Shown here piece by piece: positions 1-64,000 of a stretch of DNA of 64,000 bases. Both the position numbers and the translations under genes were made by a program. The DNA is from Thermoplasmata archaeon (GTDB lineage: Archaea; Thermoplasmatota; SW-10-69-26; JACQPN01; JAJPHT01), in assembly GCA_034667685.1 (NCBI GenBank), contig JAXDQU010000011.1, forward strand, positions 14,230 to 78,229, in the 5' to 3' direction. Position 1 is the first letter of the stretch. Each line of letters starts with the position of its first letter. Below the pieces are notes generated by a model. The model did not search any database. It was not told where the DNA came from and saw only the letters and a program-made list of their open reading frames with translations.

Positions 1-273
1 CGCGCCTTGGGCAGGATGCCCAGCTCGCCCACCTGCGGCGAGACGGCGTAGCGCGTCCGCTCGAAGCCGAACCCGCCCGCCATCCTGCAGCAGAGCGGCT
101 TCGCGGGGATGCGCACCCGGAAGCCCGCGGCCTCCAGCACGTCGACGACGGCCCAGCGCATCTCGGGGTGGAAGTGGTCGTTGAACGTGTCGGGCCGCAG
201 GAGCACCTCGCGCTCGCCGTCGGCAATCCGACTTGCACCCCTTGCAGCGAGGCAGAGGTCGTGCGTCCTTCAC
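1..273 (-). pseudogene. Degenerate remnant of an FAD/Fe-S oxidoreductase (YdiJ/GlcF-like, CCG domains); runs off the window edge
   Basis: Minus strand gives frameshifted pieces VKDA/DLCL/CKGCKSDC (4Fe-4S motif), then VLLRPDTFNDHFHPE...VLEAAGFRVRIPAKPLCC joined directly to RMAGGFGFERTRYAVS. The first and second CCG regions appear fused by a deletion. Confidence 0.65.
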
Positions 274-301
274 CCCTGTTGAATCGTGAGCGGTTTGGAC
301 G

Positions 302-330
302 TCAGGGGGCTCCGTCCCCTGAAACCCCCT
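302..330 (-). repeat. REP-like GC hairpin copy overlapping the gdh 3' end
   Basis: Reverse complement AGGGGGTTTCAGGGGACGGAGCCCCCTGA matches the GGGGGT..AGGGGG.CG.AGCCCCC motif at 37448, 37523, 45837 and 50236. Confidence 0.55.
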
Positions 331-1420
331 TGGCCGTCCAGTCGAGGACCTTCTTGATGACCTGCGGGCCATCGAGCTTGTAGGCGACCTCGACTTCCTG
401 GGGCGCGAAGACGTGCGTGACGATGCGCTCCGTCTCGTGGGGCCAGCGCGCCCGGAACTCGGCGAGCCTGCGCATGGCGACCTCGAAGTGCCTGCGGCCG
501 CTGTTGACGCTGCCGAACATCGCCTGGTTCTGGAGCACCATCTGCCGCATGATGTCGTCGCCGGGCACCGCGAAGGGAGGCCTCTCTTCCGGAACGCCCA
601 GCATCGCCATGACGCCGTTCCCCGCGAGCGTCTGCACGCAGTCGAACGCCACCTCCGGGACGCCCGTCGCCTCGATGACGAGGTCGAAGCCGCCCACCTC
701 CCGCGCGAGGTCGGCCACCTTCGTCTCGCGCGCGTCGACGTGCTTCACGCCCAGCGATGATAGCAGCTTGGCCGGCGCGGAGTCCTCGGGCTCGCGGTCC
801 ATCGCCCAGACGTCCATGCCCTCGGAGCGCAGCAGGAAGCAGCCCACGGTGCCCAGGCTTCCGGTGCCCGCGAGGAGCGCGCGCTTGCCTCGGAACTCGT
901 CCTCCTGCTCGAACCACGGGATGCGCCGCTGGATGCGCCGCGCCTCCTCGTACGCCTTCACGACGATGGAGAGCGGCTCGGTGAGCACGGCGAGGCTGCC
1001 GATGCCGGCGGGCGCCTTCACGAGCGTGGCGGGGTCGTCGGCCCACAGGTCGCGGTAGAAGCCGTCGAGCCCCTTGATGCCGTGCTCCCGATATCCCTCG
1101 GTGGGGCAGAAGTCGGCGTGGCGCAGGCACGCGACGCACTGGCCGCAGCCGTGGCGCACCAGCGGCACGACGCGGTCGCCCGGCGCGAGGCCCGATCCCT
1201 CCGGCGCCTCGACGACCTCGCCCAGGCACTCGTGGCCCAGCACCAGCTCGTCCCGGCCTTCGGGGAACGCGCCGTGCGCGCCTGATAGCACCTCGTCGTC
1301 CGTGCCGTCGAGCCCGGCGTAGAGCGTGCGCGCGAGCGCCTGCACCTCCCGCCGCGCGGGCTCGGGGCGCTCCACGAGGCGCGGCGCGTGCTCCCCCTTG
1401 CGCAGGACGATCGCGCGCAT
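302..1420 (-). CDS. gdh: Zn-dependent glucose 1-dehydrogenase (MDR family)
   Basis: GLDGTD, LGHECLGEV, CGQC...C...C Zn motifs, GTGSLG, GSVNS; located next to a GH15 gene. Confidence 0.8.
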   Translation of the reverse strand: MRAIVLRKGEHAPRLVERPEPARREVQALARTLYAGLDGTDDEVLSGAHGAFPEGRDELVLGHECLGEVVEAPEGSGLAPGDRVVPLVRHGCGQCVACLRHADFCPTEGYREHGIKGLDGFYRDLWADDPATLVKAPAGIGSLAVLTEPLSIVVKAYEEARRIQRRIPWFEQEDEFRGKRALLAGTGSLGTVGCFLLRSEGMDVWAMDREPEDSAPAKLLSSLGVKHVDARETKVADLAREVGGFDLVIEATGVPEVAFDCVQTLAGNGVMAMLGVPEERPPFAVPGDDIMRQMVLQNQAMFGSVNSGRRHFEVAMRRLAEFRARWPHETERIVTHVFAPQEVEVAYKLDGPQVIKKVLDWTAKGVSGDGAP

Positions 1421-3097
1421 TCAGGCCACCTCCATCCGCCGGCGCCGCTCGGCCGGCTCGTGCGCGCCGCGCTCGCGCGTGGAGGAGGGATCGACGAGCT
1501 GCCAGGCCGCGCTCACCAGCGCCGCGTGCGTGAACGCCTGCGGGAAGTTGCCCAGGTGGCGCTTGGCGACCGGGTCATACTCCTCGGCGTAGAGCCCGAG
1601 CGGCGAGGCGAGCGCCGCGAGCCGGTCGAACGCCTCCTGCGCCTCGTCGCGCCGGCCCGCGAGCGCCAGCGCCTCCACGAGCCAGAACGAGCACGCCAGG
1701 AACGCGCCCTCCTTGCCTTCGAGCCCGTCGGCCTTCGCGTACCGCAGCAGGAAGCCGCCCTGCGAGAGCTGCTCGCGCGCCTCGCGCAACGTCGCCTGAT
1801 AGCGCGCGTCGTCGGGGCGCACGAACCCGACGATCGCGAGGCGCAGGTTCGATGCGTCGGCCGCGCGGTCGCCGTACGCCTGCGTGAACGCGCCGGTCTC
1901 CGGGTCGACGCCCTGCTCCATCACGTCGCGCCGGATCTCCCCGCGCGTCGCGTCCCACCGCGCCAAGGGCGCCGGCAGCCCGTAGTCCTCCGCGGTCCTG
2001 ATCGCGCGGTCCACCGCGACCCACGCCATGACCTTGGAGTACGTGAGCTGCCGCTTGCCGTGGGGAAGCTCCCAGATGCCGTGGTCCGGCTCGCGCCAGC
2101 GCGCGCAGCAGCGCTCCACCAGCTCGACGACGTGCGGCCACAGGTGGCGCCGCTCCGGCCTGCGCAGGCCTTGCCAGAGGTGCAGGCACTCCATGACGTG
2201 GCCGTAGGCGTCGAGCTGGAACTGGTCGACGGCGTCGTTGCCGAAGCGCACCGGCCGCGAGTCCGCGTAGCCGGGCAGGTCCGCGTGCGTCTCGCGCGGC
2301 GCGGGCGCCCCCTCGACCGTGTAGAGCACGCGCAGGTCCTTCGCCGGCGCGGCGGCCACGGTGCGCAGCAGCCAGCCGGCGAGCGCGCGCGCCTCGTCGC
2401 GGTAGCCCGACGAGACGAACGCATCCATGCAGAAGCCCGTGTCGCGCAGCCACGCGAACCGGTAGTCCCAGTTGCGCACGCCGCCGAGCGTCTCGGGGAG
2501 GCTCGTGGTGGGCGCGGCGACCATCGCCCCCGTCGGCGCGTAGCGCATGGCCTTGAGCGCGAGCAGGCTGCGCACGACGAGGTCGCGGTGCGCGCCGTCG
2601 TACTCGCAGCGCTCGGCCCAGCCGCGCCACGCCCGCAACGTCGCGTCCAGCGCGGCGCGCGCCTCGCCCGCATCCGGCGCCGCGGGCCCGCCCTCGCTCC
2701 ACGCGAAGGCCGCGGCCTCGCCCGCGCGCAGCCGGACCTCGCGGCGCCATCCGCCCGGCATCGTGGCCTCGATCGTCGCCTCGCCATCCAGGCACTCGGC
2801 GAGCCGGACGACGCTCGTGCGCTCGGCGGGATAGGGCATGAAGTCGTGGACGCGCGCCGCGCCGGCCGCCCCGCGCCACGCGGTCACGAGGACGTTGGTC
2901 TGCGCCGCGTAGCCGAACGACGTGACCTGGGCGTCACGCATCGCGAGCGACATCTCGTGGGGACCGCCCAGGATGGCATCGCAGGCCGGCATGCTATCAA
3001 AGCGCGGCGCGCACCACCACACGACGCGGCCGCCGGGCGCCACGAGCGCGGCGCTCAGGCAGTCGCCGATCAGGCCGTGGTCCTCGATGGGCCTCAC
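1421..3097 (-). CDS. Glycoside hydrolase family 15 (trehalase/glucoamylase-like)
   Basis: IEDHGLIGD, AAPTTSLPE, RNWDYRFAWLRD, GIWE, LGNFPQAFTH; GTG start at 3097 overlaps the upstream TGA. Confidence 0.9.
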   Translation of the reverse strand: MRPIEDHGLIGDCLSAALVAPGGRVVWWCAPRFDSMPACDAILGGPHEMSLAMRDAQVTSFGYAAQTNVLVTAWRGAAGAARVHDFMPYPAERTSVVRLAECLDGEATIEATMPGGWRREVRLRAGEAAAFAWSEGGPAAPDAGEARAALDATLRAWRGWAERCEYDGAHRDLVVRSLLALKAMRYAPTGAMVAAPTTSLPETLGGVRNWDYRFAWLRDTGFCMDAFVSSGYRDEARALAGWLLRTVAAAPAKDLRVLYTVEGAPAPRETHADLPGYADSRPVRFGNDAVDQFQLDAYGHVMECLHLWQGLRRPERRHLWPHVVELVERCCARWREPDHGIWELPHGKRQLTYSKVMAWVAVDRAIRTAEDYGLPAPLARWDATRGEIRRDVMEQGVDPETGAFTQAYGDRAADASNLRLAIVGFVRPDDARYQATLREAREQLSQGGFLLRYAKADGLEGKEGAFLACSFWLVEALALAGRRDEAQEAFDRLAALASPLGLYAEEYDPVAKRHLGNFPQAFTHAALVSAAWQLVDPSSTRERGAHEPAERRRRMEVA

Positions 3098-3801
3098 GCG
3101 CGCCTCACGGGCTCCTGCGGCGCCGCCCGCGCGGCCCAGCGGACCATCTGCGCGACGAACGCCACGTAGGCTGTGCCCATCTCCTCGCCCTCGGGGCCCG
3201 GCACCGCGGACTCGCCCCAGTCGGTGAGCCCGCCGCTCCAGTGCGGCGCGAGGTCGCCCGCGTACGCGACGACGCGCCCCTCGCCCACGCCGCCCGCCAC
3301 GAGCAGCGGCGCGCCGCGCACGTTCACGCGCGGGCCCTCGGGCGTGAGCGCGGCCTCGCGCGCCTCCAGCACGACGTGCGCCGCGGGCTTCGGCGTCAGC
3401 TGGTTGTGGCCGCAGAGCACGGGCGGGCGCGACCAGTCGAGCGCGCCGAGGATCGCGTGCGGGCCGATGGGCACCGGGTAACAGCCGGCCACGCTGGCGT
3501 GCCTGTCGTCGCCGTCGAGCATCGTGACCGGCAGCGCCTCCGCGAGCGGGCTGCGCGCGTAGCCGCCGCGGCCGAACGAGCGCCAGCCCCCGACCATGAC
3601 GAGGCCAAGGCCCGACGCGACGTCGCGGACCAGGGCGCGCGCCGCGTCGACGCCGAGCCGCTCCGCCCCGTAGTCCGAGAGCATCACCGCATCGCAGCCG
3701 CGCCAGCGGGGCTCGGGCTCGACCTCGATGCCGGCAGCGGCGAACGCGCCGAGCAGGTACTTCGTGGAGCACTTGTCCCCTTCGAGATAGCAAATCCTCA
3801 A
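3094..3801 (-). CDS. Class I glutamine amidotransferase-like protein (DUF1355-like)
   Basis: GLGLVMVGGWRSF, LAEALPV, GEGRVVAY, DLAPHW motifs. Confidence 0.7.
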   Translation of the reverse strand: MRICYLEGDKCSTKYLLGAFAAAGIEVEPEPRWRGCDAVMLSDYGAERLGVDAARALVRDVASGLGLVMVGGWRSFGRGGYARSPLAEALPVTMLDGDDRHASVAGCYPVPIGPHAILGALDWSRPPVLCGHNQLTPKPAAHVVLEAREAALTPEGPRVNVRGAPLLVAGGVGEGRVVAYAGDLAPHWSGGLTDWGESAVPGPEGEEMGTAYVAFVAQMVRWAARAAPQEPVRRA

Positions 3802-4142
3802 GCGTGGATGCCTCCGGCGTCGAGCTTCGCGATGCCGCGGATCACGAGGAAGACGTCGCTGCGCTCGCGGATCCGCGCGGCGAAGGCCGCGACGGCGGCG
3901 CCGATGACGTCCTCGATCTCCTCGGCCGCCATACGGCGGATCTCGTCGAGCGGCAGGCCGCAGAGCGCCTGACAGCTGGGGTGACCCACGTGGCCGATGC
4001 CGATGCGCGCGTCGCCCGGCATCCCGCCGCCCGTCTCGCCGAGGTGGACGAGCTCGTCGCGCGGCGCGAGGATCGCGGCGTCGTCGGGCACGTCGAGGGG
4101 CGCGCCCTCAGCGCCGTCGTACGTCTCGAACCTGATCCTCAT
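3798..4142 (-). CDS. Hypothetical protein (114 aa)
   Basis: Operonic overlaps with both neighbours and typical codon usage. Confidence 0.6.
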   Translation of the reverse strand: MRIRFETYDGAEGAPLDVPDDAAILAPRDELVHLGETGGGMPGDARIGIGHVGHPSCQALCGLPLDEIRRMAAEEIEDVIGAAVAAFAARIRERSDVFLVIRGIAKLDAGGIHA

Positions 4143-5898
4143 GCTGCTCTCCGAAAAGATCGTCCATCTTGTCGCGGAAGATGGTGAGCGCGATGCGGCT
4201 CGCGTTGGGCTGCCCGCGCGCCAGCGCCTCGGCGAAATGCATCGCCTGGCCCGCCTTGATGCGCGGCGGCATGGGCGGCTCGTTGGGGTCGACGACGGCC
4301 TCCAGGAGCGCGGGCCCCTCGTGCGCGAGGAACTGGTCGAGCGCCGCGCCGACGTCCTGCGCGCGGTCCACGTGGAAGCCCTTGACGCCGAGCGCCTCGG
4401 CCATCGCGGCGATGTCCACGTCGGGCAGCTCGACCCCGAAGGAGGGGTTGCCGAGGAACACCATCTGCTCCCACTTGATCATGCCAAGCACGTTGTTCTT
4501 GATCACGACGACCTTCACCGGGAGCTTGTGCTGCGCGGCGGTCGCCAATTCGCTCCCGAGCATGAGGAGCCCGCCGTCGCCCACGAACGCGACGACCTGA
4601 CGCTCCGGGTAGGCGATCTGCGCGCCGATGGCGTAGGGCAGGCCGGGCGCCATCGTGGCGAGCGTGCCGCTGAGGCTGAAGCGTTGGCGGCCGCGGATCT
4701 TGATGAAGCGCGCGGCCCACGCGGCGATGGTGCCCGAGTCGCACGTGACGATGGCGTCCTCCGCGAGGCGGCGGCCCAGCTCCCACGCGACGACCTGCGG
4801 CTTCATCGGCATGTCGGGGCGCGTGGCGTGCTGCTCCATCTGCTGCCACCAGCCGCGCATCTCGCCCTGGAGGCCCGAGAGCCAGTCGCTCGTGGCGCGC
4901 GTCTCGATCAGGGGAAGGAGCTCGGACAGCGTCCATTTGCTATCGCCGACGAGCCCGACCTCGACGGGGTAGCGGATGCCGATGCGCGAGGGCTCGAGGT
5001 CGATCTGCACGGCGCGCGCCTGGCCCGGCTTGGGCAGGTAGTCCATGTAGGGGAACGACGTGCCGATCATCAGCAGCCCGTCGCATTGCTCCAGCGCGCT
5101 CTGCGAGGGAGCCGTCCCCAGGAGGCCGAGGCCGCCCAGGCAGAGCGGATGCTCGTCGGGCACGACGTCCTTCCCCAGGAGCGGCTTGATGATGGGCGCC
5201 TGGAGCGCGGTCGCGATGGCGATGATCTCGTGCCCCGCGCCGCGCGCGCCGCTGCCCGCGAGGATGGCGACGCGCTTCGCCTTGTTGAGGAGCGCGGCGG
5301 CCTCGCGCAGCGCGTGCTCGGGCGGACGGATGCCGAGGTCCGCGGGGCGGTGGCTCGTGGAGCCGGGCACCTTCGCGCGGCTGTAGTCGCCCTTGAGCGC
5401 AGCCTCCTGCACGTCGATGGGGACGTTCAGGTGCGCCACGCAGCGGTGCGCGAGCGCGACGCGGCACGCGTTGTCCGTCGCCATGCGCGCGTGCTCGGCG
5501 CTGTTCACCTGCACGTTGTACTCGGCGACGTCGGTGAAGAGCGAGAGCATGTTCACCTCCTGCTGGTAGTGCGACCCGATGAGGTCGGAGTACGTCTGCC
5601 CCGTGATGGCGACGACGGGCGTCTGGTCGAGCTTCGCGTCGTAGAGACCGTTGAGCAGGTGGATGCCGCCCGGGCCGGAGGTCGCGATGCACGCGCCCAG
5701 CTTCCCGGTGAACTTGCTGTACGCGGCGGCGGCGAACGCGGCGGCCTCCTCGTGGCGCACGAGCACGAACCGGATCTTCCCCTCGCGCTGGCGCAAGGCC
5801 TCCATCAGGCCGTTGATGCCGTCGCCGGGCAGGCCGAAGATCACCTCGACGCCCCAGCGCTCCAGGGTGTCCATCATGACGTCGGAGGTGTTGACCAT
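4108..5898 (-). CDS. TPP-dependent pyruvate oxidase/dehydrogenase (PoxB-like)
   Basis: IFGLPGDGIN, RHEEAAAF, SGPGGIHLLNGLYDAKLD, GDGG...NN TPP motif. Confidence 0.9.
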   Translation of the reverse strand: MVNTSDVMMDTLERWGVEVIFGLPGDGINGLMEALRQREGKIRFVLVRHEEAAAFAAAAYSKFTGKLGACIATSGPGGIHLLNGLYDAKLDQTPVVAITGQTYSDLIGSHYQQEVNMLSLFTDVAEYNVQVNSAEHARMATDNACRVALAHRCVAHLNVPIDVQEAALKGDYSRAKVPGSTSHRPADLGIRPPEHALREAAALLNKAKRVAILAGSGARGAGHEIIAIATALQAPIIKPLLGKDVVPDEHPLCLGGLGLLGTAPSQSALEQCDGLLMIGTSFPYMDYLPKPGQARAVQIDLEPSRIGIRYPVEVGLVGDSKWTLSELLPLIETRATSDWLSGLQGEMRGWWQQMEQHATRPDMPMKPQVVAWELGRRLAEDAIVTCDSGTIAAWAARFIKIRGRQRFSLSGTLATMAPGLPYAIGAQIAYPERQVVAFVGDGGLLMLGSELATAAQHKLPVKVVVIKNNVLGMIKWEQMVFLGNPSFGVELPDVDIAAMAEALGVKGFHVDRAQDVGAALDQFLAHEGPALLEAVVDPNEPPMPPRIKAGQAMHFAEALARGQPNASRIALTIFRDKMDDLFGEQHEDQVRDVRRR

Positions 5899-6084
5899 GA
5901 CGATCCGCACCGTCTTGCGTCGGGCAAAGACTTGGCGTCAACGACCGCCGGACCGCGTGGCGCTGCCCGCGTGCCCGAGCCCTCGTTCGGGCCCCACCCG
6001 AGATCGACGCGTTCGGCGAGACGATCGGGCCACCGACATGGCGTTCGTCGTGACCACAGACTGAGCTTCTTCTTGTCTTCCCCG

Positions 6085-8175
6085 TCATTGCGGCCACGTG
6101 AATGCCTGGCTGACGACCTGCGCGCCGTCGGCGCCAGTGGCGCGGAACTCGACCTGCGAGCCCGTCGGCGCGTGATAGCTCGCCGTCCAGTCGCCGTAGC
6201 TCTGGAGCGCGAGCGGCTGCCACGCGCCCCCGCTGATCCGCGCGTCGACGGCCTTCACGGTCTCGCTCGCGGCGACGTGGACCTGGATCCACCACTCGTT
6301 GCCGTTGCGCGGCGTGAACGTCGCGGTCATGTTGCCGGAGGGTGGGGGAGAGGGCGAAGGCGAGGGTGAGGGCGGGGGGGTGCCGCCGCTGCACGTGGTG
6401 GCCGTCGCGCCGGTCCAGAGATAGCATCCCGAGACGGCCGTGGCGCCCGTCGTGTCGGTCGCGGTGAACTGGAGCACCGTGCCGCTGGGCGCGTGGATCG
6501 ACTTCGCCCACGTGCCCCACGAGTCCTTCGGGAGGTCCACGGGCGCGCCGCCGTTCAGGCTCGCGCTCACCGACGCGATGGTGTGGCCGCTGGCGGAGGC
6601 GCTCGTCTCGACCCACCACTCGTTGCCCTTCGGGCCGAACGTCGCGGTGAAGTTGCCGCCGCTGGGCGGGGGCGGAGGCGGCGGCGTGGTCGTGCCGTTG
6701 CCGGCGAGCGCGACCTTCTCGTGCGGCGGGCTGATGGCGCCCCAGCCCGGGAACATGGCGTTGAAGCCCTGCGCGCCGGTCCAGACCTGCACCTGGCCGC
6801 CGCCCGACGAGACGCCGACGGCCATGGCGAGCTTGCCGTCGCCGAAGAGGCTCGCGGCCTCGGCGGTGCTGCGCGTGGGGGTAGGCGTCGCGAGGAAGCC
6901 CTTCGTCGCGCCGGTGGCGAGGTCGAAGAGCCATAGGCCCGTCTGCCCGCTGCTGGCGCCCGCGGCGACGACCTGCTGGGTGCCGTCGCCCACGACGTCA
7001 GCCACCATGATATCCTTGTCCGAGACCTGCGCGTTGAGGTCGCGGTGCCACTTCTCGTGGCCCGTCGCGTCGAAGAGCGCCACGTGGCCCGGGCCCACCT
7101 GCTCGAAGTTGCCCGGCTTGTGGCCGATGGTGTTCCAGTCGCCCACGAGCACGGCCTTCGCGCCGTTGACCGAGACGACGACGGGGCGCGTGTGCGAGAG
7201 CGGCGCGGCCCACGTGGGCTGCGCGCGCCAGAGCAGGTGCCCCCACGAGTCGAGCGCGAACCACATCGCATGGTCGTTGCCGAACGTCGTGCTATCGTGC
7301 GCATCGCGCGCCGCGAAGAGCACGTCGGGGTGGCCGTCGCCGTTGACGTCGGAGAGCGTGGGCTGCATCGGGATGCTGGCGGGCCACACGTAGCCCGCGG
7401 CGTTGAACGTCCACTTCGTGCCGCCCGTCGCGCCGTTGAGCGCGTAGACGGTGCCCGCGTCGTTGGCCATCACGACCTCGGGCTTGCCGTCGCCGTCGAG
7501 GTCGCCCACGCTGGGGGTCGCGTGGCCGCTCGGCAGCGCCTGGGCCCAGAGCGTGGAGCCGTCGGGGCGCACGGCGAAGATGCCCGTCTCCTCGGTCGCC
7601 ACCACGACGTCCAGCTTGCCGTCGCCGTTCAAGTCCGCGACCGTCGGGCTCGCGTCCATCGTCGTGAACGACTGGTACTGGTTGTAGCGGTGCTCCCAGA
7701 GCTTGGTGAAGACGAGCTGCGAGGCGCTGCTCGCCGCGGGGTCGATCTCGAAGCGCGCGACGACCGCGGCGGTGTCCGCCAGGACGACGTCGAGCTTCCC
7801 GTTGCCGTCCAGGTCCGTCACGACGGGCGCGTTGATCGGTCCGCTCACGCCCTCGAAGCTGTAGCACGTCGAGGCGCACCCGGCGTTTCCCGGGGCGAAC
7901 CTGGCGAGCGTCGCGCCGGTCGCCGGGTCGAGGACGTAGACGTTGCCGTCGTCGCTCTGCGCCACGACCTCCAGCTTGCCGTCCCCGCGGAAGTCGGCGA
8001 GCGCCATCTGCAGGCCGTTGAACGGCGCGGCCCCCGGCGCGATCGTCCGCGTGAGCGTGGCGATGGCGGCGGCGACGGGCGCGAGCAGGAGGATGGCGAC
8101 GAGGATGGGAGCCAGGCGGCCGGCTTGCACGGAGGCGCGGTCGGTCGCCACGCGCGAAGGCGGTTCTGGCCGCAT
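6085..8175 (-). CDS. Secreted FG-GAP/VCBS-repeat beta-propeller protein with two C-terminal expansin/CBM63-like domains
   Basis: Signal peptide, repeated DLxGDGKxD/E motifs, Pro-rich linkers, duplicated ATF.P..GNEWW domain. True start may lie slightly downstream. Confidence 0.75.
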   Translation of the reverse strand: MRPEPPSRVATDRASVQAGRLAPILVAILLLAPVAAAIATLTRTIAPGAAPFNGLQMALADFRGDGKLEVVAQSDDGNVYVLDPATGATLARFAPGNAGCASTCYSFEGVSGPINAPVVTDLDGNGKLDVVLADTAAVVARFEIDPAASSASQLVFTKLWEHRYNQYQSFTTMDASPTVADLNGDGKLDVVVATEETGIFAVRPDGSTLWAQALPSGHATPSVGDLDGDGKPEVVMANDAGTVYALNGATGGTKWTFNAAGYVWPASIPMQPTLSDVNGDGHPDVLFAARDAHDSTTFGNDHAMWFALDSWGHLLWRAQPTWAAPLSHTRPVVVSVNGAKAVLVGDWNTIGHKPGNFEQVGPGHVALFDATGHEKWHRDLNAQVSDKDIMVADVVGDGTQQVVAAGASSGQTGLWLFDLATGATKGFLATPTPTRSTAEAASLFGDGKLAMAVGVSSGGGQVQVWTGAQGFNAMFPGWGAISPPHEKVALAGNGTTTPPPPPPPSGGNFTATFGPKGNEWWVETSASASGHTIASVSASLNGGAPVDLPKDSWGTWAKSIHAPSGTVLQFTATDTTGATAVSGCYLWTGATATTCSGGTPPPSPSPSPSPPPSGNMTATFTPRNGNEWWIQVHVAASETVKAVDARISGGAWQPLALQSYGDWTASYHAPTGSQVEFRATGADGAQVVSQAFTWPQ

Positions 8176-8187
8176 CGCCGTTCGCCG

Positions 8188-8610
8188 CTAGGTCGATGCG
8201 GCGAGCTCGCGGGCGTGCCCCTCAAGGTCGAGCCTCAGCAGGCGGCGCGCGAGGGGGCGCGCGATCGGTTCGCCCACGCGCCAGAGGCCCCGCAGCCGGA
8301 TCGTGGCGCGCAGGGCGATGCGCGTGCCGCCGCACTCGGAGGAGAAGGCGTACGACCCGCGGAAGCGCGAGAAGGTGTTGACGCCCTCGAAGACCACGGC
8401 ATCGCCCTCGCGCCGCGCCGTGACCCGCTCGCGGAAGAGGGGCGCGCGATCCTCCATCGTGGTCGCGTCGGCCGAGCGCGCGAGGATGCGCCGGCGGACG
8501 CGCAGGCCGAGGAAGGCGTGGTCGCCCGCGCCCTCGCGGAAGTCGAGCCACCACGCCAACGCGTCGGCCGGGGCGACGGGCGCCCAAGCTGAGAAGCCAA
8601 CTTCAAACAC
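8188..8610 (-). CDS. SRPBCC/START-like protein
   Basis: Size and beta-rich pattern with a C-terminal helix (RLLRLDLEGHARE). Confidence 0.55.
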   Translation of the reverse strand: MFEVGFSAWAPVAPADALAWWLDFREGAGDHAFLGLRVRRRILARSADATTMEDRAPLFRERVTARREGDAVVFEGVNTFSRFRGSYAFSSECGGTRIALRATIRLRGLWRVGEPIARPLARRLLRLDLEGHARELAAST

Positions 8611-8646
8611 GAGAAAACGAAAGGCGCCGCGCGCCCTTGGAATTGT

Positions 8647-8925
8647 CTAGAGAAGCTCGCGCCGCGGCTGGTGGATGAAGTGCAGCGCGTTCTTCAGGTC
8701 GGCTTCCTGGCCGACGCCTTCGACGGCCGCCTTGCTGAGCGCCTCGCCCAGGAGGAAGATCGCCATCTGGTGCGCGCGGCGGTCACGGTGCAGGGAAACG
8801 GGGGTCACGCCGAGCTTGTCGTAGGCCGTGAAGTAGTCGATCCCGTGGCTGATCCCCGTCGCTTCGAAGGTTCGCCGCATCTGAAAAAGGAGAGCGTGCA
8901 ACCTGATCATGTCTTCTTTCCGCAT
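8647..8925 (-). CDS. UPF0058 family protein (archaeal)
   Basis: MRKEDMIRLHALL...YDKLGVTPVSLHR..RAHQMAIFLLG pattern. Confidence 0.75.
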   Translation of the reverse strand: MRKEDMIRLHALLFQMRRTFEATGISHGIDYFTAYDKLGVTPVSLHRDRRAHQMAIFLLGEALSKAAVEGVGQEADLKNALHFIHQPRRELL

Positions 8926-9135
8926 GTGCATCCCATCCCGCCGGAGCGGTGCCGTCATAAAGCAAGCGGCCAGGCATATAGTTGCCGAAGCGACCACTGC
9001 GGGCGTTACTTCCGCTGCATCGCGTAGCCGATCCCTCCGCTGTCGGTTTTCCGAACCGGCGGGTTGCCACGTCGGCGGAAGTGCGAATCCGCCCCTTCGC
9101 CAAGGTTAGGAGCCTGAGCAAATCCACCCGCCCCG

Positions 9136-9729
9136 TTGCGCGCGCGAACGCTGCTCCTCCCGGCGATGCTGACGGCGATCCTCACCGCGGGTGCGCTGGG
9201 CACGCCGTTCCACCGCGACGAGGTCCCCTTCGAAGTCGTCGCCCGCGACCACTTCGACGCGCTGGCCGTGAGCCCCCAGACCGGCGCCCCGACCCGCGCG
9301 CCCCTCGACCTGCACCTCGACGTCGAGGGCGACGGCGCGGACGCGGACCTGAGCGGCGCGTTCGCGTGGCTCGCCCAGCACGCCGGCGTGCGCGTCGTCC
9401 GCGACCCGGCCGGCGCGCCCCTCTTCCTGACGCAGGGCGACCTCTCCGCAACGAGCGGCCGGGCGACGCTGGGCGCGACCGTCAGCAGCGGCATCGCGGC
9501 CGAGGTGGGCGACGGGCGCATCAAGGACTGCGTCGTCGCGCACGAGATCCTCCACCTCCTGGGCCTGGGCCACGTCGAGGACCCGGACAACATCATGTTC
9601 CCGCACTGCACGCCCGGCATGCTGGAGCGCGCGAAGCTCGAGCCGTGGCAGCTCGTGAAGATCGAATCGCTGGATGGGCTGCAGGCGACGACCCCGCATG
9701 GCGTCGAGCAGTGGGTCACGCGCGGGTGA
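9136..9729 (+). CDS. Secreted matrixin-like zinc metalloprotease
   Basis: Signal peptide; HEILHLLGLGH (HExxHxxGxxH) followed by Met-turn NIMFP. Confidence 0.8.
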   Translation: MRARTLLLPAMLTAILTAGALGTPFHRDEVPFEVVARDHFDALAVSPQTGAPTRAPLDLHLDVEGDGADADLSGAFAWLAQHAGVRVVRDPAGAPLFLTQGDLSATSGRATLGATVSSGIAAEVGDGRIKDCVVAHEILHLLGLGHVEDPDNIMFPHCTPGMLERAKLEPWQLVKIESLDGLQATTPHGVEQWVTRG

Positions 9730-9750
9730 CGACACAGGAAGGGGAAAGAG
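9714..9750 (+). repeat. Left inverted repeat of the GxxExxY element
   Basis: GACGACACAGGAAGGGGAAAGAG (9728-9750) matches the reverse complement of 10188-10210 at 22/23; outer 9714-9726 matches 10217-10229 at 12/13. Confidence 0.8.
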
Positions 9751-9806
9751 GGGGCGATGGGGCGACCTCGGGACAAAGCTCACGTCCCGGACGCCCACCC
9801 TGAGTC

Positions 9807-10265
9807 GTGACGGGCGATTGCCGAAGCACGATCGGCGAGATCCTCGACGCGTCGATCCGGGTCCAGCGGATCCTGGGCCGTGGGCTCTACGAGCATCCCT
9901 ATCGCGATGCCCTCAGCCACGAGCTTGTGAAGCGCGGGCACCAGGTGGAGCGCGAGGTCGCGTTCTCGGCCTTCTATGAGGACTTGATCCTACATCGGGC
10001 ATTTCGGGCTGACCTTCTCGTTGACGGTCGAGTCATCGTCGAGCTGAAAGCGGTTGACCGGCTCGCCCCCATCCACTTCGCGCAAGCTCGCACCTACCTC
10101 CGTTTCAGCGGATGCGCGGCGGTCGTTCTCGTCAACTTCCACGCGCCCCGGATCATCGATGGCTTCTTTCCAATCCACTCCGATTCGCTCTTTCCCCTTC
10201 CTGTGCCGTCGGCTTCCCCGGGCGTGACCGAAGAAGCATCGGTCGAATCATCTCGCAAAGGCTAA
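9807..10265 (+). CDS. GxxExxY protein (PD-(D/E)XK nuclease superfamily)
   Basis: LGRGLYEHPY, FRADLLVDGRVIVELKAV, HFAQARTYL, LVNF. Confidence 0.9.
   Translation: MTGDCRSTIGEILDASIRVQRILGRGLYEHPYRDALSHELVKRGHQVEREVAFSAFYEDLILHRAFRADLLVDGRVIVELKAVDRLAPIHFAQARTYLRFSGCAAVVLVNFHAPRIIDGFFPIHSDSLFPLPVPSASPGVTEEASVESSRKG
10188..10229 (-). repeat. Right inverted repeat of the GxxExxY element
   Basis: Reverse complement of the 9714-9750 repeat; lies in the non-conserved C-terminal tail of the ORF. Confidence 0.8.
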
Positions 10266-10297
10266 GCCTGCCTGACACGCAGACACCCCTGGCCAAT

Positions 10298-11350
10298 ATG
10301 GCGACCCCCGCGCCGCGTGACGCGACGAGGTGGGGCGCCCCGTCGATCGCGGATGGCCTCTCCTTCACGGACTCCCGCGCGGTCCACGTCATCACGCGCG
10401 GCAACGTGGACGGCATCGTCTCGTCCTCGTTCTGCTTCGCGGTGCACCCCGACGCGCGCGTGAGCTACGTGCCCAGCGCGACCAGCGCCGTCGAGCTCCT
10501 CAGGAAGGACCTCAGCGCGCGGCACTTCTACCTCATCGACGTGGGCCTGACGCCCAAGCTCATCAAGACGCTCAACGCGAAGGCCAAGTCCGGCGCGCGC
10601 GTCACGCTCATCGACCACCACCAGACGAGCCTCATCCACGCGCACGAGCTTTCGACCGAGGTCGAGGTCGTGCTGGGCGACGCGGGCAGCGCGGCCGGCG
10701 CGGCGCTGGACCACTTCATCGCGCGCGGGATGCTCGCGCCCACCGCGGAGCTGACGCGCCTGGCCGCGATCGCCGACATCGTGGAGTACGGCACCTCCAA
10801 CCACCTCGACGCGGCGATGCACGCGCACGGCTTCGAGCGGCTGGAGGAGGAGGCCGAGCACCTCGACTTCGCGTGGCGCCTCGAGATCGAGGACGACCGC
10901 TTCCGCGCGAACACGAGCCGCCGGCTGGCGAAGGGGCTCTGGCCCAGCGAGGTCAGCGACGTCAAGTCGCGCTACCTCACCATGCTCAACGAGAACCGCT
11001 GGCTCAAGGCGCAGGAGCGCGTCCGCAGCCGGCTCGTCGTGCGCAACGAGGTCGCGCTGCTCCACTTCGGCAAGCGCAAGCCCAGCCTGCTCGGGTTCGG
11101 CACGCGCGCCCTCACCAGCGTCGCGCGCGAGGAAGGCGCCAAGGTCGCGGTGCTCGTCAACCGGCGCGGAAACCTCGCCTCGGTGGCGCTGCGCGCGACG
11201 GGCGACACGCGCATGAACCTCGGCCTCTTCGTCGAGGAGTTCACGCGCGAGCATGGCATCGTCGGAGGCGGCCATCCGACCTCCGCGGGGGCGAAGATCA
11301 ACTCGCGCTCGCTGCCGCTGTTCCTCGACGAGATCTTCCTGAGCGCCTAG
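10298..11350 (+). CDS. DHH/DHHA1 family phosphoesterase-like protein
   Basis: NVDG, IDVG, IDHH, AAIAD and C-terminal GGGHPTSAG motifs. Confidence 0.75.
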   Translation: MATPAPRDATRWGAPSIADGLSFTDSRAVHVITRGNVDGIVSSSFCFAVHPDARVSYVPSATSAVELLRKDLSARHFYLIDVGLTPKLIKTLNAKAKSGARVTLIDHHQTSLIHAHELSTEVEVVLGDAGSAAGAALDHFIARGMLAPTAELTRLAAIADIVEYGTSNHLDAAMHAHGFERLEEEAEHLDFAWRLEIEDDRFRANTSRRLAKGLWPSEVSDVKSRYLTMLNENRWLKAQERVRSRLVVRNEVALLHFGKRKPSLLGFGTRALTSVAREEGAKVAVLVNRRGNLASVALRATGDTRMNLGLFVEEFTREHGIVGGGHPTSAGAKINSRSLPLFLDEIFLSA

Positions 11351-11404
11351 CGTGCGCATTCGTTCGGCCGGGGCGCCAGCACGGTTAACACCCTGGCGCC
11401 GCGA

Positions 11405-12310
11405 GTGCCCCGCGTGCCCGATCCCGAGCGGCTTCCGACGCGCGACCTGCTGCTCGTGCTGGCCGTCGTCGCGCTCTGGGGGTTCAACTTCGTGCCCATC
11501 CGCTGGGCGCTCGACGAGGTGCCGCCGCTGGCGCTGGCCTCGCTGCGCTTCCTCCTCGCCGCCGTGCCGCTCGTCTTCCTGGTGAAGCGTCCCGCCGCGC
11601 CGGCCTGGAGCGTCGTCGCGTACGGACTCGCGATCGGCGTCGGGCAGTTCGGGCTCCTCTTCCTGGGCATCGCGGTGGGCATGCCCGCGGGGCTCGCGTC
11701 GCTCGTCGCGCAGGCGCAGGTGTTCCTGACGATCGGCCTGGCCGCGTGGCTCCTGCGCGACCGCGTCGCGCCCAGGCAAGCGCTCGGCGCGCTCGTCGCC
11801 GCGTCCGGGCTCGCGCTGCTCGTGGGCGCGAAGCTCGCCTCCGGGGCGCGGGCCACCGCGCTCGGGCTCGCGCTCTGCCTGCTGGCCGCGCTCTCGTGGG
11901 CCATCGGCAACGTCGTCGCCAAGCACGCCGCGCGCGCCCGCGCTGCCGATGCGCCGCCGCTCGACATGTTCGCGCTCGTCGTCTGGTCGAGCCTCGTCGC
12001 GCCCGTCCCGCTCGCCGTCCTGTCGTTCCTCTTCGAGGGCGGCCTCGCGCCGCTCCACGCGATCGCGTCGATGAGCCCGCGCGCCTGGGCGAGCACGCTC
12101 TTCATGGCGTGGGGCGCGACGCTCTTCGGCTTCGCGGCGTGGAACCGCCTGCTGCACCGCCACCCGACGGGACGCATCGCGCCCTTCGCGCTGCTCATTC
12201 CGATCGCGGGCCTCACGAGCGCGTGGCTCGTGCTGGGCGAGGCGCTTTCGTGGCTCGATGCCGGCGCGGGCGCGCTCGTGCTCGCGGGGCTGGCGCTCAC
12301 GGTCCTCTGA
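11405..12310 (+). CDS. EamA/DMT family exporter
   Basis: LWGFNFVPIR, GVGQFGLLF, GMPAGLASLVAQ, APFALLIP; about 10 TM segments. Confidence 0.9.
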   Translation: MPRVPDPERLPTRDLLLVLAVVALWGFNFVPIRWALDEVPPLALASLRFLLAAVPLVFLVKRPAAPAWSVVAYGLAIGVGQFGLLFLGIAVGMPAGLASLVAQAQVFLTIGLAAWLLRDRVAPRQALGALVAASGLALLVGAKLASGARATALGLALCLLAALSWAIGNVVAKHAARARAADAPPLDMFALVVWSSLVAPVPLAVLSFLFEGGLAPLHAIASMSPRAWASTLFMAWGATLFGFAAWNRLLHRHPTGRIAPFALLIPIAGLTSAWLVLGEALSWLDAGAGALVLAGLALTVL

Positions 12311-12344
12311 CATCTTCAAGCAGGCCCGGCGCGTTCGCGCGGCG

Positions 12345-12959
12345 ATGCCGTCCTACTTCACGAAGGACACGCTCGCGTTCCTCAAGGAGCTGGAGAAGCA
12401 CAACAACAAGGCGTGGTTCGAGAAGAACAAGCCGCGCTACGAGGAGCACGTGAAGGAGCCCAGCGCGCGCTTCGCGGCGGCCGTCGGGACGAAGCTCAAG
12501 CTGGAGCCCAACGTCATGCGCATCTACCGCGACACGCGCTTCTCGCGCGACAAGTCGCCCTACAAGACCAACGTCGGCATCGGCTTCGGCCACGGCAAGG
12601 CGGTCACGGCGCCCGGCTACTTCCTGCACGCGGGCCCGGGCGAGAGCGCCATCCACGCCGGCATCTGGCACCCCGAGCCGCCGGTGCTATCACGCATCCG
12701 CGAAGGGATCGTCGCCAAGCCCGCGGCGTGGAAGAAGGCGCGCGCCGTCGGGCTCTCCGAGGACGAGGAGAAGCTCAAGCGCCCGCCACGCGGCGTCCCG
12801 CTCGACCACCCGTACGCCGAGGACCTGAAACGCAAGTCCTTCACCGCCGGCATCGCGTTCAAGGACGCTGATATCACCGCGCCCGACTTTGACAAGACGT
12901 TCCTCGCCGCGGCGAAGAAGCTCGCGCCCCTCAACGACTTCCTCTCGAAGGTGGTCTGA
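12345..12959 (+). CDS. DUF2461 family protein
   Basis: FLKELEKHNNKAWF, RIYRDTRFSRDKSPYKT, LKRPPRG...DHP...DLKRKSF. Confidence 0.9.
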   Translation: MPSYFTKDTLAFLKELEKHNNKAWFEKNKPRYEEHVKEPSARFAAAVGTKLKLEPNVMRIYRDTRFSRDKSPYKTNVGIGFGHGKAVTAPGYFLHAGPGESAIHAGIWHPEPPVLSRIREGIVAKPAAWKKARAVGLSEDEEKLKRPPRGVPLDHPYAEDLKRKSFTAGIAFKDADITAPDFDKTFLAAAKKLAPLNDFLSKVV

Positions 12960-13694
12960 GTGCTGCGCTGGGACGACCTGACGATGGCCGACTTCAAGGA
13001 GAAGGTCGGCTCGCGCACCGTCGCCATCTGGCCCATCGGGATCCTGGAGGCGCACGGCCCGCACCTGCCGCTCGCGACCGACGCCATCCAGGCCGAGTGG
13101 GGCTGCGAGAAGCTCGCGCAGCGCGAGGGCACGCTGCTGCTGTCACCGATGCGCTTCGGCAACGGCGTCGCCACCGCGCCCTACGCCGGCACGATCTCGC
13201 TCAAGTTCGACACGATCCGCGCGCTGGCCTACGACGTGATGGACGAGATGGGGCGCCAGGGCGTGACGCGGGCGATGGTGGTGTCCGGCCATTTGGGCGC
13301 CGACCACGTGCGCGCGCTCCGCCTCGCGGCCGAGGACGTCGTCGCCAAGCGCCCCGCGATGAAGCTCGCGGTGCTCTCCGACTGGGAGATCGTCTACGAG
13401 CTGCGCGGCAAGCCGGGATGGGAGGAGATCCCGCTGGAGGACGGGCACGCCGGCACGCTGGAGACCTCGCGCATGCTGGCGATCGCGCCCGAGCTTTGCA
13501 GGATGGAGCGCGCGCCGCCGTTCATCCCGAAGGCGCCGATCCCCGAGTTCCTCGTGACGACGGGCCTGGAGAAGCACTACCCCGAGGCGGTGCTGGGCGG
13601 CGACGCGCGCAAGGCGACTGCGGCGTTGGGGCACCGGGTCAACGAGCACGTGCTGCGGCGGATGAACGGAATCCTGGATTCCCTGACGCGGTGA
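12960..13694 (+). CDS. Creatininase family amidohydrolase
   Basis: PIGILEAHGPHLPLATD, SGHLG, GHAGTLETS. Confidence 0.9.
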   Translation: MLRWDDLTMADFKEKVGSRTVAIWPIGILEAHGPHLPLATDAIQAEWGCEKLAQREGTLLLSPMRFGNGVATAPYAGTISLKFDTIRALAYDVMDEMGRQGVTRAMVVSGHLGADHVRALRLAAEDVVAKRPAMKLAVLSDWEIVYELRGKPGWEEIPLEDGHAGTLETSRMLAIAPELCRMERAPPFIPKAPIPEFLVTTGLEKHYPEAVLGGDARKATAALGHRVNEHVLRRMNGILDSLTR

Positions 13695-13724
13695 GTCGAG
13701 CGCGGGGCAAACCAGAGCCGGGGA

Positions 13725-13827
13725 CGTGACCCCTGAAAGAAAACGAGAACGCCCGCCAACCCGAGAACCCGAGTTGGGCCAGCGGGTTCGCGGGTTTTCG
13801 GGTCCTCGGGTTTCGGATGGGGTCACG
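13725..13827. repeat. Imperfect intergenic palindrome built from ~8-bp units
   Basis: CGTGACCCC...GGGGTCACG ends; internal (A)ACCCGAG units versus TTCGCGGG/TTTTCGGG/TCCTCGGG. Confidence 0.6.
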
Positions 13828-13921
13828 CTTTCCCGGCATGACTTCCGGCGATTCGGCCCGCTCCGGTCCTTCGGCTACCACCCGACAGACGCTTCATGTA
13901 GCCCCTGCGGATTCAACGGTC

Positions 13922-14197
13922 GTGGTCATCCGCGCGATCAAGCGTCTCTTCGGCGGCTCCGAAGGCCCGGCGGGCATGTCGCCCGAGCAGGCCGAGATCC
14001 GCCTCAAGGGGCTCAAGGCCCAGCTCACCAAGAACAAGTCCGAGGCCAAGCGCCTCAGCAGCGAGAGCAACCTCGCCAAGAACCTCAGCGCGGAGAAGAA
14101 GGCCGCCAACAAGGCGCGCCTCAAGGAGCTGGAGTCCGAGCGCAAGGACGTCCTGCGCGAGATGAAGGCGCTCCAGAAGCGCCTCCCGAAAAAGTAG
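13922..14197 (+). CDS. Small basic coiled-coil hypothetical protein
   Basis: Lys/Glu-rich heptads and strong codon bias; GTG start inferred. Confidence 0.6.
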   Translation: MVIRAIKRLFGGSEGPAGMSPEQAEIRLKGLKAQLTKNKSEAKRLSSESNLAKNLSAEKKAANKARLKELESERKDVLREMKALQKRLPKK

Positions 14198-14247
14198 CGG
14201 CGATTCCCGGACAACGCTCAAGTATCGGCGGCGCGCATCGCGGGAGC

Positions 14248-14472
14248 ATGCGCCTCTCCGCCGTGATCCGGAAAGAAGGCGACCTGTTCTCGGCCTGGTG
14301 TCCCGAGCTCGACGTGGCGAGCCAAGGCGCCAGCGAATCCGAAGCCCTTGCGAACCTGAAGGAGGCCGTCGAGCTCTACCTTGAGGACGACGACGCGGTC
14401 GCCCCCGCTCAGGCGCGGCTGACCACCTTCGAGGTCAACCATGGCGACGCGCCGGGTCGTGTCCGCGCGTGA
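14248..14472 (+). CDS. hicB: HicB family antitoxin
   Basis: AVIRKEGDLFSAWCPELDVASQG...EALANLKEAVELYLE. Confidence 0.85.
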   Translation: MRLSAVIRKEGDLFSAWCPELDVASQGASESEALANLKEAVELYLEDDDAVAPAQARLTTFEVNHGDAPGRVRA

Positions 14473-14671
14473 GCTGCTGCGCGTCCTGCGCTCCTTGGGA
14501 TTCGAGGTCGTCGGCCGCAAGGGAAGCCACATCCGGCTGAAGCGCCGCGATCCTTCGCCCACGCGCGTCGTCGTGATGCCAGATCACGCGGAGATCGCGC
14601 CCGGCACGCTCGCATCCATCCTGCGCCAGGCAGGGCTCACGCGCGAAGATCTCGACGAGCGCCTGCGTTGA
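14441..14671 (+). CDS. hicA: HicA family mRNA interferase toxin
   Basis: LRSLGF...RKGSHIRL...VVMPDH.EIAPGTLASILRQAG. Confidence 0.9.
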   Translation: MATRRVVSARELLRVLRSLGFEVVGRKGSHIRLKRRDPSPTRVVVMPDHAEIAPGTLASILRQAGLTREDLDERLR

Positions 14672-14722
14672 CGTGCTGCGACCTCCGGATAACGCTCAAG
14701 CCTGGCACGCCCACCCCCGGGC

Positions 14723-15313
14723 GTGCGCGCGCCCCTCCATCCTGACCTCGCCGTCGTCCTCGCGGCTTCGGTCGCCGTCGTTGTTCTCCTCGCCGTCTCG
14801 CTCGGGACCGCGCCGGCCGCCATCGCCGCGAAGGACGCGCCGCTCCACGATGGTCAGCGCGTGCGCCTCGACGCGCGCGTGCTCGCCGCCAGCGGATCGG
14901 CGCGCGGGCTGCGGCTCGTGGTCGCCGACGACACGGCCCGCCTCACCGTGCTCGGGCAGGCGGGCCTCGCGCAGCCGCAGCCGGGCGACCGCGTGCGCCT
15001 CGTGGGGCTCGTGGCGCAGCTCAGCGACGGGCTTGGGCTCTCCGCCGAGACGATCACGGTGACGCAGCGCGCCGCCACGCAGCCGATCGACCCCGCGCAG
15101 GTGGCCCGGCAGCCGCAGCTCTACGAGGGCGCGCGCGTGCTGCTCCGCGGCGAGGCGCGGGACGGCGCGTTGGCGGGCGGCGGCGCGCGCATGCTGCTAT
15201 CAGGCCTCGCGCCTCCCGCGCCGGGAAGCTGGCTCGCGGCGGGGACGGTCTTCTATGACACGGCGCACGCGGCGTACGAGCTGCGGGTGGACGCGTGGAG
15301 CCGGCCCTCCTGA
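14723..15313 (+). CDS. Membrane-anchored OB-fold protein
   Basis: N-terminal TM, then GQRVRL..RV...VADDTA..PGDRVRLVG pattern; a second similar repeat follows. Confidence 0.55.
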   Translation: MRAPLHPDLAVVLAASVAVVVLLAVSLGTAPAAIAAKDAPLHDGQRVRLDARVLAASGSARGLRLVVADDTARLTVLGQAGLAQPQPGDRVRLVGLVAQLSDGLGLSAETITVTQRAATQPIDPAQVARQPQLYEGARVLLRGEARDGALAGGGARMLLSGLAPPAPGSWLAAGTVFYDTAHAAYELRVDAWSRPS

Positions 15314-16584
15314 TCGCGGCGCTGGCGGGCGCGCTCGCCGGCCTCGCCGCCTCCGCGATCCCCGGCCTGCACGTGAACGGCCTCGCGGCGCTGGCCCTCG
15401 CGCTCGCGTCCTCCGCCGGCGCGCCCGGCCAGGCGTTCCTCGTGGCGGCCTTCGCGGCGAGCCCGTTCGGCGGCGCGCTGCCCGGCACGTTCGTGGGCGC
15501 CAGCGGCGAGGAGGGCGCGCTCGCCTCGCTCCCCGCGCACGCGCTGGCCCGCGAAGGGCGCGGCGTCGAGGCCGTCGCGCTCCAGGCGTGGGGCGCGTTC
15601 GCGGGCATCCTCGTCGCGTTGCCCCTCGCCCTCGCCGCGCTTCCGCTCTTCGCGTGGCTCGGGCCGAAGCTCGGCACGGGGGCCCCGTGGCTCGCGATCG
15701 CCATCCTCGCGCTGCTCGTCGCCATCGAGCCCGCGCGCCCGAAGGTCCATCGCCGCGCGCTGCCCACGCCGCTGCGCGAGCGGGGCCGGCTCGTCACGCA
15801 CGAGCGCGTCGAAGGCCCGCTCTCGCCCTGGGCCGGCCGCGCGCTGGCCCTCCTGGTCGTCGTGCTAGCAGGCGCGCTGGGCTGGGCCGCGCTGCGCCTG
15901 GGCGCCGCCTCCCCGCTCGGCCTTCCCGCGACCCCGCTCCTTCCGCTCCTCGCGGGCCTCTTCGCCGCGCCCGAGCTGCTCGCCGCCGCGCGGGCCCGCA
16001 AGCCCGGCCCCCGCGCGGCCCTGCGCGCCCTCCCGCCGCGCGGCCTGCTGCGCAACGCGATTCCCGGCGCCGCCGCCTCGTGCGTCGAAGGGCTCGTGCC
16101 CGCCGTCTCGCCCTCCATGGCGGCGATGCTCACGCCGCGCGCTGGCACGACCGAAGGCCGGCTCGTGCGCCTCGCGGCGGTGAACGGGGGCGGCGTCGTG
16201 TTCACGCTCCTGGCGTGGCACGCCTTCGGCCGCGCGCGGAGCGGCGCCCTCGTCGCGGCGCAGGCGATGGGCCCCGCGCCGAGCGACCTCGCGGCAGAGG
16301 CGCTCCGGGTCGTGCTGGCCGCAGCGATCGCGTGCCTGCTCGTCCGCGCGCTCTCGATGCCGGTCGCCCGCGCCTGCGCGCGCGTGGGCATCGCGCGCTG
16401 GGCGGTCGGCGGCCTCGCGCTGGTGGCGCTCTCCACGCTCGCCTTCGCGGGGTGGCTGGGGGCGCTCGACCTCGCGGCCGCGACGATCGTGGGGCTCGTG
16501 CCGCGCCGCCTTGGCGTGCGCAGGACGCTCGGCATGGCCGCGCTGCTCGTGCCGATCGCCCTGCGGGGGTTCGGCGTGGGATAG
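15295..16584 (+). CDS. Archaeal TctA-like (DUF112) permease
   Basis: IPGLHVN, PGTFVGA, SLPAHAL..EGRG, PLLAGLFA, GRARSG motifs. Confidence 0.75.
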   Translation: MEPALLIAALAGALAGLAASAIPGLHVNGLAALALALASSAGAPGQAFLVAAFAASPFGGALPGTFVGASGEEGALASLPAHALAREGRGVEAVALQAWGAFAGILVALPLALAALPLFAWLGPKLGTGAPWLAIAILALLVAIEPARPKVHRRALPTPLRERGRLVTHERVEGPLSPWAGRALALLVVVLAGALGWAALRLGAASPLGLPATPLLPLLAGLFAAPELLAAARARKPGPRAALRALPPRGLLRNAIPGAAASCVEGLVPAVSPSMAAMLTPRAGTTEGRLVRLAAVNGGGVVFTLLAWHAFGRARSGALVAAQAMGPAPSDLAAEALRVVLAAAIACLLVRALSMPVARACARVGIARWAVGGLALVALSTLAFAGWLGALDLAAATIVGLVPRRLGVRRTLGMAALLVPIALRGFGVG

Positions 16585-16596
16585 GAAGGAGACTTT

Positions 16597-16878
16597 ATGG
16601 ATACGAATGACATACGGATGCATTGTCTCCATGCGAACGGCAAGCTCGTGGACATCAGCAAGCACGCGGCGAACGCCATGCAGAACGAGCGCCCGCCCCT
16701 CACGCCCTTCGACGTGGTCGACGCGCTGGAGCAGCCCGACCTCGTCGCCGTCGACGGCCCGCGCCGCGCGGCGTGGAAGCGCGTCGGCGGGAGATCGCTG
16801 ATCGTCCGCTACCTGGAGACCCAGGAGGAATATGATGTCCGAACCGTCTCGTGCACCCGCGCGCGGCCTCCGCTGTAA
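16597..16878 (+). CDS. DUF4258-like putative toxin (RelE/BrnT-like)
   Basis: ISKHAANAM..E...DVVDALEQPD...LIVRY...VRTV; paralog at 59221. Confidence 0.55.
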   Translation: MDTNDIRMHCLHANGKLVDISKHAANAMQNERPPLTPFDVVDALEQPDLVAVDGPRRAAWKRVGGRSLIVRYLETQEEYDVRTVSCTRARPPL

Positions 16879-17236
16879 CCTCCACGACGCGCCCGTCCCG
16901 ATGGAGGACGCCATCGTCACGCTGCAGTTCCCGGGCGGCACGCTTCCCGTCCGCGGCGGGCGCTGCCCGATCGACGGCGACGAGAAGATCCGCGGCGAGG
17001 ACCTCGTCGATGCCCAGGCGCTCGCGCACGAGCTTGGCCTCTACGGCCTCGAGGGCGCGGTGGAGCGCAAGATCGGCACCACCGGCACGAGCGCGTCGGT
17101 GACGCTCCCGCCCGACCTCCTGGCGCGCCTCGGCCTCAAGCCCGGCTCCGTCGTCGAGATCGGCGCGGCGGGCGAGGCGCTCGTGATCCGGAAGGCGCGC
17201 CCTCAGAAGCCCAAGAGGCGCCGCACGTCGCGATAG
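16832..17236 (+). CDS. Putative antitoxin: Zn-ribbon-like N-terminus plus AbrB/MazE domain
   Basis: CNLH...RCPIDGDE, then RKIGTTGTSASVTLP...LGLKPGSVVEI. Confidence 0.65.
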   Translation: MMSEPSRAPARGLRCNLHDAPVPMEDAIVTLQFPGGTLPVRGGRCPIDGDEKIRGEDLVDAQALAHELGLYGLEGAVERKIGTTGTSASVTLPPDLLARLGLKPGSVVEIGAAGEALVIRKARPQKPKRRRTSR

Positions 17237-17991
17237 CTTTTCGCGACGGCATCCGGCGGGTGCTCGTCGGCCGCCGTGTCGGGGACGTCGCGCCCCTCGC
17301 AGAAGAGGATCGTGCGGAACCCGACGGCCTTGGCCGGCATGTCGAAGACGCGCGCGTCGCCCACCATCACGCAACGCTCGGGCGCCACGCCGGCGGACCG
17401 CGCCGCGGCCAGGAAGATCGACGGATCGGGCTTCGCGGCGCCGAACTCGCCCGAGACGAAGACGCGCGGCTCCTCGAAGAACTCGCGGTAGCCGATCGCC
17501 TCCAGCTTGGGGCGCTGGACCTTCGTGGGGCCGTTGGTGATGACGCCCAGCGTCCGCGCCTTGCGCAGGTCGGCGAGCAGCTCCCGCGCGCCGGGGTAGA
17601 TCGCGGCGCGCCACTGCTGCGCGCGCGTGCGGTCGAACTCGGTCGTGATCCGCTCGACGAGGAGATCGTGCGGGTCGGCGCCGCCAGGTGCCGATAGGCC
17701 GGACCGGAGTCCGGCCGTGTCGAGGCCAAGGTTGGCGAGCGCGCCGGCCCACATCGTGCGGCGGAAGAGGTCCGGGTCGCGGTTGATCAGCTCGCGCTTC
17801 GCGTGCTCGCCCATGCCGTGGTAGTGCGACCAGTACGCCTCGGCGAGCGCGTCGAGGGTGTGCCGCGCGAAGACGTCGCGGAACGTGGCGTGCAGGTGGG
17901 CGAACGCGAGCGCCATGCTGCGGTCGAAGTCGTAGAGCGTGTCGTCCACGTCGAAGAAGATCGCGTCCGCGTCCGCGAGCCCGGGGGCCAC
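17203..17991 (-). CDS. HAD superfamily hydrolase
   Basis: FFDVDDTLYD, ITNG, KPDPSIF, MVGD. Confidence 0.9.
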   Translation of the reverse strand: MAPGLADADAIFFDVDDTLYDFDRSMALAFAHLHATFRDVFARHTLDALAEAYWSHYHGMGEHAKRELINRDPDLFRRTMWAGALANLGLDTAGLRSGLSAPGGADPHDLLVERITTEFDRTRAQQWRAAIYPGARELLADLRKARTLGVITNGPTKVQRPKLEAIGYREFFEEPRVFVSGEFGAAKPDPSIFLAAARSAGVAPERCVMVGDARVFDMPAKAVGFRTILFCEGRDVPDTAADEHPPDAVAKSYRDVRRLLGF

Positions 17992-18173
17992 GCGGGGCGA
18001 TGGGCCCCTCCGCCCGAAAAAGGGTTCGCCAGCCGGCCGACGACCAGGCCCGGGCGCGCCGACGCGCGACGGCGCGACAACCCTCCACCCGCCAGACCTC
18101 CCACCCCAGGAAATTCACAAGAATCATCTAATACCCAGAAGGCCACCGCAGCCTGGGATCGGAGGCATTGGAC

Positions 18174-18296
18174 ATGCTGGAGTCGATCGTCCTGGGCATC
18201 GTGGTGGTCATGGCTGTCGCGGCCCTCGCGCTCGCCATCTTCGTCCTCGTCCTGGCGCGCCACATCCTGCGCGAGGAGACGGGCGTCCGGCGTTAG
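18174..18296 (+). CDS. 40-aa single-TM small protein (not in the ORF track)
   Basis: GGAGG at 18161-18165, ATG at 18174, MLESIVLGIVVVMAVAALALAIFVLVLARHILREETGVRR*. Confidence 0.6.
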   Translation: MLESIVLGIVVVMAVAALALAIFVLVLARHILREETGVRR

Positions 18297-18297
18297 C

Positions 18298-18957
18298 TCA
18301 CGCCGCGCGGTGCCCGTGCCGGTCGAAGCCGGGCGGAGCGCCCGCGATCTCGGTCGCCCGCTTGCTGCGCGACTCCTCGCCCGCGAAGCGCCACGCGACC
18401 GCCGCGCGGAACGCGGCGCTCTGGGCGGTCTCCTTCCATTCCTGCTCGCCGCTGCCCACGCGGAAGTTGAGCATGGCGAAGAGCTCCTCGTAGAGCTGCG
18501 CGGCCTTGACGTGGTGCTGCTTGGCCTGCTCGGGGGCGATCGCCTTGTTGCGCGTCGCGGCGATGAGGTTGCTGTGGCAGAGCGCGGCGAGGATCGCGTC
18601 GGGGACGAGCGCGGGCTTCTCCGCCTGCCCGATCCAGAGCGCGTCGAACGCCGCGAGGAACGCCTCGGCGCGCGCGGGCGTCGGGTCCTCGAAGAGCGCC
18701 TCGCGCGGCGCCTCCAGCCTGGCGAGCAGCGCCCGCTCGGTGTCGTCGAGATCCTCCTCCGCCTGCACGAGCCCCTCGGCGGCGCGCATGGCCTCGGCGG
18801 CCTTCCCTTCGAGCGCCTCGTACGCGCGCATGAGGCCGCGGAAGACGGCGAGCCGGTCGGGCGCCTCGGGGACGTCGGCGAGGTCCCCGTACAGGTCCGC
18901 GGCCCACTCGTAGCCGCCGAAGAGATCGGACTCCAGCGTCCGTATCAAATCCGCCAC
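18298..18957 (-). CDS. Hypothetical alpha-helical protein
   Basis: Only the C-terminal part of the long ORF, from GTG 18957 (VADLIRTLESDLFGGYEW), looks protein-like. Confidence 0.6.
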   Translation of the reverse strand: MADLIRTLESDLFGGYEWAADLYGDLADVPEAPDRLAVFRGLMRAYEALEGKAAEAMRAAEGLVQAEEDLDDTERALLARLEAPREALFEDPTPARAEAFLAAFDALWIGQAEKPALVPDAILAALCHSNLIAATRNKAIAPEQAKQHHVKAAQLYEELFAMLNFRVGSGEQEWKETAQSAAFRAAVAWRFAGEESRSKRATEIAGAPPGFDRHGHRAA

Positions 18958-19032
18958 GGTTCGTCCAGGAACGGGTTCTGCAATATGCTTATCTAACGGC
19001 CCCCCGTGGGCACGTTTCGCGGGGAGAACCTC

Positions 19033-21231
19033 ATGCAAACCTTCGCCAAGCCGCTCCTGACGCTCGCGCTCGTCGGCCTCGTCGCCGCAGCCTTCGCCGG
19101 CTGCCTCAGCAACGCGCCCAAGACCAGCGGCGAGACCGCCATCAGCCGCGTCTACACGCTCGACACGGACAGCAAGACGCTCTCGTCGGTGGGCGGCAGC
19201 AAGTCGCCGGCCGACGCCATGCGCCAGCTCCTCAAGACCGACCTCGTCGTGCGCGTGGCTGACGCGGGGGCCTACACGCTCTCGTACACCGACGCCCAAG
19301 GAGTCGCGCGCACGGCGCCGCTCGCCGACCTCGTCCCCGGCACGCCCCACGTCGTCTCCGGCGCGGACCCGATGGCGCCCGCGACGCTGAAGAACGCGGC
19401 GGGCGACGTCAAGGCGACCCGCGGCCCGCTCAACGCCACCTGGTGGCACGCGGGCGACGTCCCGCTGGGCTTCACGCTGGCGCCGGGCGCCTCGGCAAGC
19501 TACGCCACGACCTCCCTTCTCCACGAGGGCGTTACGCTCACCAACGTCAAGGCCGAGAACAACGTCACGCTCGACACCGCGCGCCTCGCGTTCACGCTCC
19601 CCGTCGAGGGCTCGTTCGCCTACACGCTGGGCGCGCCTGGCGCCGACGGAGCGCCGCTCGCCTCGACGCTCGACCTGCACGTGCCCGCCAACGCCGCCGA
19701 CCTGCTCCTCGTGGACGCCACGGGCAGCATGGACGGCAAGCCCGGCACCGCGGGCGTCGACGTCTCCGCCGCCACGGCCCAGGTCAACCTCGGCGCGACG
19801 ACCTGGTGGGACGACGGCGGCCCCACCGCGACGCGCTTCGACGGCGGCCACGCCACGTTCCAGCCCAGCGTCACCGCGTGGGTCACCGGCGGCTTCGTGC
19901 CCCAGGACGGCGCGGACGCCTCGAACTGCATCGGCAAGAGCCGCGCCGACAACTGCCACCCGGAGCAGCTCAATGGCACCACGCAGGACTGGCCCGCCGG
20001 CGAGAAGCAGGCCATCGCGGCCTCGGACCTCCCGCGGTCGACGACGTCGGAGTCGCGCGACGTGACGACCTTCCTCAAGGCGCTCTTCGCGCTCGACATG
20101 CAGCCCGGCGACGCGCTGCGCGTCAGCATGCGCGACAGCAGCCGCGAGGGAAGCAACGTCTACGACGTGCTGGAGACCTCGTCGCTGGAGGTCGTGGACC
20201 AGGAGAAGGTCACCGTCCCCGCGGGCACCTTCGACGCCCTCAAGGTCGTCCAGGAGGCGCGCATCGTCACGAACGTCGACCGCCTCTCCGACGGCTCGTC
20301 CGCCGGCCCCTCGATCGAGAACCTGCGCCTCAACGAGACCGTCGCGCGCTCGACCTACTGGTTCGACGCCAAGACCTACCAGCCCGTGAAGATGGAGACC
20401 TCGCTGCCCTTCGACGTCGACGCGGCCGCGAAGGCCATCATCCGCGCGGTGCAGCCGGGCGCGTGGAAGACCGCCTCGCTGGAGACGCTCTCGCCCGACC
20501 AGGTGAAGCTGGAGCTCACGGCGACCGCGACGCTCCAGGCCACGAAGCTCGCCGACGCGCCCACGCTCGTCTCGCCCGTCGTCGCGCTGGGCCTCGCGCA
20601 GACGCTCGCCGCCGGCGCCGCCTACGCGCCCGTCGGGTTCGCGGCCTCCAGCGCGGGCCTCTCACCCGCCGCGCTGATGCCCAACAGCGGCCCGCCCCCG
20701 GAGATCGAGATGATACCGACGCCCGCGCCGTATCCGTACCCGACGCCGACGCCCCCGACGTCGTCCCCGAACATCCACTGGCACGCCCTCTTCGACGTGT
20801 ACGTGAACGGCGAGCGCATGCAGATCAGCCCGTCCACGGCGATCGCGCTCTTCTACGAGGGCGGCGCGCGCTTCCTCCCCGCGCACCTCCACCAGTGCAA
20901 CCCGCGCCTCCTGCACAACGAGGGCGACGCCGAGAGCGGCTCGCTCGCGGCGCTGTTCAACGTGAACTGGGGGAGCCAGGGTGGCGCGCTCAAGCCCGAC
21001 GACCTGACGATCCCCGAGGGCGCGACGCTCGCGGGCGACTACGCGGTCGACGAGACGCACGCCCTTCGGCTCTTCGAGAGCGACGACAACGGCCCCTGGC
21101 AGGAGGTCGACGTGACTGCGCCGATCACGGACCACGCGCGCTACGTCCTCGTGTACGGCGACGAGACGCCCGACCAGGTCGCGGCGTACGAGGCCGCGAT
21201 GCCGGAGTTCACGACCGGCGCCGTGTGCTAG
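19033..21231 (+). CDS. Large lipoprotein with a C-terminal His-rich domain
   Basis: Lipobox FAGC, VTVPAGTFDA motif, Pro/Thr linker, HWHA...YVNG...HLH...LLHNEG. Confidence 0.75.
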   Translation: MQTFAKPLLTLALVGLVAAAFAGCLSNAPKTSGETAISRVYTLDTDSKTLSSVGGSKSPADAMRQLLKTDLVVRVADAGAYTLSYTDAQGVARTAPLADLVPGTPHVVSGADPMAPATLKNAAGDVKATRGPLNATWWHAGDVPLGFTLAPGASASYATTSLLHEGVTLTNVKAENNVTLDTARLAFTLPVEGSFAYTLGAPGADGAPLASTLDLHVPANAADLLLVDATGSMDGKPGTAGVDVSAATAQVNLGATTWWDDGGPTATRFDGGHATFQPSVTAWVTGGFVPQDGADASNCIGKSRADNCHPEQLNGTTQDWPAGEKQAIAASDLPRSTTSESRDVTTFLKALFALDMQPGDALRVSMRDSSREGSNVYDVLETSSLEVVDQEKVTVPAGTFDALKVVQEARIVTNVDRLSDGSSAGPSIENLRLNETVARSTYWFDAKTYQPVKMETSLPFDVDAAAKAIIRAVQPGAWKTASLETLSPDQVKLELTATATLQATKLADAPTLVSPVVALGLAQTLAAGAAYAPVGFAASSAGLSPAALMPNSGPPPEIEMIPTPAPYPYPTPTPPTSSPNIHWHALFDVYVNGERMQISPSTAIALFYEGGARFLPAHLHQCNPRLLHNEGDAESGSLAALFNVNWGSQGGALKPDDLTIPEGATLAGDYAVDETHALRLFESDDNGPWQEVDVTAPITDHARYVLVYGDETPDQVAAYEAAMPEFTTGAVC

Positions 21232-22490
21232 GGCGATCCGAGCGCGTCGCGGATGGGCTGACGGCGCAGCCGCGCCAGGGCCCACCGCGACGCGCCCACG
21301 CCCGCCGCCACCGCCAGCGCCAGGATCGCCAGCGCCACGAGCCACGAGGGGGCGGGCGGAGGGACCTTGAGCGCCGCGGCGCGGAACGCGAGCGCCAGGA
21401 GCCATGATAGCAGCGTGGCGAACGCCACGCCCACGACCCCGCCCGCCAGGCCCAGCCACAGGCCGAGGCCCTGGTAGACGCGGCCGAACGCCTGGTCGGG
21501 GATGCCGATGGCGCGCAGCGTGGCGAGCGTCGCGCGGTCCTCGCGCACCTGCCGCGCGAGGGTGTGCGCGATCCACGCGCCGGTCATGAGCGTGAGCGAC
21601 GCGACGACGATCCACGCCGTGACGCGCACGCTGTCGAACACCGGCCCGAGATAGCTTTCCCGGAACGGCCCGGACGCGATCGCCACGAAGCCGCGCTGCT
21701 GCGCCGAGGCCACGAGCGCGTGCTGGTCGCCCGCCGCGAGCACGACGTTGGCCGGCGGGTTCGTGGCGAAGTAGCCCAGGAGGCGCGCCACGTCGCCGCG
21801 CGGCGCGTAGACGACGAGCCGGTCGATCATGCGGAACCCCGTCGCGTACGTGCCCACGAGCAGGCCGTGCGCGGAGACGAGCTGGTTGTTCTCGACGTGG
21901 CCGGCCGTCAAGTTGTAGATGCTGCTCCAGGCGAAGGAGCCGTCGTACACGGTGAGGTTCGCGCTGTGCACGAAGTCCTCGCCCGCGAAGATCGGCACGA
22001 CGGGCTCGCCGTCGGGCAGCGTGGGCAACGCGCCCTGACGCCCGAGCATGACGCCCCGCGAGACGTAGGCGTCGAGGTCGACGACCTGCGCGTCGGCGTC
22101 CGGGTCGATGCCCACGAGGATCGCCGCCGAGCGCGTCGCGTTCGCCGCGCCCGCCGCCGTCGTGAAGTCCGCGCCGTGGAGGAAGATCCCCTCCGATTCG
22201 AGCCGGGGCGCGAAGCGCGCTGAAGGATTGTCATAGCGCAGCCCGGTGAGCACGTCCTGGAGGTCGGTCATCGGCTCGCCGTCGCCCACGCCCGTCCGGG
22301 CGCGCGCGATGCGCACGTCGCCGCCCAGCGTCGTCGAGATCTCGCGCCCCACGCCGCCTTCGAGGCCGTCGACCGAGGCGAGGACGAGGAAGTAGGTCGC
22401 GGACGTGGCCGCGAGCAGGATCGCCAGCGCGACGTACGTGCGCTTCCGGTTCGCCCACTCGGCGCGCATGAGATCGCGGGCGACGGTCAT
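21228..22490 (-). CDS. ABC transporter permease, FtsX/LolC-like
   Basis: TM, large extracytoplasmic domain (LVGIDP), then 3 TM with ATLRAIG. Confidence 0.8.
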   Translation of the reverse strand: MTVARDLMRAEWANRKRTYVALAILLAATSATYFLVLASVDGLEGGVGREISTTLGGDVRIARARTGVGDGEPMTDLQDVLTGLRYDNPSARFAPRLESEGIFLHGADFTTAAGAANATRSAAILVGIDPDADAQVVDLDAYVSRGVMLGRQGALPTLPDGEPVVPIFAGEDFVHSANLTVYDGSFAWSSIYNLTAGHVENNQLVSAHGLLVGTYATGFRMIDRLVVYAPRGDVARLLGYFATNPPANVVLAAGDQHALVASAQQRGFVAIASGPFRESYLGPVFDSVRVTAWIVVASLTLMTGAWIAHTLARQVREDRATLATLRAIGIPDQAFGRVYQGLGLWLGLAGGVVGVAFATLLSWLLALAFRAAALKVPPPAPSWLVALAILALAVAAGVGASRWALARLRRQPIRDALGSP

Positions 22491-23161
22491 GCGAGCCTTC
22501 CTCCCTCGATGCGCACCTGGCGCGCGCCGGGCGGCGCGAGACCCGGGTCGTGCGTGACGAGCATCAGCGCGGCCTCCGACTGCGCGCACGCCTCGTCGAG
22601 CGCGTCCATCACGCGGCGCGCGCTCTCGGGGTCGAGCTCGCCCGTGGGCTCGTCGGCCAGCACGAGGTAGGGCCGGTTCGCCAGCGCCCGCGCGACGGCG
22701 ACGACCTGCTGCTGGCCGCCGGAAAGCTGGTGCGGCAGGTGGCCCGCACGCTCCGCGAGGCCCATGCGCGAGAGAAGCTCCGCGGCCCGGGCGCCGGCGT
22801 CCGTCGCTCCGGCAGCCTTCATCGGCAGCGCGACGTTCTCCTGCGCGCTCAGGCGCGGCAGCAGGTGGAAGTGCTGGAAGACGAAGCCGATGCCCGTCAG
22901 GCGCTCCCGCGCGCGCTCGGCGTCGGTGGCGCGCCAGAGGTCGCGCCCCTTGTGCAGCACCGTCCCGGCGTCGGGCGCGTCGAGCAGACCCGCCACCGCG
23001 AGGAGCGTCGTCTTGCCGCTGCCGCTGCGGCCGCGCACCACGACGCGCTCGCCCGCGGCGACGTCCAACGCGACGCCTTCGAGCGGCGTGACCACGTGCC
23101 CCGCGGCGCGGTAGGCGCGTCGCACGCCACGCAGCGCGAGGACCGGGGGCTCCACGCGCAT
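22487..23161 (-). CDS. ABC transporter ATP-binding protein, LolD/MacB-like
   Basis: GRSGSGKTT, LSGGQQQ, LADEPTGELD, LVTHD. Confidence 0.9.
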   Translation of the reverse strand: MRVEPPVLALRGVRRAYRAAGHVVTPLEGVALDVAAGERVVVRGRSGSGKTTLLAVAGLLDAPDAGTVLHKGRDLWRATDAERARERLTGIGFVFQHFHLLPRLSAQENVALPMKAAGATDAGARAAELLSRMGLAERAGHLPHQLSGGQQQVVAVARALANRPYLVLADEPTGELDPESARRVMDALDEACAQSEAALMLVTHDPGLAPPGARQVRIEGGRLA

Positions 23162-23206
23162 CGAGCAAGCGCAGCCTACAAGACCGTTGCCTAGCGTCGC
23201 GCCGCC

Positions 23207-24571
23207 GTGGACCTTCCGAACGCGAAGCGCGCGCAGGTGCTCGTCGGCATCCTGTTCACGGTGATCCTCGCCGGGCTGGACAACACCATCGTGGGCACGA
23301 TCATGCCCGTCGCGCGCGCCGAGCTGGGAAGCCCCGGGCTCTACGCGTGGGCCTTCGCGGCCTACATGCTCGCCACGGCCATCTCGATGCCGCTCTGGGG
23401 TCCGGGCAGCGACCGCTGGGGGCGCAAGCGCACGTACCTCGTGGGCATCGCGGTGTTCACGCTGGGCAGCGCGCTCTGCGCGGCCGCGCCCACGATGCCG
23501 CTCTTCATCGCCGCGCGCACGCTCCAGGGCCTCGGCGCGGGCGCCGTGTCGAGCCTGCCCTTCATCGTGCTGGGCGTCGTCTTCCCGCCGCAGATGCGCG
23601 GCAAGGCGCTGGGCGTCGTGTCGAGCGCGTGGGCGATCGCGAGCGTCGCGGGCCCGGCGATGGGCTCCGCCGTCACGAGCTTCACCTCGTGGCGCTGGGC
23701 GTTCCTCATCAACGTCCCCATCGCGCTCCTGGCGGGCGCGCTGATCCTCCTCGCCATGCCCGAGAGCCACGGCGACCGCGAGGGGCGCTTCGACCTCGCG
23801 GGGGCGCTGCTCGCGGGCGTGGGCGGCGGCCTCCTGGTCTGGGCGTTCGTCGACATGGGCGAGGGGACGATCGGCACGACGGAGTACGCGCTGGCCCTGG
23901 GCGGCCTCGCGCTGCTCGCGCTCTTCGTCTGGGTCGAGTCGCGCGCCGCGAAGCCGATCCTGCCGCTCGACCTCTTCCGCCACCGCGGATACGCCGCGTC
24001 GATGGCCGCGAGCCTGCTCCTCTTCTTCACCGCGTTCGGCATCAGCGCCTACCTTCCGCTGCGCGCGCACGACGTCCACGGGCCCGGCGCGGTGGGCTGG
24101 GTCGTGGGCGTGTTCACCATCGGCTGGAGCGGCTGCGCGTTCACCGCGGGGCGCATCGTCCACCGCGTGGGCGAGAGATCGCTGGGCCTCGTGGGCGTCG
24201 CGGTCCACGTCGCGGGCTTCCTCGCGCTCGCGCTCTTCTTCGACCGCAGCCTCGCGGCGGCGTGCCTCGCGGCCGGCGTCTGCGGCGCGGGCATGGGCAT
24301 CCTCTCGCCCGGGCTCACGGTGGTCGTCCAGAACAGCGTCGAGGTGCGGCGCATGGCGAGCGCGACCACGAGCCAGCAGTTCGTCCGCCAGATCAGCGCC
24401 GCGCTGGGCGTCTCCGCGTTCGTGCTGCTCGCCGGGCTCCGCGGGTTCGTCTGGAGCCTCTACGCCTTCGCGCTCGTGGCGGCCGTCGCGCTCGCGTTCG
24501 TGGCGCTGCTGCCGCCGCACTCGCTCTCGGCTCACGGACCGGCCGGCGCGGCGCCGGCCGGCGAGCCCTGA
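23207..24571 (+). CDS. MFS drug:H+ antiporter-like transporter (DHA2)
   Basis: LDNTIVGT, SDRWGRK, ARTLQGLGAG, WRWAFLINVPI. Confidence 0.9.
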   Translation: MDLPNAKRAQVLVGILFTVILAGLDNTIVGTIMPVARAELGSPGLYAWAFAAYMLATAISMPLWGPGSDRWGRKRTYLVGIAVFTLGSALCAAAPTMPLFIAARTLQGLGAGAVSSLPFIVLGVVFPPQMRGKALGVVSSAWAIASVAGPAMGSAVTSFTSWRWAFLINVPIALLAGALILLAMPESHGDREGRFDLAGALLAGVGGGLLVWAFVDMGEGTIGTTEYALALGGLALLALFVWVESRAAKPILPLDLFRHRGYAASMAASLLLFFTAFGISAYLPLRAHDVHGPGAVGWVVGVFTIGWSGCAFTAGRIVHRVGERSLGLVGVAVHVAGFLALALFFDRSLAAACLAAGVCGAGMGILSPGLTVVVQNSVEVRRMASATTSQQFVRQISAALGVSAFVLLAGLRGFVWSLYAFALVAAVALAFVALLPPHSLSAHGPAGAAPAGEP

Positions 24572-26148
24572 GGCCCGGCGAGGGTCGCCGCCAGGCGCAG
24601 CGACGAGCGGTAACGCCGCGGCGCCCCGCCGTCGTGCTCGACGAGGCCCAGGCCCCCGAGCCGGCGGAGGTGGTACGCGACGAGGCGCCGGGGGAGCCCG
24701 GTCCGCGCGATGATATCACCCTGGGTCAGGCCCTCCGGCGCGGCGCCCACGACCTCGGCGAGACGGCGGCGCGTGCCGGACTTGAGCTGCGCCTTCGCGC
24801 GCAACGTCTCCGGGTCGAGGGAGCGCCGGGCAGGCAGGTAGAGCAGGCGCCCCTCCACGCGACGCGAGACGATGAGCCGCTGCGCCTCCAGGACCGCGAG
24901 ATGGTGGCGCACGACGACGCGGGCGATGCCGGTCGCGCGCGAGACGTCCGCGGGACATTGGCCCGGCGAGTCGGAAAGAAGCGCGTGGATGCGGGCGCGG
25001 TTCGCGTTCGCCAGCGCGTCGGCCGGCGCGATGCGCGAGTAGAGCGGCACGAGCAGCGCGCGCGCCAGGAGCACGAGCGCCGCGAGGATCGCGCCGCCCA
25101 GGCCGATGCGCGCCGCGAGGGCCGCGGACGAGGCGGACGCGCCGGCCGCCGCGCGCGTCTCGTGATCGCCCACGCGCACGAGGGTCGCGTCGCCGCGCAC
25201 GCCCGAGGCGAGGGGCGCGCCCCCCAGCGCGTCGGTGGCCGGGGCGCCGGCGGAGGGAGAGCGCGTCGCGTCGAGGAGCAAGGCGCCTTCGAGGCGGATC
25301 GGCTGGTGGCGGAACGAGGTCTGGTTGCCGGCGTAGTCCAGCGTGCCGCTGGCGTCGGGCGAGGCGAGCGCGCCCTGGAGGTCGAGCTCCGCCTTCTCGG
25401 CGAGCAGCTCGGCGGGGCCGCTCCCCTGGAGCACGGACGCTCCGGTCAGGTTGAGCCAGGCGTGGCGGTCGACGCCCTGGTAGACGACGGGTGGGAGCGG
25501 CGCGACGGCGGGGTCGCGGCTCGTCGTCGCGTCGAGCGACTCGTTGCCGCGCGCGGTCTCGACGATGGCGGAGGCGCCCTTCAGGAAGAGGGTCACGCGG
25601 CCCGAGGCGAGAAGATGCGGCGACCCACCCAGGAGAGCCGGTCCCGCAACGAGCGCGCCGGTGGGCTCGTCGCGCCTGAAGGCGTCTTCGCCCGTGCATT
25701 CACGGCTGCAAAAACGCTCGCCAAGCGGGAGCGTGGCGAGGCGGCCCGACGCGTTCCCCTCGAGGCCGAGGCGGCCTCCCCCCGAGACGACGAGGATGAC
25801 GCGGCAATCCTCCTGGCACGCGAAGCTTCGGATCGTCGCGTTGGAGGTCTGGATGGGGTCGTCGGCCGGGCCGCTCTGGGGTCCTTCCTCCACGGGCCCT
25901 GCTTGGGCTCCGACGATGCTGCGCGTGATCCGGTGCCCGTCCACGAGGCTCGCGTGCAGCGCGAGCGGCGCCCCGGCGCGCACGAAGGGGGTCAGGTTGA
26001 GCACGCCATCGGCCGTCGACAACACGACGTGGCCCGAGAGATCGATGCCGATCGCGGGATCGAGCGAGCCCCGGATCGGCGAGGCGCCCGCGAAGGCCGC
26101 CACGAGAAGCGTCGTGGCGAGCGCGGCGTAGACGCCTCCGCGGAGCAT
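24532..26148 (-). CDS. Membrane-anchored regulator 1: signal peptide, ectodomain, TM, double winged-HTH (COG3398-like)
   Basis: Signal peptide; ectodomain with CQEDC; TM then PLYSRI...NRARIHALLSDSPG...VVRHHLAVLE...LVAYHLRRL. Confidence 0.8.
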   Translation of the reverse strand: MLRGGVYAALATTLLVAAFAGASPIRGSLDPAIGIDLSGHVVLSTADGVLNLTPFVRAGAPLALHASLVDGHRITRSIVGAQAGPVEEGPQSGPADDPIQTSNATIRSFACQEDCRVILVVSGGGRLGLEGNASGRLATLPLGERFCSRECTGEDAFRRDEPTGALVAGPALLGGSPHLLASGRVTLFLKGASAIVETARGNESLDATTSRDPAVAPLPPVVYQGVDRHAWLNLTGASVLQGSGPAELLAEKAELDLQGALASPDASGTLDYAGNQTSFRHQPIRLEGALLLDATRSPSAGAPATDALGGAPLASGVRGDATLVRVGDHETRAAAGASASSAALAARIGLGGAILAALVLLARALLVPLYSRIAPADALANANRARIHALLSDSPGQCPADVSRATGIARVVVRHHLAVLEAQRLIVSRRVEGRLLYLPARRSLDPETLRAKAQLKSGTRRRLAEVVGAAPEGLTQGDIIARTGLPRRLVAYHLRRLGGLGLVEHDGGAPRRYRSSLRLAATLAGPQGSPAGAAPAGP

Positions 26149-26207
26149 GCGGGGCGGAGTGCGCCCGCGAGGACTTGAGCGTTCGCGTGCGCGCTGCCCC
26201 GCCGGGT

Positions 26208-26236
26208 ACAACATGCGACTACGCACCTTATGTTGT
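26208..26236 (+). promoter_or_regulatory. TATA-like CTTATG (26227-26232) overlapped by a 7-bp inverted repeat ACAACAT-N15-ATGTTGT
   Basis: Box lies 25 nt upstream of ATG 26258; the repeat is directly visible. Confidence 0.5.
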
Positions 26237-26257
26237 GGCCCGCGCACACCCGCCCCG

Positions 26258-26650
26258 ATGGGCACCTTCCGTTTGGGCCTCGCCCTCGTCCTGACCCTCG
26301 CGCTCGCCGCCCCCCTGGCGAGCGCCATTCCCCTCTACCCCGGCAATCCCCCCTTCGTGGTCGGGGGTCCGCTGGGTCGGCTCCTGAGCCAGGATCCCGT
26401 GGGCCACATCGCCAAAGTGAACGCCCCCTGCGCCCAGGACGCGCAGGCGTGCCTGATCAACGAGCTCCTGGAGTACTGCGTGTACCACCCCGACGCGCCC
26501 GTCTGCGTCCAGACGGCGGAGGAAGTCGCATGGATGATCGTGTGCCTGACGCCGGACCAGGGCGTCGGGCTCAACCTCGAGGGACCGGGAAGCGGATGCA
26601 TGCCACTCACGAGCTACGTCCCGCCGCCCCCCTCCGGCCTACCGCCGTGA
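26258..26650 (+). CDS. Small secreted Cys/Pro-rich protein A (6 Cys)
   Basis: MGTFRLGLALVLTLALAAPLASA signal peptide; divergent from regulator 1. Confidence 0.7.
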   Translation: MGTFRLGLALVLTLALAAPLASAIPLYPGNPPFVVGGPLGRLLSQDPVGHIAKVNAPCAQDAQACLINELLEYCVYHPDAPVCVQTAEEVAWMIVCLTPDQGVGLNLEGPGSGCMPLTSYVPPPPSGLPP

Positions 26651-27406
26651 GCGCGCCTTGAGCATCGCCCGCGCCGCGGCGTGGGGCGCCACCGCGTTCG
26701 CCGCGCGGCCGATCGCGCCCACCAGCGAAAGATCGACCTCGGGCGTGCGGCGCTTCGCGGCGCGGACGAGCGCCTTCGCGACGTGCTCCACGCTCTGGCT
26801 TCCGGGCACCTTGGCGCGGGCTCCTGGCGCGCCGGGCGCGGCGAGCCGCCGGTCCGCGAAGCCGGTGTCCACGCCGCCGGGCGACAGCAACGTCAGGCCC
26901 ACGCCGTCGGCCTCCAGCTCGGGGCGCGCGCTGCGCGTCCAGCCCGTGAGGGCCCACTTGCTCGCCGCGTAGACGGACGAGAGCGGCACGGGCGCCTTGC
27001 CCGCCTGCGAGCCCACCACGACGACGTGCCCCTTGGCGGCGCGCAGCGCGGGGCCGAACGCATGGACGGTCCGCAGCACGCCCACGAGGTTCGTGTCGAG
27101 CACGCGCGTGACGTCCTCCATCGGCATGTCGAGGAACGCGCCGTACTGGCCCACGCCCGCGTTCGCCACGAGGACGTCCACCGCGGGACCGCACGACGCG
27201 GCGAACGCGCGCACGTCGGCCTCGCTCGTGACGTCGCACGCGCGCCACACGGCCTCGGGCGCGCCGAGCCCCTTGGCGACCTCGGCCACCTCGCGCAGCG
27301 CGGGCCCGTGGCGCGCGCAGAGCGCGAGGCGCGCCCCCTCGCGCGCGAAGGCGAGCGCGGCGGCCTTGCCGATGCCGCTGGAGGCGCCGGTGATGACGAC
27401 GAGCAT
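26639..27406 (-). CDS. SDR family oxidoreductase
   Basis: TGASSGIG, ANAG, YAASK. Confidence 0.9.
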   Translation of the reverse strand: MLVVITGASSGIGKAAALAFAREGARLALCARHGPALREVAEVAKGLGAPEAVWRACDVTSEADVRAFAASCGPAVDVLVANAGVGQYGAFLDMPMEDVTRVLDTNLVGVLRTVHAFGPALRAAKGHVVVVGSQAGKAPVPLSSVYAASKWALTGWTRSARPELEADGVGLTLLSPGGVDTGFADRRLAAPGAPGARAKVPGSQSVEHVAKALVRAAKRRTPEVDLSLVGAIGRAANAVAPHAAARAMLKARSRR

Positions 27407-27410
27407 GGTC

Positions 27411-28064
27411 TCACTTCGCCGGGATCATCTTCAGCGCGTGCGTCCACTTGCCCGTGCGGAAGCCGTGCACGATCCAGACGAGCGCGATCGCCTCGAGCAG
27501 GCGCGCGGCCTCGATCCCGCCCAGGTCGATGATATCACGCCAGCCCAGCTCGCGCAGCAGCTCCTCGGCGCGCCGCTTCGCCGCCTCGTCGTCGCCCGCG
27601 ACGAACATGGTCGGATCGCCGAACGCGCCCGGGTCGTCCATCTGCGCATGGCTCACGACGTTGAGCGTCTTGACGACCTTCGCGCCCGGCGCCCAGCGCT
27701 GCACGCGCTCGCCCGCGCTGTCGTTCCCCGAGACGGCCAGGAGGGGAGGAAGGCCACCCTCGCGGTACGTCAACGGGTTCGTCACGTCGATGAGGAGCTT
27801 GCCGCGCAGCCGCTCCGGCCCCGCCAGGCGCACCGCGTTCTCCGTGCCCGACCAGTCGGTCGCCAGCACGACGACCTCGCCGAACGTCGCGGCCTCGGCG
27901 TTGGTGCCCGCCTTCGCCCCGGTCTCCTTCGTCCACGCCACGACATCCTCGCGCCCCGGCTCGCGCGTCCCCATCGTCACCGGATGGCCGAGCTTCGCGA
28001 ACGCGCCCGCGAGCTGCTTGCCCACATCGCCCGAGCCGATCACGCCGATCTTGAGCTTCGACAT
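27411..28064 (-). CDS. NADPH-dependent F420 reductase-like dinucleotide-binding oxidoreductase
   Basis: IGVIGSGDVG, IDVTNPL, SAGE, VVKTLN, DLGGIEAAR. Confidence 0.85.
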   Translation of the reverse strand: MSKLKIGVIGSGDVGKQLAGAFAKLGHPVTMGTREPGREDVVAWTKETGAKAGTNAEAATFGEVVVLATDWSGTENAVRLAGPERLRGKLLIDVTNPLTYREGGLPPLLAVSGNDSAGERVQRWAPGAKVVKTLNVVSHAQMDDPGAFGDPTMFVAGDDEAAKRRAEELLRELGWRDIIDLGGIEAARLLEAIALVWIVHGFRTGKWTHALKMIPAK

Positions 28065-28099
28065 GGCCTGGCATCGGGCGATCCCCGGATGAACCCGGC

Positions 28100-29692
28100 C
28101 TAGGATGCCGCAGGCGTGGTCTGCAGCGCGGGCCCCGCGACGTAGCGCTGCGGCATGCCCGGCTCCCGGCGGACCAGGCCCGCCGACTCCATGCGCTGGA
28201 GGTGGTGCGCCACCAGGCGGCGCGACAGGCCGGTCAGGCCCGCGAGCTGCATCTGCGTCTGCGGCGCGGGCGCGCTTGCGAGCGCCTGCGCGATCCGCGC
28301 GCGCGACGCATCGCGCAGGAGCCAGCCCGCGTCCGTCGCCGCGCCCTCGTTGACGCGCTCCGGCGGCGCGAACGCCACGCTGCGCCCGTGCGGCCGCGCC
28401 ACGAGCATCTTGTGCACCACGAGCATCCGCAGGTGGTGCTGCGCCACGACGCGCGCCAGCCCCGCCTCGCGCGCCACCTCCGTGGCGGTGAGCCCCGGAC
28501 GCGCCGAAAGGAGCGCGAGGATGCGCTGCCGGTTCTCGTTCGCGAGCACGGTCGCATGGTTGATGCGGCTGTAGAAGGGCGCCGCGAGGGCGTGGCGGGC
28601 GAGGAAGATCGCCAGCGCGGCGAACGCGAGCAGCGAGATCCCCGCCGCGGCCTGGGCCGGCGTCGTCGGCTCAGGGCGAAGCGGGATCGCCACCCCTCCG
28701 ACGCTGGCGACGCGCGCCTGGCCCGAGAAGGTCCCGGCGACGGCATTGAGCGCGCCCGCTTCCTTCAGCGATTCTGGGGGATCCGGCCGCCGGGGATCGA
28801 ACGTCAGCGTGCCCTCCAGCTTGAGCGCATCCTTGTCCAGGACGTACCGGTGGCCATCCACCTCCATCCAGCCGCTGGTCGAGGGCGCGGCGAGGGCGCC
28901 GTCGAGCGCGACGCGCAGCGTGGGCGCCAGGAGGGAGCCCGCCGCGTTGGGGACCTGGACGTCCGAGCCGTCGAGGTCGAGCACGAGGAAACGCTCCGTC
29001 TCCTTCTGGGCCAGCGTCTGGGTCCCGGCTGGTCCGAGCACGGGCGTGGTGAACCGCCCCGTGTCAAAGCTTGCCTCGCCGCCGGTGTCGTTGCGGAGCG
29101 TGACTTGGACGCCGTAGGCCATGACCTCGATCTGGCCGGTCGCGCGGGCGGTGGCCGAGGAGAGGCCCGGCCCGGCGGCCGCGCCGAACGGGACAAGGTA
29201 GCTGCCCGCGGGAGCCTCGTAGTAGTAGTTGTCGGGCGTCCCCTCCTGGAGCGCGTTCACGGCGAAGACGAGCGGGAGCGCGGTCAACGCGGGGAGCCGC
29301 GCGGACGCGCCCGAAACCGACAGGGCGCCGTGGCCTTCCGGGTAGACGACGAGCTCGCATCCGTCGCGGCAGCCCGAGAACGTGACGTTGCCGGAGAGGA
29401 GCGAGACGGTGTCGTTCTCGGGCACGTCCTGGCTTGCGGGGCCCTGGGCAACACGGGTGCGGGAGGTCGTGACCACGTAGCCGTGGGCCGCCCGCGCGTG
29501 GGCCACGAGCGTCCCGCCTAGCCGAAGGGAGGGCGCAAGGTCCAGGAGGCCCGCGTCCGCGCTCGTCACGGCGTGGCCGGTGGCCGAGCCGCCATGGCCG
29601 AAGACGAGGTCGCCGCGGACCGCCGAGGTCGCCAGCGCGGCAGGCGTCAGGAGCAGGACCAGCGTCGCGATCGTGATGAGCGAAGCGCGCAT
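28100..29692 (-). CDS. Membrane-anchored regulator 2 (paralog of 24532)
   Basis: Signal peptide, GLLDL, CRDGC, LEGTL, TM, PFYSRI...NRQRILALL...QHHLRML...LVAHHLQRM. Confidence 0.8.
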   Translation of the reverse strand: MRASLITIATLVLLLTPAALATSAVRGDLVFGHGGSATGHAVTSADAGLLDLAPSLRLGGTLVAHARAAHGYVVTTSRTRVAQGPASQDVPENDTVSLLSGNVTFSGCRDGCELVVYPEGHGALSVSGASARLPALTALPLVFAVNALQEGTPDNYYYEAPAGSYLVPFGAAAGPGLSSATARATGQIEVMAYGVQVTLRNDTGGEASFDTGRFTTPVLGPAGTQTLAQKETERFLVLDLDGSDVQVPNAAGSLLAPTLRVALDGALAAPSTSGWMEVDGHRYVLDKDALKLEGTLTFDPRRPDPPESLKEAGALNAVAGTFSGQARVASVGGVAIPLRPEPTTPAQAAAGISLLAFAALAIFLARHALAAPFYSRINHATVLANENRQRILALLSARPGLTATEVAREAGLARVVAQHHLRMLVVHKMLVARPHGRSVAFAPPERVNEGAATDAGWLLRDASRARIAQALASAPAPQTQMQLAGLTGLSRRLVAHHLQRMESAGLVRREPGMPQRYVAGPALQTTPAAS

Positions 29693-29770
29693 CGAAGCCT
29701 CCGGAGCGCACGAGGCGATCCACGGAGAAAAGCCCACCGCCGGGGTCCACGAGGGCTGGAAACCGAACGC

Positions 29771-29787
29771 CTACTAGCCTTATGATG
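29771..29787 (+). promoter_or_regulatory. CTAC-N4-CTTATG TATA-like promoter of small protein B
   Basis: Box lies 24 nt upstream of ATG 29809; same motif as at 26219-26232. Confidence 0.5.
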
Positions 29788-29808
29788 GCCCGGCTCCACT
29801 ACGCGCGC

Positions 29809-30060
29809 ATGAGGCTGTTCCTGTTAGGGCTTCTTCTCATGCTTCTCGTCGTCGTGGCTTCTCCTGCGTTGGCGACGCCGCCGCTTCCCGTTCCGGACAA
29901 CCCCCTGGGGCCGCTCCCCCCGAGCCCCGATCTGGCGTGCGTCACGCCCGGCGACCCCCTGCACCACCCGCCGTACCTGTGCCACGTCGACAGGCTCTTC
30001 TCGCCGCTGCTGACGGAAATCCTGTGCTCCCCGGGCAACGTGCCCGGCTGTTACTCCTGA
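29809..30060 (+). CDS. Small secreted Cys/Pro-rich protein B (4 Cys)
   Basis: MRLFLLGLLLMLLVVVASPALA signal peptide; divergent from regulator 2. Confidence 0.7.
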   Translation: MRLFLLGLLLMLLVVVASPALATPPLPVPDNPLGPLPPSPDLACVTPGDPLHHPPYLCHVDRLFSPLLTEILCSPGNVPGCYS

Positions 30061-30114
30061 GCCGGTCGCGGCCCGCGCGGGCAAAACGCCCGCGCGGGCG
30101 AGAGGATCCGGACC

Positions 30115-31470
<1,356 letters not shown>

Positions 31471-31694
31471 GGAATGCACACCTTCGGCCACGCGGGGCCG
31501 CTGGCCCATCGAGTGGGATCGCGTACTTATGGGTTTCCGAAAAACAGAGCGACGCCCGCACGGCCAGTGGGCCATTTCACGTACGTTTGCACACCATTTC
31601 CGATGGAGCTTGATCCGTCTGGCCGGAACGATCGGAAGAAGCTGGGCGGCGCGGCGCGCAATCCCGCACACCTGTCGGGCCAGGCGCGCCCCGC

Positions 31695-33230
31695 TCAGCC
31701 GCTCGCCGCGTCGGCGGAGAGCGCCGGCGCGAGCGGGCTCGCGCGATAGCGGCGCGGCGACGCTCCGTCGTGCGGCTCCAGGAAGCCGGCCTGCTCCAGC
31801 CGGCCCAGGTGGTACGACACGAGCCGCTGCGAGAAGCCGGTGCGCTCCACCAGATCGCGCTGCGTGAGGCCGGCCGGCGCGCCGGCGACCAGCGCCGCGA
31901 TGGCGCGCCGCGTCGGATCGCGCACGCTCGCCGAGCGCTCGACCTCGCGCGGAGCGACCTCGCCCACGACGTGATAGCACCGGATCGCGCCGTGCCGCTG
32001 GCTCGCGACGTGGCCGCTGTTCTCCAGCATCCGCAGGTGGTGCCGCACGACGATGCGGTGCGCGCCGGTCCAGCGCACGAGGTCGGCCGTCGTGGCCGCC
32101 GGCCGCTCCAGGAGCAGCGCGTGGATGCGCTGGCGCATGGGGTGCTTGAGCGCGCGCGAGGGCGCGATGCGCGTGTAGAGCGCGAGCGCGCCCGCGACCG
32201 CGAGCAGGCCCAGGATGGTGACGCCGCCCGCGACGGCGGCCTTCTGGGCGCTCAGGCCTCCGAGAAGATCCACGCCGGCGGCGGACGCCCGCGTGGCGGT
32301 GCCCACGAGGCTGATCCTCATCGGCTCCGGGGCCGGCGCGAGCAGGCCGCTGGCCTGGCGCGACCCCGAGACCGCGACCTGCAGCGCGCCTTCCAGCGCG
32401 AGCGTCCCCCCGCCCAGCGAGTGGGGGATCCAGCCCACGGTGATGTCGCCCGCCGCGCTCCCGGCGGCGAGGCGGCCCTGCACGTCCACGGCGTCCGTGG
32501 TCCCCTCCAGCGTGAAGGGCGAGAGCCCCTCGATGCGCGGGTCGACGAGATCGAGCCACACCCACCGCGTGTGGGCCTGGGTGAGGAGCGGCTGGCCGGG
32601 CGCGTCGCTGCGCGGCTCCTCCCGCTCGAACGTGTCGATCTCGCCCGCGCTCGTGTGGAGCGTCGCGTTGAGCAGGACGAGGTGGACGTGCGAGGGGAGG
32701 ACGGGGGTGCCGGCGGCGCCGGTGGCCTCCAGCGTTCCGGCCGGCTCGGTCACGACGTACTCGGAGTCCGGCCCGCTGCCGGCGGTCGAGGTCCGGAAGG
32801 TCCGGGGGCGGTCGAGCTCGTGCAACGCGAGCTGGTCCGTCTCGACGCCGAGCGGATCGCTCGATGCGAGCACGAGGAAGCAGCTCTCCTTGCACGTGAT
32901 GGTGGCGCCCTGCGTCGCGCCGAGCGAGAGCGCGCTCCGGGTCCCGTTGGGCGTGCCGTAGCCTGGCGAGTGCGGCCAGATCGGCAGGCCGGTGTGGACG
33001 AGCTGGTGATAGCGGTCGATCTGCTCGCCCCGGGCCGAGGCGAAGGAGAGGGAGATCGGATGCCCCGGCGCCGCCGAGAGGTCGAGGAGCCCGTCCGTCG
33101 CCCGCGCCGAGATCGCGCCTTGAAGGCCCACGCCGCCCACGAGCGTCGCCTGGGCGTGGACCGGAGCGCCCGCGCTGGCCCCGGCGGCGGGGAGGAGGAC
33201 GAGGAGCGCGACGAGCAGGGCGGCTCGCAT
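31695..33230 (-). CDS. Membrane-anchored regulator 3 (paralog of 24532 and 28100)
   Basis: Signal peptide, GLLDL, CKESC, LEGAL, TM, LYTRI...RQRIHALL...VVRHHLRML...LVSYHLGRL. Confidence 0.8.
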   Translation of the reverse strand: MRAALLVALLVLLPAAGASAGAPVHAQATLVGGVGLQGAISARATDGLLDLSAAPGHPISLSFASARGEQIDRYHQLVHTGLPIWPHSPGYGTPNGTRSALSLGATQGATITCKESCFLVLASSDPLGVETDQLALHELDRPRTFRTSTAGSGPDSEYVVTEPAGTLEATGAAGTPVLPSHVHLVLLNATLHTSAGEIDTFEREEPRSDAPGQPLLTQAHTRWVWLDLVDPRIEGLSPFTLEGTTDAVDVQGRLAAGSAAGDITVGWIPHSLGGGTLALEGALQVAVSGSRQASGLLAPAPEPMRISLVGTATRASAAGVDLLGGLSAQKAAVAGGVTILGLLAVAGALALYTRIAPSRALKHPMRQRIHALLLERPAATTADLVRWTGAHRIVVRHHLRMLENSGHVASQRHGAIRCYHVVGEVAPREVERSASVRDPTRRAIAALVAGAPAGLTQRDLVERTGFSQRLVSYHLGRLEQAGFLEPHDGASPRRYRASPLAPALSADAASG

Positions 33231-33239
33231 CGCATCACC

Positions 33240-33605
33240 TCAGGGGAGCATGGGCAGGCGCGGGATCTGCGCCGGAGGGAGCGCGACGAGCGGGGGCGGG
33301 CTCGGGATCGTGCTGACCGAGTCGACCGTGCAGGTCATGGGGTCGATCTGCTGCGGGTCGGGCTGCGTGTTGAGCACGCACGTGATCTCGTACTGGACCC
33401 AGACCTCGCTGTCGTAGACGTACACCAGGAAGTGGACCACGTTGCCCTCGTACGACGCGCTCGCACCCAGGCCCAGCCGCGGCATGGTGCATTGGCCATC
33501 GTCCGAGATGGGGGGCGATCCCTGCGGGTCGATGCAGGGGTCGGCGGATCCTGTGGGGATCCACGTGGTCGCAAGGAGGACCAAGACAACGAGAACGCTC
33601 TTCAT
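33240..33605 (-). CDS. Small secreted Cys/Pro-rich protein C (4 Cys)
   Basis: MKSVLVVLVLLATTWIPTGSA signal peptide; ends 9 nt upstream of regulator 3. Confidence 0.7.
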   Translation of the reverse strand: MKSVLVVLVLLATTWIPTGSADPCIDPQGSPPISDDGQCTMPRLGLGASASYEGNVVHFLVYVYDSEVWVQYEITCVLNTQPDPQQIDPMTCTVDSVSTIPSPPPLVALPPAQIPRLPMLP

Positions 33606-33808
33606 GACAGCAAGTCTCCCGGCGCCCGAGGCCTCTTGCGACGTCATAAACATAGGTAGCCAGCTTGTTTCTGAGGGCTGCCCGTCCGGAGATGGCCTTC
33701 AGGATTGGACGAATGACCGATTCTTTCACCGAAGCCCTTTTCATTTGGCCAATCCTGCCCCGATCCGTGGAGCCAACCGAGGGCGCGGACCTGGCCGTTC
33801 GCCGGAAG

Positions 33809-34315
33809 ATGGGATTCCTCCTGGAGCAGCCGGTGCGCACGCGCGCCAAGCCCGGCCCGAAGCCGCAGGAGGGGCTCGACGACGTGGACGTGGGCATCAT
33901 GCGCGCGCTCAACCAGGACGCCCGCAAGAGCTACCGCGACCTCGCGAAGGAGCTCCAGCTCGCCCTCTCGACGGTGAGCGCGCGCGTCAAGCGCCTGGAG
34001 GCGCAGGGCTACATCACGGGCTACGTCCCGGTCATCGACGCGCAGAAGCTCGGCTTCGACCTCGTGGTGGTCGTGGGCGTGAAGATCGCGCACGGCAAGC
34101 TCCTGGAGGCGCAGCAGAAGATCGCCAAGCTCGCCCGCGTCTTCGCCGTCTACGACGTGACGGGCGACTGGGACAGCATCATCATCGCGCGCTTCCGCGA
34201 CCGCGAGGAGCTCAACGACTTCGTGAAGGACCTGCTCGCGATGCCACACGTGGAGCGCACGGGCACCCAGCTCGTCCTAAACACGGTGAAAGAGGAGCGG
34301 CGCGTCCTCTTCTGA
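33809..34315 (+). CDS. Lrp/AsnC family transcriptional regulator
   Basis: LDDVDVGIMRALNQDARKSYRDLA...RVKRLEAQGYI...VYDVTGDWD. Confidence 0.92.
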   Translation: MGFLLEQPVRTRAKPGPKPQEGLDDVDVGIMRALNQDARKSYRDLAKELQLALSTVSARVKRLEAQGYITGYVPVIDAQKLGFDLVVVVGVKIAHGKLLEAQQKIAKLARVFAVYDVTGDWDSIIIARFRDREELNDFVKDLLAMPHVERTGTQLVLNTVKEERRVLF

Positions 34316-34333
34316 GCGTCAGGGATTTGCACG

Positions 34334-34465
34334 ATGCGGCGCGAAGAGGCGCGCATGGTCGAGGTCGTCGGGCCCTGCCCGCTCTGCGGCCAGCCGATCG
34401 CCGCCTTCGCGCCGAACGTCGTGACGGCCCACGGGCCCGGCGTCTGCACGCCCGCTCAGTCCTGA
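34334..34465 (+). CDS. 43-aa CPxCG zinc-finger microprotein (not in the ORF track)
   Basis: MRREEARMVEVVGPCPLCGQPIAAFAPNVVTAHGPGVCTPAQS*. Confidence 0.5.
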   Translation: MRREEARMVEVVGPCPLCGQPIAAFAPNVVTAHGPGVCTPAQS

Positions 34466-34857
34466 TCGAGGTGGAGGCGGACCTCGTACCCGTCGAGGTC
34501 GTGGAAGGCGACGCCCCAGCCCTGCTTGCCGCGGCGCAGGCCCGAGTGCAGCACGTTCTCGGTGTCGAGGTGCGCGAGCCAGGCGTCCATCGCATGGCCG
34601 TCGGGGAGCGTGAAGCCCACGAGGTTCGCGCCCGCGAGCGCCGCCGCGCGCTGCGGATCCGCCACGAGCGCGAGCAGCAGGCCCGTCGGCGCGTGGCGCA
34701 GCGTGACCTGGCCGGGCTCCGCGAGCGCGGGCTCCGGCGCGAAGCCCATGACGCGCGCGTACCACGCCGCGGCGCCGCGCGGGTCGCGCGAGAACAGTTT
34801 CAGCGTGTGGACGCCGGCGAGCGCGGGGGCGTCGAGCGCGACGAGGCGGGCGGTCAT
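34456..34857 (-). CDS. VOC/glyoxalase family protein
   Basis: WYARVMGF...FHDLDGYEVRL. Confidence 0.75.
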   Translation of the reverse strand: MTARLVALDAPALAGVHTLKLFSRDPRGAAAWYARVMGFAPEPALAEPGQVTLRHAPTGLLLALVADPQRAAALAGANLVGFTLPDGHAMDAWLAHLDTENVLHSGLRRGKQGWGVAFHDLDGYEVRLHLDQD

Positions 34858-34900
34858 GCGCGGTACGCCGCTCCTTGCCACAAAGGCGTTGCGAATCCGT

Positions 34901-34941
34901 TCTGGGCTAAGGCTAAGGCGGAGGCTGAGGCTCGGGGCGCG
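34901..34941 (+). repeat. Hexamer-periodic (GGCTRA) 41-bp element, copy 1
   Basis: Near-identical to the reverse complement of 54655-54695. Confidence 0.8.
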
Positions 34942-35841
34942 ATGCTCTTCGCCGAAGAGGTCGTCGCGCAGCACTTCGTCCCGACGTGGCGCGGGCTGCT
35001 CGCGCGCCGGCTCCACGAGCTGGGCCTCCCGCAGGTCGAGATCGCGGCGGCGCTCTCCGTCACGCAGTCGGCGGTCTCGAAGCACCTGCAGGGCAAGCTC
35101 GCGCTGGAGCCGCGCCTGGCGGGCGACGCGCGGGTGCGCGAGGCCGTCGAGCGCGTGGCGCAAGGCATCATGGCGAAGCGGCTCTCCGCGTTCGAGGCGC
35201 TCCTGGAGGCCGAGGCGCTGGTGCGCGCGCTGGAGGACCGCGGCCCGATCTGCGCGATCCACGAGGAGGAGATGCCGGCGCTCGCGGGGCTGGGCTGCGA
35301 CATCTGCATCCGCGCGGGCGGCTCGATGCTGCGCGCCGAGCAGGCCGCCCTGATGGACCTGCGCGCCGCGGTCCGCATCCTGGAAGCGACGCCTGGCCTC
35401 GCGGCGCACCTGCCGCACGTGGGCACCAACGTCGCCCGCGCGGTGCCGGGCGCGACGGACGTCTCGGAGGTCGCCGCGATCCCGGGCGGGCTCTTCGAGA
35501 CGCGCGGCGTCGTCAAGGTCGCGGCGCCCCCGGAACTTGGCGTGTCGCGCCACGTCGCGGAGGTGCTGCTCGCGGTGCTCCGCGCCGACCCCGCGCGCCT
35601 CGCGTGCCTGAACCTCGCGCCCGCGCCCGCGCTCCTGGCCGGGGCGCGCGCCGCGGGGCTGCGCGTCGAGGAGGTGGCGCCGGAGGTCGAGCGCGCGCCC
35701 GGCCGGCTCCGCTTTGCGGGCGCGGTGCCCGACGTCTTCCACCACGCGGGCGCCTTCGGCGTCGAGCCCCAGGCGTACCTCACCGGACCGGACGCCACCA
35801 CGCTCGCTTTACAAGTCCGGCGGATCCTGGACATGTCATGA
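34942..35841 (+). CDS. thiR: ThiR-like regulator: HTH plus ThiN-like thiamine-phosphate-synthase domain
   Basis: QVEIAAALSVTQSAVSKHL, CAIH...CDIC, PHVGTNVA, VAAIPG, GVSRHVA, GAFGVEP. Confidence 0.75.
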   Translation: MLFAEEVVAQHFVPTWRGLLARRLHELGLPQVEIAAALSVTQSAVSKHLQGKLALEPRLAGDARVREAVERVAQGIMAKRLSAFEALLEAEALVRALEDRGPICAIHEEEMPALAGLGCDICIRAGGSMLRAEQAALMDLRAAVRILEATPGLAAHLPHVGTNVARAVPGATDVSEVAAIPGGLFETRGVVKVAAPPELGVSRHVAEVLLAVLRADPARLACLNLAPAPALLAGARAAGLRVEEVAPEVERAPGRLRFAGAVPDVFHHAGAFGVEPQAYLTGPDATTLALQVRRILDMS

Positions 35842-35916
35842 GGTTCGAGTCAGGAATCCTTATGCGCCAGCGCCTCCTCGGCAAATCCGGACCCCCCGTC
35901 CGGTGACTTCCGAGCC

Positions 35917-37287
35917 ATGGGACCGAGCCTTGCGCTGATCCGCTCCGTTCCGGCGGCCGGCACCCTCCTCCTCTGGACGATCATCTTCGTGGTCCTGATC
36001 GCGCTCTCCGCGTTCATGAGCGGCAGCGAGACCGCGCTCATCGGCTTCTCCCGCCTGCGCCGCCGCCAGCTCGTCGAGGAAGCGCACCCGCGCATCGACG
36101 CCGTCGAGGCGCTGATGGGCAACACCGAGCGCTTCCTGATCACCGTGCTCCTGCTGAACACGGTCATCAACATCGGCGCCGCGGCGATCGTGACCTCGTT
36201 CGCGGACGAGGTGTTCGACAACTACGTCGTGGCGATCTCCACGGGCGTCGTCACGTTCTTCATGCTCACCTTCGGCGAGATCATCCCGAAGGCGTTCGCC
36301 GCCAACAACGCCGAGGGGTGGGCGCTGCGCGTCGCGCCCGCCTTCCTCGCGATCCAGAAGGTCGTCTCGCCCATCGTGTGGGTCTACGAGAAGATGATGC
36401 ACGCGCTCCTGCGCGACCGGGCCAAGCGCGCCACCTTCCGCTCGGAAGAGGAGATCAAGACGCTCATCAGCGTGGGCACCGAAGAGGGCGTCCTCGAAGA
36501 GAAGGAAGAGGACATGCTGCACTCGGTCATCGAGTTCGGCGAGACCACCGCGCGCGAGATCATGGTGCCGCGCATCGACATGACCGCCGTCCCCGCCGAC
36601 GCCACGGTCGACCACATCAAGGCGTTCGTCCTGGAGAGCGGCTTCAGCCGCATCCCCGTCTACCAGGGCACGGTGGACAACGTCGTGGGCCTCCTCTACG
36701 TCAAGGACCTGCTGCTCCACCTCATCGAGAAGAAGGCCGGCACGGCCGTGGCGCAGCGAGGCGCGGACGGAGCCGCAGCCGCGTCCAGCGTCCCGCTGCG
36801 CGACCTGATGCGCGAGGCCTACTTCGTCCCCGAGTCGAAGAAGCTCGACGACCTCCTGGGCGAGATGCGCGAGAAGCGCATGCACATGGCGATCGTCATC
36901 GACGAGTTCGGCGGCACCGCGGGCCTCGTCACCCTGGAAGACATCGTCGAGGAGGTCGTGGGCGACATCTTCGACGAGTACGACCTGCGCACCGATCCCA
37001 TCCGCAAGCTCGACGAGAACACCGCGGTCGTCGACGCCAAGACCCACGTCGCGGACGTCAACGACGCGCTGGAGATCGGCATCCCCGAGGAAGAAGGGTA
37101 CGACACCGTGGCCGGCTACGTCTACCACGCGCTGGGCCGCCTGGGCAAGGAAGGCGAGGTCGTCCACGGCCCCGGCTTCGACCTCGTCGTCGAGAAGGTC
37201 ACCAACCGCCGCATCCTGCGCGTGCGCGTCGTGACGCACAAGGCCGAGATGGCCGAAGGCGCGGAAGGCGAAGCGAGCGCGCACTGA
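35917..37287 (+). CDS. CNNM/hemolysin-like CBS-domain membrane protein (CorB/TlyC)
   Basis: SAFMSGSETA, FGEIIPK, EIMVPR, FSRIPVY, DEFGGTAGLVTLEDIVEE. Confidence 0.92.
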   Translation: MGPSLALIRSVPAAGTLLLWTIIFVVLIALSAFMSGSETALIGFSRLRRRQLVEEAHPRIDAVEALMGNTERFLITVLLLNTVINIGAAAIVTSFADEVFDNYVVAISTGVVTFFMLTFGEIIPKAFAANNAEGWALRVAPAFLAIQKVVSPIVWVYEKMMHALLRDRAKRATFRSEEEIKTLISVGTEEGVLEEKEEDMLHSVIEFGETTAREIMVPRIDMTAVPADATVDHIKAFVLESGFSRIPVYQGTVDNVVGLLYVKDLLLHLIEKKAGTAVAQRGADGAAAASSVPLRDLMREAYFVPESKKLDDLLGEMREKRMHMAIVIDEFGGTAGLVTLEDIVEEVVGDIFDEYDLRTDPIRKLDENTAVVDAKTHVADVNDALEIGIPEEEGYDTVAGYVYHALGRLGKEGEVVHGPGFDLVVEKVTNRRILRVRVVTHKAEMAEGAEGEASAH

Positions 37288-37329
37288 CCATCCGGGAGGC
37301 GTGGACACGCCTGCGCGGCCTGGGGCGTG

Positions 37330-37590
37330 GGTCAGGTGACTAGACACCTTGTCGCGGGACGGCAGGTCAGGTGACTAGACAGGTGACGCAGCGCCCGTTC
37401 TCAAGGTGTCTAGTTCTGACCTTGCCAAGCCCATCATGGTGAACGCCAGGGGGTCCAGGGGGCCGCAGCCCGCCGCGCAAGGGCGCGGCGAGGCCGAACC
37501 GGAGTTCGGCCGGACCTGGCGCGGGGGTGCAGGGGGGCGCGCAGCCCCCCTGCCACGAAGTCGCGCGAGCCGTGCGACGAAGTGTGAGAA
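37330..37590 (+). repeat. Composite REP-like element, copy 1
   Basis: GGTCAGGTGACTAGACA at 37330 and 37365, inverted partner at 37404-37421; arm 37515-37590 shared with 50121-50470. Confidence 0.85.
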
Positions 37591-37713
37591 ACGGCGGAGG
37601 CGTGCCGGCGGCAGCGGCGCACCACAGTGCCCGGGCCGCCTGGCACCCACGCGCCTCCGCGGTTCGGTCAGGTCGCTCCGCGGGGGCGATGCGGTGCGCG
37701 GAGGATGAATGCG

Positions 37714-38580
37714 TTATGGCGCATTCTTCGAATTCGTGACCTTCCGGATGACGAGCTGCAACGGATCGAAGTAGCGGTCCGCGACGCGCTCCTTCATCGG
37801 GATGATGCCGTTGTCCGTGATGTGGATGTGCTCGGGGCACACCTCGGTGCAGCACTTCGTGATGTTGCACAGGCCGACGCCTGCTTCACGGCGCAGGAGC
37901 GGCACGCGGTCCGCGGCGTCCGCGGGGTGCATCTCCAGGCTGGCGATGCGGATGGTGAACCGAGGGCCGTAGAAGCCGCCGTCCTTCGTGGGGTCGGTGC
38001 CCTTGCCCTGGTCGCGCAGCACGTGGCAGACGTCCTGGCAGAGGAAGCACTCGATGCACTTCCGGAACTCCTGGACGCGGTCCACGTCGATCTGCTTCAT
38101 GTTGAACTCGCCCTTGGCGGCCTCTTCGGCCGTCCGCGCGCGGGGCGTGAAGGGCTGGATGTTCTGGTTGACGCGGTAGTTCCACGAGACGTCGGTGACG
38201 AGGTCCTTCTTGCGCGGGAACGTCTTGACGGGCTCGACGGTGACGGGGCCTTCGGGCAGCTCCTCGACGCGCGTCATGCACATCAGGCGCGGGACGCCGT
38301 TGATCTCGGCGCTGCACGATCCGCACTTGCCGGCCTTGCAGTTCCAGCGGCACGCGAGCGTCGGGTCCTCGGTCGCCTGGATGCGGTGGACGGCGTCGAG
38401 GACGACGTTGCCTTCCTCGACTTGGAGGTGGAAGTCCTGCCACTGGCTCTCGCCGGTGGCGCCCTCGCCCCGGCGCACGCGCAGGTGGAGCGGGTACTTC
38501 TTCGACTCCTGGATCTTGACGGGGCCCTTCTGGGCCGTGAGCTGCTGGACCGTGATATCAACCTTCGGCGCGTCGGTCAC
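37714..38580 (-). CDS. sdhB: Succinate dehydrogenase/fumarate reductase Fe-S subunit
   Basis: CRWNCKAGKCGSC, CIECFLCQDVC, CNITKCCTEVCP. Confidence 0.93.
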   Translation of the reverse strand: MTDAPKVDITVQQLTAQKGPVKIQESKKYPLHLRVRRGEGATGESQWQDFHLQVEEGNVVLDAVHRIQATEDPTLACRWNCKAGKCGSCSAEINGVPRLMCMTRVEELPEGPVTVEPVKTFPRKKDLVTDVSWNYRVNQNIQPFTPRARTAEEAAKGEFNMKQIDVDRVQEFRKCIECFLCQDVCHVLRDQGKGTDPTKDGGFYGPRFTIRIASLEMHPADAADRVPLLRREAGVGLCNITKCCTEVCPEHIHITDNGIIPMKERVADRYFDPLQLVIRKVTNSKNAP

Positions 38581-40437
38581 TCACGCCACCCCCTTCGTGC
38601 TGATGTCCTCGGCCTTGCTATCAAGGATCTGCTTGAGCTCGGCCGGGATCGCCGGGATCGGCTCGACGGCGATCTCCATCTTGCCGTTGACGTTGCGGGC
38701 GACGATGTTGCGGCCGCCCCAGTTCTTCTCGTCGCTCTCGATGAAGTCGCCGCGCGTGTGCCCGCCGCGCGACTCCTCGCGGGTCAGCGCGCTACGGCAC
38801 GAGGCCTCGCACGCGATGACCATGAACTGCAGGTCCATGGCGACGTGCCAGCCCGGGTTGAACGCGGTGGTGCCGGGCGCCTTGACGGCGGCGGCGCGCT
38901 TCTTGATCGTCTGCAGCTCCTCGATGGCTTCGAGCAGGTCGTCCTTGAAGCGGACCATGCCGGCCTTGTTCTGCATGACGACCTGCAGGTCCTCCCACAC
39001 CTTGTAGGGCGACTCGCCCGCGCCTGAGCCGACGAACGACAGGTAATGATCGACCGCGGCCTCGACCTCGCGGTCGTCGACGCGGCCCGGCGGCGCGGTC
39101 TTGGCGAACTTCGCCGCGTGCTCGCCGGCGCGCGCGCCGAACACGAGCAGGTCGGTGAGCGAGTTGCCGCCCAGGCGGTTGGAGCCGTGCAGCCCGGCCG
39201 CCGCCTCGCCCGCGGCGTAAAGCCCCTGGACCTTGGGCGTCTGCTGCGTCTCGGGGTCCACGCGGATGCCGCCCATCGTGTAGTGCATCGTGGGGCCGAC
39301 CTCCATCGGGACCTTGGTGATGTCGACGTTCGCCAATTCCTTGAACTGGTGGTACATCGAGGGGAGCTTCCGCTTCACGTACTCGGGGTCGCGCCAGCTG
39401 ATATCAAGATAGACGCCGCCGCGCGGGGTGCCGCGGCCGCTCTTGACCTCGGCCATGATGGCGCGCGCCACGATGTCGCGGGGAAGGAGCTCGGGCGGGC
39501 GGCGCGCGGTGCTCTGGCCCGCGGTGATGCTGCCGTCCTTGAGCTGGCCCTGCTGCTCGACCCACGTGTTGGCCTCGGCCTCGGTCTCCGCGAACTCGCC
39601 CTTGTAGAGGTCGGGCACGTAGCGGAACATGAAGCGCTCGCCGTTCGTGTTCGTCAGGCGGCCGCCCTCGCCGCGCACGCCCTCGGTGACGAGGATGCCG
39701 CGCACGCTCGGGGGCCAGACCATGCCGGTGGGGTGGAACTGGATGAACTCCATGTCCTGGAGGTCCGCGCCGGCGAGCCACGCGAGCGCGTAGCCGTCGC
39801 CCGTGTATTCCCATGAGTTGCTGGTGACCTGGAACGCCTTGCCGAAGCCGCCCGTCGCAAGGACGAACGCCTTGGCCTTGAAGAGGTGGAACGCGCCCGT
39901 GTCGCGCTCGTAGGCAAGGGCCGCGACGACTCGGTTGCCGTCCTTGAACAGGCGGACCACGGTGGTCTCCATGAAGACGTCGAGCCCGCTGTGGACGCCC
40001 TTGTCCTGGAGCGTGCGGATGATCTCCAAGCCGGTCCTGTCGCCGACGTGCGCGAGGCGCGGGTACGTGTGGCCGCCGAATGCGCGCTGGCTGATCCAGC
40101 CGTCCTTCGTGCGGTCGAACACTGCGCCCCACTCCTCCAGCTCGCGCACGCGCTGCGGCGCCTCCTTGGCGTGCAGCTCGGCCATGCGCCAGGAGTTGAG
40201 GTAGCGGCCGCCCTTCATCGTGTCGCGGAAGTGGACCTTCCAGTTGTCGCGGCCGTCGACGTTGCCCATCGCAGCCGCCGCGCCGCCCTCCGCCATCACG
40301 GTGTGGGCCTTGCCCAGGAGCGACTTGCAGAGCACGGCGGTCTTCTGGCCCTGCCGGGCGGACTCGATCGCGGCGCGGAGGCCCGCGCCGCCCGCGCCGA
40401 TGACAACGACGTCGAACTCGTGGCTGGCGAACTTCAC
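38581..40437 (-). CDS. sdhA: Succinate dehydrogenase/fumarate reductase flavoprotein
   Basis: GAGGAG, KAHTVMAEGG, QFHPTG, HGSNRLGGNSL, ESRGGH; GTG start at 40437. Confidence 0.95.
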   Translation of the reverse strand: MKFASHEFDVVVIGAGGAGLRAAIESARQGQKTAVLCKSLLGKAHTVMAEGGAAAAMGNVDGRDNWKVHFRDTMKGGRYLNSWRMAELHAKEAPQRVRELEEWGAVFDRTKDGWISQRAFGGHTYPRLAHVGDRTGLEIIRTLQDKGVHSGLDVFMETTVVRLFKDGNRVVAALAYERDTGAFHLFKAKAFVLATGGFGKAFQVTSNSWEYTGDGYALAWLAGADLQDMEFIQFHPTGMVWPPSVRGILVTEGVRGEGGRLTNTNGERFMFRYVPDLYKGEFAETEAEANTWVEQQGQLKDGSITAGQSTARRPPELLPRDIVARAIMAEVKSGRGTPRGGVYLDISWRDPEYVKRKLPSMYHQFKELANVDITKVPMEVGPTMHYTMGGIRVDPETQQTPKVQGLYAAGEAAAGLHGSNRLGGNSLTDLLVFGARAGEHAAKFAKTAPPGRVDDREVEAAVDHYLSFVGSGAGESPYKVWEDLQVVMQNKAGMVRFKDDLLEAIEELQTIKKRAAAVKAPGTTAFNPGWHVAMDLQFMVIACEASCRSALTREESRGGHTRGDFIESDEKNWGGRNIVARNVNGKMEIAVEPIPAIPAELKQILDSKAEDISTKGVA

Positions 40438-41279
40438 AGCGGCACCCCCGCGGACTTGAGCGCCGCCGCGATGCCCAGCGGGTCGCTCATGACGACGTAG
40501 CGGATGTAGAGGTCCACGCCCGCGACGGTGAAGAGCGAGAGCCAGGCCCAGAGCGCGTGGCGGTCGTTGAGCACCGTGACCTTCGTCCAGAGCGAGTAGC
40601 GCGTCGAGGCCGCGCCGTCGCACGAGAAGCAGTCGAGCTTGCCGCCGATCAGGTGGCGGAAGCTGTGGCAGCCGAACGTGTACGCCATGAGGAAGCCGAC
40701 GTTGACGAGCATCAGCGCGCTGCCCAGGCCGAAGTAAAGGCCGTTGGGCGTCACGATGCTGCGGATCGCGTCCCACGCCAGGAAGAGCGTGATGACGATG
40801 GCCGCGTAGAGGAACCACCGGTGGAGGTTCTGGAGGACGAGGATGCCACGCTCGCCCTTGTAGTCGAAGCCCTTGTTGGCCGGCACGGCGCAGCCCGCGG
40901 GGCGCGCGACGAAGGCGCGGTAGTAGGACTTGCGGTAGTAGTAGCACGTCATCCGGAAGCCCGCCGGGAAGGGCAGGATCAGGAACGCGGGGCTGCGCAC
41001 GGCCTGCGCCAGGTAGGGCAGGTTGTAGAGGAAGCCGGGCACCGCCCACGTGAAGTCGGGCGTGCCGAAGGGGGACGCGTAGTGGTAGTGGCCGTTGTCC
41101 GCCAGGTAGTAGCCCGCGTAGGCCGCGTAGTTGGTGCCGGCCGCGAAGACGGGCTCGAAGACGCGGTAGGTCGCGTAGAGGATGAACGCCGAGTACACGA
41201 TCACCGTGAACGCGGGGAAGACCCACCACGCGTCGCGGCGGTGGGTGAGCGGCTCGGTCGTCGCCGTGGCAGTGGCCAG
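40434..41279 (-). CDS. Sdh single membrane anchor of mycobacterial Sdh1 (Rv0249c-like) type; probable CTG start
   Basis: FRMTCYYYRKSYYR, PAGCAV, QNLHRW, GCHSFRH. N-terminal RRDAWW lies upstream of the first GTG (41204). Confidence 0.8.
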   Translation of the reverse strand: MATATATTEPLTHRRDAWWVFPAFTVIVYSAFILYATYRVFEPVFAAGTNYAAYAGYYLADNGHYHYASPFGTPDFTWAVPGFLYNLPYLAQAVRSPAFLILPFPAGFRMTCYYYRKSYYRAFVARPAGCAVPANKGFDYKGERGILVLQNLHRWFLYAAIVITLFLAWDAIRSIVTPNGLYFGLGSALMLVNVGFLMAYTFGCHSFRHLIGGKLDCFSCDGAASTRYSLWTKVTVLNDRHALWAWLSLFTVAGVDLYIRYVVMSDPLGIAAALKSAGVPL

Positions 41280-41349
41280 TCTGACTCCTCCGGAGATGCC
41301 GCGGGCAGCCGGGGGAGGCGATTTAAGATTTGTCTATGGACATCCAGGG

Positions 41350-41550
41350 TCAGCCGACGTTCTCGAACTCGGCGCCGAGGCACTTCTTCCGGTGCTTGCT
41401 GCGGAACGTGATCGCGCCGCGCAGCGTCCGGGCGAAGCTCGGTGTGCCGCACGCGATGCAGCGCTGGTGGTGGGCGGTCTCCTTTCTCCCCCGCGTGAGG
41501 ACCTGAAGTTCGTGCATCAGACCCCGCAACGAGCGGGTATGCATAGCCAT
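41350..41550 (-). CDS. Small basic putative Zn-finger protein
   Basis: CIACG...HRKKC; function unknown. Confidence 0.45.
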   Translation of the reverse strand: MAMHTRSLRGLMHELQVLTRGRKETAHHQRCIACGTPSFARTLRGAITFRSKHRKKCLGAEFENVG

Positions 41551-41666
41551 TCACGTCCAAGAGCGCGCCATTGGGCGATCGTTCCTAGAAACCCGAAAAC
41601 AATTCTCTACAGAGAACCGGGGAGGCGAGCGCCTGGAATGTTATCTCCGGGTTACTCTGATATCAC

Positions 41667-42065
41667 TTAGGCCGGCCGGTACTTGCTTGCGCAGCCGACG
41701 CTGACGTCCGTGGCGCGAAGGCGCGTGCCGCCGGCGTCCGTGACGAGCACGCCGGTCACGACCACGTTCTTGCCCTCGATCGTGCCGCCGGCCTCCTGGT
41801 CGGGAAGGGGCTTGCGCGGGTCCCACTCGACGGGGAGCTGGGCGTGGCCGTCTTCGATCAGGAACGTGATGGGCGAGCCGGTGCGGTTGACGCTCCCCGG
41901 CACCACGCTCGCCTTGAGCTGGACCTCCTTGCCCGCGAAGGCGGCGGGGTTGGCGACGACGTCGCCCACGCCCTGGTAGCCCTCGGGCCGGCTGCCGGCG
42001 TACGCGAGCGCGCCGCCCGCGACGACCAGGAGCAGCAGGATGGCCACCTTGGCGCCCTTGTTCAC
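41667..42065 (-). CDS. ccmE: CcmE-like heme chaperone, CxxxY type
   Basis: N-terminal TM, OB-like core (VVPGSV, EGKNVVVTG), C-terminal GCASKY. Confidence 0.7.
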   Translation of the reverse strand: MNKGAKVAILLLLVVAGGALAYAGSRPEGYQGVGDVVANPAAFAGKEVQLKASVVPGSVNRTGSPITFLIEDGHAQLPVEWDPRKPLPDQEAGGTIEGKNVVVTGVLVTDAGGTRLRATDVSVGCASKYRPA

Positions 42066-42117
42066 GGAGCCGACTCGGCCATGCGGCTTATCAGCGTTGT
42101 GGGGGTGTCGTGCACCC

Positions 42118-42357
42118 ATGCGTGCGTGGCTGCGGATCTCGTCAGGGCTGCTCCTCGCCGTGGCCGGGCTGCTCTTCGGGCTGCTCTACGTGGGCGTCGC
42201 GCTCCTCTCGGACTGCCCCGCCGCGTGCGTCGCCCGGGGTGAGCGCGCGGTTGCGTGGGCGCTCGCGGGCGCGGGTTTCCTCGTGGCGATCGGGGGCGTC
42301 GTGCTCGTCGTGCGCACGTGGCGCGCGAGGCGACGGACGCGTCCGCCCGCGTCCTGA
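42118..42357 (+). CDS. Small two-TM membrane protein with a CxxxC loop
   Basis: Two hydrophobic segments flanking DCPAAC. Confidence 0.55.
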   Translation: MRAWLRISSGLLLAVAGLLFGLLYVGVALLSDCPAACVARGERAVAWALAGAGFLVAIGGVVLVVRTWRARRRTRPPAS

Positions 42358-42371
42358 GCGCGGGCGTCAAT

Positions 42372-42377
42372 CTTATA
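42372..42377 (+). promoter_or_regulatory. TATA-like box upstream of thrS
   Basis: CTTATA 37 nt before the GTG at 42415. Confidence 0.45.
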
Positions 42378-42414
42378 GAGCAGGCTCCCGCTGGCGCCGC
42401 CCGTAGGTGCGTCC

Positions 42415-44304
42415 GTGAAGCTCCTGTTCCTTCACAGCGATTTCATCGAGTTCGAGGCCAAGAAGCCGGCCCTCCGGAATCCGCCTCCGCTCGCGGACGC
42501 CGAGAAGGCGGCGCGCGTCGAGGACGCGCTCGTCATGATGTACAGCGTCGAGAAGAGCGACGAGGACAAGATCGACGGCGCGGTGGCCGCGGCGCTCGCG
42601 AACCTCAAGGACGTCGCGGGGCAGGTCAAGGCCGAGAAGGTCGTGCTCTACCCGTACGCGCACCTGAGCAACAGCCTCGCGGCGCCGGCGAAGGCGCAGC
42701 TCGCGGGCGAGAAGCTGAAGAAGGCCGCCGCGGAAGCGGGCTATCAGGTCACGAGCGCCCCCTTCGGCTGGTACAAGATGTTCAACGTGAAGGTCAAGGG
42801 GCACCCGCTCTCGGAGCTTTCGCGCTCGATCGGCGCCGAGGAGGTCAAGGCCGCGGCGGAGGCCAAGCCCGAGGGCGACGCGCGCGAGTCGGAGGCGCTC
42901 AAGAAGGAGAAGAAGCTCGTCTCCACGTGGTACGTGCTCACGCCCGAGGGCGTGCTGACGAAGGCGAGCGAGTTCGACTTCTCGCCCTACCCGGAGCTTG
43001 CGGCGTTCCACAAGCACGAGACGCAGGGCACGCGCGCCGCCGGCCAGGAGCCGCCGCACGTGCGCATGATGAAGGAGATGGAGCTCGTCGACTACGAGCC
43101 CGGCTCCGACCCCGGCAACTTCCGCTGGTATCCGAAGGGCTCGCTCATCAAGCGTCTCCTGGAGACGCGCGTCTCGGACATCGTCGCCGACGCGGGCGGC
43201 ATGCGCGTCGAGACGCCGATCATGTACGACTACGAGCACCCGGCGCTCTCGAAGTACCTCAACCGCTTCCCGGCGCGCCAGTACGTGCTCAAGAGCGAGG
43301 ACAAGGAGTTCTTCCTGAGGTTCGCGGCCTGCTTCGGCCAGTACCTCATCATGCACGACACGACGATGAGCTATCGTCACCTGCCGCTGCGCGTCTACGA
43401 GCTGACGCACTACTCCTTCAGGCGCGAGCAGACCGGCGAGCTCTCCGGCCTCCGGCGCCTGCGCACGTTCACCATGCCCGACATGCACACCGTCGTGGCG
43501 GACATGGAGCAGGCCAAGGTCGAGTTCCTGAACCACTTCAAGCTGAGCATGCAGTGGATGGACGACATCAACGTCCCGTTCAACGCGGGCGTGCGCTTCG
43601 TCAAGAGCTTCTTCGACGAGAACCGCGACTTCGCCGTCGGTCTCGCGAAGCTGCTCGGGCGCCCCATCCTCATCGAGATGTGGGACGAGCGCTTCTTCTA
43701 CTTCGTCATGAAGTTCGAGTTCAACGTCGTCGACACGCAGGGCAAGGCCGCCGCCCTCTCCACGGTGCAGATCGACGTCGAGAACGGCGAGCGCTTCGAC
43801 ATCCAGTACGTGGACGCCGAGGGCCAGCGCAAGCACCCGCTCATCCTGCACACGAGCCTCTCGGGCAGCATCGACCGCAACATGTACGCGCTGCTGGAGA
43901 CCGAGGCGCGCCGCATCAACGCGGGGCAGAAGGGGCAGCTTCCCTTCTGGCTGAGCCCGACGCAGGTGCGCTTCCTCCCGGTGAGCGACCAGTACGCGCC
44001 CGCGTGCGTCGACATGGCGCAGAAGCTATCGTTCCTCGGCTTCCGGGCCGACGTGGACGACCGCGACCAGGGCGTGGGCCGCAAGATCCGCGATGCCGAG
44101 AAGGAGTGGGTCCCCATCACCGTGGTGTACGGCGAGAAGGAGGCCGCGGCCGGCAAGCTCCCCGCGCGCATGCGCACGGGCGAGAGCAAGGAGGTCAGCT
44201 TCGACGAGCTGGCCCACCTCGCCCGCGACATGCAGGGGCACCGCCCCGCGGCGAAGCTGCCGGTCCCGATGCGGATGAGTCTCAGGCCCATCTTCCACGG
44301 GTAG
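42415..44304 (+). CDS. thrS: Threonine--tRNA ligase, archaeal type
   Basis: Archaeal editing domain (LFLHSDF, YPYAHLS, APFGWYK, KGHPLSELSR), LRFAACFGQ, FRREQTGEL, TVQID. Confidence 0.97.
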   Translation: MKLLFLHSDFIEFEAKKPALRNPPPLADAEKAARVEDALVMMYSVEKSDEDKIDGAVAAALANLKDVAGQVKAEKVVLYPYAHLSNSLAAPAKAQLAGEKLKKAAAEAGYQVTSAPFGWYKMFNVKVKGHPLSELSRSIGAEEVKAAAEAKPEGDARESEALKKEKKLVSTWYVLTPEGVLTKASEFDFSPYPELAAFHKHETQGTRAAGQEPPHVRMMKEMELVDYEPGSDPGNFRWYPKGSLIKRLLETRVSDIVADAGGMRVETPIMYDYEHPALSKYLNRFPARQYVLKSEDKEFFLRFAACFGQYLIMHDTTMSYRHLPLRVYELTHYSFRREQTGELSGLRRLRTFTMPDMHTVVADMEQAKVEFLNHFKLSMQWMDDINVPFNAGVRFVKSFFDENRDFAVGLAKLLGRPILIEMWDERFFYFVMKFEFNVVDTQGKAAALSTVQIDVENGERFDIQYVDAEGQRKHPLILHTSLSGSIDRNMYALLETEARRINAGQKGQLPFWLSPTQVRFLPVSDQYAPACVDMAQKLSFLGFRADVDDRDQGVGRKIRDAEKEWVPITVVYGEKEAAAGKLPARMRTGESKEVSFDELAHLARDMQGHRPAAKLPVPMRMSLRPIFHG

Positions 44305-44305
44305 C

Positions 44306-44743
44306 TCAGTGCATGTTGCGGAGGAACTTGTTGTCCTCGTCGAAGCCGCTGTCGAAGAACTCGTTGGCGAGCTTCTTCAGCGTGGCCTCGTCGTGGACGC
44401 CCTCGACCTTCCACTCGGCAACGGTGACGACGCGCGTCTTGTTGCCCTCGGGCAGGTAGACCGAGGTGAACCAGGTGCCCTTCATGGGGCCCTCGACCAT
44501 CTCGACGCTCTGCGTGTGGGGCGGCTTCACGGTGAAGCGCCACTTGTGGTTGACGTGCGAGCGCCCGTCGTTGCCCAGCGTCACGACGTCCGCGAGGACG
44601 GAGCCGTCGGGCTGCGGCTTGCTCGCCATCGAGACGATGCTGCCGTGGATCTTGTTCTTCGGATCGTTGTGCGCCTGGATGAGCTTCCAGACCTTGTCGA
44701 CGGGGCCGTCGAACGTTCCGTCGTCGCTGTAGTATCGAACCAT
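44306..44743 (-). CDS. SRPBCC-like hypothetical protein
   Basis: FDGPVDKVWK, EMVEGPMKG, C-terminal helix FDEDNKFL. Confidence 0.6.
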   Translation of the reverse strand: MVRYYSDDGTFDGPVDKVWKLIQAHNDPKNKIHGSIVSMASKPQPDGSVLADVVTLGNDGRSHVNHKWRFTVKPPHTQSVEMVEGPMKGTWFTSVYLPEGNKTRVVTVAEWKVEGVHDEATLKKLANEFFDSGFDEDNKFLRNMH

Positions 44744-44809
44744 GGAGTTACCTGGGGACCCCCAGGCGCTGCGTAGGTAAGTACGCGACCCTCCGAGCGA
44801 TCCGCGCGC

Positions 44810-45208
44810 TCAACGGCGGCGCTTGCCAGCTTCGCGCGACAGCACGCTCGCGATCTTCTGGATCCTCCGAAGCGTGCCGGGCACCATCGGGAACTCGGCG
44901 CGGTGCGGGCAATCCTCGTCGCGCACGAGCTTGCCGTCCTCGGTCATGACCCACGGGTAGATGCGGCACCCGACGGGGCGGTCGGCGTAGACGCTGCACC
45001 GCTCGTCCTTCAGGAAGAAGCAGGCGCCCTCCACGTTGGCGAGGTAGAGCCCGCGGTCCGCGGGATCGACGCGCGAGAAGGCGGCGCGATCGTGGCCGAG
45101 CGCGGCGAGGCGCGCGGCGTCCTCCTCCGTGATCGGCATCTCGGTATCGTGGCAGCACGCCGCGCAGCCGTGCTTGCTGCAGACGTCGTTCAGGACGGGG
45201 AGGCTCAT
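44810..45208 (-). CDS. YkgJ family CxxCxxCC cysteine-cluster protein
   Basis: C..HGCAACC, CFFL, CSVYADRPVGCRIYP. Confidence 0.85.
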   Translation of the reverse strand: MSLPVLNDVCSKHGCAACCHDTEMPITEEDAARLAALGHDRAAFSRVDPADRGLYLANVEGACFFLKDERCSVYADRPVGCRIYPWVMTEDGKLVRDEDCPHRAEFPMVPGTLRRIQKIASVLSREAGKRRR

Positions 45209-45693
45209 CGGTCTCTCGCCAGCGTGATGCCCGTCTGTCCCTGGTAATTCCCGCTTCGCTCGTGGTACAATGCCAACGGCGGCGTCTCCAGGCGCTCGAA
45301 GACGAGCTGGCAGAAGCGATCGCCGATCGGGACCTCCAACGGCTGCCGCGAGGCGTTGAAGCCGCCCACGGTCAGCGTGCCCTCGAAGCCCGCCTCGACC
45401 TTGCCGAACGAGCCGAAGACGCCGCGCCGCGCGTAGCTGCTGCGCAGCCAGAGCGAGCCGCACACGTCGTTGGGCATGCGCACGCGCTCCATCGTCGAGA
45501 CGAGGAACCGGGCCCCGGCGGGCACCACGGCCTTCCCCTCGCGCACCACCTCGCTCCCCTCGTCGGGCAGCAGGACCTCCGCGACCCGAAGGTCGTAGCC
45601 GTTGGGCGTCAGGCTGCGCGCCGCGAACGGCTCCAGGCCCAGGCTCCCGCGCGCCAGGAGGCGGTCGATGTCGCGGTCCGAGAGGACGCTCAT
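45205..45693 (-). CDS. dcd: dCTP deaminase
   Basis: LSDRDI, PNGYDLR, LRSSYARRG, VEAGFEGTLT, GNYQGQTG. Confidence 0.9.
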   Translation of the reverse strand: MSVLSDRDIDRLLARGSLGLEPFAARSLTPNGYDLRVAEVLLPDEGSEVVREGKAVVPAGARFLVSTMERVRMPNDVCGSLWLRSSYARRGVFGSFGKVEAGFEGTLTVGGFNASRQPLEVPIGDRFCQLVFERLETPPLALYHERSGNYQGQTGITLARDR

Positions 45694-45756
45694 GCCGCGC
45701 GCAGGCCCACGCCCCGAGATAGATTCATCTGCGCCCGCTCGATTGGCGCGGCACCG

Positions 45757-45831
45757 GGGCCTGTAGCCTAGCCCGGATAAGGCGGCAGCCTTCGGAGCTG
45801 TTTGTCTTGGGTTCGAATCCCAACAGGCCCG
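45757..45831 (+). tRNA. tRNA-Arg(UCG), CCA not encoded
   Basis: Acceptor GGGCCTG/CAGGCCC, anticodon arm GCAGC-CTTCGGA-GCTGT, T-loop GTTCGAATC. Confidence 0.95.
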
Positions 45832-45836
45832 CTAAT

Positions 45837-45862
45837 GGGGGGTCTGGGGGCGCAGCCCCCAG
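45837..45862 (+). repeat. REP-like GC hairpin immediately after the tRNA
   Basis: GGGGGGTCTGGGGGCGCAGCCCCCAG, the same motif as the arms at 37523 and 50236. Confidence 0.6.
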
Positions 45863-46076
45863 CGGCAAGCTCCCCGCCAATCCCAATGATATCTTCTCCG
45901 CAACGAGGCGGCCGGCCAGCCGAGCCACCACCCCCCGGGGGTAGCAGCAGGCCGGGTGCACGCGCGAGGTGTTGATGCCTCGCCGTGTCATGGCATGGTG
46001 AGGGCGCGGGGATGGTACCCCGCTGGGTCGGTGCGGTTACGACCCGGCAAGCCATCCTCGCCCTGCCCTCTTCTTC

Positions 46077-46574
46077 TCAGGAATCGGATTCTGGCTTGGG
46101 GCCATCCTGCACGGGCACGCGGAAGGGGCGCTCGCTGTCGCGGACGGCGTCGGCCCACGCAGCCGGGCCCTCGCCGGCGCGCTGCGCGTCGCGCATGGCC
46201 TTGAGCGCGGCGGCCAGGACGCGGTCGGCCTGCTCGGCGCTCTCTGGCGCATCGACGCAGGGCACGCCCTCGAAGACGACGCAGGCGAGGCGCTCGCGCA
46301 GCGTCTCGTCGAGCAGGTAGAACCCGTAGCGACCCGGCCGGGGCTCCCACGTGATCGAGACGCAGGCCGAGCCGCACGCGGCCTCGACCCAGACGCGCAC
46401 CTCGACCTCGGTCTGCGCCGTGTCGCGCTGGAGGTCGAGGAACTGGGCGCCGCGCAGCAGCACGTCGGCCTTCTCGGCGATGGCGCGCGCGTAGTCGTCC
46501 CGGGTGGTCGCGTCGAGGCTCTCGATCCAATCCAGCCGGAACGGGGCGGCGGTGCGCGCGTCGAACGCCTTCAT
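46077..46574 (-). CDS. Hypothetical protein (165 aa)
   Basis: ATG start and protein-like composition. Confidence 0.55.
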   Translation of the reverse strand: MKAFDARTAAPFRLDWIESLDATTRDDYARAIAEKADVLLRGAQFLDLQRDTAQTEVEVRVWVEAACGSACVSITWEPRPGRYGFYLLDETLRERLACVVFEGVPCVDAPESAEQADRVLAAALKAMRDAQRAGEGPAAWADAVRDSERPFRVPVQDGPKPESDS

Positions 46575-46652
46575 GCCCCCACGTAGGCGCAGGGCATGCC
46601 TACCTTTGGCGCGAGGGCCGCGGCGACGGTCGCGCCAGCCTTAAGCACGAGA

Positions 46653-47801
46653 TCAGGGCCCGATCGGGGGCAGCTCGGGGTGCGCCGCGTCGTAGGCGAC
46701 CACCTGGAGCTTGTACTGGACCTGCGCGTCGGAGCAGATCCCGCACTGGCCGAGCTGGCCGGAGGGGTCGCTCGTCGCGATCTGCAGGTCGAAGCGCCAC
46801 TGGCTCTGCTTGTCGTACGGGCTGTCCGTCTGCTGCATCTTGACGGGCCAGCTGAACTGGAAGACGCCCTTGGCGAAGTCGCTGTGCGTGACGTTCGCGC
46901 GGCGGAAGTTGGAGCTGTCCGCCGTCTTGTAGAGGAACGAGATGTTGCGCACCTGGCCGAACTGCGCGGTGGCGTCGGTGATGGTGACGTTGGCCGTCAT
47001 CCACATCGTCTCCATCGGGACGACCTTGGCCGCCTGCACGCCTTCCGGAGGCGAGTCGCCGTTGTTGGTCGCGCGGTCGACGATGGCGCTCTCGGCGCCC
47101 TGGTGGCTGCTCGTCGCCTGCCCGTCGAAGAGGACGAGCGTGTGCGCGCCGCCGAAGAGGTCGCCGTGCGCGGGCCAGAGGCTGATGTCGCGCATGCGGA
47201 CGATGTCGACGCGGAAGTGCAGCGCGCCCTCGATGACGCCGCCCTGTGCGGGCATGAGCTGGAACACCCAGCGGCTCGTCTTGCTGTGCGGCATGTCCGT
47301 CATGTCGGGCGTGATCTCGAGCGGCAGCGGCGCGCCCGAGGTGAGCGGCTTGGGCTGCGACCAGTCGGAGCTGGCGGCGCTGCGGTAACGCACGGTGACG
47401 CTGGAGACCGTGGGCGAGCTCCACGTCGCGGTGATCTCCATCTTGCCCGTGCCCTCGAAGACCATCACGTTGTCGGGCGGGCGCACGGTGGTGCCGCCCA
47501 CGGCCGGGTCCTGGTAGCGGAACGTGTTCGTGAACGTCTGCGCGAGCGCGTCCTGCGGCTGGATGTTGAGGTCCTGGTCGACGAGCGTGATGCGCTCCTT
47601 GCCGTTCCAGTAGTCGTGCATGTGCGCGACCTGGCCCATGTCGCCGCTCGCGTTGGCCGAGTTGCCCGTGTCGATGGCGACCTTGGACGTGTTGGTGGCG
47701 TTGATGGCCGCGGGCTTCGCGGGCGCATCCTTGCCACCGAGACATCCGGCGAGGCCTCCCGTGAGGAAGAGGGCCGCGACCAGAACGAGGGCGAGACGCA
47801 T
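46653..47801 (-). CDS. Lipoprotein, HxHDYW family paralog 1
   Basis: Lipobox LAGC; HMHDYWNGK, FEGTG, TDMPH...SRWVF, WPAH, DSPY. Confidence 0.8.
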   Translation of the reverse strand: MRLALVLVAALFLTGGLAGCLGGKDAPAKPAAINATNTSKVAIDTGNSANASGDMGQVAHMHDYWNGKERITLVDQDLNIQPQDALAQTFTNTFRYQDPAVGGTTVRPPDNVMVFEGTGKMEITATWSSPTVSSVTVRYRSAASSDWSQPKPLTSGAPLPLEITPDMTDMPHSKTSRWVFQLMPAQGGVIEGALHFRVDIVRMRDISLWPAHGDLFGGAHTLVLFDGQATSSHQGAESAIVDRATNNGDSPPEGVQAAKVVPMETMWMTANVTITDATAQFGQVRNISFLYKTADSSNFRRANVTHSDFAKGVFQFSWPVKMQQTDSPYDKQSQWRFDLQIATSDPSGQLGQCGICSDAQVQYKLQVVAYDAAHPELPPIGP

Positions 47802-47828
47802 GACGATCAAGCGGCACCCTGGCTCCGG

Positions 47829-47839
47829 CTTATATAAAG
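47829..47839 (-). promoter_or_regulatory. TATA box (CTTTATATAAG on the minus strand)
   Basis: 27 nt upstream of the ATG at 47801. Confidence 0.6.
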
Positions 47840-47913
47840 CGTGTGGAGCCCTTGTTGTCATGCCCGGGGCGGGCGGCACGCTTTTCAGGCGGCTGCGGGC
47901 TGCGCGCATCGCG

Positions 47914-47988
47914 GGACCCGTAGCCTAGCCCGGATATGGCGCAGGCCTCCTAAGCCTGAGACCGCGAGTTCGAATCTCGCCGGGTCCG
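47914..47988 (+). tRNA. tRNA-Arg(CCU), CCA not encoded
   Basis: Acceptor GGACCCG/CGGGTCC, anticodon arm CAGGC-CTCCTAA-GCCTG, T-loop GTTCGAATC. Confidence 0.95.
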
Positions 47989-48039
47989 CTCGCTTCGGTC
48001 GCAGCCCCGGCTCGACCCTCGGCGCTGCGGCGCCTGCGG

Positions 48040-48053
48040 ATCTCGCCGGGTCC
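48040..48053 (+). repeat. 14-bp direct repeat of the tRNA-Arg(CCU) 3' end
   Basis: ATCTCGCCGGGTCC at 47974-47987 and 48040-48053. Confidence 0.75.
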
Positions 48054-48060
48054 ACTCAGA

Positions 48061-48354
48061 CTATCTCCAGCCCCAGAAATGCCGCGCTGCCTGCTCGCGC
48101 GCCTGGACGCGGGTCGCCATGTGGGGGCGCGAGCGGGGCGTCCATCCCGCGGGGCCTTCCATCACGTCGCCGCGCTCGCGCAGGCGCGCCAGGGCGGGGG
48201 CGACCTCTTGCGGAGCGAGGCCCAGGCGCGCGGCTTCGTCCTCGACGTCGGGGAGGCTCGCGCGGCCGTGCCTGGCGAGGGCGAGCTGGAGCGCGATGCG
48301 CGCGAGGCGGTTGGCCCGGCCTTCGGCGAGCAGGCCCGTGGGCGCGGCGTCCAT
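48061..48354 (-). CDS. Small winged-helix-like protein
   Basis: AARLGL...ALARLRERGDVMEGPAGW resembles the MCM C-terminal wHTH pattern. Confidence 0.5.
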   Translation of the reverse strand: MDAAPTGLLAEGRANRLARIALQLALARHGRASLPDVEDEAARLGLAPQEVAPALARLRERGDVMEGPAGWTPRSRPHMATRVQAREQAARHFWGWR

Positions 48355-48459
48355 CGGCGGCCCGCGGGCGTTTCCGTCCCAAAGTCCCTTCTGAAACGGC
48401 TCCCGGAGCGCGGACGCTGAGACACGTTCAAGCGCCGCGCCGTCGAGCGGCTTACGGCC

Positions 48460-49518
48460 ATGGCGACGGCGCCGCTCCCGGCACGCCAACCTTCGGCCCC
48501 TCTCCAGCCGGGGCCAGCACCTCCAGGGACGGTGCTGGCTCGCTGGCACTACGTGGACGATCGCCGCACGCACGAGGTGCACGCCGGCTTCCGCCAGCAG
48601 CCCCGGCCGGAGTTCGTCGTGCGCGAGATGGTGCACGGGAGCCAGGATCCCGCGCAGGCGGTCGAGACCATCCATCCGATCGCGGCGGCGTGGGAGGCCA
48701 AGCTGCACCACATGGAGCTGGAGGCGCGCCTCGCGATGCTGGGCACGTACTGGCGCTTCGACGCGCAGCAGCCCGCGGCCGGCTGGACGCGCGTGAAATC
48801 GCTCCTCGCCGCGGCCGACCTGCGCCCCGTGCAGGAGACGCTGGTCCCGGGCGAGATGAAGTTCTATCATTTCCACCACCGCGTGACGCGCGAGGACGCC
48901 GTGCTCCTGGAGATCGCGACCACCGGCCCGGATGGCCCGCGCACGATGCTCGCGCGCATGGACTTCCGCTGGCCCGACGCCACGCAGGGCGAGATCCGCA
49001 TCCTCGCGCGCGACGCGGCCGCGCCCCTCGCCCGCAGCCTGCTCGCGCGCGAGCACCTGGCGCTGCGCTCCCGCGGCTACGAGAAGCTCCTCTTCACGCA
49101 GGACTTCCTGCGCGCGCACAGCTACGGGTGGCGCCGGGACACGCTGCAAAGCTATCAGGCGATGCTCCGCCGCATCAGCGAGGGCCGGCTCGATCGTCCC
49201 AGGCCGGGCGACCGGCCCCCGCCGCCGGTCGACAGCACCTACACGGATTTCCTGCGCTCGCTCACGGACCCGCGCGTCGTGGCGCTCCACGCCCGCTTCC
49301 TGGCGCCCGGCGAGGAGGCCGAGCTGATGCGCGAGGGCGACCTCGCCATCAAGCGCGCGATCCAGCGCAAGCGCGTGAGCGCCCTGCGCGAGGACCAGCT
49401 CATGCTCAACGTGCTCGAGGCGAGCCTCCTCGCGCGCTGGGGCCTGCGTCCGGGGCAGCGCGCCGAGGTCGATCCGGAAGTCGCGGCGATGGTGCGGCGC
49501 TTCGCGTATTATCTCTGA
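48460..49518 (+). CDS. Hypothetical protein (352 aa)
   Basis: ATG start and typical codon usage; no family recognised. Confidence 0.65.
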   Translation: MATAPLPARQPSAPLQPGPAPPGTVLARWHYVDDRRTHEVHAGFRQQPRPEFVVREMVHGSQDPAQAVETIHPIAAAWEAKLHHMELEARLAMLGTYWRFDAQQPAAGWTRVKSLLAAADLRPVQETLVPGEMKFYHFHHRVTREDAVLLEIATTGPDGPRTMLARMDFRWPDATQGEIRILARDAAAPLARSLLAREHLALRSRGYEKLLFTQDFLRAHSYGWRRDTLQSYQAMLRRISEGRLDRPRPGDRPPPPVDSTYTDFLRSLTDPRVVALHARFLAPGEEAELMREGDLAIKRAIQRKRVSALREDQLMLNVLEASLLARWGLRPGQRAEVDPEVAAMVRRFAYYL

Positions 49519-49910
49519 CCGGCGCCCAGGCGCGCCTGCCCGTCCGCTTCGACGTTCTCCTCGCGCCCGATGCGCTGCACGCGCGCCTTGACGCCGCGCT
49601 GCCCAAGACGCGCGAGCGCCTGCCGGCACGCCGCGCGCGCCTCGGCCGCCTCGCCGCTCATCGCGGGCCTGCGTGACGCGAGCCCCTTCGCCACGAGCGC
49701 GCTGTCGGTGCGCAGCTCCAGCGCGTCGCCTGGCGCGAGGGCGGCCTCGGCCCATGATAGCGCCTCGCGGACCGCGCGCCACTCCGCCTCGTGGCTCGGG
49801 CAGGCGGGCAGCGCGCCGCGCCGCACGACGCCTCCGGGCTGCGCGACGAAGGCCCAGCCGGCGCCCACCTCGCCCACGTAGCCGTCGGTCCACACGACGA
49901 CGTCGGTCAC
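49509..49910 (-). CDS. rnhA: Ribonuclease HI-like protein
   Basis: Four acidic catalytic residues: WTDG, EAEW, RTDS, REENVEAD. Confidence 0.75.
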   Translation of the reverse strand: MTDVVVWTDGYVGEVGAGWAFVAQPGGVVRRGALPACPSHEAEWRAVREALSWAEAALAPGDALELRTDSALVAKGLASRRPAMSGEAAEARAACRQALARLGQRGVKARVQRIGREENVEADGQARLGAGQR

Positions 49911-50120
49911 GCGCCCCGCTGCGACGGCCGGCCGCTTGGCTCCTTCGCCACGCGCTCCTTCGATTCGCGTATCAGAATCGATATCCCCCATCCCCCGCAA
50001 CCTGGGGCCAACCGGCGCAACCGCGTCGGCTCGCCCGGCCCTCCGCGCATGGCAACAGCCTCCCAGCCTCCAAGCAACAGCCTCCCCAACACATTCTCGG
50101 AGGCCCGGGCGATTCCTTTC

Positions 50121-50470
50121 TTCCTGCACTTCGTCGCACGGCTCGCGCTGCGCGGCCGCTGAAGCGGCCGCTCCGCGCTCGCTCGTGCGACTTCGTGGCA
50201 GGGGGGCTGCGCGCCCCCCTGCACCCCCGCGCCAGGGGCTCCGCCCCCGGACCCCCTTGCCTTTGACCATGCGGGGCTGGTCGCGGTCAGGTGACTAGAC
50301 ACCTGAGAATGCGGCGCCGCGTCACCTGTCTATTCACCTGACCCTGACATCCCCAGCGTGGTCAAAGGCAAAGGAGGTCCAGGGGGGCGCAACCCGCCGC
50401 GCAAGGGTCCAGGCGGGCGCGTAGCCCCCCTGCCACGAAGTCGCGCGAGCCGTGCGACGAAGTGTAGGAA
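50121..50470. repeat. Composite REP-like element, copy 2: ~350-bp imperfect palindrome
   Basis: Inverted arms TTCCTGCACTTCGTCGCACGGCTCGCG.../...CGCGAGCCGTGCGACGAAGTGTAGGAA around the core GGTCAGGTGACTAGACACCT...TCACCTGACC (50285-50343). Confidence 0.85.
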
Positions 50471-50849
50471 TAAAATCCGCCCGACCGCAGTGGGGCGGAC
50501 CACGCGCCAAGCCTCTCCGAGCGCGCGGATTCCGGACCCGGCCAGCGAAGGCGCGGACCCAGAAGGGGACCAACCAGGAATCGTGATGTCTCAGCGCAGG
50601 CGGCGCGCGCCGCCCACGTGCGTCTTCTCGTCGGCGCAGAGCGCCATGATGCCGGTGATGTGGCTGAATCCGATCAGGTTCATGCGGGGCGTCTCGGGGT
50701 GCATGCTTCGAGGCTCCAAGGGTCCTGTCATTGTCCGTTGCGGTACGCGCCTTCTCCGCCCCGGGCGGTGGGGGCGCGTCCCGCGTTGACGGCGTGGTCC
50801 GGCAGGCACGCCATAGCCTTTCGGGTGTGGATTTGGACGGTGGGCCCGC

Positions 50850-52913
50850 CTACGCTTCGAGGGCGGCGAGGCTCGCCTCGGCCGCGGCCGGCAGGAGCCC
50901 CGCCTTCTCCAGCTTCTTCTTGGCGCGGTGGACGCTGGGCGCCGAGATGCCCAGCCGCGCGGCCGCCTCGCGCAGGCTCATCGTGGGCTCGGCCAGGAAC
51001 AGCTCGTACACGTCGCGCGCCCGGCCCGCGCGCAGGATCGCCTCGCGGCGCGCCAGCGCGGGCGGGACCTCGCCGGCGGCGAAGTAGCGCTTGCGGGCGT
51101 CCTCGCGCAGCTCGACGACGTAGCCGTGGCGGCGCAGCTGGTCGAGGTGGCGCACCGTCGCGCCGCGTCCCACGCCCGCGAAGTCCACCAGCTCCGACTC
51201 GGGGATGCCGGGCTCCAGGCGGATGCGGTCGTAGAGGCGCGCGCGGACCGGGTTGTCCAGGAGGGCGCCGCGGCGCAGGCGCGTGAAGAGCGGGACCAGC
51301 AGGAGCTTCGCGGCGAGGAGGAGCAGCGCGAGCAGCGTCACGGCCGCGCCGCCCTCGAGCCCCACGCCGAGCGCCGGGCCCGCGAGCGCGGACATCGCGC
51401 TCTGCCGCGGCGCGTCGAGGCCGCGCTGCGAGGCGGCGACGAGCGGCCCCGTCTCTGAGTAGATGGAGCTCGTCTCCAGCACCGCGTAGACCGCCGCGCG
51501 GCCCGCGTCGAGGACGACCATGTGCCCCTCGGCGGGCGTGTTGGCGTTGCAGCAGAGCGAGTCGGAAAGCGTCACCAGCGAGCGGCCGGCGAAGAGGCTT
51601 ACCGACAGCTCCTGGAGGCGCGAGGCGTCGACACCCTGGCCGCGCATCATGGGCGCGAGCGCGTCGCTGGAGGCGACCTCCGCGGGCATGGCACCCGGGT
51701 CGCCCGACATGTGGCCCTTGAATCCGGAGTCGGTCGGCGGGCCCACGAGGGGGATCGGCTGGCGCACGGCGCCGAAGCCCGCGGAGTCGCGCGAGACGGA
51801 GACGCCGTACGTCTCGCCACCGGAGAGGAAGGTCATCGACCACGTGCCGTCGGGAGACGTCGCGGCCGAACGGTCGACGTAGGTGTCGGCGAACCACCTC
51901 GCGAAGAGCAGCCGCGCGTCGGGGTGCGACTGGAGCCACGAGGCGAGCCCCGTGGTCGGGTCGAGCGTCGCCGCGCGGTAGGCGTCGTCGTAGCGAAGGG
52001 GCAGGCCGAACGCCGCGTCCTCGAAGCGCAGCCGGTCCGGCGCCTGGAACCTCGCCGCGGGATTCTTCTCGGGGAGCGCGGCGCGCGCGTACGGCGCGAG
52101 CGCGGGGCCGTTGCCGGCCTCGAAGCCGCTCAGCTCCAGCGTGTAGTTCCACGCCTTCGTCCCGCTGAGGCTCGGGACCGTCAGGTTCACGACGCCGGGC
52201 AGTCCGTCGGCCACGAGGATCGAGACGGGAAGATCCTGCCCGTCCTTGGCGAGATGATAGCGCATCAGGAGCGCCGCGCGGCCGTGGTACGTCGTCGCGG
52301 TGAGCGGCGCGGAGAGCGTCTGGGCCATCGCGCCGGGAAGCGGATCGGGGATCACGGCGCCGAAGGGCACGCGGTCCCCTTCGTGGAACGCGCGGCCGCC
52401 GAGGATCTGCTGGCCGAAGCACGGCATCCCTCCGTACGAGGCGACGAGCGATTCGTTCTGCTGGCCCTGCGTGGAGCCCAGGTCGAGCGGCCCGAAGCCC
52501 GTCGTGCCCCACGCCATGCTTCCGCCCGCGGTCTGCGCGATGAGCGGCTTGAGGCGGATCGAGACGTTGCTCCCGGGCAGCGCGTCGCAGATCTCCGAGC
52601 GCACGAGCTTGCCGCCCTCCATCTGGTCGTGGCGGTAGCTCTCGCTCGCGCGCGCGATGCCGTAGCCGTCCTGCGCGGTGCCCGCTCCTTCGATGAAGAG
52701 GGTGTGCTCGTACGTCGCCGGCTCGACGACCAGGCGCGGCGGATATTCGTCGGTGAAGTGGGACTTGGTCGTGTGCTCCACGTACGAGAGCCGGTCGCCG
52801 GCGCGCAGCGACGCGACGTTCACGGTGACGGGATCGGAGGAGAACCAGCCGGCCGAGGCGACCGGGACGGCCGCCAGCAGGGCCAGCGCGAGTGCGAAGG
52901 CGATTCGGGTCAT
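50850..52913 (-). CDS. Membrane-anchored regulator 4: signal peptide, unrelated ectodomain, TM, double winged-HTH
   Basis: MTRIAFALALALLAAVPVASA; TM then PLFTRL...LDNPVRARLYDRIRLEPG...VRHLDQL...AAARLGISAPSVH. Confidence 0.8.
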   Translation of the reverse strand: MTRIAFALALALLAAVPVASAGWFSSDPVTVNVASLRAGDRLSYVEHTTKSHFTDEYPPRLVVEPATYEHTLFIEGAGTAQDGYGIARASESYRHDQMEGGKLVRSEICDALPGSNVSIRLKPLIAQTAGGSMAWGTTGFGPLDLGSTQGQQNESLVASYGGMPCFGQQILGGRAFHEGDRVPFGAVIPDPLPGAMAQTLSAPLTATTYHGRAALLMRYHLAKDGQDLPVSILVADGLPGVVNLTVPSLSGTKAWNYTLELSGFEAGNGPALAPYARAALPEKNPAARFQAPDRLRFEDAAFGLPLRYDDAYRAATLDPTTGLASWLQSHPDARLLFARWFADTYVDRSAATSPDGTWSMTFLSGGETYGVSVSRDSAGFGAVRQPIPLVGPPTDSGFKGHMSGDPGAMPAEVASSDALAPMMRGQGVDASRLQELSVSLFAGRSLVTLSDSLCCNANTPAEGHMVVLDAGRAAVYAVLETSSIYSETGPLVAASQRGLDAPRQSAMSALAGPALGVGLEGGAAVTLLALLLLAAKLLLVPLFTRLRRGALLDNPVRARLYDRIRLEPGIPESELVDFAGVGRGATVRHLDQLRRHGYVVELREDARKRYFAAGEVPPALARREAILRAGRARDVYELFLAEPTMSLREAAARLGISAPSVHRAKKKLEKAGLLPAAAEASLAALEA

Positions 52914-53007
52914 GCGATGCGCTCCTGCACCGACCATCGCGCGGGGGATCATCCCTTGGCGGGTCCGCGCGGCTAGCGCGCCTCCTCCGCCTTGGGCTTT
53001 TTCGTGA

Positions 53008-53574
53008 TCAGACGTTCCCGACGGCCAGCGCGAGCGTGCCGCTGCGGCCGCGCCGGGGCGGGGCGATCCAGGCGGGCTCCGGGCCCCCGGCGTCGTCGGG
53101 CGAGACGAACGCGCACAGGAGCGCCGCCCCCTCCAGGTCGGTCTCGCCCGTGCCCGGGTCGGTGAGCCCGTCCCACGCGACCAGCGCGTGCGCGACGGGC
53201 GCGGGCGTCGGCGCGGGGATGCCCACGCGCGAGCAGGATGCGTCCGCGAGCCGCAGCGCGTCGAGGGCGGTCGCGCAGGCCAGGGCGAGCGCGAGCGCGG
53301 CGCCATCCAGCTCCACCTTCCGCTCGCCCTGCGCGAGGAGCATGCGGCCCGCGGCGTCCGAGGCGATCCAGCGCGCCGTCTCCGAGACGGAGGCGCGGTC
53401 CAGGAGCGCGTGGACGTCCAGGGGGCGCACGAGCGCGAGCCCCTTCTGCGCGGGGAGCCCGAGCGCGGCCTGCGCCTCGGCGAGCGAGCCGGCGGGCGCG
53501 CCCAGCTCGACGAGCGCCCCGAGGAGGTCGGTCCCGCGGATGCCGCGCCGGGCGTCCACGTGCAGCCGTCGCAC
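53008..53574 (-). CDS. Short, divergent LarC-like protein
   Basis: RLHVDARRGIRGTDLLGALVELG and ETDLEGAALL resemble LarC N-domain motifs. Confidence 0.45.
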   Translation of the reverse strand: MRRLHVDARRGIRGTDLLGALVELGAPAGSLAEAQAALGLPAQKGLALVRPLDVHALLDRASVSETARWIASDAAGRMLLAQGERKVELDGAALALALACATALDALRLADASCSRVGIPAPTPAPVAHALVAWDGLTDPGTGETDLEGAALLCAFVSPDDAGGPEPAWIAPPRRGRSGTLALAVGNV

Positions 53575-53609
53575 GTCGCAGGCAGGCGAGGCGCGGCGGA
53601 TGGAGTTTC

Positions 53610-53798
53610 CTAGGCCGCCGCCTCGACGGCTTCCAGCGCGCGCAACGCCTCGTACTCCAGGTCGACGATGTCGGCGTAGCGGCTCGCCGCCTCCGCGCGC
53701 TCGGGTGCGAGCGCCTCCTTCCAGCGTCGGTGGGCCAGCGCGGCGGCGTGGCGGAGGACCTCGTAGCGCTTCCGGGCGCGCTCCATGGCCTCGTCCAT
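53610..53798 (-). CDS. Small helical hypothetical protein (62 aa)
   Basis: ATG start, fits the intergenic gap. Confidence 0.5.
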   Translation of the reverse strand: MDEAMERARKRYEVLRHAAALAHRRWKEALAPERAEAASRYADIVDLEYEALRALEAVEAAA

Positions 53799-53872
53799 GC
53801 GCCCTGGATTCCGGCCCGGTCCTTGAACCTCTATGTTCTCTGACGCGGGGTCGTGGACATTCGCCGGAATGC

Positions 53873-54655
53873 TCAGCGGAGCTCGGCGACCATCCCCCCG
53901 TCCACGACGAGCGTGTGCCCCGTGACGTAGGGGCTGCCCGCCACGAGCGAGAGGATCGCGTCCGCCATCTCCTCCGGGCTGGCGAGGCGGCGCATCGGGA
54001 TGTGGCGCACGATCGCCTTCTGGAACTCGGGGTCGAGGATGTGGCGCTCCGGCCCGAAGCCCGTCTCGGTCCAGCCGGGCGCCACGCCATTGACGCGCAC
54101 GTGCGGCGCGTACATCAGCGCGGCCTGGCGCGTGAAGTGCAGCAGCGCGGCTTTTGACAGCGAGTAGAGCGGCGCATCGGTGAGCGCGTACATGCCCGCG
54201 ACCGAGGCCACGTTCACGACGCAGCCGCCCTTGCGCGCCACCATGCCCCGCGCGAGGCGCCAGGTCAGCTCGTAGGGCGCGCGCAGGTTGACGTTCATGA
54301 TATCATCCCAGCGCTCGAGGTGCGAGCCGAAGTCGCCGCCCTGCGTGCGCGGGTCGAGCGCCTTCTCCATCATGCCCGCGTTGTTGACGAGCGCGTCCAC
54401 GTGCCCCCAGTGCGCCTCCGCGGCCTCGGCGAACGCGGCGATGGCGGCCCGGTCGCGGAAGTCCGCCTGGAGCGCGACGGCGCCCATGCCGAGGTCTTTC
54501 ACCTGGCGCACGACGGCTTCGGCCTCGTCCCGCGAGCGCGCGTAGTGGACGACCACGCTCGCGCCCGCCCCCGCCAGGGCCAGCGCCGTCGCGCGCCCGA
54601 TGCCCGTGGACGCGCCCGTGACCACCGCGACCTTGCCGTGAAGTTCCCCGGCCAC
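53873..54655 (-). CDS. SDR family oxidoreductase
   Basis: TGASTGIG, NNAG, YSLSK, VNGVAPG, VDGG. Confidence 0.92.
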   Translation of the reverse strand: MAGELHGKVAVVTGASTGIGRATALALAGAGASVVVHYARSRDEAEAVVRQVKDLGMGAVALQADFRDRAAIAAFAEAAEAHWGHVDALVNNAGMMEKALDPRTQGGDFGSHLERWDDIMNVNLRAPYELTWRLARGMVARKGGCVVNVASVAGMYALTDAPLYSLSKAALLHFTRQAALMYAPHVRVNGVAPGWTETGFGPERHILDPEFQKAIVRHIPMRRLASPEEMADAILSLVAGSPYVTGHTLVVDGGMVAELR

Positions 54656-54785
54656 GCGCCCCCAGCCTCAGCCTCAGCCTTAGCCCTAGCCCAGAGTCCG
54701 GAGCCCTCAGCCTTGAGCCCGAGGCTCAGGGCTCTGGACTCAGGACTCGGGGCTCCAGGCGCTGGGCTCAGGGACCGGGGCTCGT
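54655..54785. repeat. Hexamer element copy 2 (54655-54695) followed by imperfect heptamer repeats with an inversion
   Basis: CAGCCTCAGCCTCAGCCTTAGCCCTAGCCC, then GAGCCCT/CAGCCTT/GAGCCCG versus GGCTCAG/GGCTCTG/GACTCAG/GACTCGG/GGCTCCA. Confidence 0.75.
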
Positions 54786-54851
54786 CCTCTAGACCGATCG
54801 GAGCACAATGTCCCCACAAAGCTGAAGAGCCCAACGGCGGCGTTGCGGCGC

Positions 54852-56051
54852 ATGGTCTCCCGTCCGGTCGTCGTCTTCCTCCTTGCCGCGGGGTTGCTCC
54901 TCGCCGGCTGCATCGGGGGAGGCAAGAACAACCTCTCCCCCGCGGCGACGAAGGCGAACAACACCACCGCGCAGAACACGACGCTGCCCGACGGGCGCAA
55001 GTTCGCCGCGGCGACGGAGACCACGAAGGTCGAGAACTCCTCCACGGGCGGCATCGCCCACATGCACGACTACTGGAAGGGCAAGGAGACCATCACCGTC
55101 TTCGACGACGACGTGTCCGTGGACCTCGTCCCGGTCTTCGAGCGCGGCGACAACGGCCACGTGCTGGAGGGCTTCATCAACCTGGAGAAGCTGCCCGGCG
55201 ACTCCACCGGCGCCCCGGCGCTGATCTTCGAGGGCACGGGCTCCGTGTCCTTCACGCTCACGAGCGCGCCCGCCTGGGCCTCGGACTACCAGATCACGTT
55301 CCGCACCGCGGGCAAGGACTGGTCCTCGTGGACGCCCGTCTCGGTGGGCAAGGCGTTCGTCTACACGCCCGACAAGATCGAGACGGACATGCCGCACTCG
55401 ATCCGCTCGCTCTGGAACTGGAAGCTCCAGGCCGTCGGCCCCGTGCCCCTCGCCGGCGACGCCGGCGCCACGTCCGGCACGCCCGCGACCCAGCAGGTCC
55501 ACGTCAAGATCGTCGTCACGAAGGCGCACAACGTCGACAACTGGCCCCCGCACCCGGACTTCTACAGCGGCCAGCCCGAGCGCTTCGTCATGACGAACAA
55601 GCAGGGCAAGACCAACGTCCAGAACGCGGCCGACGTCGAGGTCTACGGCGTCGAGCCCGACCAGGTCATCCCGGACAAGCTCATCAGCATGGGCACGGGC
55701 GTCCTCGACGTCTACGTCAACATCACGCAGCTCACGCTGCCCCCGGGCGTCCCGAACGGCGGCTTCACGCTCTACTGGCGCAGCGCCGACACGACGCCCA
55801 ACAGCCTGGGCATCTTCAGCATCGCGAACTCCACGGACAAGACGACGAAGGCCTACTGGCACCTCGTCATCAACAACAGCGTCGTGGACTCGCCCTATCA
55901 GCCCACCAGCCGGTTCGGGTTCAAGGTGCTGGCGAACCCGATCGACGACAGCGCGGTCGCGTGCTACCGCTGCATGCCCTACACGATCGACTACACCATG
56001 ACCGTCATCGCCCGCCCCAGCGCGGATCCGATGGCGGGCATGATCATGTAG
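54852..56051 (+). CDS. Lipoprotein, HxHDYW family paralog 2
   Basis: LAGC; HMHDYWKGK, FEGTG, ETDMPH...SLWNW, WPPHPDFY, DKLISMGTG, DSPY. Confidence 0.8.
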   Translation: MVSRPVVVFLLAAGLLLAGCIGGGKNNLSPAATKANNTTAQNTTLPDGRKFAAATETTKVENSSTGGIAHMHDYWKGKETITVFDDDVSVDLVPVFERGDNGHVLEGFINLEKLPGDSTGAPALIFEGTGSVSFTLTSAPAWASDYQITFRTAGKDWSSWTPVSVGKAFVYTPDKIETDMPHSIRSLWNWKLQAVGPVPLAGDAGATSGTPATQQVHVKIVVTKAHNVDNWPPHPDFYSGQPERFVMTNKQGKTNVQNAADVEVYGVEPDQVIPDKLISMGTGVLDVYVNITQLTLPPGVPNGGFTLYWRSADTTPNSLGIFSIANSTDKTTKAYWHLVINNSVVDSPYQPTSRFGFKVLANPIDDSAVACYRCMPYTIDYTMTVIARPSADPMAGMIM

Positions 56052-56106
56052 ATCGGCGGACGTCATCCCCGGAAGGCTGAAGCCCGGCTCCGCGTGCTCG
56101 GGCCCC

Positions 56107-57333
56107 ATGTCCTCTCGTGCCTTGGCCGCGCTCGCGGTCGTCGCCGGCCTTCTCTTCGCGGGTTGCATCGGCGCCAAGGACGCGCCCAAGGCCGCGCCGC
56201 TCAACACGACGCACCTGAACTCCACCGTCGAGAACGCCACGCTGCCCGACGGCCGCGGCATGTCCGCGGGCAACCTCGAGACGAACAAGACCGAGAACGG
56301 CACGGGCGCCGTCGCGCACACGCACGACTACTGGCGCGGGCGCGCGAACGTCGTGCTCTCGAAGGACTTCTCCTTCTTCCAGGCGACGCCCGTCTTCCCC
56401 GACGGACAGGGGAGCAGCCCGCAGAGCGTCGCGTACATCAAGCTCAACCAGACGAAGCCCGACCACCTCGTCTACGAGGGCGTCACCACGATGGACGTGC
56501 TCGTCTCGGCGCCGGAGAACTGCCCCGGCGACCCGGCGAGCGACCCGTGCGCGCCCGACCCGAACCCGCCCGCGATGACGCTGCGCTACCGCACGGCGGC
56601 CGAGTCGAAGTTCGTGGACGGCGGCGCGATCACCTACGGCTCGGCCAAGGTCATCAACGTCCACGGCAAGGAGAGCGACATGCCCCACAGCGTCGCGAGC
56701 CTCTGGGCCTGGGAGCTCGTCACGGACAAGCCCACGCAGGACGTCGCCGAGGTCACGATCACCATCCACAACGGCGGCCAGATCGTCAACTGGCCCCCGC
56801 ACCCGGACTTCTACGCCGACAAGACCGAGCGCGTCATCGCGGACAAGGGCGTCTCCGTCCACCGCAACGGCATCGACGAGGACCTGCTCTACGGCTCCGC
56901 GTCGAGCTGGCAGCACGCGGACAAGCTCATCTCGTACGGCACGGGCTCGCTGGACGTCTTCATCAACATCACCAGCGCGAAGGCCGACAACGGCGCGCCC
57001 CCGACGGGCTTCTTCCTGGAGTACCACAACGCGACCATCCTCGACGCGGAGGACCAGTTCAACGAGCGGCTGGGCGACGTGGAGAAGAAGAACGACCTCC
57101 AGCACTACCACTTCGTCGTGAAGGTCGAGCCCGCCGGCATGGACGGCCCCTACCAGCCCGAGTCGCTCTGGGGCTTCCGGCCCGTGGCCGAGTTCGCCAC
57201 GCTGAACCTGCCCGACAACCCCGCGCTCAACCACCTGGGCCTCTGCCCCGGCTGCTTCCCCTACGACATCACGTACCACATGACGATCCTCGCGCGCAAG
57301 GGCGGCGATCAATCCAATGTCATGATGGGCTAG
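56107..57333 (+). CDS. Lipoprotein, HxHDYW family paralog 3
   Basis: FAGC; HTHDYWRG, YEG, ESDMPH...SLWAW, WPPHPDFY, DKLISYGTG, DGPY. Confidence 0.8.
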   Translation: MSSRALAALAVVAGLLFAGCIGAKDAPKAAPLNTTHLNSTVENATLPDGRGMSAGNLETNKTENGTGAVAHTHDYWRGRANVVLSKDFSFFQATPVFPDGQGSSPQSVAYIKLNQTKPDHLVYEGVTTMDVLVSAPENCPGDPASDPCAPDPNPPAMTLRYRTAAESKFVDGGAITYGSAKVINVHGKESDMPHSVASLWAWELVTDKPTQDVAEVTITIHNGGQIVNWPPHPDFYADKTERVIADKGVSVHRNGIDEDLLYGSASSWQHADKLISYGTGSLDVFINITSAKADNGAPPTGFFLEYHNATILDAEDQFNERLGDVEKKNDLQHYHFVVKVEPAGMDGPYQPESLWGFRPVAEFATLNLPDNPALNHLGLCPGCFPYDITYHMTILARKGGDQSNVMMG

Positions 57334-58505
57334 GCGCCCTTCGCCATGGCGACGGCTTCGGCCTGCGAGAGGCGCGTGGTCCACGCGGTCAGCGTGAACG
57401 TGCCCTTGAACGCGGCCGCGCCGTCGCCCTCGGGGAGCACGTGGAACTCCCACGTCGTCCGGTTGGAGTACGTGGTGTCCGTCTGCCCGGGCTGGATGGG
57501 CAGCACGAAGATGCGGCTCGTGTCGCCCTCGACCGTCACGGGCATCGCGCCGGAGCTGGGGAAGTTCTGCTCCTGGTAGGTGACGCGCAGCTTGGGCATC
57601 TGCGGGCCCGCGGGCGTCCAGTTGAGCAGCACGACGACGTTCGCGGCGCCCTCGGGCACGATGCGGCCGCCGGTCGCGGGGATACGCGCGGACTCGTTGG
57701 CCTGCCGCGCCGTCGCGGCGACGTCGCTCTGCGTCGGGGGTGTCGTGCCCTTCGGAAGGAGCGCGGTGGGGTCGGGCGCCGTGACGTTGCCCGCCTGCGC
57801 GGTGGCGACGGTGCCCAGGTCCATCGTGACGGACTTCACGAGGTCCAGCGCCTCGCCGCCCTGCCACCAGTTGAAGTGCGGCGGGTCGATGAAGAGCGGC
57901 CGGCCGATCGTCGCCCGCACGACGACGTGGACCTGGTTCGTGGGCGCGCCGGCGTTGCTCGCGTCGGTGGAGGGCATCGCGGTGAGGTTGAACGCCCAGA
58001 GCGACTTCTGCCGGTGGGGCACGTCGCACATGCTCTCCGAGGTCGGGATGATCACGGGCGAGCCGCTCGCGGCGTCCTTGATCGTCGCGAAGTCGTTGCT
58101 GTCGCTGGGCCGGTACGTGAGGTTGATGACGCCCGTCGCGGGCGCGGGCCACGTCACGTTCACCGTGAGGTAGCCGGTCTCGGGCGGCACGATGACGCCC
58201 TGGGGAAGCTCGAGGATCGCGGAGAGACCCCCGACGCTGGGCTGGAGCTGGAGGTCCTGGTCGGCAAGGATGATCGTGGGCTTGCCGTGCCAGTAGTCGT
58301 GGAAGTGCCAGCGCGCGCTCGTGCCGTTGATCGGCGCCGCGTCGGGCATCGCCATCGACCTCGGGGCGCCGGTGGCCGCGGAGCCCCCGCCGATGGTGCC
58401 GCCGCTGACGCTGGCCGCGGGCGTGTCGTGCTTGGACGCGCACCCGGCGAGCGCCGGCAGGACGAGGGCCAGGACGGCCCACGCGGCGAGGCGGCTGGGG
58501 ACCAC
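57330..58505 (-). CDS. Lipoprotein, HxHDYW family paralog 4 (more divergent)
   Basis: LAGC; HFHDYWHGK, CDVPH...SLWAF, PPH, DTTY...WEF. Confidence 0.75.
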   Translation of the reverse strand: MVPSRLAAWAVLALVLPALAGCASKHDTPAASVSGGTIGGGSAATGAPRSMAMPDAAPINGTSARWHFHDYWHGKPTIILADQDLQLQPSVGGLSAILELPQGVIVPPETGYLTVNVTWPAPATGVINLTYRPSDSNDFATIKDAASGSPVIIPTSESMCDVPHRQKSLWAFNLTAMPSTDASNAGAPTNQVHVVVRATIGRPLFIDPPHFNWWQGGEALDLVKSVTMDLGTVATAQAGNVTAPDPTALLPKGTTPPTQSDVAATARQANESARIPATGGRIVPEGAANVVVLLNWTPAGPQMPKLRVTYQEQNFPSSGAMPVTVEGDTSRIFVLPIQPGQTDTTYSNRTTWEFHVLPEGDGAAAFKGTFTLTAWTTRLSQAEAVAMAKGA

Positions 58506-58594
58506 GGCGACCCATCCAGGCCGGCCGCTCTTGAGGATTGTGGAGAGGTCCTTCGACGGAAGCCCATAAGGACGCCCCGCCCGCTCGCCGGGGG

Positions 58595-59077
58595 ATGCGC
58601 GCCACCCGCGTCCGCCAGCACGTCCGGGCGCCCCGCGCGCAGGTGTACCGCGCGCTGCTGGACCCGCGCGCCCTCGCGCGTTGGCGCGTGCCGGACGGGA
58701 TGCGGGCCCAGGTCCACGTCTTCGAGCCGCGCGAGGGCGGCGCGGTGCGCGTGTCGCTCACGTACGACGCGCCCACGAATGCCGGCAAGACCACGCCCCA
58801 GACCGACACGTACCATGGCCGCTTCCTCCGGCTCGTCGAGGACGAGGAGGTCGTCGAACGTCTTGCGTTCGAGACGGCCGACCCCACGATGCAGGGCGAC
58901 ATGACGATCACGTTCCGGCTCTCCGACGCGCAAGGTGGGACCGACGTGCTCGGTCTCCACGAGGACGTCCCGCCGGGCGTCCGGCTCGCGGACAACGAGC
59001 GGGGCTGGCGCATGGCGTTGGCCAAGCTGGCGGCGTGGGTCGAGGCCAAGGCCCCGCCGGAGCCAGGCGTTTCGTGA
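58595..59077 (+). CDS. SRPBCC/AHSA1 family protein
   Basis: VYRALLDP..LARWRVPDGM, GGAVRVSL, DNERGW..ALAKLA. Confidence 0.85.
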   Translation: MRATRVRQHVRAPRAQVYRALLDPRALARWRVPDGMRAQVHVFEPREGGAVRVSLTYDAPTNAGKTTPQTDTYHGRFLRLVEDEEVVERLAFETADPTMQGDMTITFRLSDAQGGTDVLGLHEDVPPGVRLADNERGWRMALAKLAAWVEAKAPPEPGVS

Positions 59078-59220
59078 GGACGGCGCACGAAGCGCGCCTC
59101 GAACGTGGCTCGCGGGACGCCACGCGCGGCGATTCCCGGAGAAGCGTCTTATGTCGCCCGTCCATCTCGATGCCACATGCCGGAGGGCCGGAATCCTTAT
59201 GCCATCATGATGGCAACAGG

Positions 59221-59475
59221 ATGGAGGTTGCTCCCGTGCGGCTGACCGCGCGGGGGAAGCCCGTGGCGCTGAGCAAGCACGCCGCCCAGGCGTTGGGCAA
59301 CGAGCGGCCCGAGATCCACGAGTGGGACGTGATCCACGTCCTGGAGGAGCCCGATGAAGACGACCCAGAGAACGGCGCGAGGAAGCGTATCGGCAGGCGG
59401 ACGATCATCGTCCGGTACGAGGACCTCGGCGAGGAGATCTTCGTCCGGACCGTCAGCGCCACCCGATCGGCCTAA
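59221..59475 (+). CDS. DUF4258-like putative toxin (paralog of 16597)
   Basis: LSKHAAQAL.NE...DVIHVLEEPD...IIVRY...VRTVS. Confidence 0.55.
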   Translation: MEVAPVRLTARGKPVALSKHAAQALGNERPEIHEWDVIHVLEEPDEDDPENGARKRIGRRTIIVRYEDLGEEIFVRTVSATRSA

Positions 59476-59476
59476 C

Positions 59477-59821
59477 ATGCTCTGCCCCAACGACCGCGGG
59501 CACGGGCGGATGCAACCCGCGCTCATCGAGATGGACTATCCGCGCGGCAAGATGCCCGCGGAGGGCATGCGCTGTCCGGTGTGCGGCGAGGAGGCGTTCT
59601 GGGCCGAGCAGGTCCACCACGCCCGCCGGCTGGCGGAGCGGCTCGGCCTGTACGGCCCCACGCGCAGCAGCAAGCGCAAGCTCCACCGCAGCGGCACGTC
59701 CGTCGTCGTCTCGCTCGACCCGACGCTCCTGCGCGAGGCGCTGGGCGGCGCGCAGCCGGGCGACGAGGTCGAGGTCAGCCAGCAGGGCGACGCCGTCGTG
59801 ATCCGGCGCGCGAGCGGGTAG
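59477..59821 (+). CDS. Putative antitoxin: Zn ribbon plus AbrB domain (paralog of 16832)
   Basis: CPNDRGHG...RCPVCGEE, LGLYG, RKLHRSGTSVVVSL...PGDEVEV. Confidence 0.65.
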   Translation: MLCPNDRGHGRMQPALIEMDYPRGKMPAEGMRCPVCGEEAFWAEQVHHARRLAERLGLYGPTRSSKRKLHRSGTSVVVSLDPTLLREALGGAQPGDEVEVSQQGDAVVIRRASG

Positions 59822-59851
59822 CTCCATATTCGAGACCGCCCATCGGAGCGC

Positions 59852-61111
59852 GTGCTCCTCCACGAGCCCTGCGCGAGGTGCGGCCGCACGCTGCTGGAGG
59901 TGCGGCAGGGCGCGACGCGCGACGCGATGCGCGGCAGCGCGCTCCTGTGCAGCGTGCCGGGCTGCCCGCTCGTGGAGAAGCTGCTCGGCTTCGCGGCGCC
60001 CAAGGTCAAGGGGCTGGAGCTCGTCGGGCCCTCGCCGCCCAGCGTGTTCGTGGGGCGCCATGGCTACCCCGACGTGAGCATGGGGCCGCTCCTGCCCGCG
60101 ACGCCGGAGAGCGCGCCCGCCCTCTCGGACTCGCCGGAGGACTGGAAGAAGCTCGACATCGCCACGATCCTCGCCATGCGCGCGCGGCTCTACCGGAGCA
60201 AGGCGCCCGTGCGCGTGGACGTGGCGCTCCCCACGCGCGCGCTGGAGGCCTCGCGCGAATTGGCGATGGCCGCGCGCCCCGTGGACGCCGAGGTCACGCT
60301 GAAGAAGCCGCTCAGGGTCACCGAGCCGGTCTCGCAGGTGGACGCCTTCGCCGCTCCGATGGGGCCCAGCGTGGACGTCGTCGACGCGCGATTGCTATCA
60401 AGCCCGAGCGTCCCGCGCAAGGTCGACGCGCTCGTCTCCGACGTGCACGCCGACGCCGCGACGGCGGTGAACGAGCTGTACGAAGGCGGCGTGCCCAACC
60501 ACCACATCCAGCGCCTGCTCTCCGTGGGCCTGCTGGGCGAAGGGGAGCGCCGGCGCCTCGTGCCCACGCGCTGGAGCATCACCGCCACCGACGACATCCT
60601 CGGCAAGCAGATGATCGAGGAGGTCAAGGAATTCGGCCTGCTCGACGCGCCGCTCGTGCACGCCGCGGACCTCTTCGGGAACTACTTCCAGGTGCTCCTG
60701 ATGCCGCGCGCCTGGAGCTACGAGATGATCGAGGCGTGGCACGAGGACGGGCGCTGGCAGCTCGGGCGCGACGCCGAGGGCTATCGCGGGCGCACGGCGT
60801 ACGTCGAGCAGGTCGCGGGCGCGTACTACGCCGCCCGGCTCTCGGTGCTGGAGCACCTCAAGCGCATCCGCCGCCAGGCCGCCGTGTTCGTGTACCGCGA
60901 GATCACCGACGAGTATTGGGCGCCGCTGGGCGTCTGGGTGATCCGCGAGGCGGTGAAGGCCGCGATGGACGCGAAGCCGCTCGTCTTCGGCGACCTGGAG
61001 AGCGCGCTGCGCCACGTGGCTCGGCGCTCGCGCTCGCAGGAGTGGACGAAGGTCGCCACCTCGCCGCGCGAGGCGCTGACGCAGCGGACGTTGCATGACT
61101 TCGACGCGTAG
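59852..61111 (+). CDS. nreA: Nre family archaeal DNA repair protein
   Basis: SPPSVFVGRHGYP, RRLVPTRWSITATDD, GAYYAARL, PLGVWVIRE; C-terminal PIP box QRTLHDF. Confidence 0.92.
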   Translation: MLLHEPCARCGRTLLEVRQGATRDAMRGSALLCSVPGCPLVEKLLGFAAPKVKGLELVGPSPPSVFVGRHGYPDVSMGPLLPATPESAPALSDSPEDWKKLDIATILAMRARLYRSKAPVRVDVALPTRALEASRELAMAARPVDAEVTLKKPLRVTEPVSQVDAFAAPMGPSVDVVDARLLSSPSVPRKVDALVSDVHADAATAVNELYEGGVPNHHIQRLLSVGLLGEGERRRLVPTRWSITATDDILGKQMIEEVKEFGLLDAPLVHAADLFGNYFQVLLMPRAWSYEMIEAWHEDGRWQLGRDAEGYRGRTAYVEQVAGAYYAARLSVLEHLKRIRRQAAVFVYREITDEYWAPLGVWVIREAVKAAMDAKPLVFGDLESALRHVARRSRSQEWTKVATSPREALTQRTLHDFDA

Positions 61112-61160
61112 CGAGGACGCAGCCAGAACCGACGAGCCGCCGGGCGGCCGAGCGCTCGGC

Positions 61161-61448
61161 ATGAAGGCCGCCACGATCGCCCTGATCCTGCTTGCTATCA
61201 CGCTCGTCGTCTCGCCCGCGCTCGCGCAGGGCGGCAACACCACCGTGAACAACAACTACAACAACCCGACGCCCTCGGGCGGGACGCCGCAAGTCAACGT
61301 GAACAACCCCACGCCCGTCGTCAACGTGAACAACCCGCAACAGTCCACCGCGGGCCTCGACACGACCACCATCCTCGTCATCGTCGTGGTCGCGGTGCTG
61401 GTCATCGCCCTCGTGGTCGGCCTGGCGGGCCGCAACCGCTGGTGGTAG
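61161..61448 (+). CDS. Small Asn-rich surface protein: signal peptide, NNP repeats, C-terminal TM
   Basis: SPALA-QGGNTTVNNNYNNP...VNVNNP x2...TM-RNRWW. Confidence 0.7.
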   Translation: MKAATIALILLAITLVVSPALAQGGNTTVNNNYNNPTPSGGTPQVNVNNPTPVVNVNNPQQSTAGLDTTTILVIVVVAVLVIALVVGLAGRNRWW

Positions 61449-61468
61449 CGAGGCCCAGCGGCCCCGCG

Positions 61469-61549
61469 GCGCTTCGCTTGCCGCCATCACGCCAAGACGC
61501 CAACACGCGGCGTGTTGGCGTCATGGCGTGATGGCGGAAAGCGAAGCGC
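61469..61549. repeat. Near-perfect 81-bp palindrome between convergent genes
   Basis: 40-bp arms matching at 38/40, containing the 8-mers CGCCATCA/CGCCAAGA/CGCCAACA. Confidence 0.9.
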
Positions 61550-61570
61550 GCAAAGCAACAGAACTTGGTT

Positions 61571-62968
61571 CTAGAGCGTCGGGAGCGCCGGCACCGTCAC
61601 GCGCTCCATCCGGCTCATCGCCGCCACCTGGCCCAGCCACGGGAACGTGTGCGAGCCGTGGCCGTCGCTGAGCGTCAGCGTCTCCTCCGTGCCCCAGAGC
61701 GCCGCGTCGGGATGCGCGCTCCCGTAGGGCAGGCAGAACACCGCCTGTCCGAGCGCCGAGGAGCACGAGATCGCGAGCGGCGCGTAGACGGCGCGGGCGT
61801 GGAAGCCCTCGTCGGAGCCGAGCAGGAAGCTCGGGATCGACTCGACCACCGGCACGAGCGGCAGGTCGCCTGGGCTCGCGGGCGCGCCGAAGAGGCTGGG
61901 CGCGCCGCTCTGCGAGAGGATGGTGCCGGGCGAGAGGTCGAACTCCATCACGTCGAGCCCTTCGCGGAACGTGCCCTCGCGCTCCACCGCGACGCCGTTG
62001 GCCAGGCGCAGGTCGAAGCGCCACGCGTGCTGCTCGCCGAAGGGCAGGTCGCGGTCGAACGTCCACGAGGCGCTCGCGACGCCCGGCTCCACGAGCCGCT
62101 GGATGCCGTCCACCGTGAGCGTGATGGACGCGACGTCCTTGGGCATGCACGACGAGAGGATGAACACGCGCGGCCGCATCTGGTACGCCCAGTCGCGCGG
62201 ACCCGTGATGGTGGTGAGGTCCACGAGCACGCGGATCACCTGGTTCGCAAGCTCCCACACCTGGCCCGTGGCGTCGTGGACGACCACGCGGAGGTCGTGC
62301 GTCGTCGTGCCCTCGATCATGGAGGGCACGAAGATCGTGACCTGCGTCACGATGCCGAGCCCTTTCACCGCCGAGACGAACGTCGCGGGCACCTGCTGGC
62401 CGTCGACGTAGGCGTCGATGGCGGTCGGCTCGAACGCGGCGACCAGCGTCATCTGCGCCGGCGGCGTGATGCATCCGGGCAGGTCGAGGATCGCGGCGGT
62501 GATGACCGGCGCGCGGACGGCCTTGACGCCGTCGAGCACGAGGTCGGTCACCGCGCTCGCGCTGGAGGGCGCGAAGCTCCAGGCGAACGTGTGCTGGCCC
62601 GACGGGAGCGCCACGTCGTAGGGCTCGTTGTCGTTGGCGAACTTCTCCACGGCCGCGCCATCAACCAGGAACGTGAGCGTCCCCTGCCTGGCCGTGGCGT
62701 GGAAGCCGAAGAGCGGAACGTCGGTCAACGTGAGCGAGTACGTCGACTTGCTGGACGACTCCAGCACGACGCCCGTGGCCTCCTGGACGAGCGACCACGG
62801 GCTCGCCGGCGGAGGACGGATGGCGTCGGCGGAGACGCCGAGCGATTTCGCGAGGGTGTCAAGGGCCGTCGAGCTTGCGACGGCGCCGGGCGCCGCGAGG
62901 AGCGGCAGCACGACGAGGGCGGCAAGGGCGATGGCGCACGCTGATGCAGAACGGATGGGCCTTCCCAA
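61571..62968 (-). CDS. Secreted beta-rich hypothetical protein
   Basis: Signal peptide; Ig-like segments (FLVDG, AYVDG, LTVDG). Confidence 0.7.
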   Translation of the reverse strand: MGRPIRSASACAIALAALVVLPLLAAPGAVASSTALDTLAKSLGVSADAIRPPPASPWSLVQEATGVVLESSSKSTYSLTLTDVPLFGFHATARQGTLTFLVDGAAVEKFANDNEPYDVALPSGQHTFAWSFAPSSASAVTDLVLDGVKAVRAPVITAAILDLPGCITPPAQMTLVAAFEPTAIDAYVDGQQVPATFVSAVKGLGIVTQVTIFVPSMIEGTTTHDLRVVVHDATGQVWELANQVIRVLVDLTTITGPRDWAYQMRPRVFILSSCMPKDVASITLTVDGIQRLVEPGVASASWTFDRDLPFGEQHAWRFDLRLANGVAVEREGTFREGLDVMEFDLSPGTILSQSGAPSLFGAPASPGDLPLVPVVESIPSFLLGSDEGFHARAVYAPLAISCSSALGQAVFCLPYGSAHPDAALWGTEETLTLSDGHGSHTFPWLGQVAAMSRMERVTVPALPTL

Positions 62969-63072
62969 ATGGATTCCCCGATGTCACGTGCGCCAGTGAC
63001 AACATGAAGCTATCGTGCGTCGCGGCGCTGCGATATCATTTGCGTGGCCGCTTGCCCGCGGCGGCGGGTGGA

Positions 63073-64000
63073 TCACTCCTTTCTGAAGATCCCGTAGTGG
63101 CGCGTCATGCTCTTGTGGACGCGCTGGTCGTGCGCCTGGACGAGCGTGAAATGCTTCGCGGCGCGCTCGCGCAGCTCGGCGCTGGGCGAGATGAGCGCGA
63201 GCCGGCCGCCGGGGCGCAGCGCCTCGTGGGCCGCGTGGAAGAAGCGCTCGTAGAGGGCCGTCCTCTCCTCGAAGTTGGTCGTGCTGCTCTGGCCGTAGGG
63301 CGGATCGGAGACGACGACGTCCAGCGGGCCCGCGAACTCCGGCAATTCGCCGACGTCGCGCGTCTCGATCGTGGCGCCTTGGACGCCGAACTTCTCCAGC
63401 GTCATGCGCGTGCCTTCCGCCATGCGCGGGTCGAGGTCGCTTCCGTGCACCTTCGCGCCCGCGAGCCCTGCTTCTAGTAGAAGGCCGCCGGTGCCGCAGA
63501 ACGGATCGGCCACGCGCTCGCCGGGCGCCACCTGCGCGAGGTTGACCAGCGCGCGGGCCCAGCGCGGGTGCAGGGAGACCGGGGCGAAGTGCGCGCGGTG
63601 CTTGACGTGGCGCGCCTCCAGCGCCTTGCGGTCGACCTCCGCGAGCAGCGCACCCACGTGCGCCTCCTCCGAGAGCAGCAGCCGGACGTCCACCTGCGGA
63701 TGCTCCAGGTCGACCTTGCCCGAGGTGGCGAGCACCGCGCCGATGGCGCGCACGGTGTCGGAGAGCGGCAGCTCCGCGTGGTGCCCCTCGAGGCGGCGCG
63801 CGCGGACGGCGAACGTCTGCCCCTTCAGGTCGAGGCGGCCGAAGGGCGGGATCATCACGCGCGGCGTGGCGACCGTGCTCCACCAGTGGGCGCTCACGGT
63901 GTGCGCCAGCGCCGCGCGCCGCGCCAGGAAGGAAGCGAGGTCGGAGCCGTCGGGGACGTCGAGGAGCGCCACGGCGCCGTCGCGCTCGGCCAGGCGCCCG
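63073..64000 (-). CDS. trm11: tRNA m2G10 methyltransferase Trm11/TrmG10 (5' end beyond the window)
   Basis: THUMP-like VDLEHP, PVSLHPRWARALVNL, DPFCGTGGLLLEA, SDPPYG, RVHKSMTR. Confidence 0.88.
   Translation of the reverse strand, partial: GRLAERDGAVALLDVPDGSDLASFLARRAALAHTVSAHWWSTVATPRVMIPPFGRLDLKGQTFAVRARRLEGHHAELPLSDTVRAIGAVLATSGKVDLEHPQVDVRLLLSEEAHVGALLAEVDRKALEARHVKHRAHFAPVSLHPRWARALVNLAQVAPGERVADPFCGTGGLLLEAGLAGAKVHGSDLDPRMAEGTRMTLEKFGVQGATIETRDVGELPEFAGPLDVVVSDPPYGQSSTTNFEERTALYERFFHAAHEALRPGGRLALISPSAELRERAAKHFTLVQAHDQRVHKSMTRHYGIFRKE

Follow-up and report, generated by a model that had tools for sequence, protein, structure and literature searches.

Broadly speaking, the octamer TGATATCA and its one-half variant TGCTATCA/TGATAGCA (together TGMTAKCA) look like a highly iterated palindrome (HIP) of the HIP1 kind, restricted to a single genus of uncultured archaea from soil, an assignment that we make tentatively, as close to an even call. 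In the 3.48 Mb genome (71% GC, GC3 96%), TGATATCA occurs 378 times vs. 4.0 copies expected from a zero-order model (94-fold) or 2.0 from a second-order Markov model (observed/expected 192, formula of Xu, 2018), and it is the most over-represented of all octamers. The two forms of the variant total 329 copies.

Within the window (the whole 64,000-nucleotide stretch analysed), whose GC content per 4 kb is 68-75%, an earlier note made from the sequence had listed 18 exact copies of TGMTAKCA, and our search returned exactly these at the same coordinates. Its rough chance expectation of under one copy agrees with a mean of 0.39 over 100 dinucleotide-preserving shuffles (largest value 3, with none of the 100 reaching 18), and 20 matches in the window lie at most one mismatch from TGATATCA vs. 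2.87 expected. By our own gene calls, which are rough and miss some low-GC genes, 17 of the 18 copies are indeed intragenic, the exception (41658) lying just beyond a gene end, and the six cases said to force Leu-Ser codons (758, 1283, 12685, 15195, 21405, 60393) all read xTG-CTA-TCA on the sense strand, using rare codons (CTA 0.6% of Leu codons, TCA 1.1% of Ser codons). The copy at 15863, TGCTAGCA, has to leave the family, being unenriched (3 copies genome-wide vs. 7.8 expected, second-order Markov).

Table 1. Copies of the word family and near-cognates in the window, with their coding context
Positions	Class	Word	Codons	Residues	Location or remark
758..765	variant	TGATAGCA	sense CTG-CTA-TCA	Leu-Leu-Ser	sense strand TGCTATCA
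1283..1290	variant	TGATAGCA	sense GTG-CTA-TCA	Val-Leu-Ser	
2992..2999	variant	TGCTATCA	sense TTT-GAT-AGC-A	Phe-Asp-Ser	
7008..7015	near-cognate	TGATATCC			mismatch at an outer position; class enriched genome-wide
12685..12692	variant	TGCTATCA	GTG-CTA-TCA	Val-Leu-Ser	
12869..12876	perfect	TGATATCA	GCT-GAT-ATC-A	Ala-Asp-Ile-Thr	
15195..15202	variant	TGCTATCA	CTG-CTA-TCA	Leu-Leu-Ser	
21405..21412	variant	TGATAGCA	sense CTG-CTA-TCA	Leu-Leu-Ser	
24711..24718	perfect	TGATATCA	GGT-GAT-ATC-A	Gly-Asp-Ile-Ile	
27530..27537	perfect	TGATATCA	CGT-GAT-ATC-A	Arg-Asp-Ile-Ile	
31972..31979	variant	TGATAGCA	sense TGC-TAT-CAC	Cys-Tyr-His	
38553..38560	perfect	TGATATCA	GTT-GAT-ATC-A	Val-Asp-Ile-Thr	succinate dehydrogenase Fe-S subunit gene
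38616..38623	variant	TGCTATCA	sense CTT-GAT-AGC-A	Leu-Asp-Ser-Lys	SdhA-like gene
39399..39406	perfect	TGATATCA	CTT-GAT-ATC-A	Leu-Asp-Ile-Ser	SdhA-like gene
41658..41665	perfect	TGATATCA			spacer; 4 bases from end of minus-strand gene 41670-42065
45887..45894	near-cognate	TGATATCT			
54298..54305	perfect	TGATATCA	GAT-GAT-ATC-A	Asp-Asp-Ile-Met	
60393..60400	variant	TGCTATCA	TTG-CTA-TCA	Leu-Leu-Ser	archaeal Nre gene
61193..61200	variant	TGCTATCA	CTT-GCT-ATC-A	Leu-Ala-Ile-Thr	rare frame, 4/992 such contexts genome-wide
63031..63038	near-cognate	CGATATCA			

The word belongs to double-stranded DNA, not to protein or mRNA. Under a permutation null that preserves both amino acids and codons, genes are expected to hold 4.5 copies of TGATATCA, 7.7 of TGCTATCA and 0.77 of TGATAGCA, vs. 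301 (67-fold), 235 and 68 observed. Being rich in A+T while the genome has 71% GC, the word relies on codons whose usage is otherwise 0.3-8%, and it accounts for roughly one in three of the CTA and TCA codons in the genome. Its contexts comprise Asp-Ile, Asp-Ser, Leu-Ser and Cys/Arg-Tyr-Gln/His, a TGA stop codon with the spacer behind it, and spacers proper. It is scarcely credible here that the word acts in mRNA or translation, be it as a codon-pair preference or as the target of an RNase or small RNA, or that amino-acid usage, repeats or assembly produced it as an artefact. One frame does hold 292 of the 301 perfect genic copies, which speaks for such an origin, but this bias arises because the other two frames require a stop codon (TGA) or the nearly unused ATA (85 in the whole genome), and the asymmetric variant is enriched on sense strands in either orientation and in three frames. 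Moreover, copies occur in spacers and also span stop and start codons (TGA+TATCA at the end of 32 genes, TGATATC ahead of the start codon in 26), the word is a perfect palindrome with unique flanks throughout, the codon-preserving null is far exceeded, and four other assemblies of the genus are enriched as well. The proposal of a genome-wide DNA-level signal analogous to HIP1, enriched beyond codon usage and in more than a single frame, is thus supported for the family as a whole.

Evolutionarily, the copies originate by point substitutions wherever the protein code leaves freedom, be it in any frame, at stop and start codons or in spacers. The word fills 292 of 633 X-Asp-Ile-[A..] opportunities (46%), 31 of 33 for Cys-Tyr-Gln/His (94%), 196 of 1082 for [LVM]-Leu-Ser (18%) and 66 of 493 for X-Asp-Ser-[A..], and Arg-Tyr-Gln/His is written as CGATATCA in 46 of 164 cases. 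It is not a mobile repeat: the 707 copies are spread over 513 of 3291 genes and all 80 contigs of at least 10 kb, each 38-mer is unique, no two copies have a 15-base flank in common, and the flank profile contains codon periodicity only. A dispersed repeat of the REP/MITE type was ruled out, as no flanks are shared beyond the core. Spacing is Poisson-like (gap CV 1.0, median 2812 vs. 2841 for an exponential), and no periodicity, including the quasi-periodicity of HIPs, was found among the genome-wide gaps. Whether a possible site is filled does not depend on its neighbours, since occupancy with another copy within 300 bases was 28/58 vs. 261/543 otherwise, and no regional heterogeneity of occupancy was detected in the genome. 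Overall, the word is limited to native high-GC DNA, with 0.017 copies per kb in bins under 66% GC vs. 0.21-0.24 above 71%, and low-GC islands are devoid of it.

Position 3 of the word accepts A or C only, while G and T fail, Val-Ser being written as TGGTATCA in 1 of 894 cases and Asp-Thr as TGATACCA in 1 of 651. The share of TAT before CA was 54/57 after GA and 271/375 after GC, vs. 2/22 after GG, 16/182 after AC, 8/211 after CC and 17/253 after TC, and CAY, AAY and GAY in place of TAY remained at 4-9%. The odds ratio for T1 and T4 jointly was about 2000, vs. 21 x 9 singly, and single-step intermediates were barely enriched under the codon-permutation null (TGACATCA 34 vs. 29, CGATATCA 91 vs. 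37). Very probably, a protein of two-fold symmetry and enzyme-like specificity reads the word, which accumulates through preferential fixation, site by site, of the word-bearing allele. Such a reader would require G2/C7 and T4/A5, A or C at position 3 and T or G at position 6, and would prefer T1/A8.

All five genomes of the genus carry TGATATCA (378, 210, 141, 111 and 53 copies, an up to 7-fold difference in density among species), vs. 2-5 copies in each of the four sister genera, whose genomes are incomplete assemblies (72-100% complete), and the asymmetric variant has the same genus distribution. The word is therefore young, so that a comparison of complete genomes could realistically name its reader. 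Only 10 of 62 copies are common to the nearest species (G003), which, at conserved Asp-Ile, has the word in 6 of 23 places where the present genome (G000) has it vs. 1 of 44 where it does not; positional conservation thus appears to be partial, with turnover. G000 copies align mostly to ordinary codons of G003, without gaps, the gains being mostly C-to-T or G-to-A changes, and TGATATCA is most often paired with CGACATCA (7 cases in one orientation, 2 in the other). These substitutions, together with the youth and uneven density of the word, are what a context-dependent mutational hot spot (e.g., site-specific deamination) has in its favour, its product accumulating with no reader of the finished word. 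We consider this very improbable, however, as two different contexts would be involved (CGA to TGA and GACA to GATA, with Leu-Ser sites also needing G/C to A), the remainder of the word has to be there for each change, the intermediates are barely enriched, and shared sites keep rare T- or A-ending codons despite the GC3 of 96%.

The reader could also be a methyltransferase recognising TGMTAKCA or its GMTAKC core, with methyl-dependent nicking or mismatch repair favouring the strand that completes the site, so that sites accumulate without function (Elhai's model for HIPs). A palindrome of 8 bases that is degenerate at a symmetric M/K position and recognised in a near all-or-none way does resemble a type II enzyme site, site filling is autonomous, and position 3 takes exactly the two bases with an exocyclic amino group and is also where GATATC adenine methylases modify their site. 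Such enzymes are also capable of cytosine N4 methylation. One-off copies deviate chiefly at outer positions, as the accessible text of Elhai (2015, PMC4390886) describes for HIP1. We nevertheless consider this model unlikely, and gene content gives no support to the methylation link suggested in the earlier note: methyltransferase genes are present, but none of those found tracks the genus, and their specificities are unreadable from sequence. A PF01555 enzyme (on C106) and a C5 enzyme (on C63) are found across the order, the latter with no genus-specific change seen in its target-recognition stretch among the orthologues whose frame was read correctly (four from g1, three from the outgroup), the C97 enzyme occurs in G000 only, and the D12 class (PF02086) is represented by one borderline match inside a DUF1156 protein in G000 and by none in the four other genus genomes. 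Vsr (PF03852) has no match in G000, the genome with the highest copy density and a completeness of 99%, and none in G001; G002 and G003 have matches beside extra C5 methylases, and G004 has a weak one below the family cut-off. MutS_V matches are weak (28-35 bits) and occur in all nine genomes of the family, NucS is family-wide, no EcoRV-type nuclease (PF09233) exceeded the cut-off in the five genomes, and the canonical MutS/MutL/MutH set is absent from the genomes of this lineage that were searched.

Alternatively, an abundant chromosomal protein (of chromatin or segregation, or a global regulator) might bind the copies, which would then be selected for the small fitness gain that each provides, a reading that we regard as quite unlikely. 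The preference is graded like binding energy (8/8 > 7/8 with an outer mismatch or C3 variant > hexamer), the 10-mer RTGATATCAY is weakly preferred, and purifying selection has been reported on HIP1 (Xu, 2018, PMC5861425, accessible portion). In these genomes a tandem winged-helix protein also has 24-46 matches (roughly paralogues), so that new DNA readers can arise. Against such selected sites stand the Poisson spacing without periodicity, the lack of regional structure and of saturation by local density, a filling that follows coding freedom rather than functional placement, the few copies common to the nearest species, and sister genera that live without the word. Selection on binding function and repair-based drive both fit the same statistics.

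With due caution, we suggest that a candidate reader protein arisen in one archaeal genus may read TGMTAKCA and, through repair, gene conversion or DNA exchange that is biased at each site autonomously, may be rewriting synonymous positions (and some Val/Leu-to-Ile ones) throughout the native genome; such a HIP would be young and still expanding, and the first in Archaea. As a concrete route we would prefer, more hesitantly, a fixation bias that might come into play when genome copies or cells exchange DNA or undergo recombinational repair with one another, where the word could serve as a 'self' tag, like uptake sequences and as now proposed for HIP1. Gene-content searches found no reader protein for the word, and neither ComEC (PF03772) nor DprA (PF02481) was found in any of the five genomes searched, so that the bacterial-type uptake machinery is missing.

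HIP1 (GCGATCGC) and the alternate HIPs of cyanobacteria (Elhai, 2015, PMC4390886; Xu et al., 2018, PMC5861425; Rodriguez-Cruz et al., 2026, PMC13756078) have puzzled researchers since the 1990s and, in the literature searched, are described in cyanobacteria only. TGMTAKCA resembles HIP1 as a palindrome of eight bases whose counts exceed Markov expectation about 100-200-fold (15-300-fold reported for HIP1), spread by substitutions rather than insertions, found between genes and, in several frames, within them beyond codon and amino-acid usage, with enriched one-off copies and a lineage-wide presence. Unlike HIP1, it occurs in an archaeon and a single genus, is A+T-rich and written in rare codons within a high-GC genome, has a symmetric degenerate position (M/K), is less dense (about 1 per 5 kb vs. 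about 1 per kb) and Poisson-spaced rather than quasi-periodic as reported for HIP1, and no matching lineage-specific methyltransferase was found here.

Other known systems share part of this pattern. Uptake sequences (USS of Pasteurellaceae, DUS of Neisseriaceae) are likewise short words enriched throughout the core genome and missing from foreign islands, with enriched one-off variants, lineage-specific 'dialects' and an accumulation explicable by drive rather than per-copy function, but here ComEC and DprA were not found and the word is a palindrome. Uptake sequences are not known to be palindromes, and none is known from an archaeon, a literature search having found none. Very-short-patch repair by Dcm/Vsr (CCWGG, E. 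coli) also enriches its recognition site through a sequence-specific repair bias, each site separately, yet it acts at one site position, whereas at least six positions are pushed here, toward A/T and not C, in a genome where Vsr was not found. Type II restriction-modification sites with M/K degeneracy, such as GTMKAC, are equally palindromic, near all-or-none and symmetric at the amino/keto position, but are usually avoided in the host whereas TGMTAKCA is enriched, with no matching enzyme gene found.

The phenomenon is now seen in an archaeon, in a word that runs against very strong GC pressure, and a gene content that, in the genomes searched, has no canonical MutS/MutL/MutH set, Vsr (in G000), ComEC or DprA, and in which no methyltransferase was found to track the word, constrains all three current HIP ideas. 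If our reading is true, this is a young expanding HIP with word-free sister genera as natural controls. In these genomes the word separates native from foreign DNA, and it is a sharp taxon marker for binning.

The 18 copies of TGMTAKCA that the earlier note had located in the window were all recovered (18/18), and its rough expectation of less than one copy was borne out, with dinucleotide-preserving shuffles containing 0.39 copies on average and reaching 18 in none of 100 trials. Two products encoded in the window (G000:C11:14230-78229) mark it as archaeal, Nre and the editing domain found in archaeal threonyl-tRNA synthetase, and the window belongs to an assembly, G000, of 3,481,428 bases in 124 contigs with 71.1% G+C. 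Genome-wide, the perfect palindromic octamer TGATATCA (hereafter the word) occurs 378 times vs. 4.0 expected from base composition and 2.0 from a second-order Markov model (O/E 192), and ranks highest in over-representation among all octamers relative to base composition. The asymmetric variant is likewise enriched, with 173 copies of TGCTATCA and 156 of TGATAGCA (~9.9 expected for each from base composition; O/E 45 and 39), but the fourth form included in the family by the earlier note, TGCTAGCA, does not belong there (3 copies vs. 7.8 expected, second-order Markov). The word contains half of all GATATC hexamers in this genome (378/745) and a third of all ATAT (378/1097). CTAG palindromes are strongly avoided (GCTAGC 79 vs. 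1161 expected, ACTAGT 8 vs. 192, CCTAGG 87 vs. 1161).

To set these counts against a coding null, synonymous codons were permuted inside each gene (30 rounds), using genes called by a simple ORF and codon-model procedure (3291 genes, 84.6% coding, GC3 95.9%; the calls are approximate and overlook part of the low-GC genes). On the sense strand of genes, the word was observed 301 times vs. a null mean of 4.5 (largest 10), TGCTATCA 235 times vs. 7.7 and TGATAGCA 68 times vs. 0.77, and this null is conservative because the rare codons brought in by the word stay in it. Neither codon usage nor amino-acid content thus explains the enrichment of TGATATCA, in agreement with the DNA-level signal that the earlier note had proposed.

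The family is a word of double-stranded DNA: the asymmetric variant is enriched on sense strands in both orientations, copies are also found in spacers and spanning gene boundaries, and the core is perfectly palindromic. The 707 copies of TGATATCA, TGCTATCA and TGATAGCA all have unique flanks and are spread over 513 of the 3291 genes and every one of the 80 contigs that reach 10 kb, and the word is therefore not a mobile repeat. Within genes, 292 of the 301 perfect copies are read xxT-GAT-ATC-Axx, the TGA-first frame being a stop and the third frame requiring ATA, which occurs as a codon 85 times in all of G000; where the perfect word cannot be written, the closest permitted form is taken instead (see table of occupancy). 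The family as a whole is not limited to one frame, since Asp-Ile, Asp-Ser, Leu-Ser and Cys/Arg-Tyr contexts, stop codons and spacers are all used, and its copies hold about a third of all CTA (200/616) and TCA (209/574) codons. At gene ends, TGA followed by TATCA forms the terminus of 32 genes, and TGATATC lies immediately 5' of the start codon in 26, often as TGA-TATC-ATG joining two genes. This junction recurs, with the palindrome running from the stop codon of one gene to the initial base of the following start codon.

Occupancy in G000, as the share of sites filled among all those where the protein sequence would allow the given word; the last four rows are near-misses
Protein context	Word	Filled
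X-Asp-Ile-[Thr/Ile/Met/Asn/Lys/Ser/Arg]	TGATATCA	292/633
Cys-Tyr-Gln/His	TGCTATCA	31/33
[Leu/Val/Met]-Leu-Ser	xTG-CTA-TCA	196/1082
X-Asp-Ser-[A..]	TGATAGCA	66/493
Arg-Tyr-Gln/His	CGATATCA	46/164
[Leu/Val/Met]-Ile-Ser	perfect word with ATA	7/254
Val-Ser	TGGTATCA	1/894
Asp-Thr	TGATACCA	1/651
Asp-Asn	TGATAACA	1/195
X-Gly-Ile	TGGTATCA	0/643

Near-misses in the four contexts counted are equally available yet unused. Before CA, tyrosine is written TAT in 271/375 cases after GC and 54/57 after GA, vs. just 2/22 after GG and 4/11 after GT, and in 16/182, 8/211 and 17/253 after AC, CC and TC, respectively; when His, Asn or Asp replaces Tyr, the T-ending share after GC is 8.9%, 6.1% and 4.3%. These codon choices, together with the unused near-misses, indicate that G2/C7 and T4/A5 are required, with A or C tolerated at position 3 and T or G at position 6. 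The outer T1/A8 pair is preferred (TGC-TAY-CA 31/32, AGC 100/118, CGC 83/107, GGC 57/118), and outside the octamer there is a weak preference alone, for G/A before and C/T after. At Asp-Ile sites, T1 and T4 jointly give an odds ratio of ~2000 over matched control contexts, a size that is uncertain because the double-state control count is 3, vs. 21 and 9 singly, which makes recognition appear nearer to all-or-none than to an additive scheme. Across G000, the TA dinucleotide stands at 0.43 of expectation, and T-ending codons followed by A are specially avoided (GCT makes up 0.24% of Ala codons before A vs. 1.3–2.3% elsewhere). A claim of path dependence, based on GCT-ATC-A being used in only 7/755 cases although that 7-mer is frequent in other frames, was dropped because against the right baseline (GCT-ATC-[CGT], 4/4263) it is enriched ~10-fold, with a wide error.

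Among the nine species genomes of the family in our collection, the word separates the window's genus (378, 210, 141, 111 and 53 copies in five genomes) from four other genera (2, 3, 5 and 2), and variant counts split likewise (three congeneric species hold 72, 229 and 63; two sister genera, 5 and 10). The word is also the top octamer in the nearest species, G003 (798 kb retrieved, ~80% DNA identity to G000). In a further species of the genus, G002, the variant TGCTATCA/TGATAGCA outnumbers the perfect word (229 vs. 141), whereas the opposite holds in G000 (329 vs. 378), so that the preference between them may have shifted between species. No different iterated palindrome was found in a 364-kb sample of the sister genus G007. 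The share of TGATATCA in the sum of TGATATCA and [C/G]GACATCA is 0.56 in G000, 0.33 in G003 and 0.125 in the G007 sample, this last figure being inflated, as the TGATATCA count is biased upward because contigs were picked for holding its five matches. In blocks aligned between G000 and G003, 10/62 copies in G000 are also the word in G003, and 10/25 copies in G003 are the word in G000; the commonest partner is CGACATCA, i.e., Asp-Ile in its usual codons, with Asp-Val or Asp-Leu also frequent. Where both species have Asp-Ile, G003 carries the word at 6/23 places with the word in G000 and 1/44 without it. Some copies are therefore older than the species split, and most are species-specific. Conservation of the Asp-Ile residues shows a weak trend between word-bearing and other sites (23/49 vs. 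44/74 in G003; 5/20 vs. 12/28 in G007). Separately, in G030, a genome of the same phylum and another family, TGATATCA is present 215 times over 3.3 Mb vs. 17 for a reversed control word, itself a poor control as it holds CTAG-like strings.

Along G000, copy spacing is Poisson (CV 0.997; median gap 2812 vs. 2841 expected), with slightly too few gaps shorter than 100 bases (5 vs. 14.3 expected), and no periodicity, regional heterogeneity or interference between neighbours was detected. Density follows composition in 20-kb bins, from 0.017 copies/kb below 66% G+C (3 bins) to 0.10 at 66–69% (13 bins) and 0.21–0.24 above 71% (106 bins). Only 3/35 Asp-Ile opportunities are filled in genes with GC3 <0.90 vs. 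about half elsewhere, so that foreign or atypical DNA is devoid of the word. Occupancy is flat by position along genes, differs between 60-kb regions no more than chance would allow (p 0.06 and 0.21), is a little lower in the quartile of strongest codon bias (36% vs. 45–58%) and is unchanged by a neighbouring copy within 300 bases (28/58 vs. 261/543); each opportunity behaves as if filled on its own.

Overall, these results show a force that works on the completed double-stranded word, one site at a time, within the native DNA of a single genus; a symmetric, enzyme-like reader protein would explain it most simply. That sites fill autonomously and follow no spacing rule argues against density- or position-dependent roles and fits a transmission or repair bias. 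It is thus tempting, if tentative, to speculate that the word would serve as a self tag in DNA exchange or recombinational repair. We prefer this reading, but loosely: a ratchet of repair linked to methylation we consider improbable, and protein-binding sites kept by selection slightly more so.

A search of gene content for the reader protein gave no answer, as the genus is separated from its sisters by none of PF02086, PF01555, PF02384, PF00145, Vsr, MutS_V, NucS, ComEC, DprA or an EcoRV nuclease. Among methylases, the PF01555 protein (C106) is present across the order, as is the C5 methylase (C63), whose target-recognition stretch showed no genus-specific change compared with three outgroups (G008, G009 and G010; G007, G006 and G011 were excluded for wrong-frame ORFs), and a third (C97) is restricted to G000, with weak partial matches of at most 50% identity and no close relative in 14 related genomes. 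A scan for amino-methyltransferase signatures in gene calls and all six-frame ORFs returned five candidates only, two of them THUMP/UPF0020 RNA methylases. Adenine methylases have also been reported to methylate cytosine N4, in a report our literature search did not recover. The DUF1156/SNF2 pair, another candidate, sits in a 63% GC island (62.9% over the first 20 kb of C118, with zero copies of the word) that looks like an acquired defence-type island. Vsr was not found in G000, matches to MutS_V are weak and family-wide, NucS is family-wide, ComEC and DprA were not found in the five genomes searched, and no EcoRV-type nuclease matched above the cut-off. Three winged-helix proteins of the window (511–687 aa) belong to a large family expanded across the archaeal family, since a search with one of them gave 46 matches in G000 and 24–44 in four relatives.

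Coordinates of features in the window and on other contigs of G000
Feature	Location	Strand	Description
Winged-helix protein	window 24535-26148	minus	C-terminal tandem winged-helix, ArsR/MarR/IclR-type matches
Winged-helix protein	window 31698-33230	minus	C-terminal tandem winged-helix, ArsR/MarR/IclR-type matches
Winged-helix protein	window 50853-52913	minus	C-terminal tandem winged-helix, ArsR/MarR/IclR-type matches
SdhA-like flavoprotein	window 38584-40437		best matches chiefly from bacteria (54-63% identity), with two archaeal assemblies also represented
Methyltransferase-like gene (L096)	C97 3115-4443		443 aa, with motif I preceding SPPY; a 329-aa ORF without Pfam match comes next
DUF1156/SNF2 pair (L100)	C118 3270-10171		DUF1156 methylase-like protein (1055 aa) adjoining SNF2 helicase with NOV_C domain (1134 aa)
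TGA-TATC-ATG junctions (examples)	C6:22782, C6:23512		

The closest known systems are HIP1 and the alternate HIPs (highly iterated palindromes) of cyanobacteria (PMC4390886, PMC13756078, PMC5861425). The term "archaea" is absent from PMC4390886 and PMC13756078, and full-text literature searches found no archaeal case of such an iterated word. Elsewhere in the window, the matches of the SdhA-like flavoprotein suggest either an enzyme of bacterial type or an ancient transfer. Sequencing runs matching the window derive from soil and rhizosphere metagenomes, two of which contain most of the stretch.
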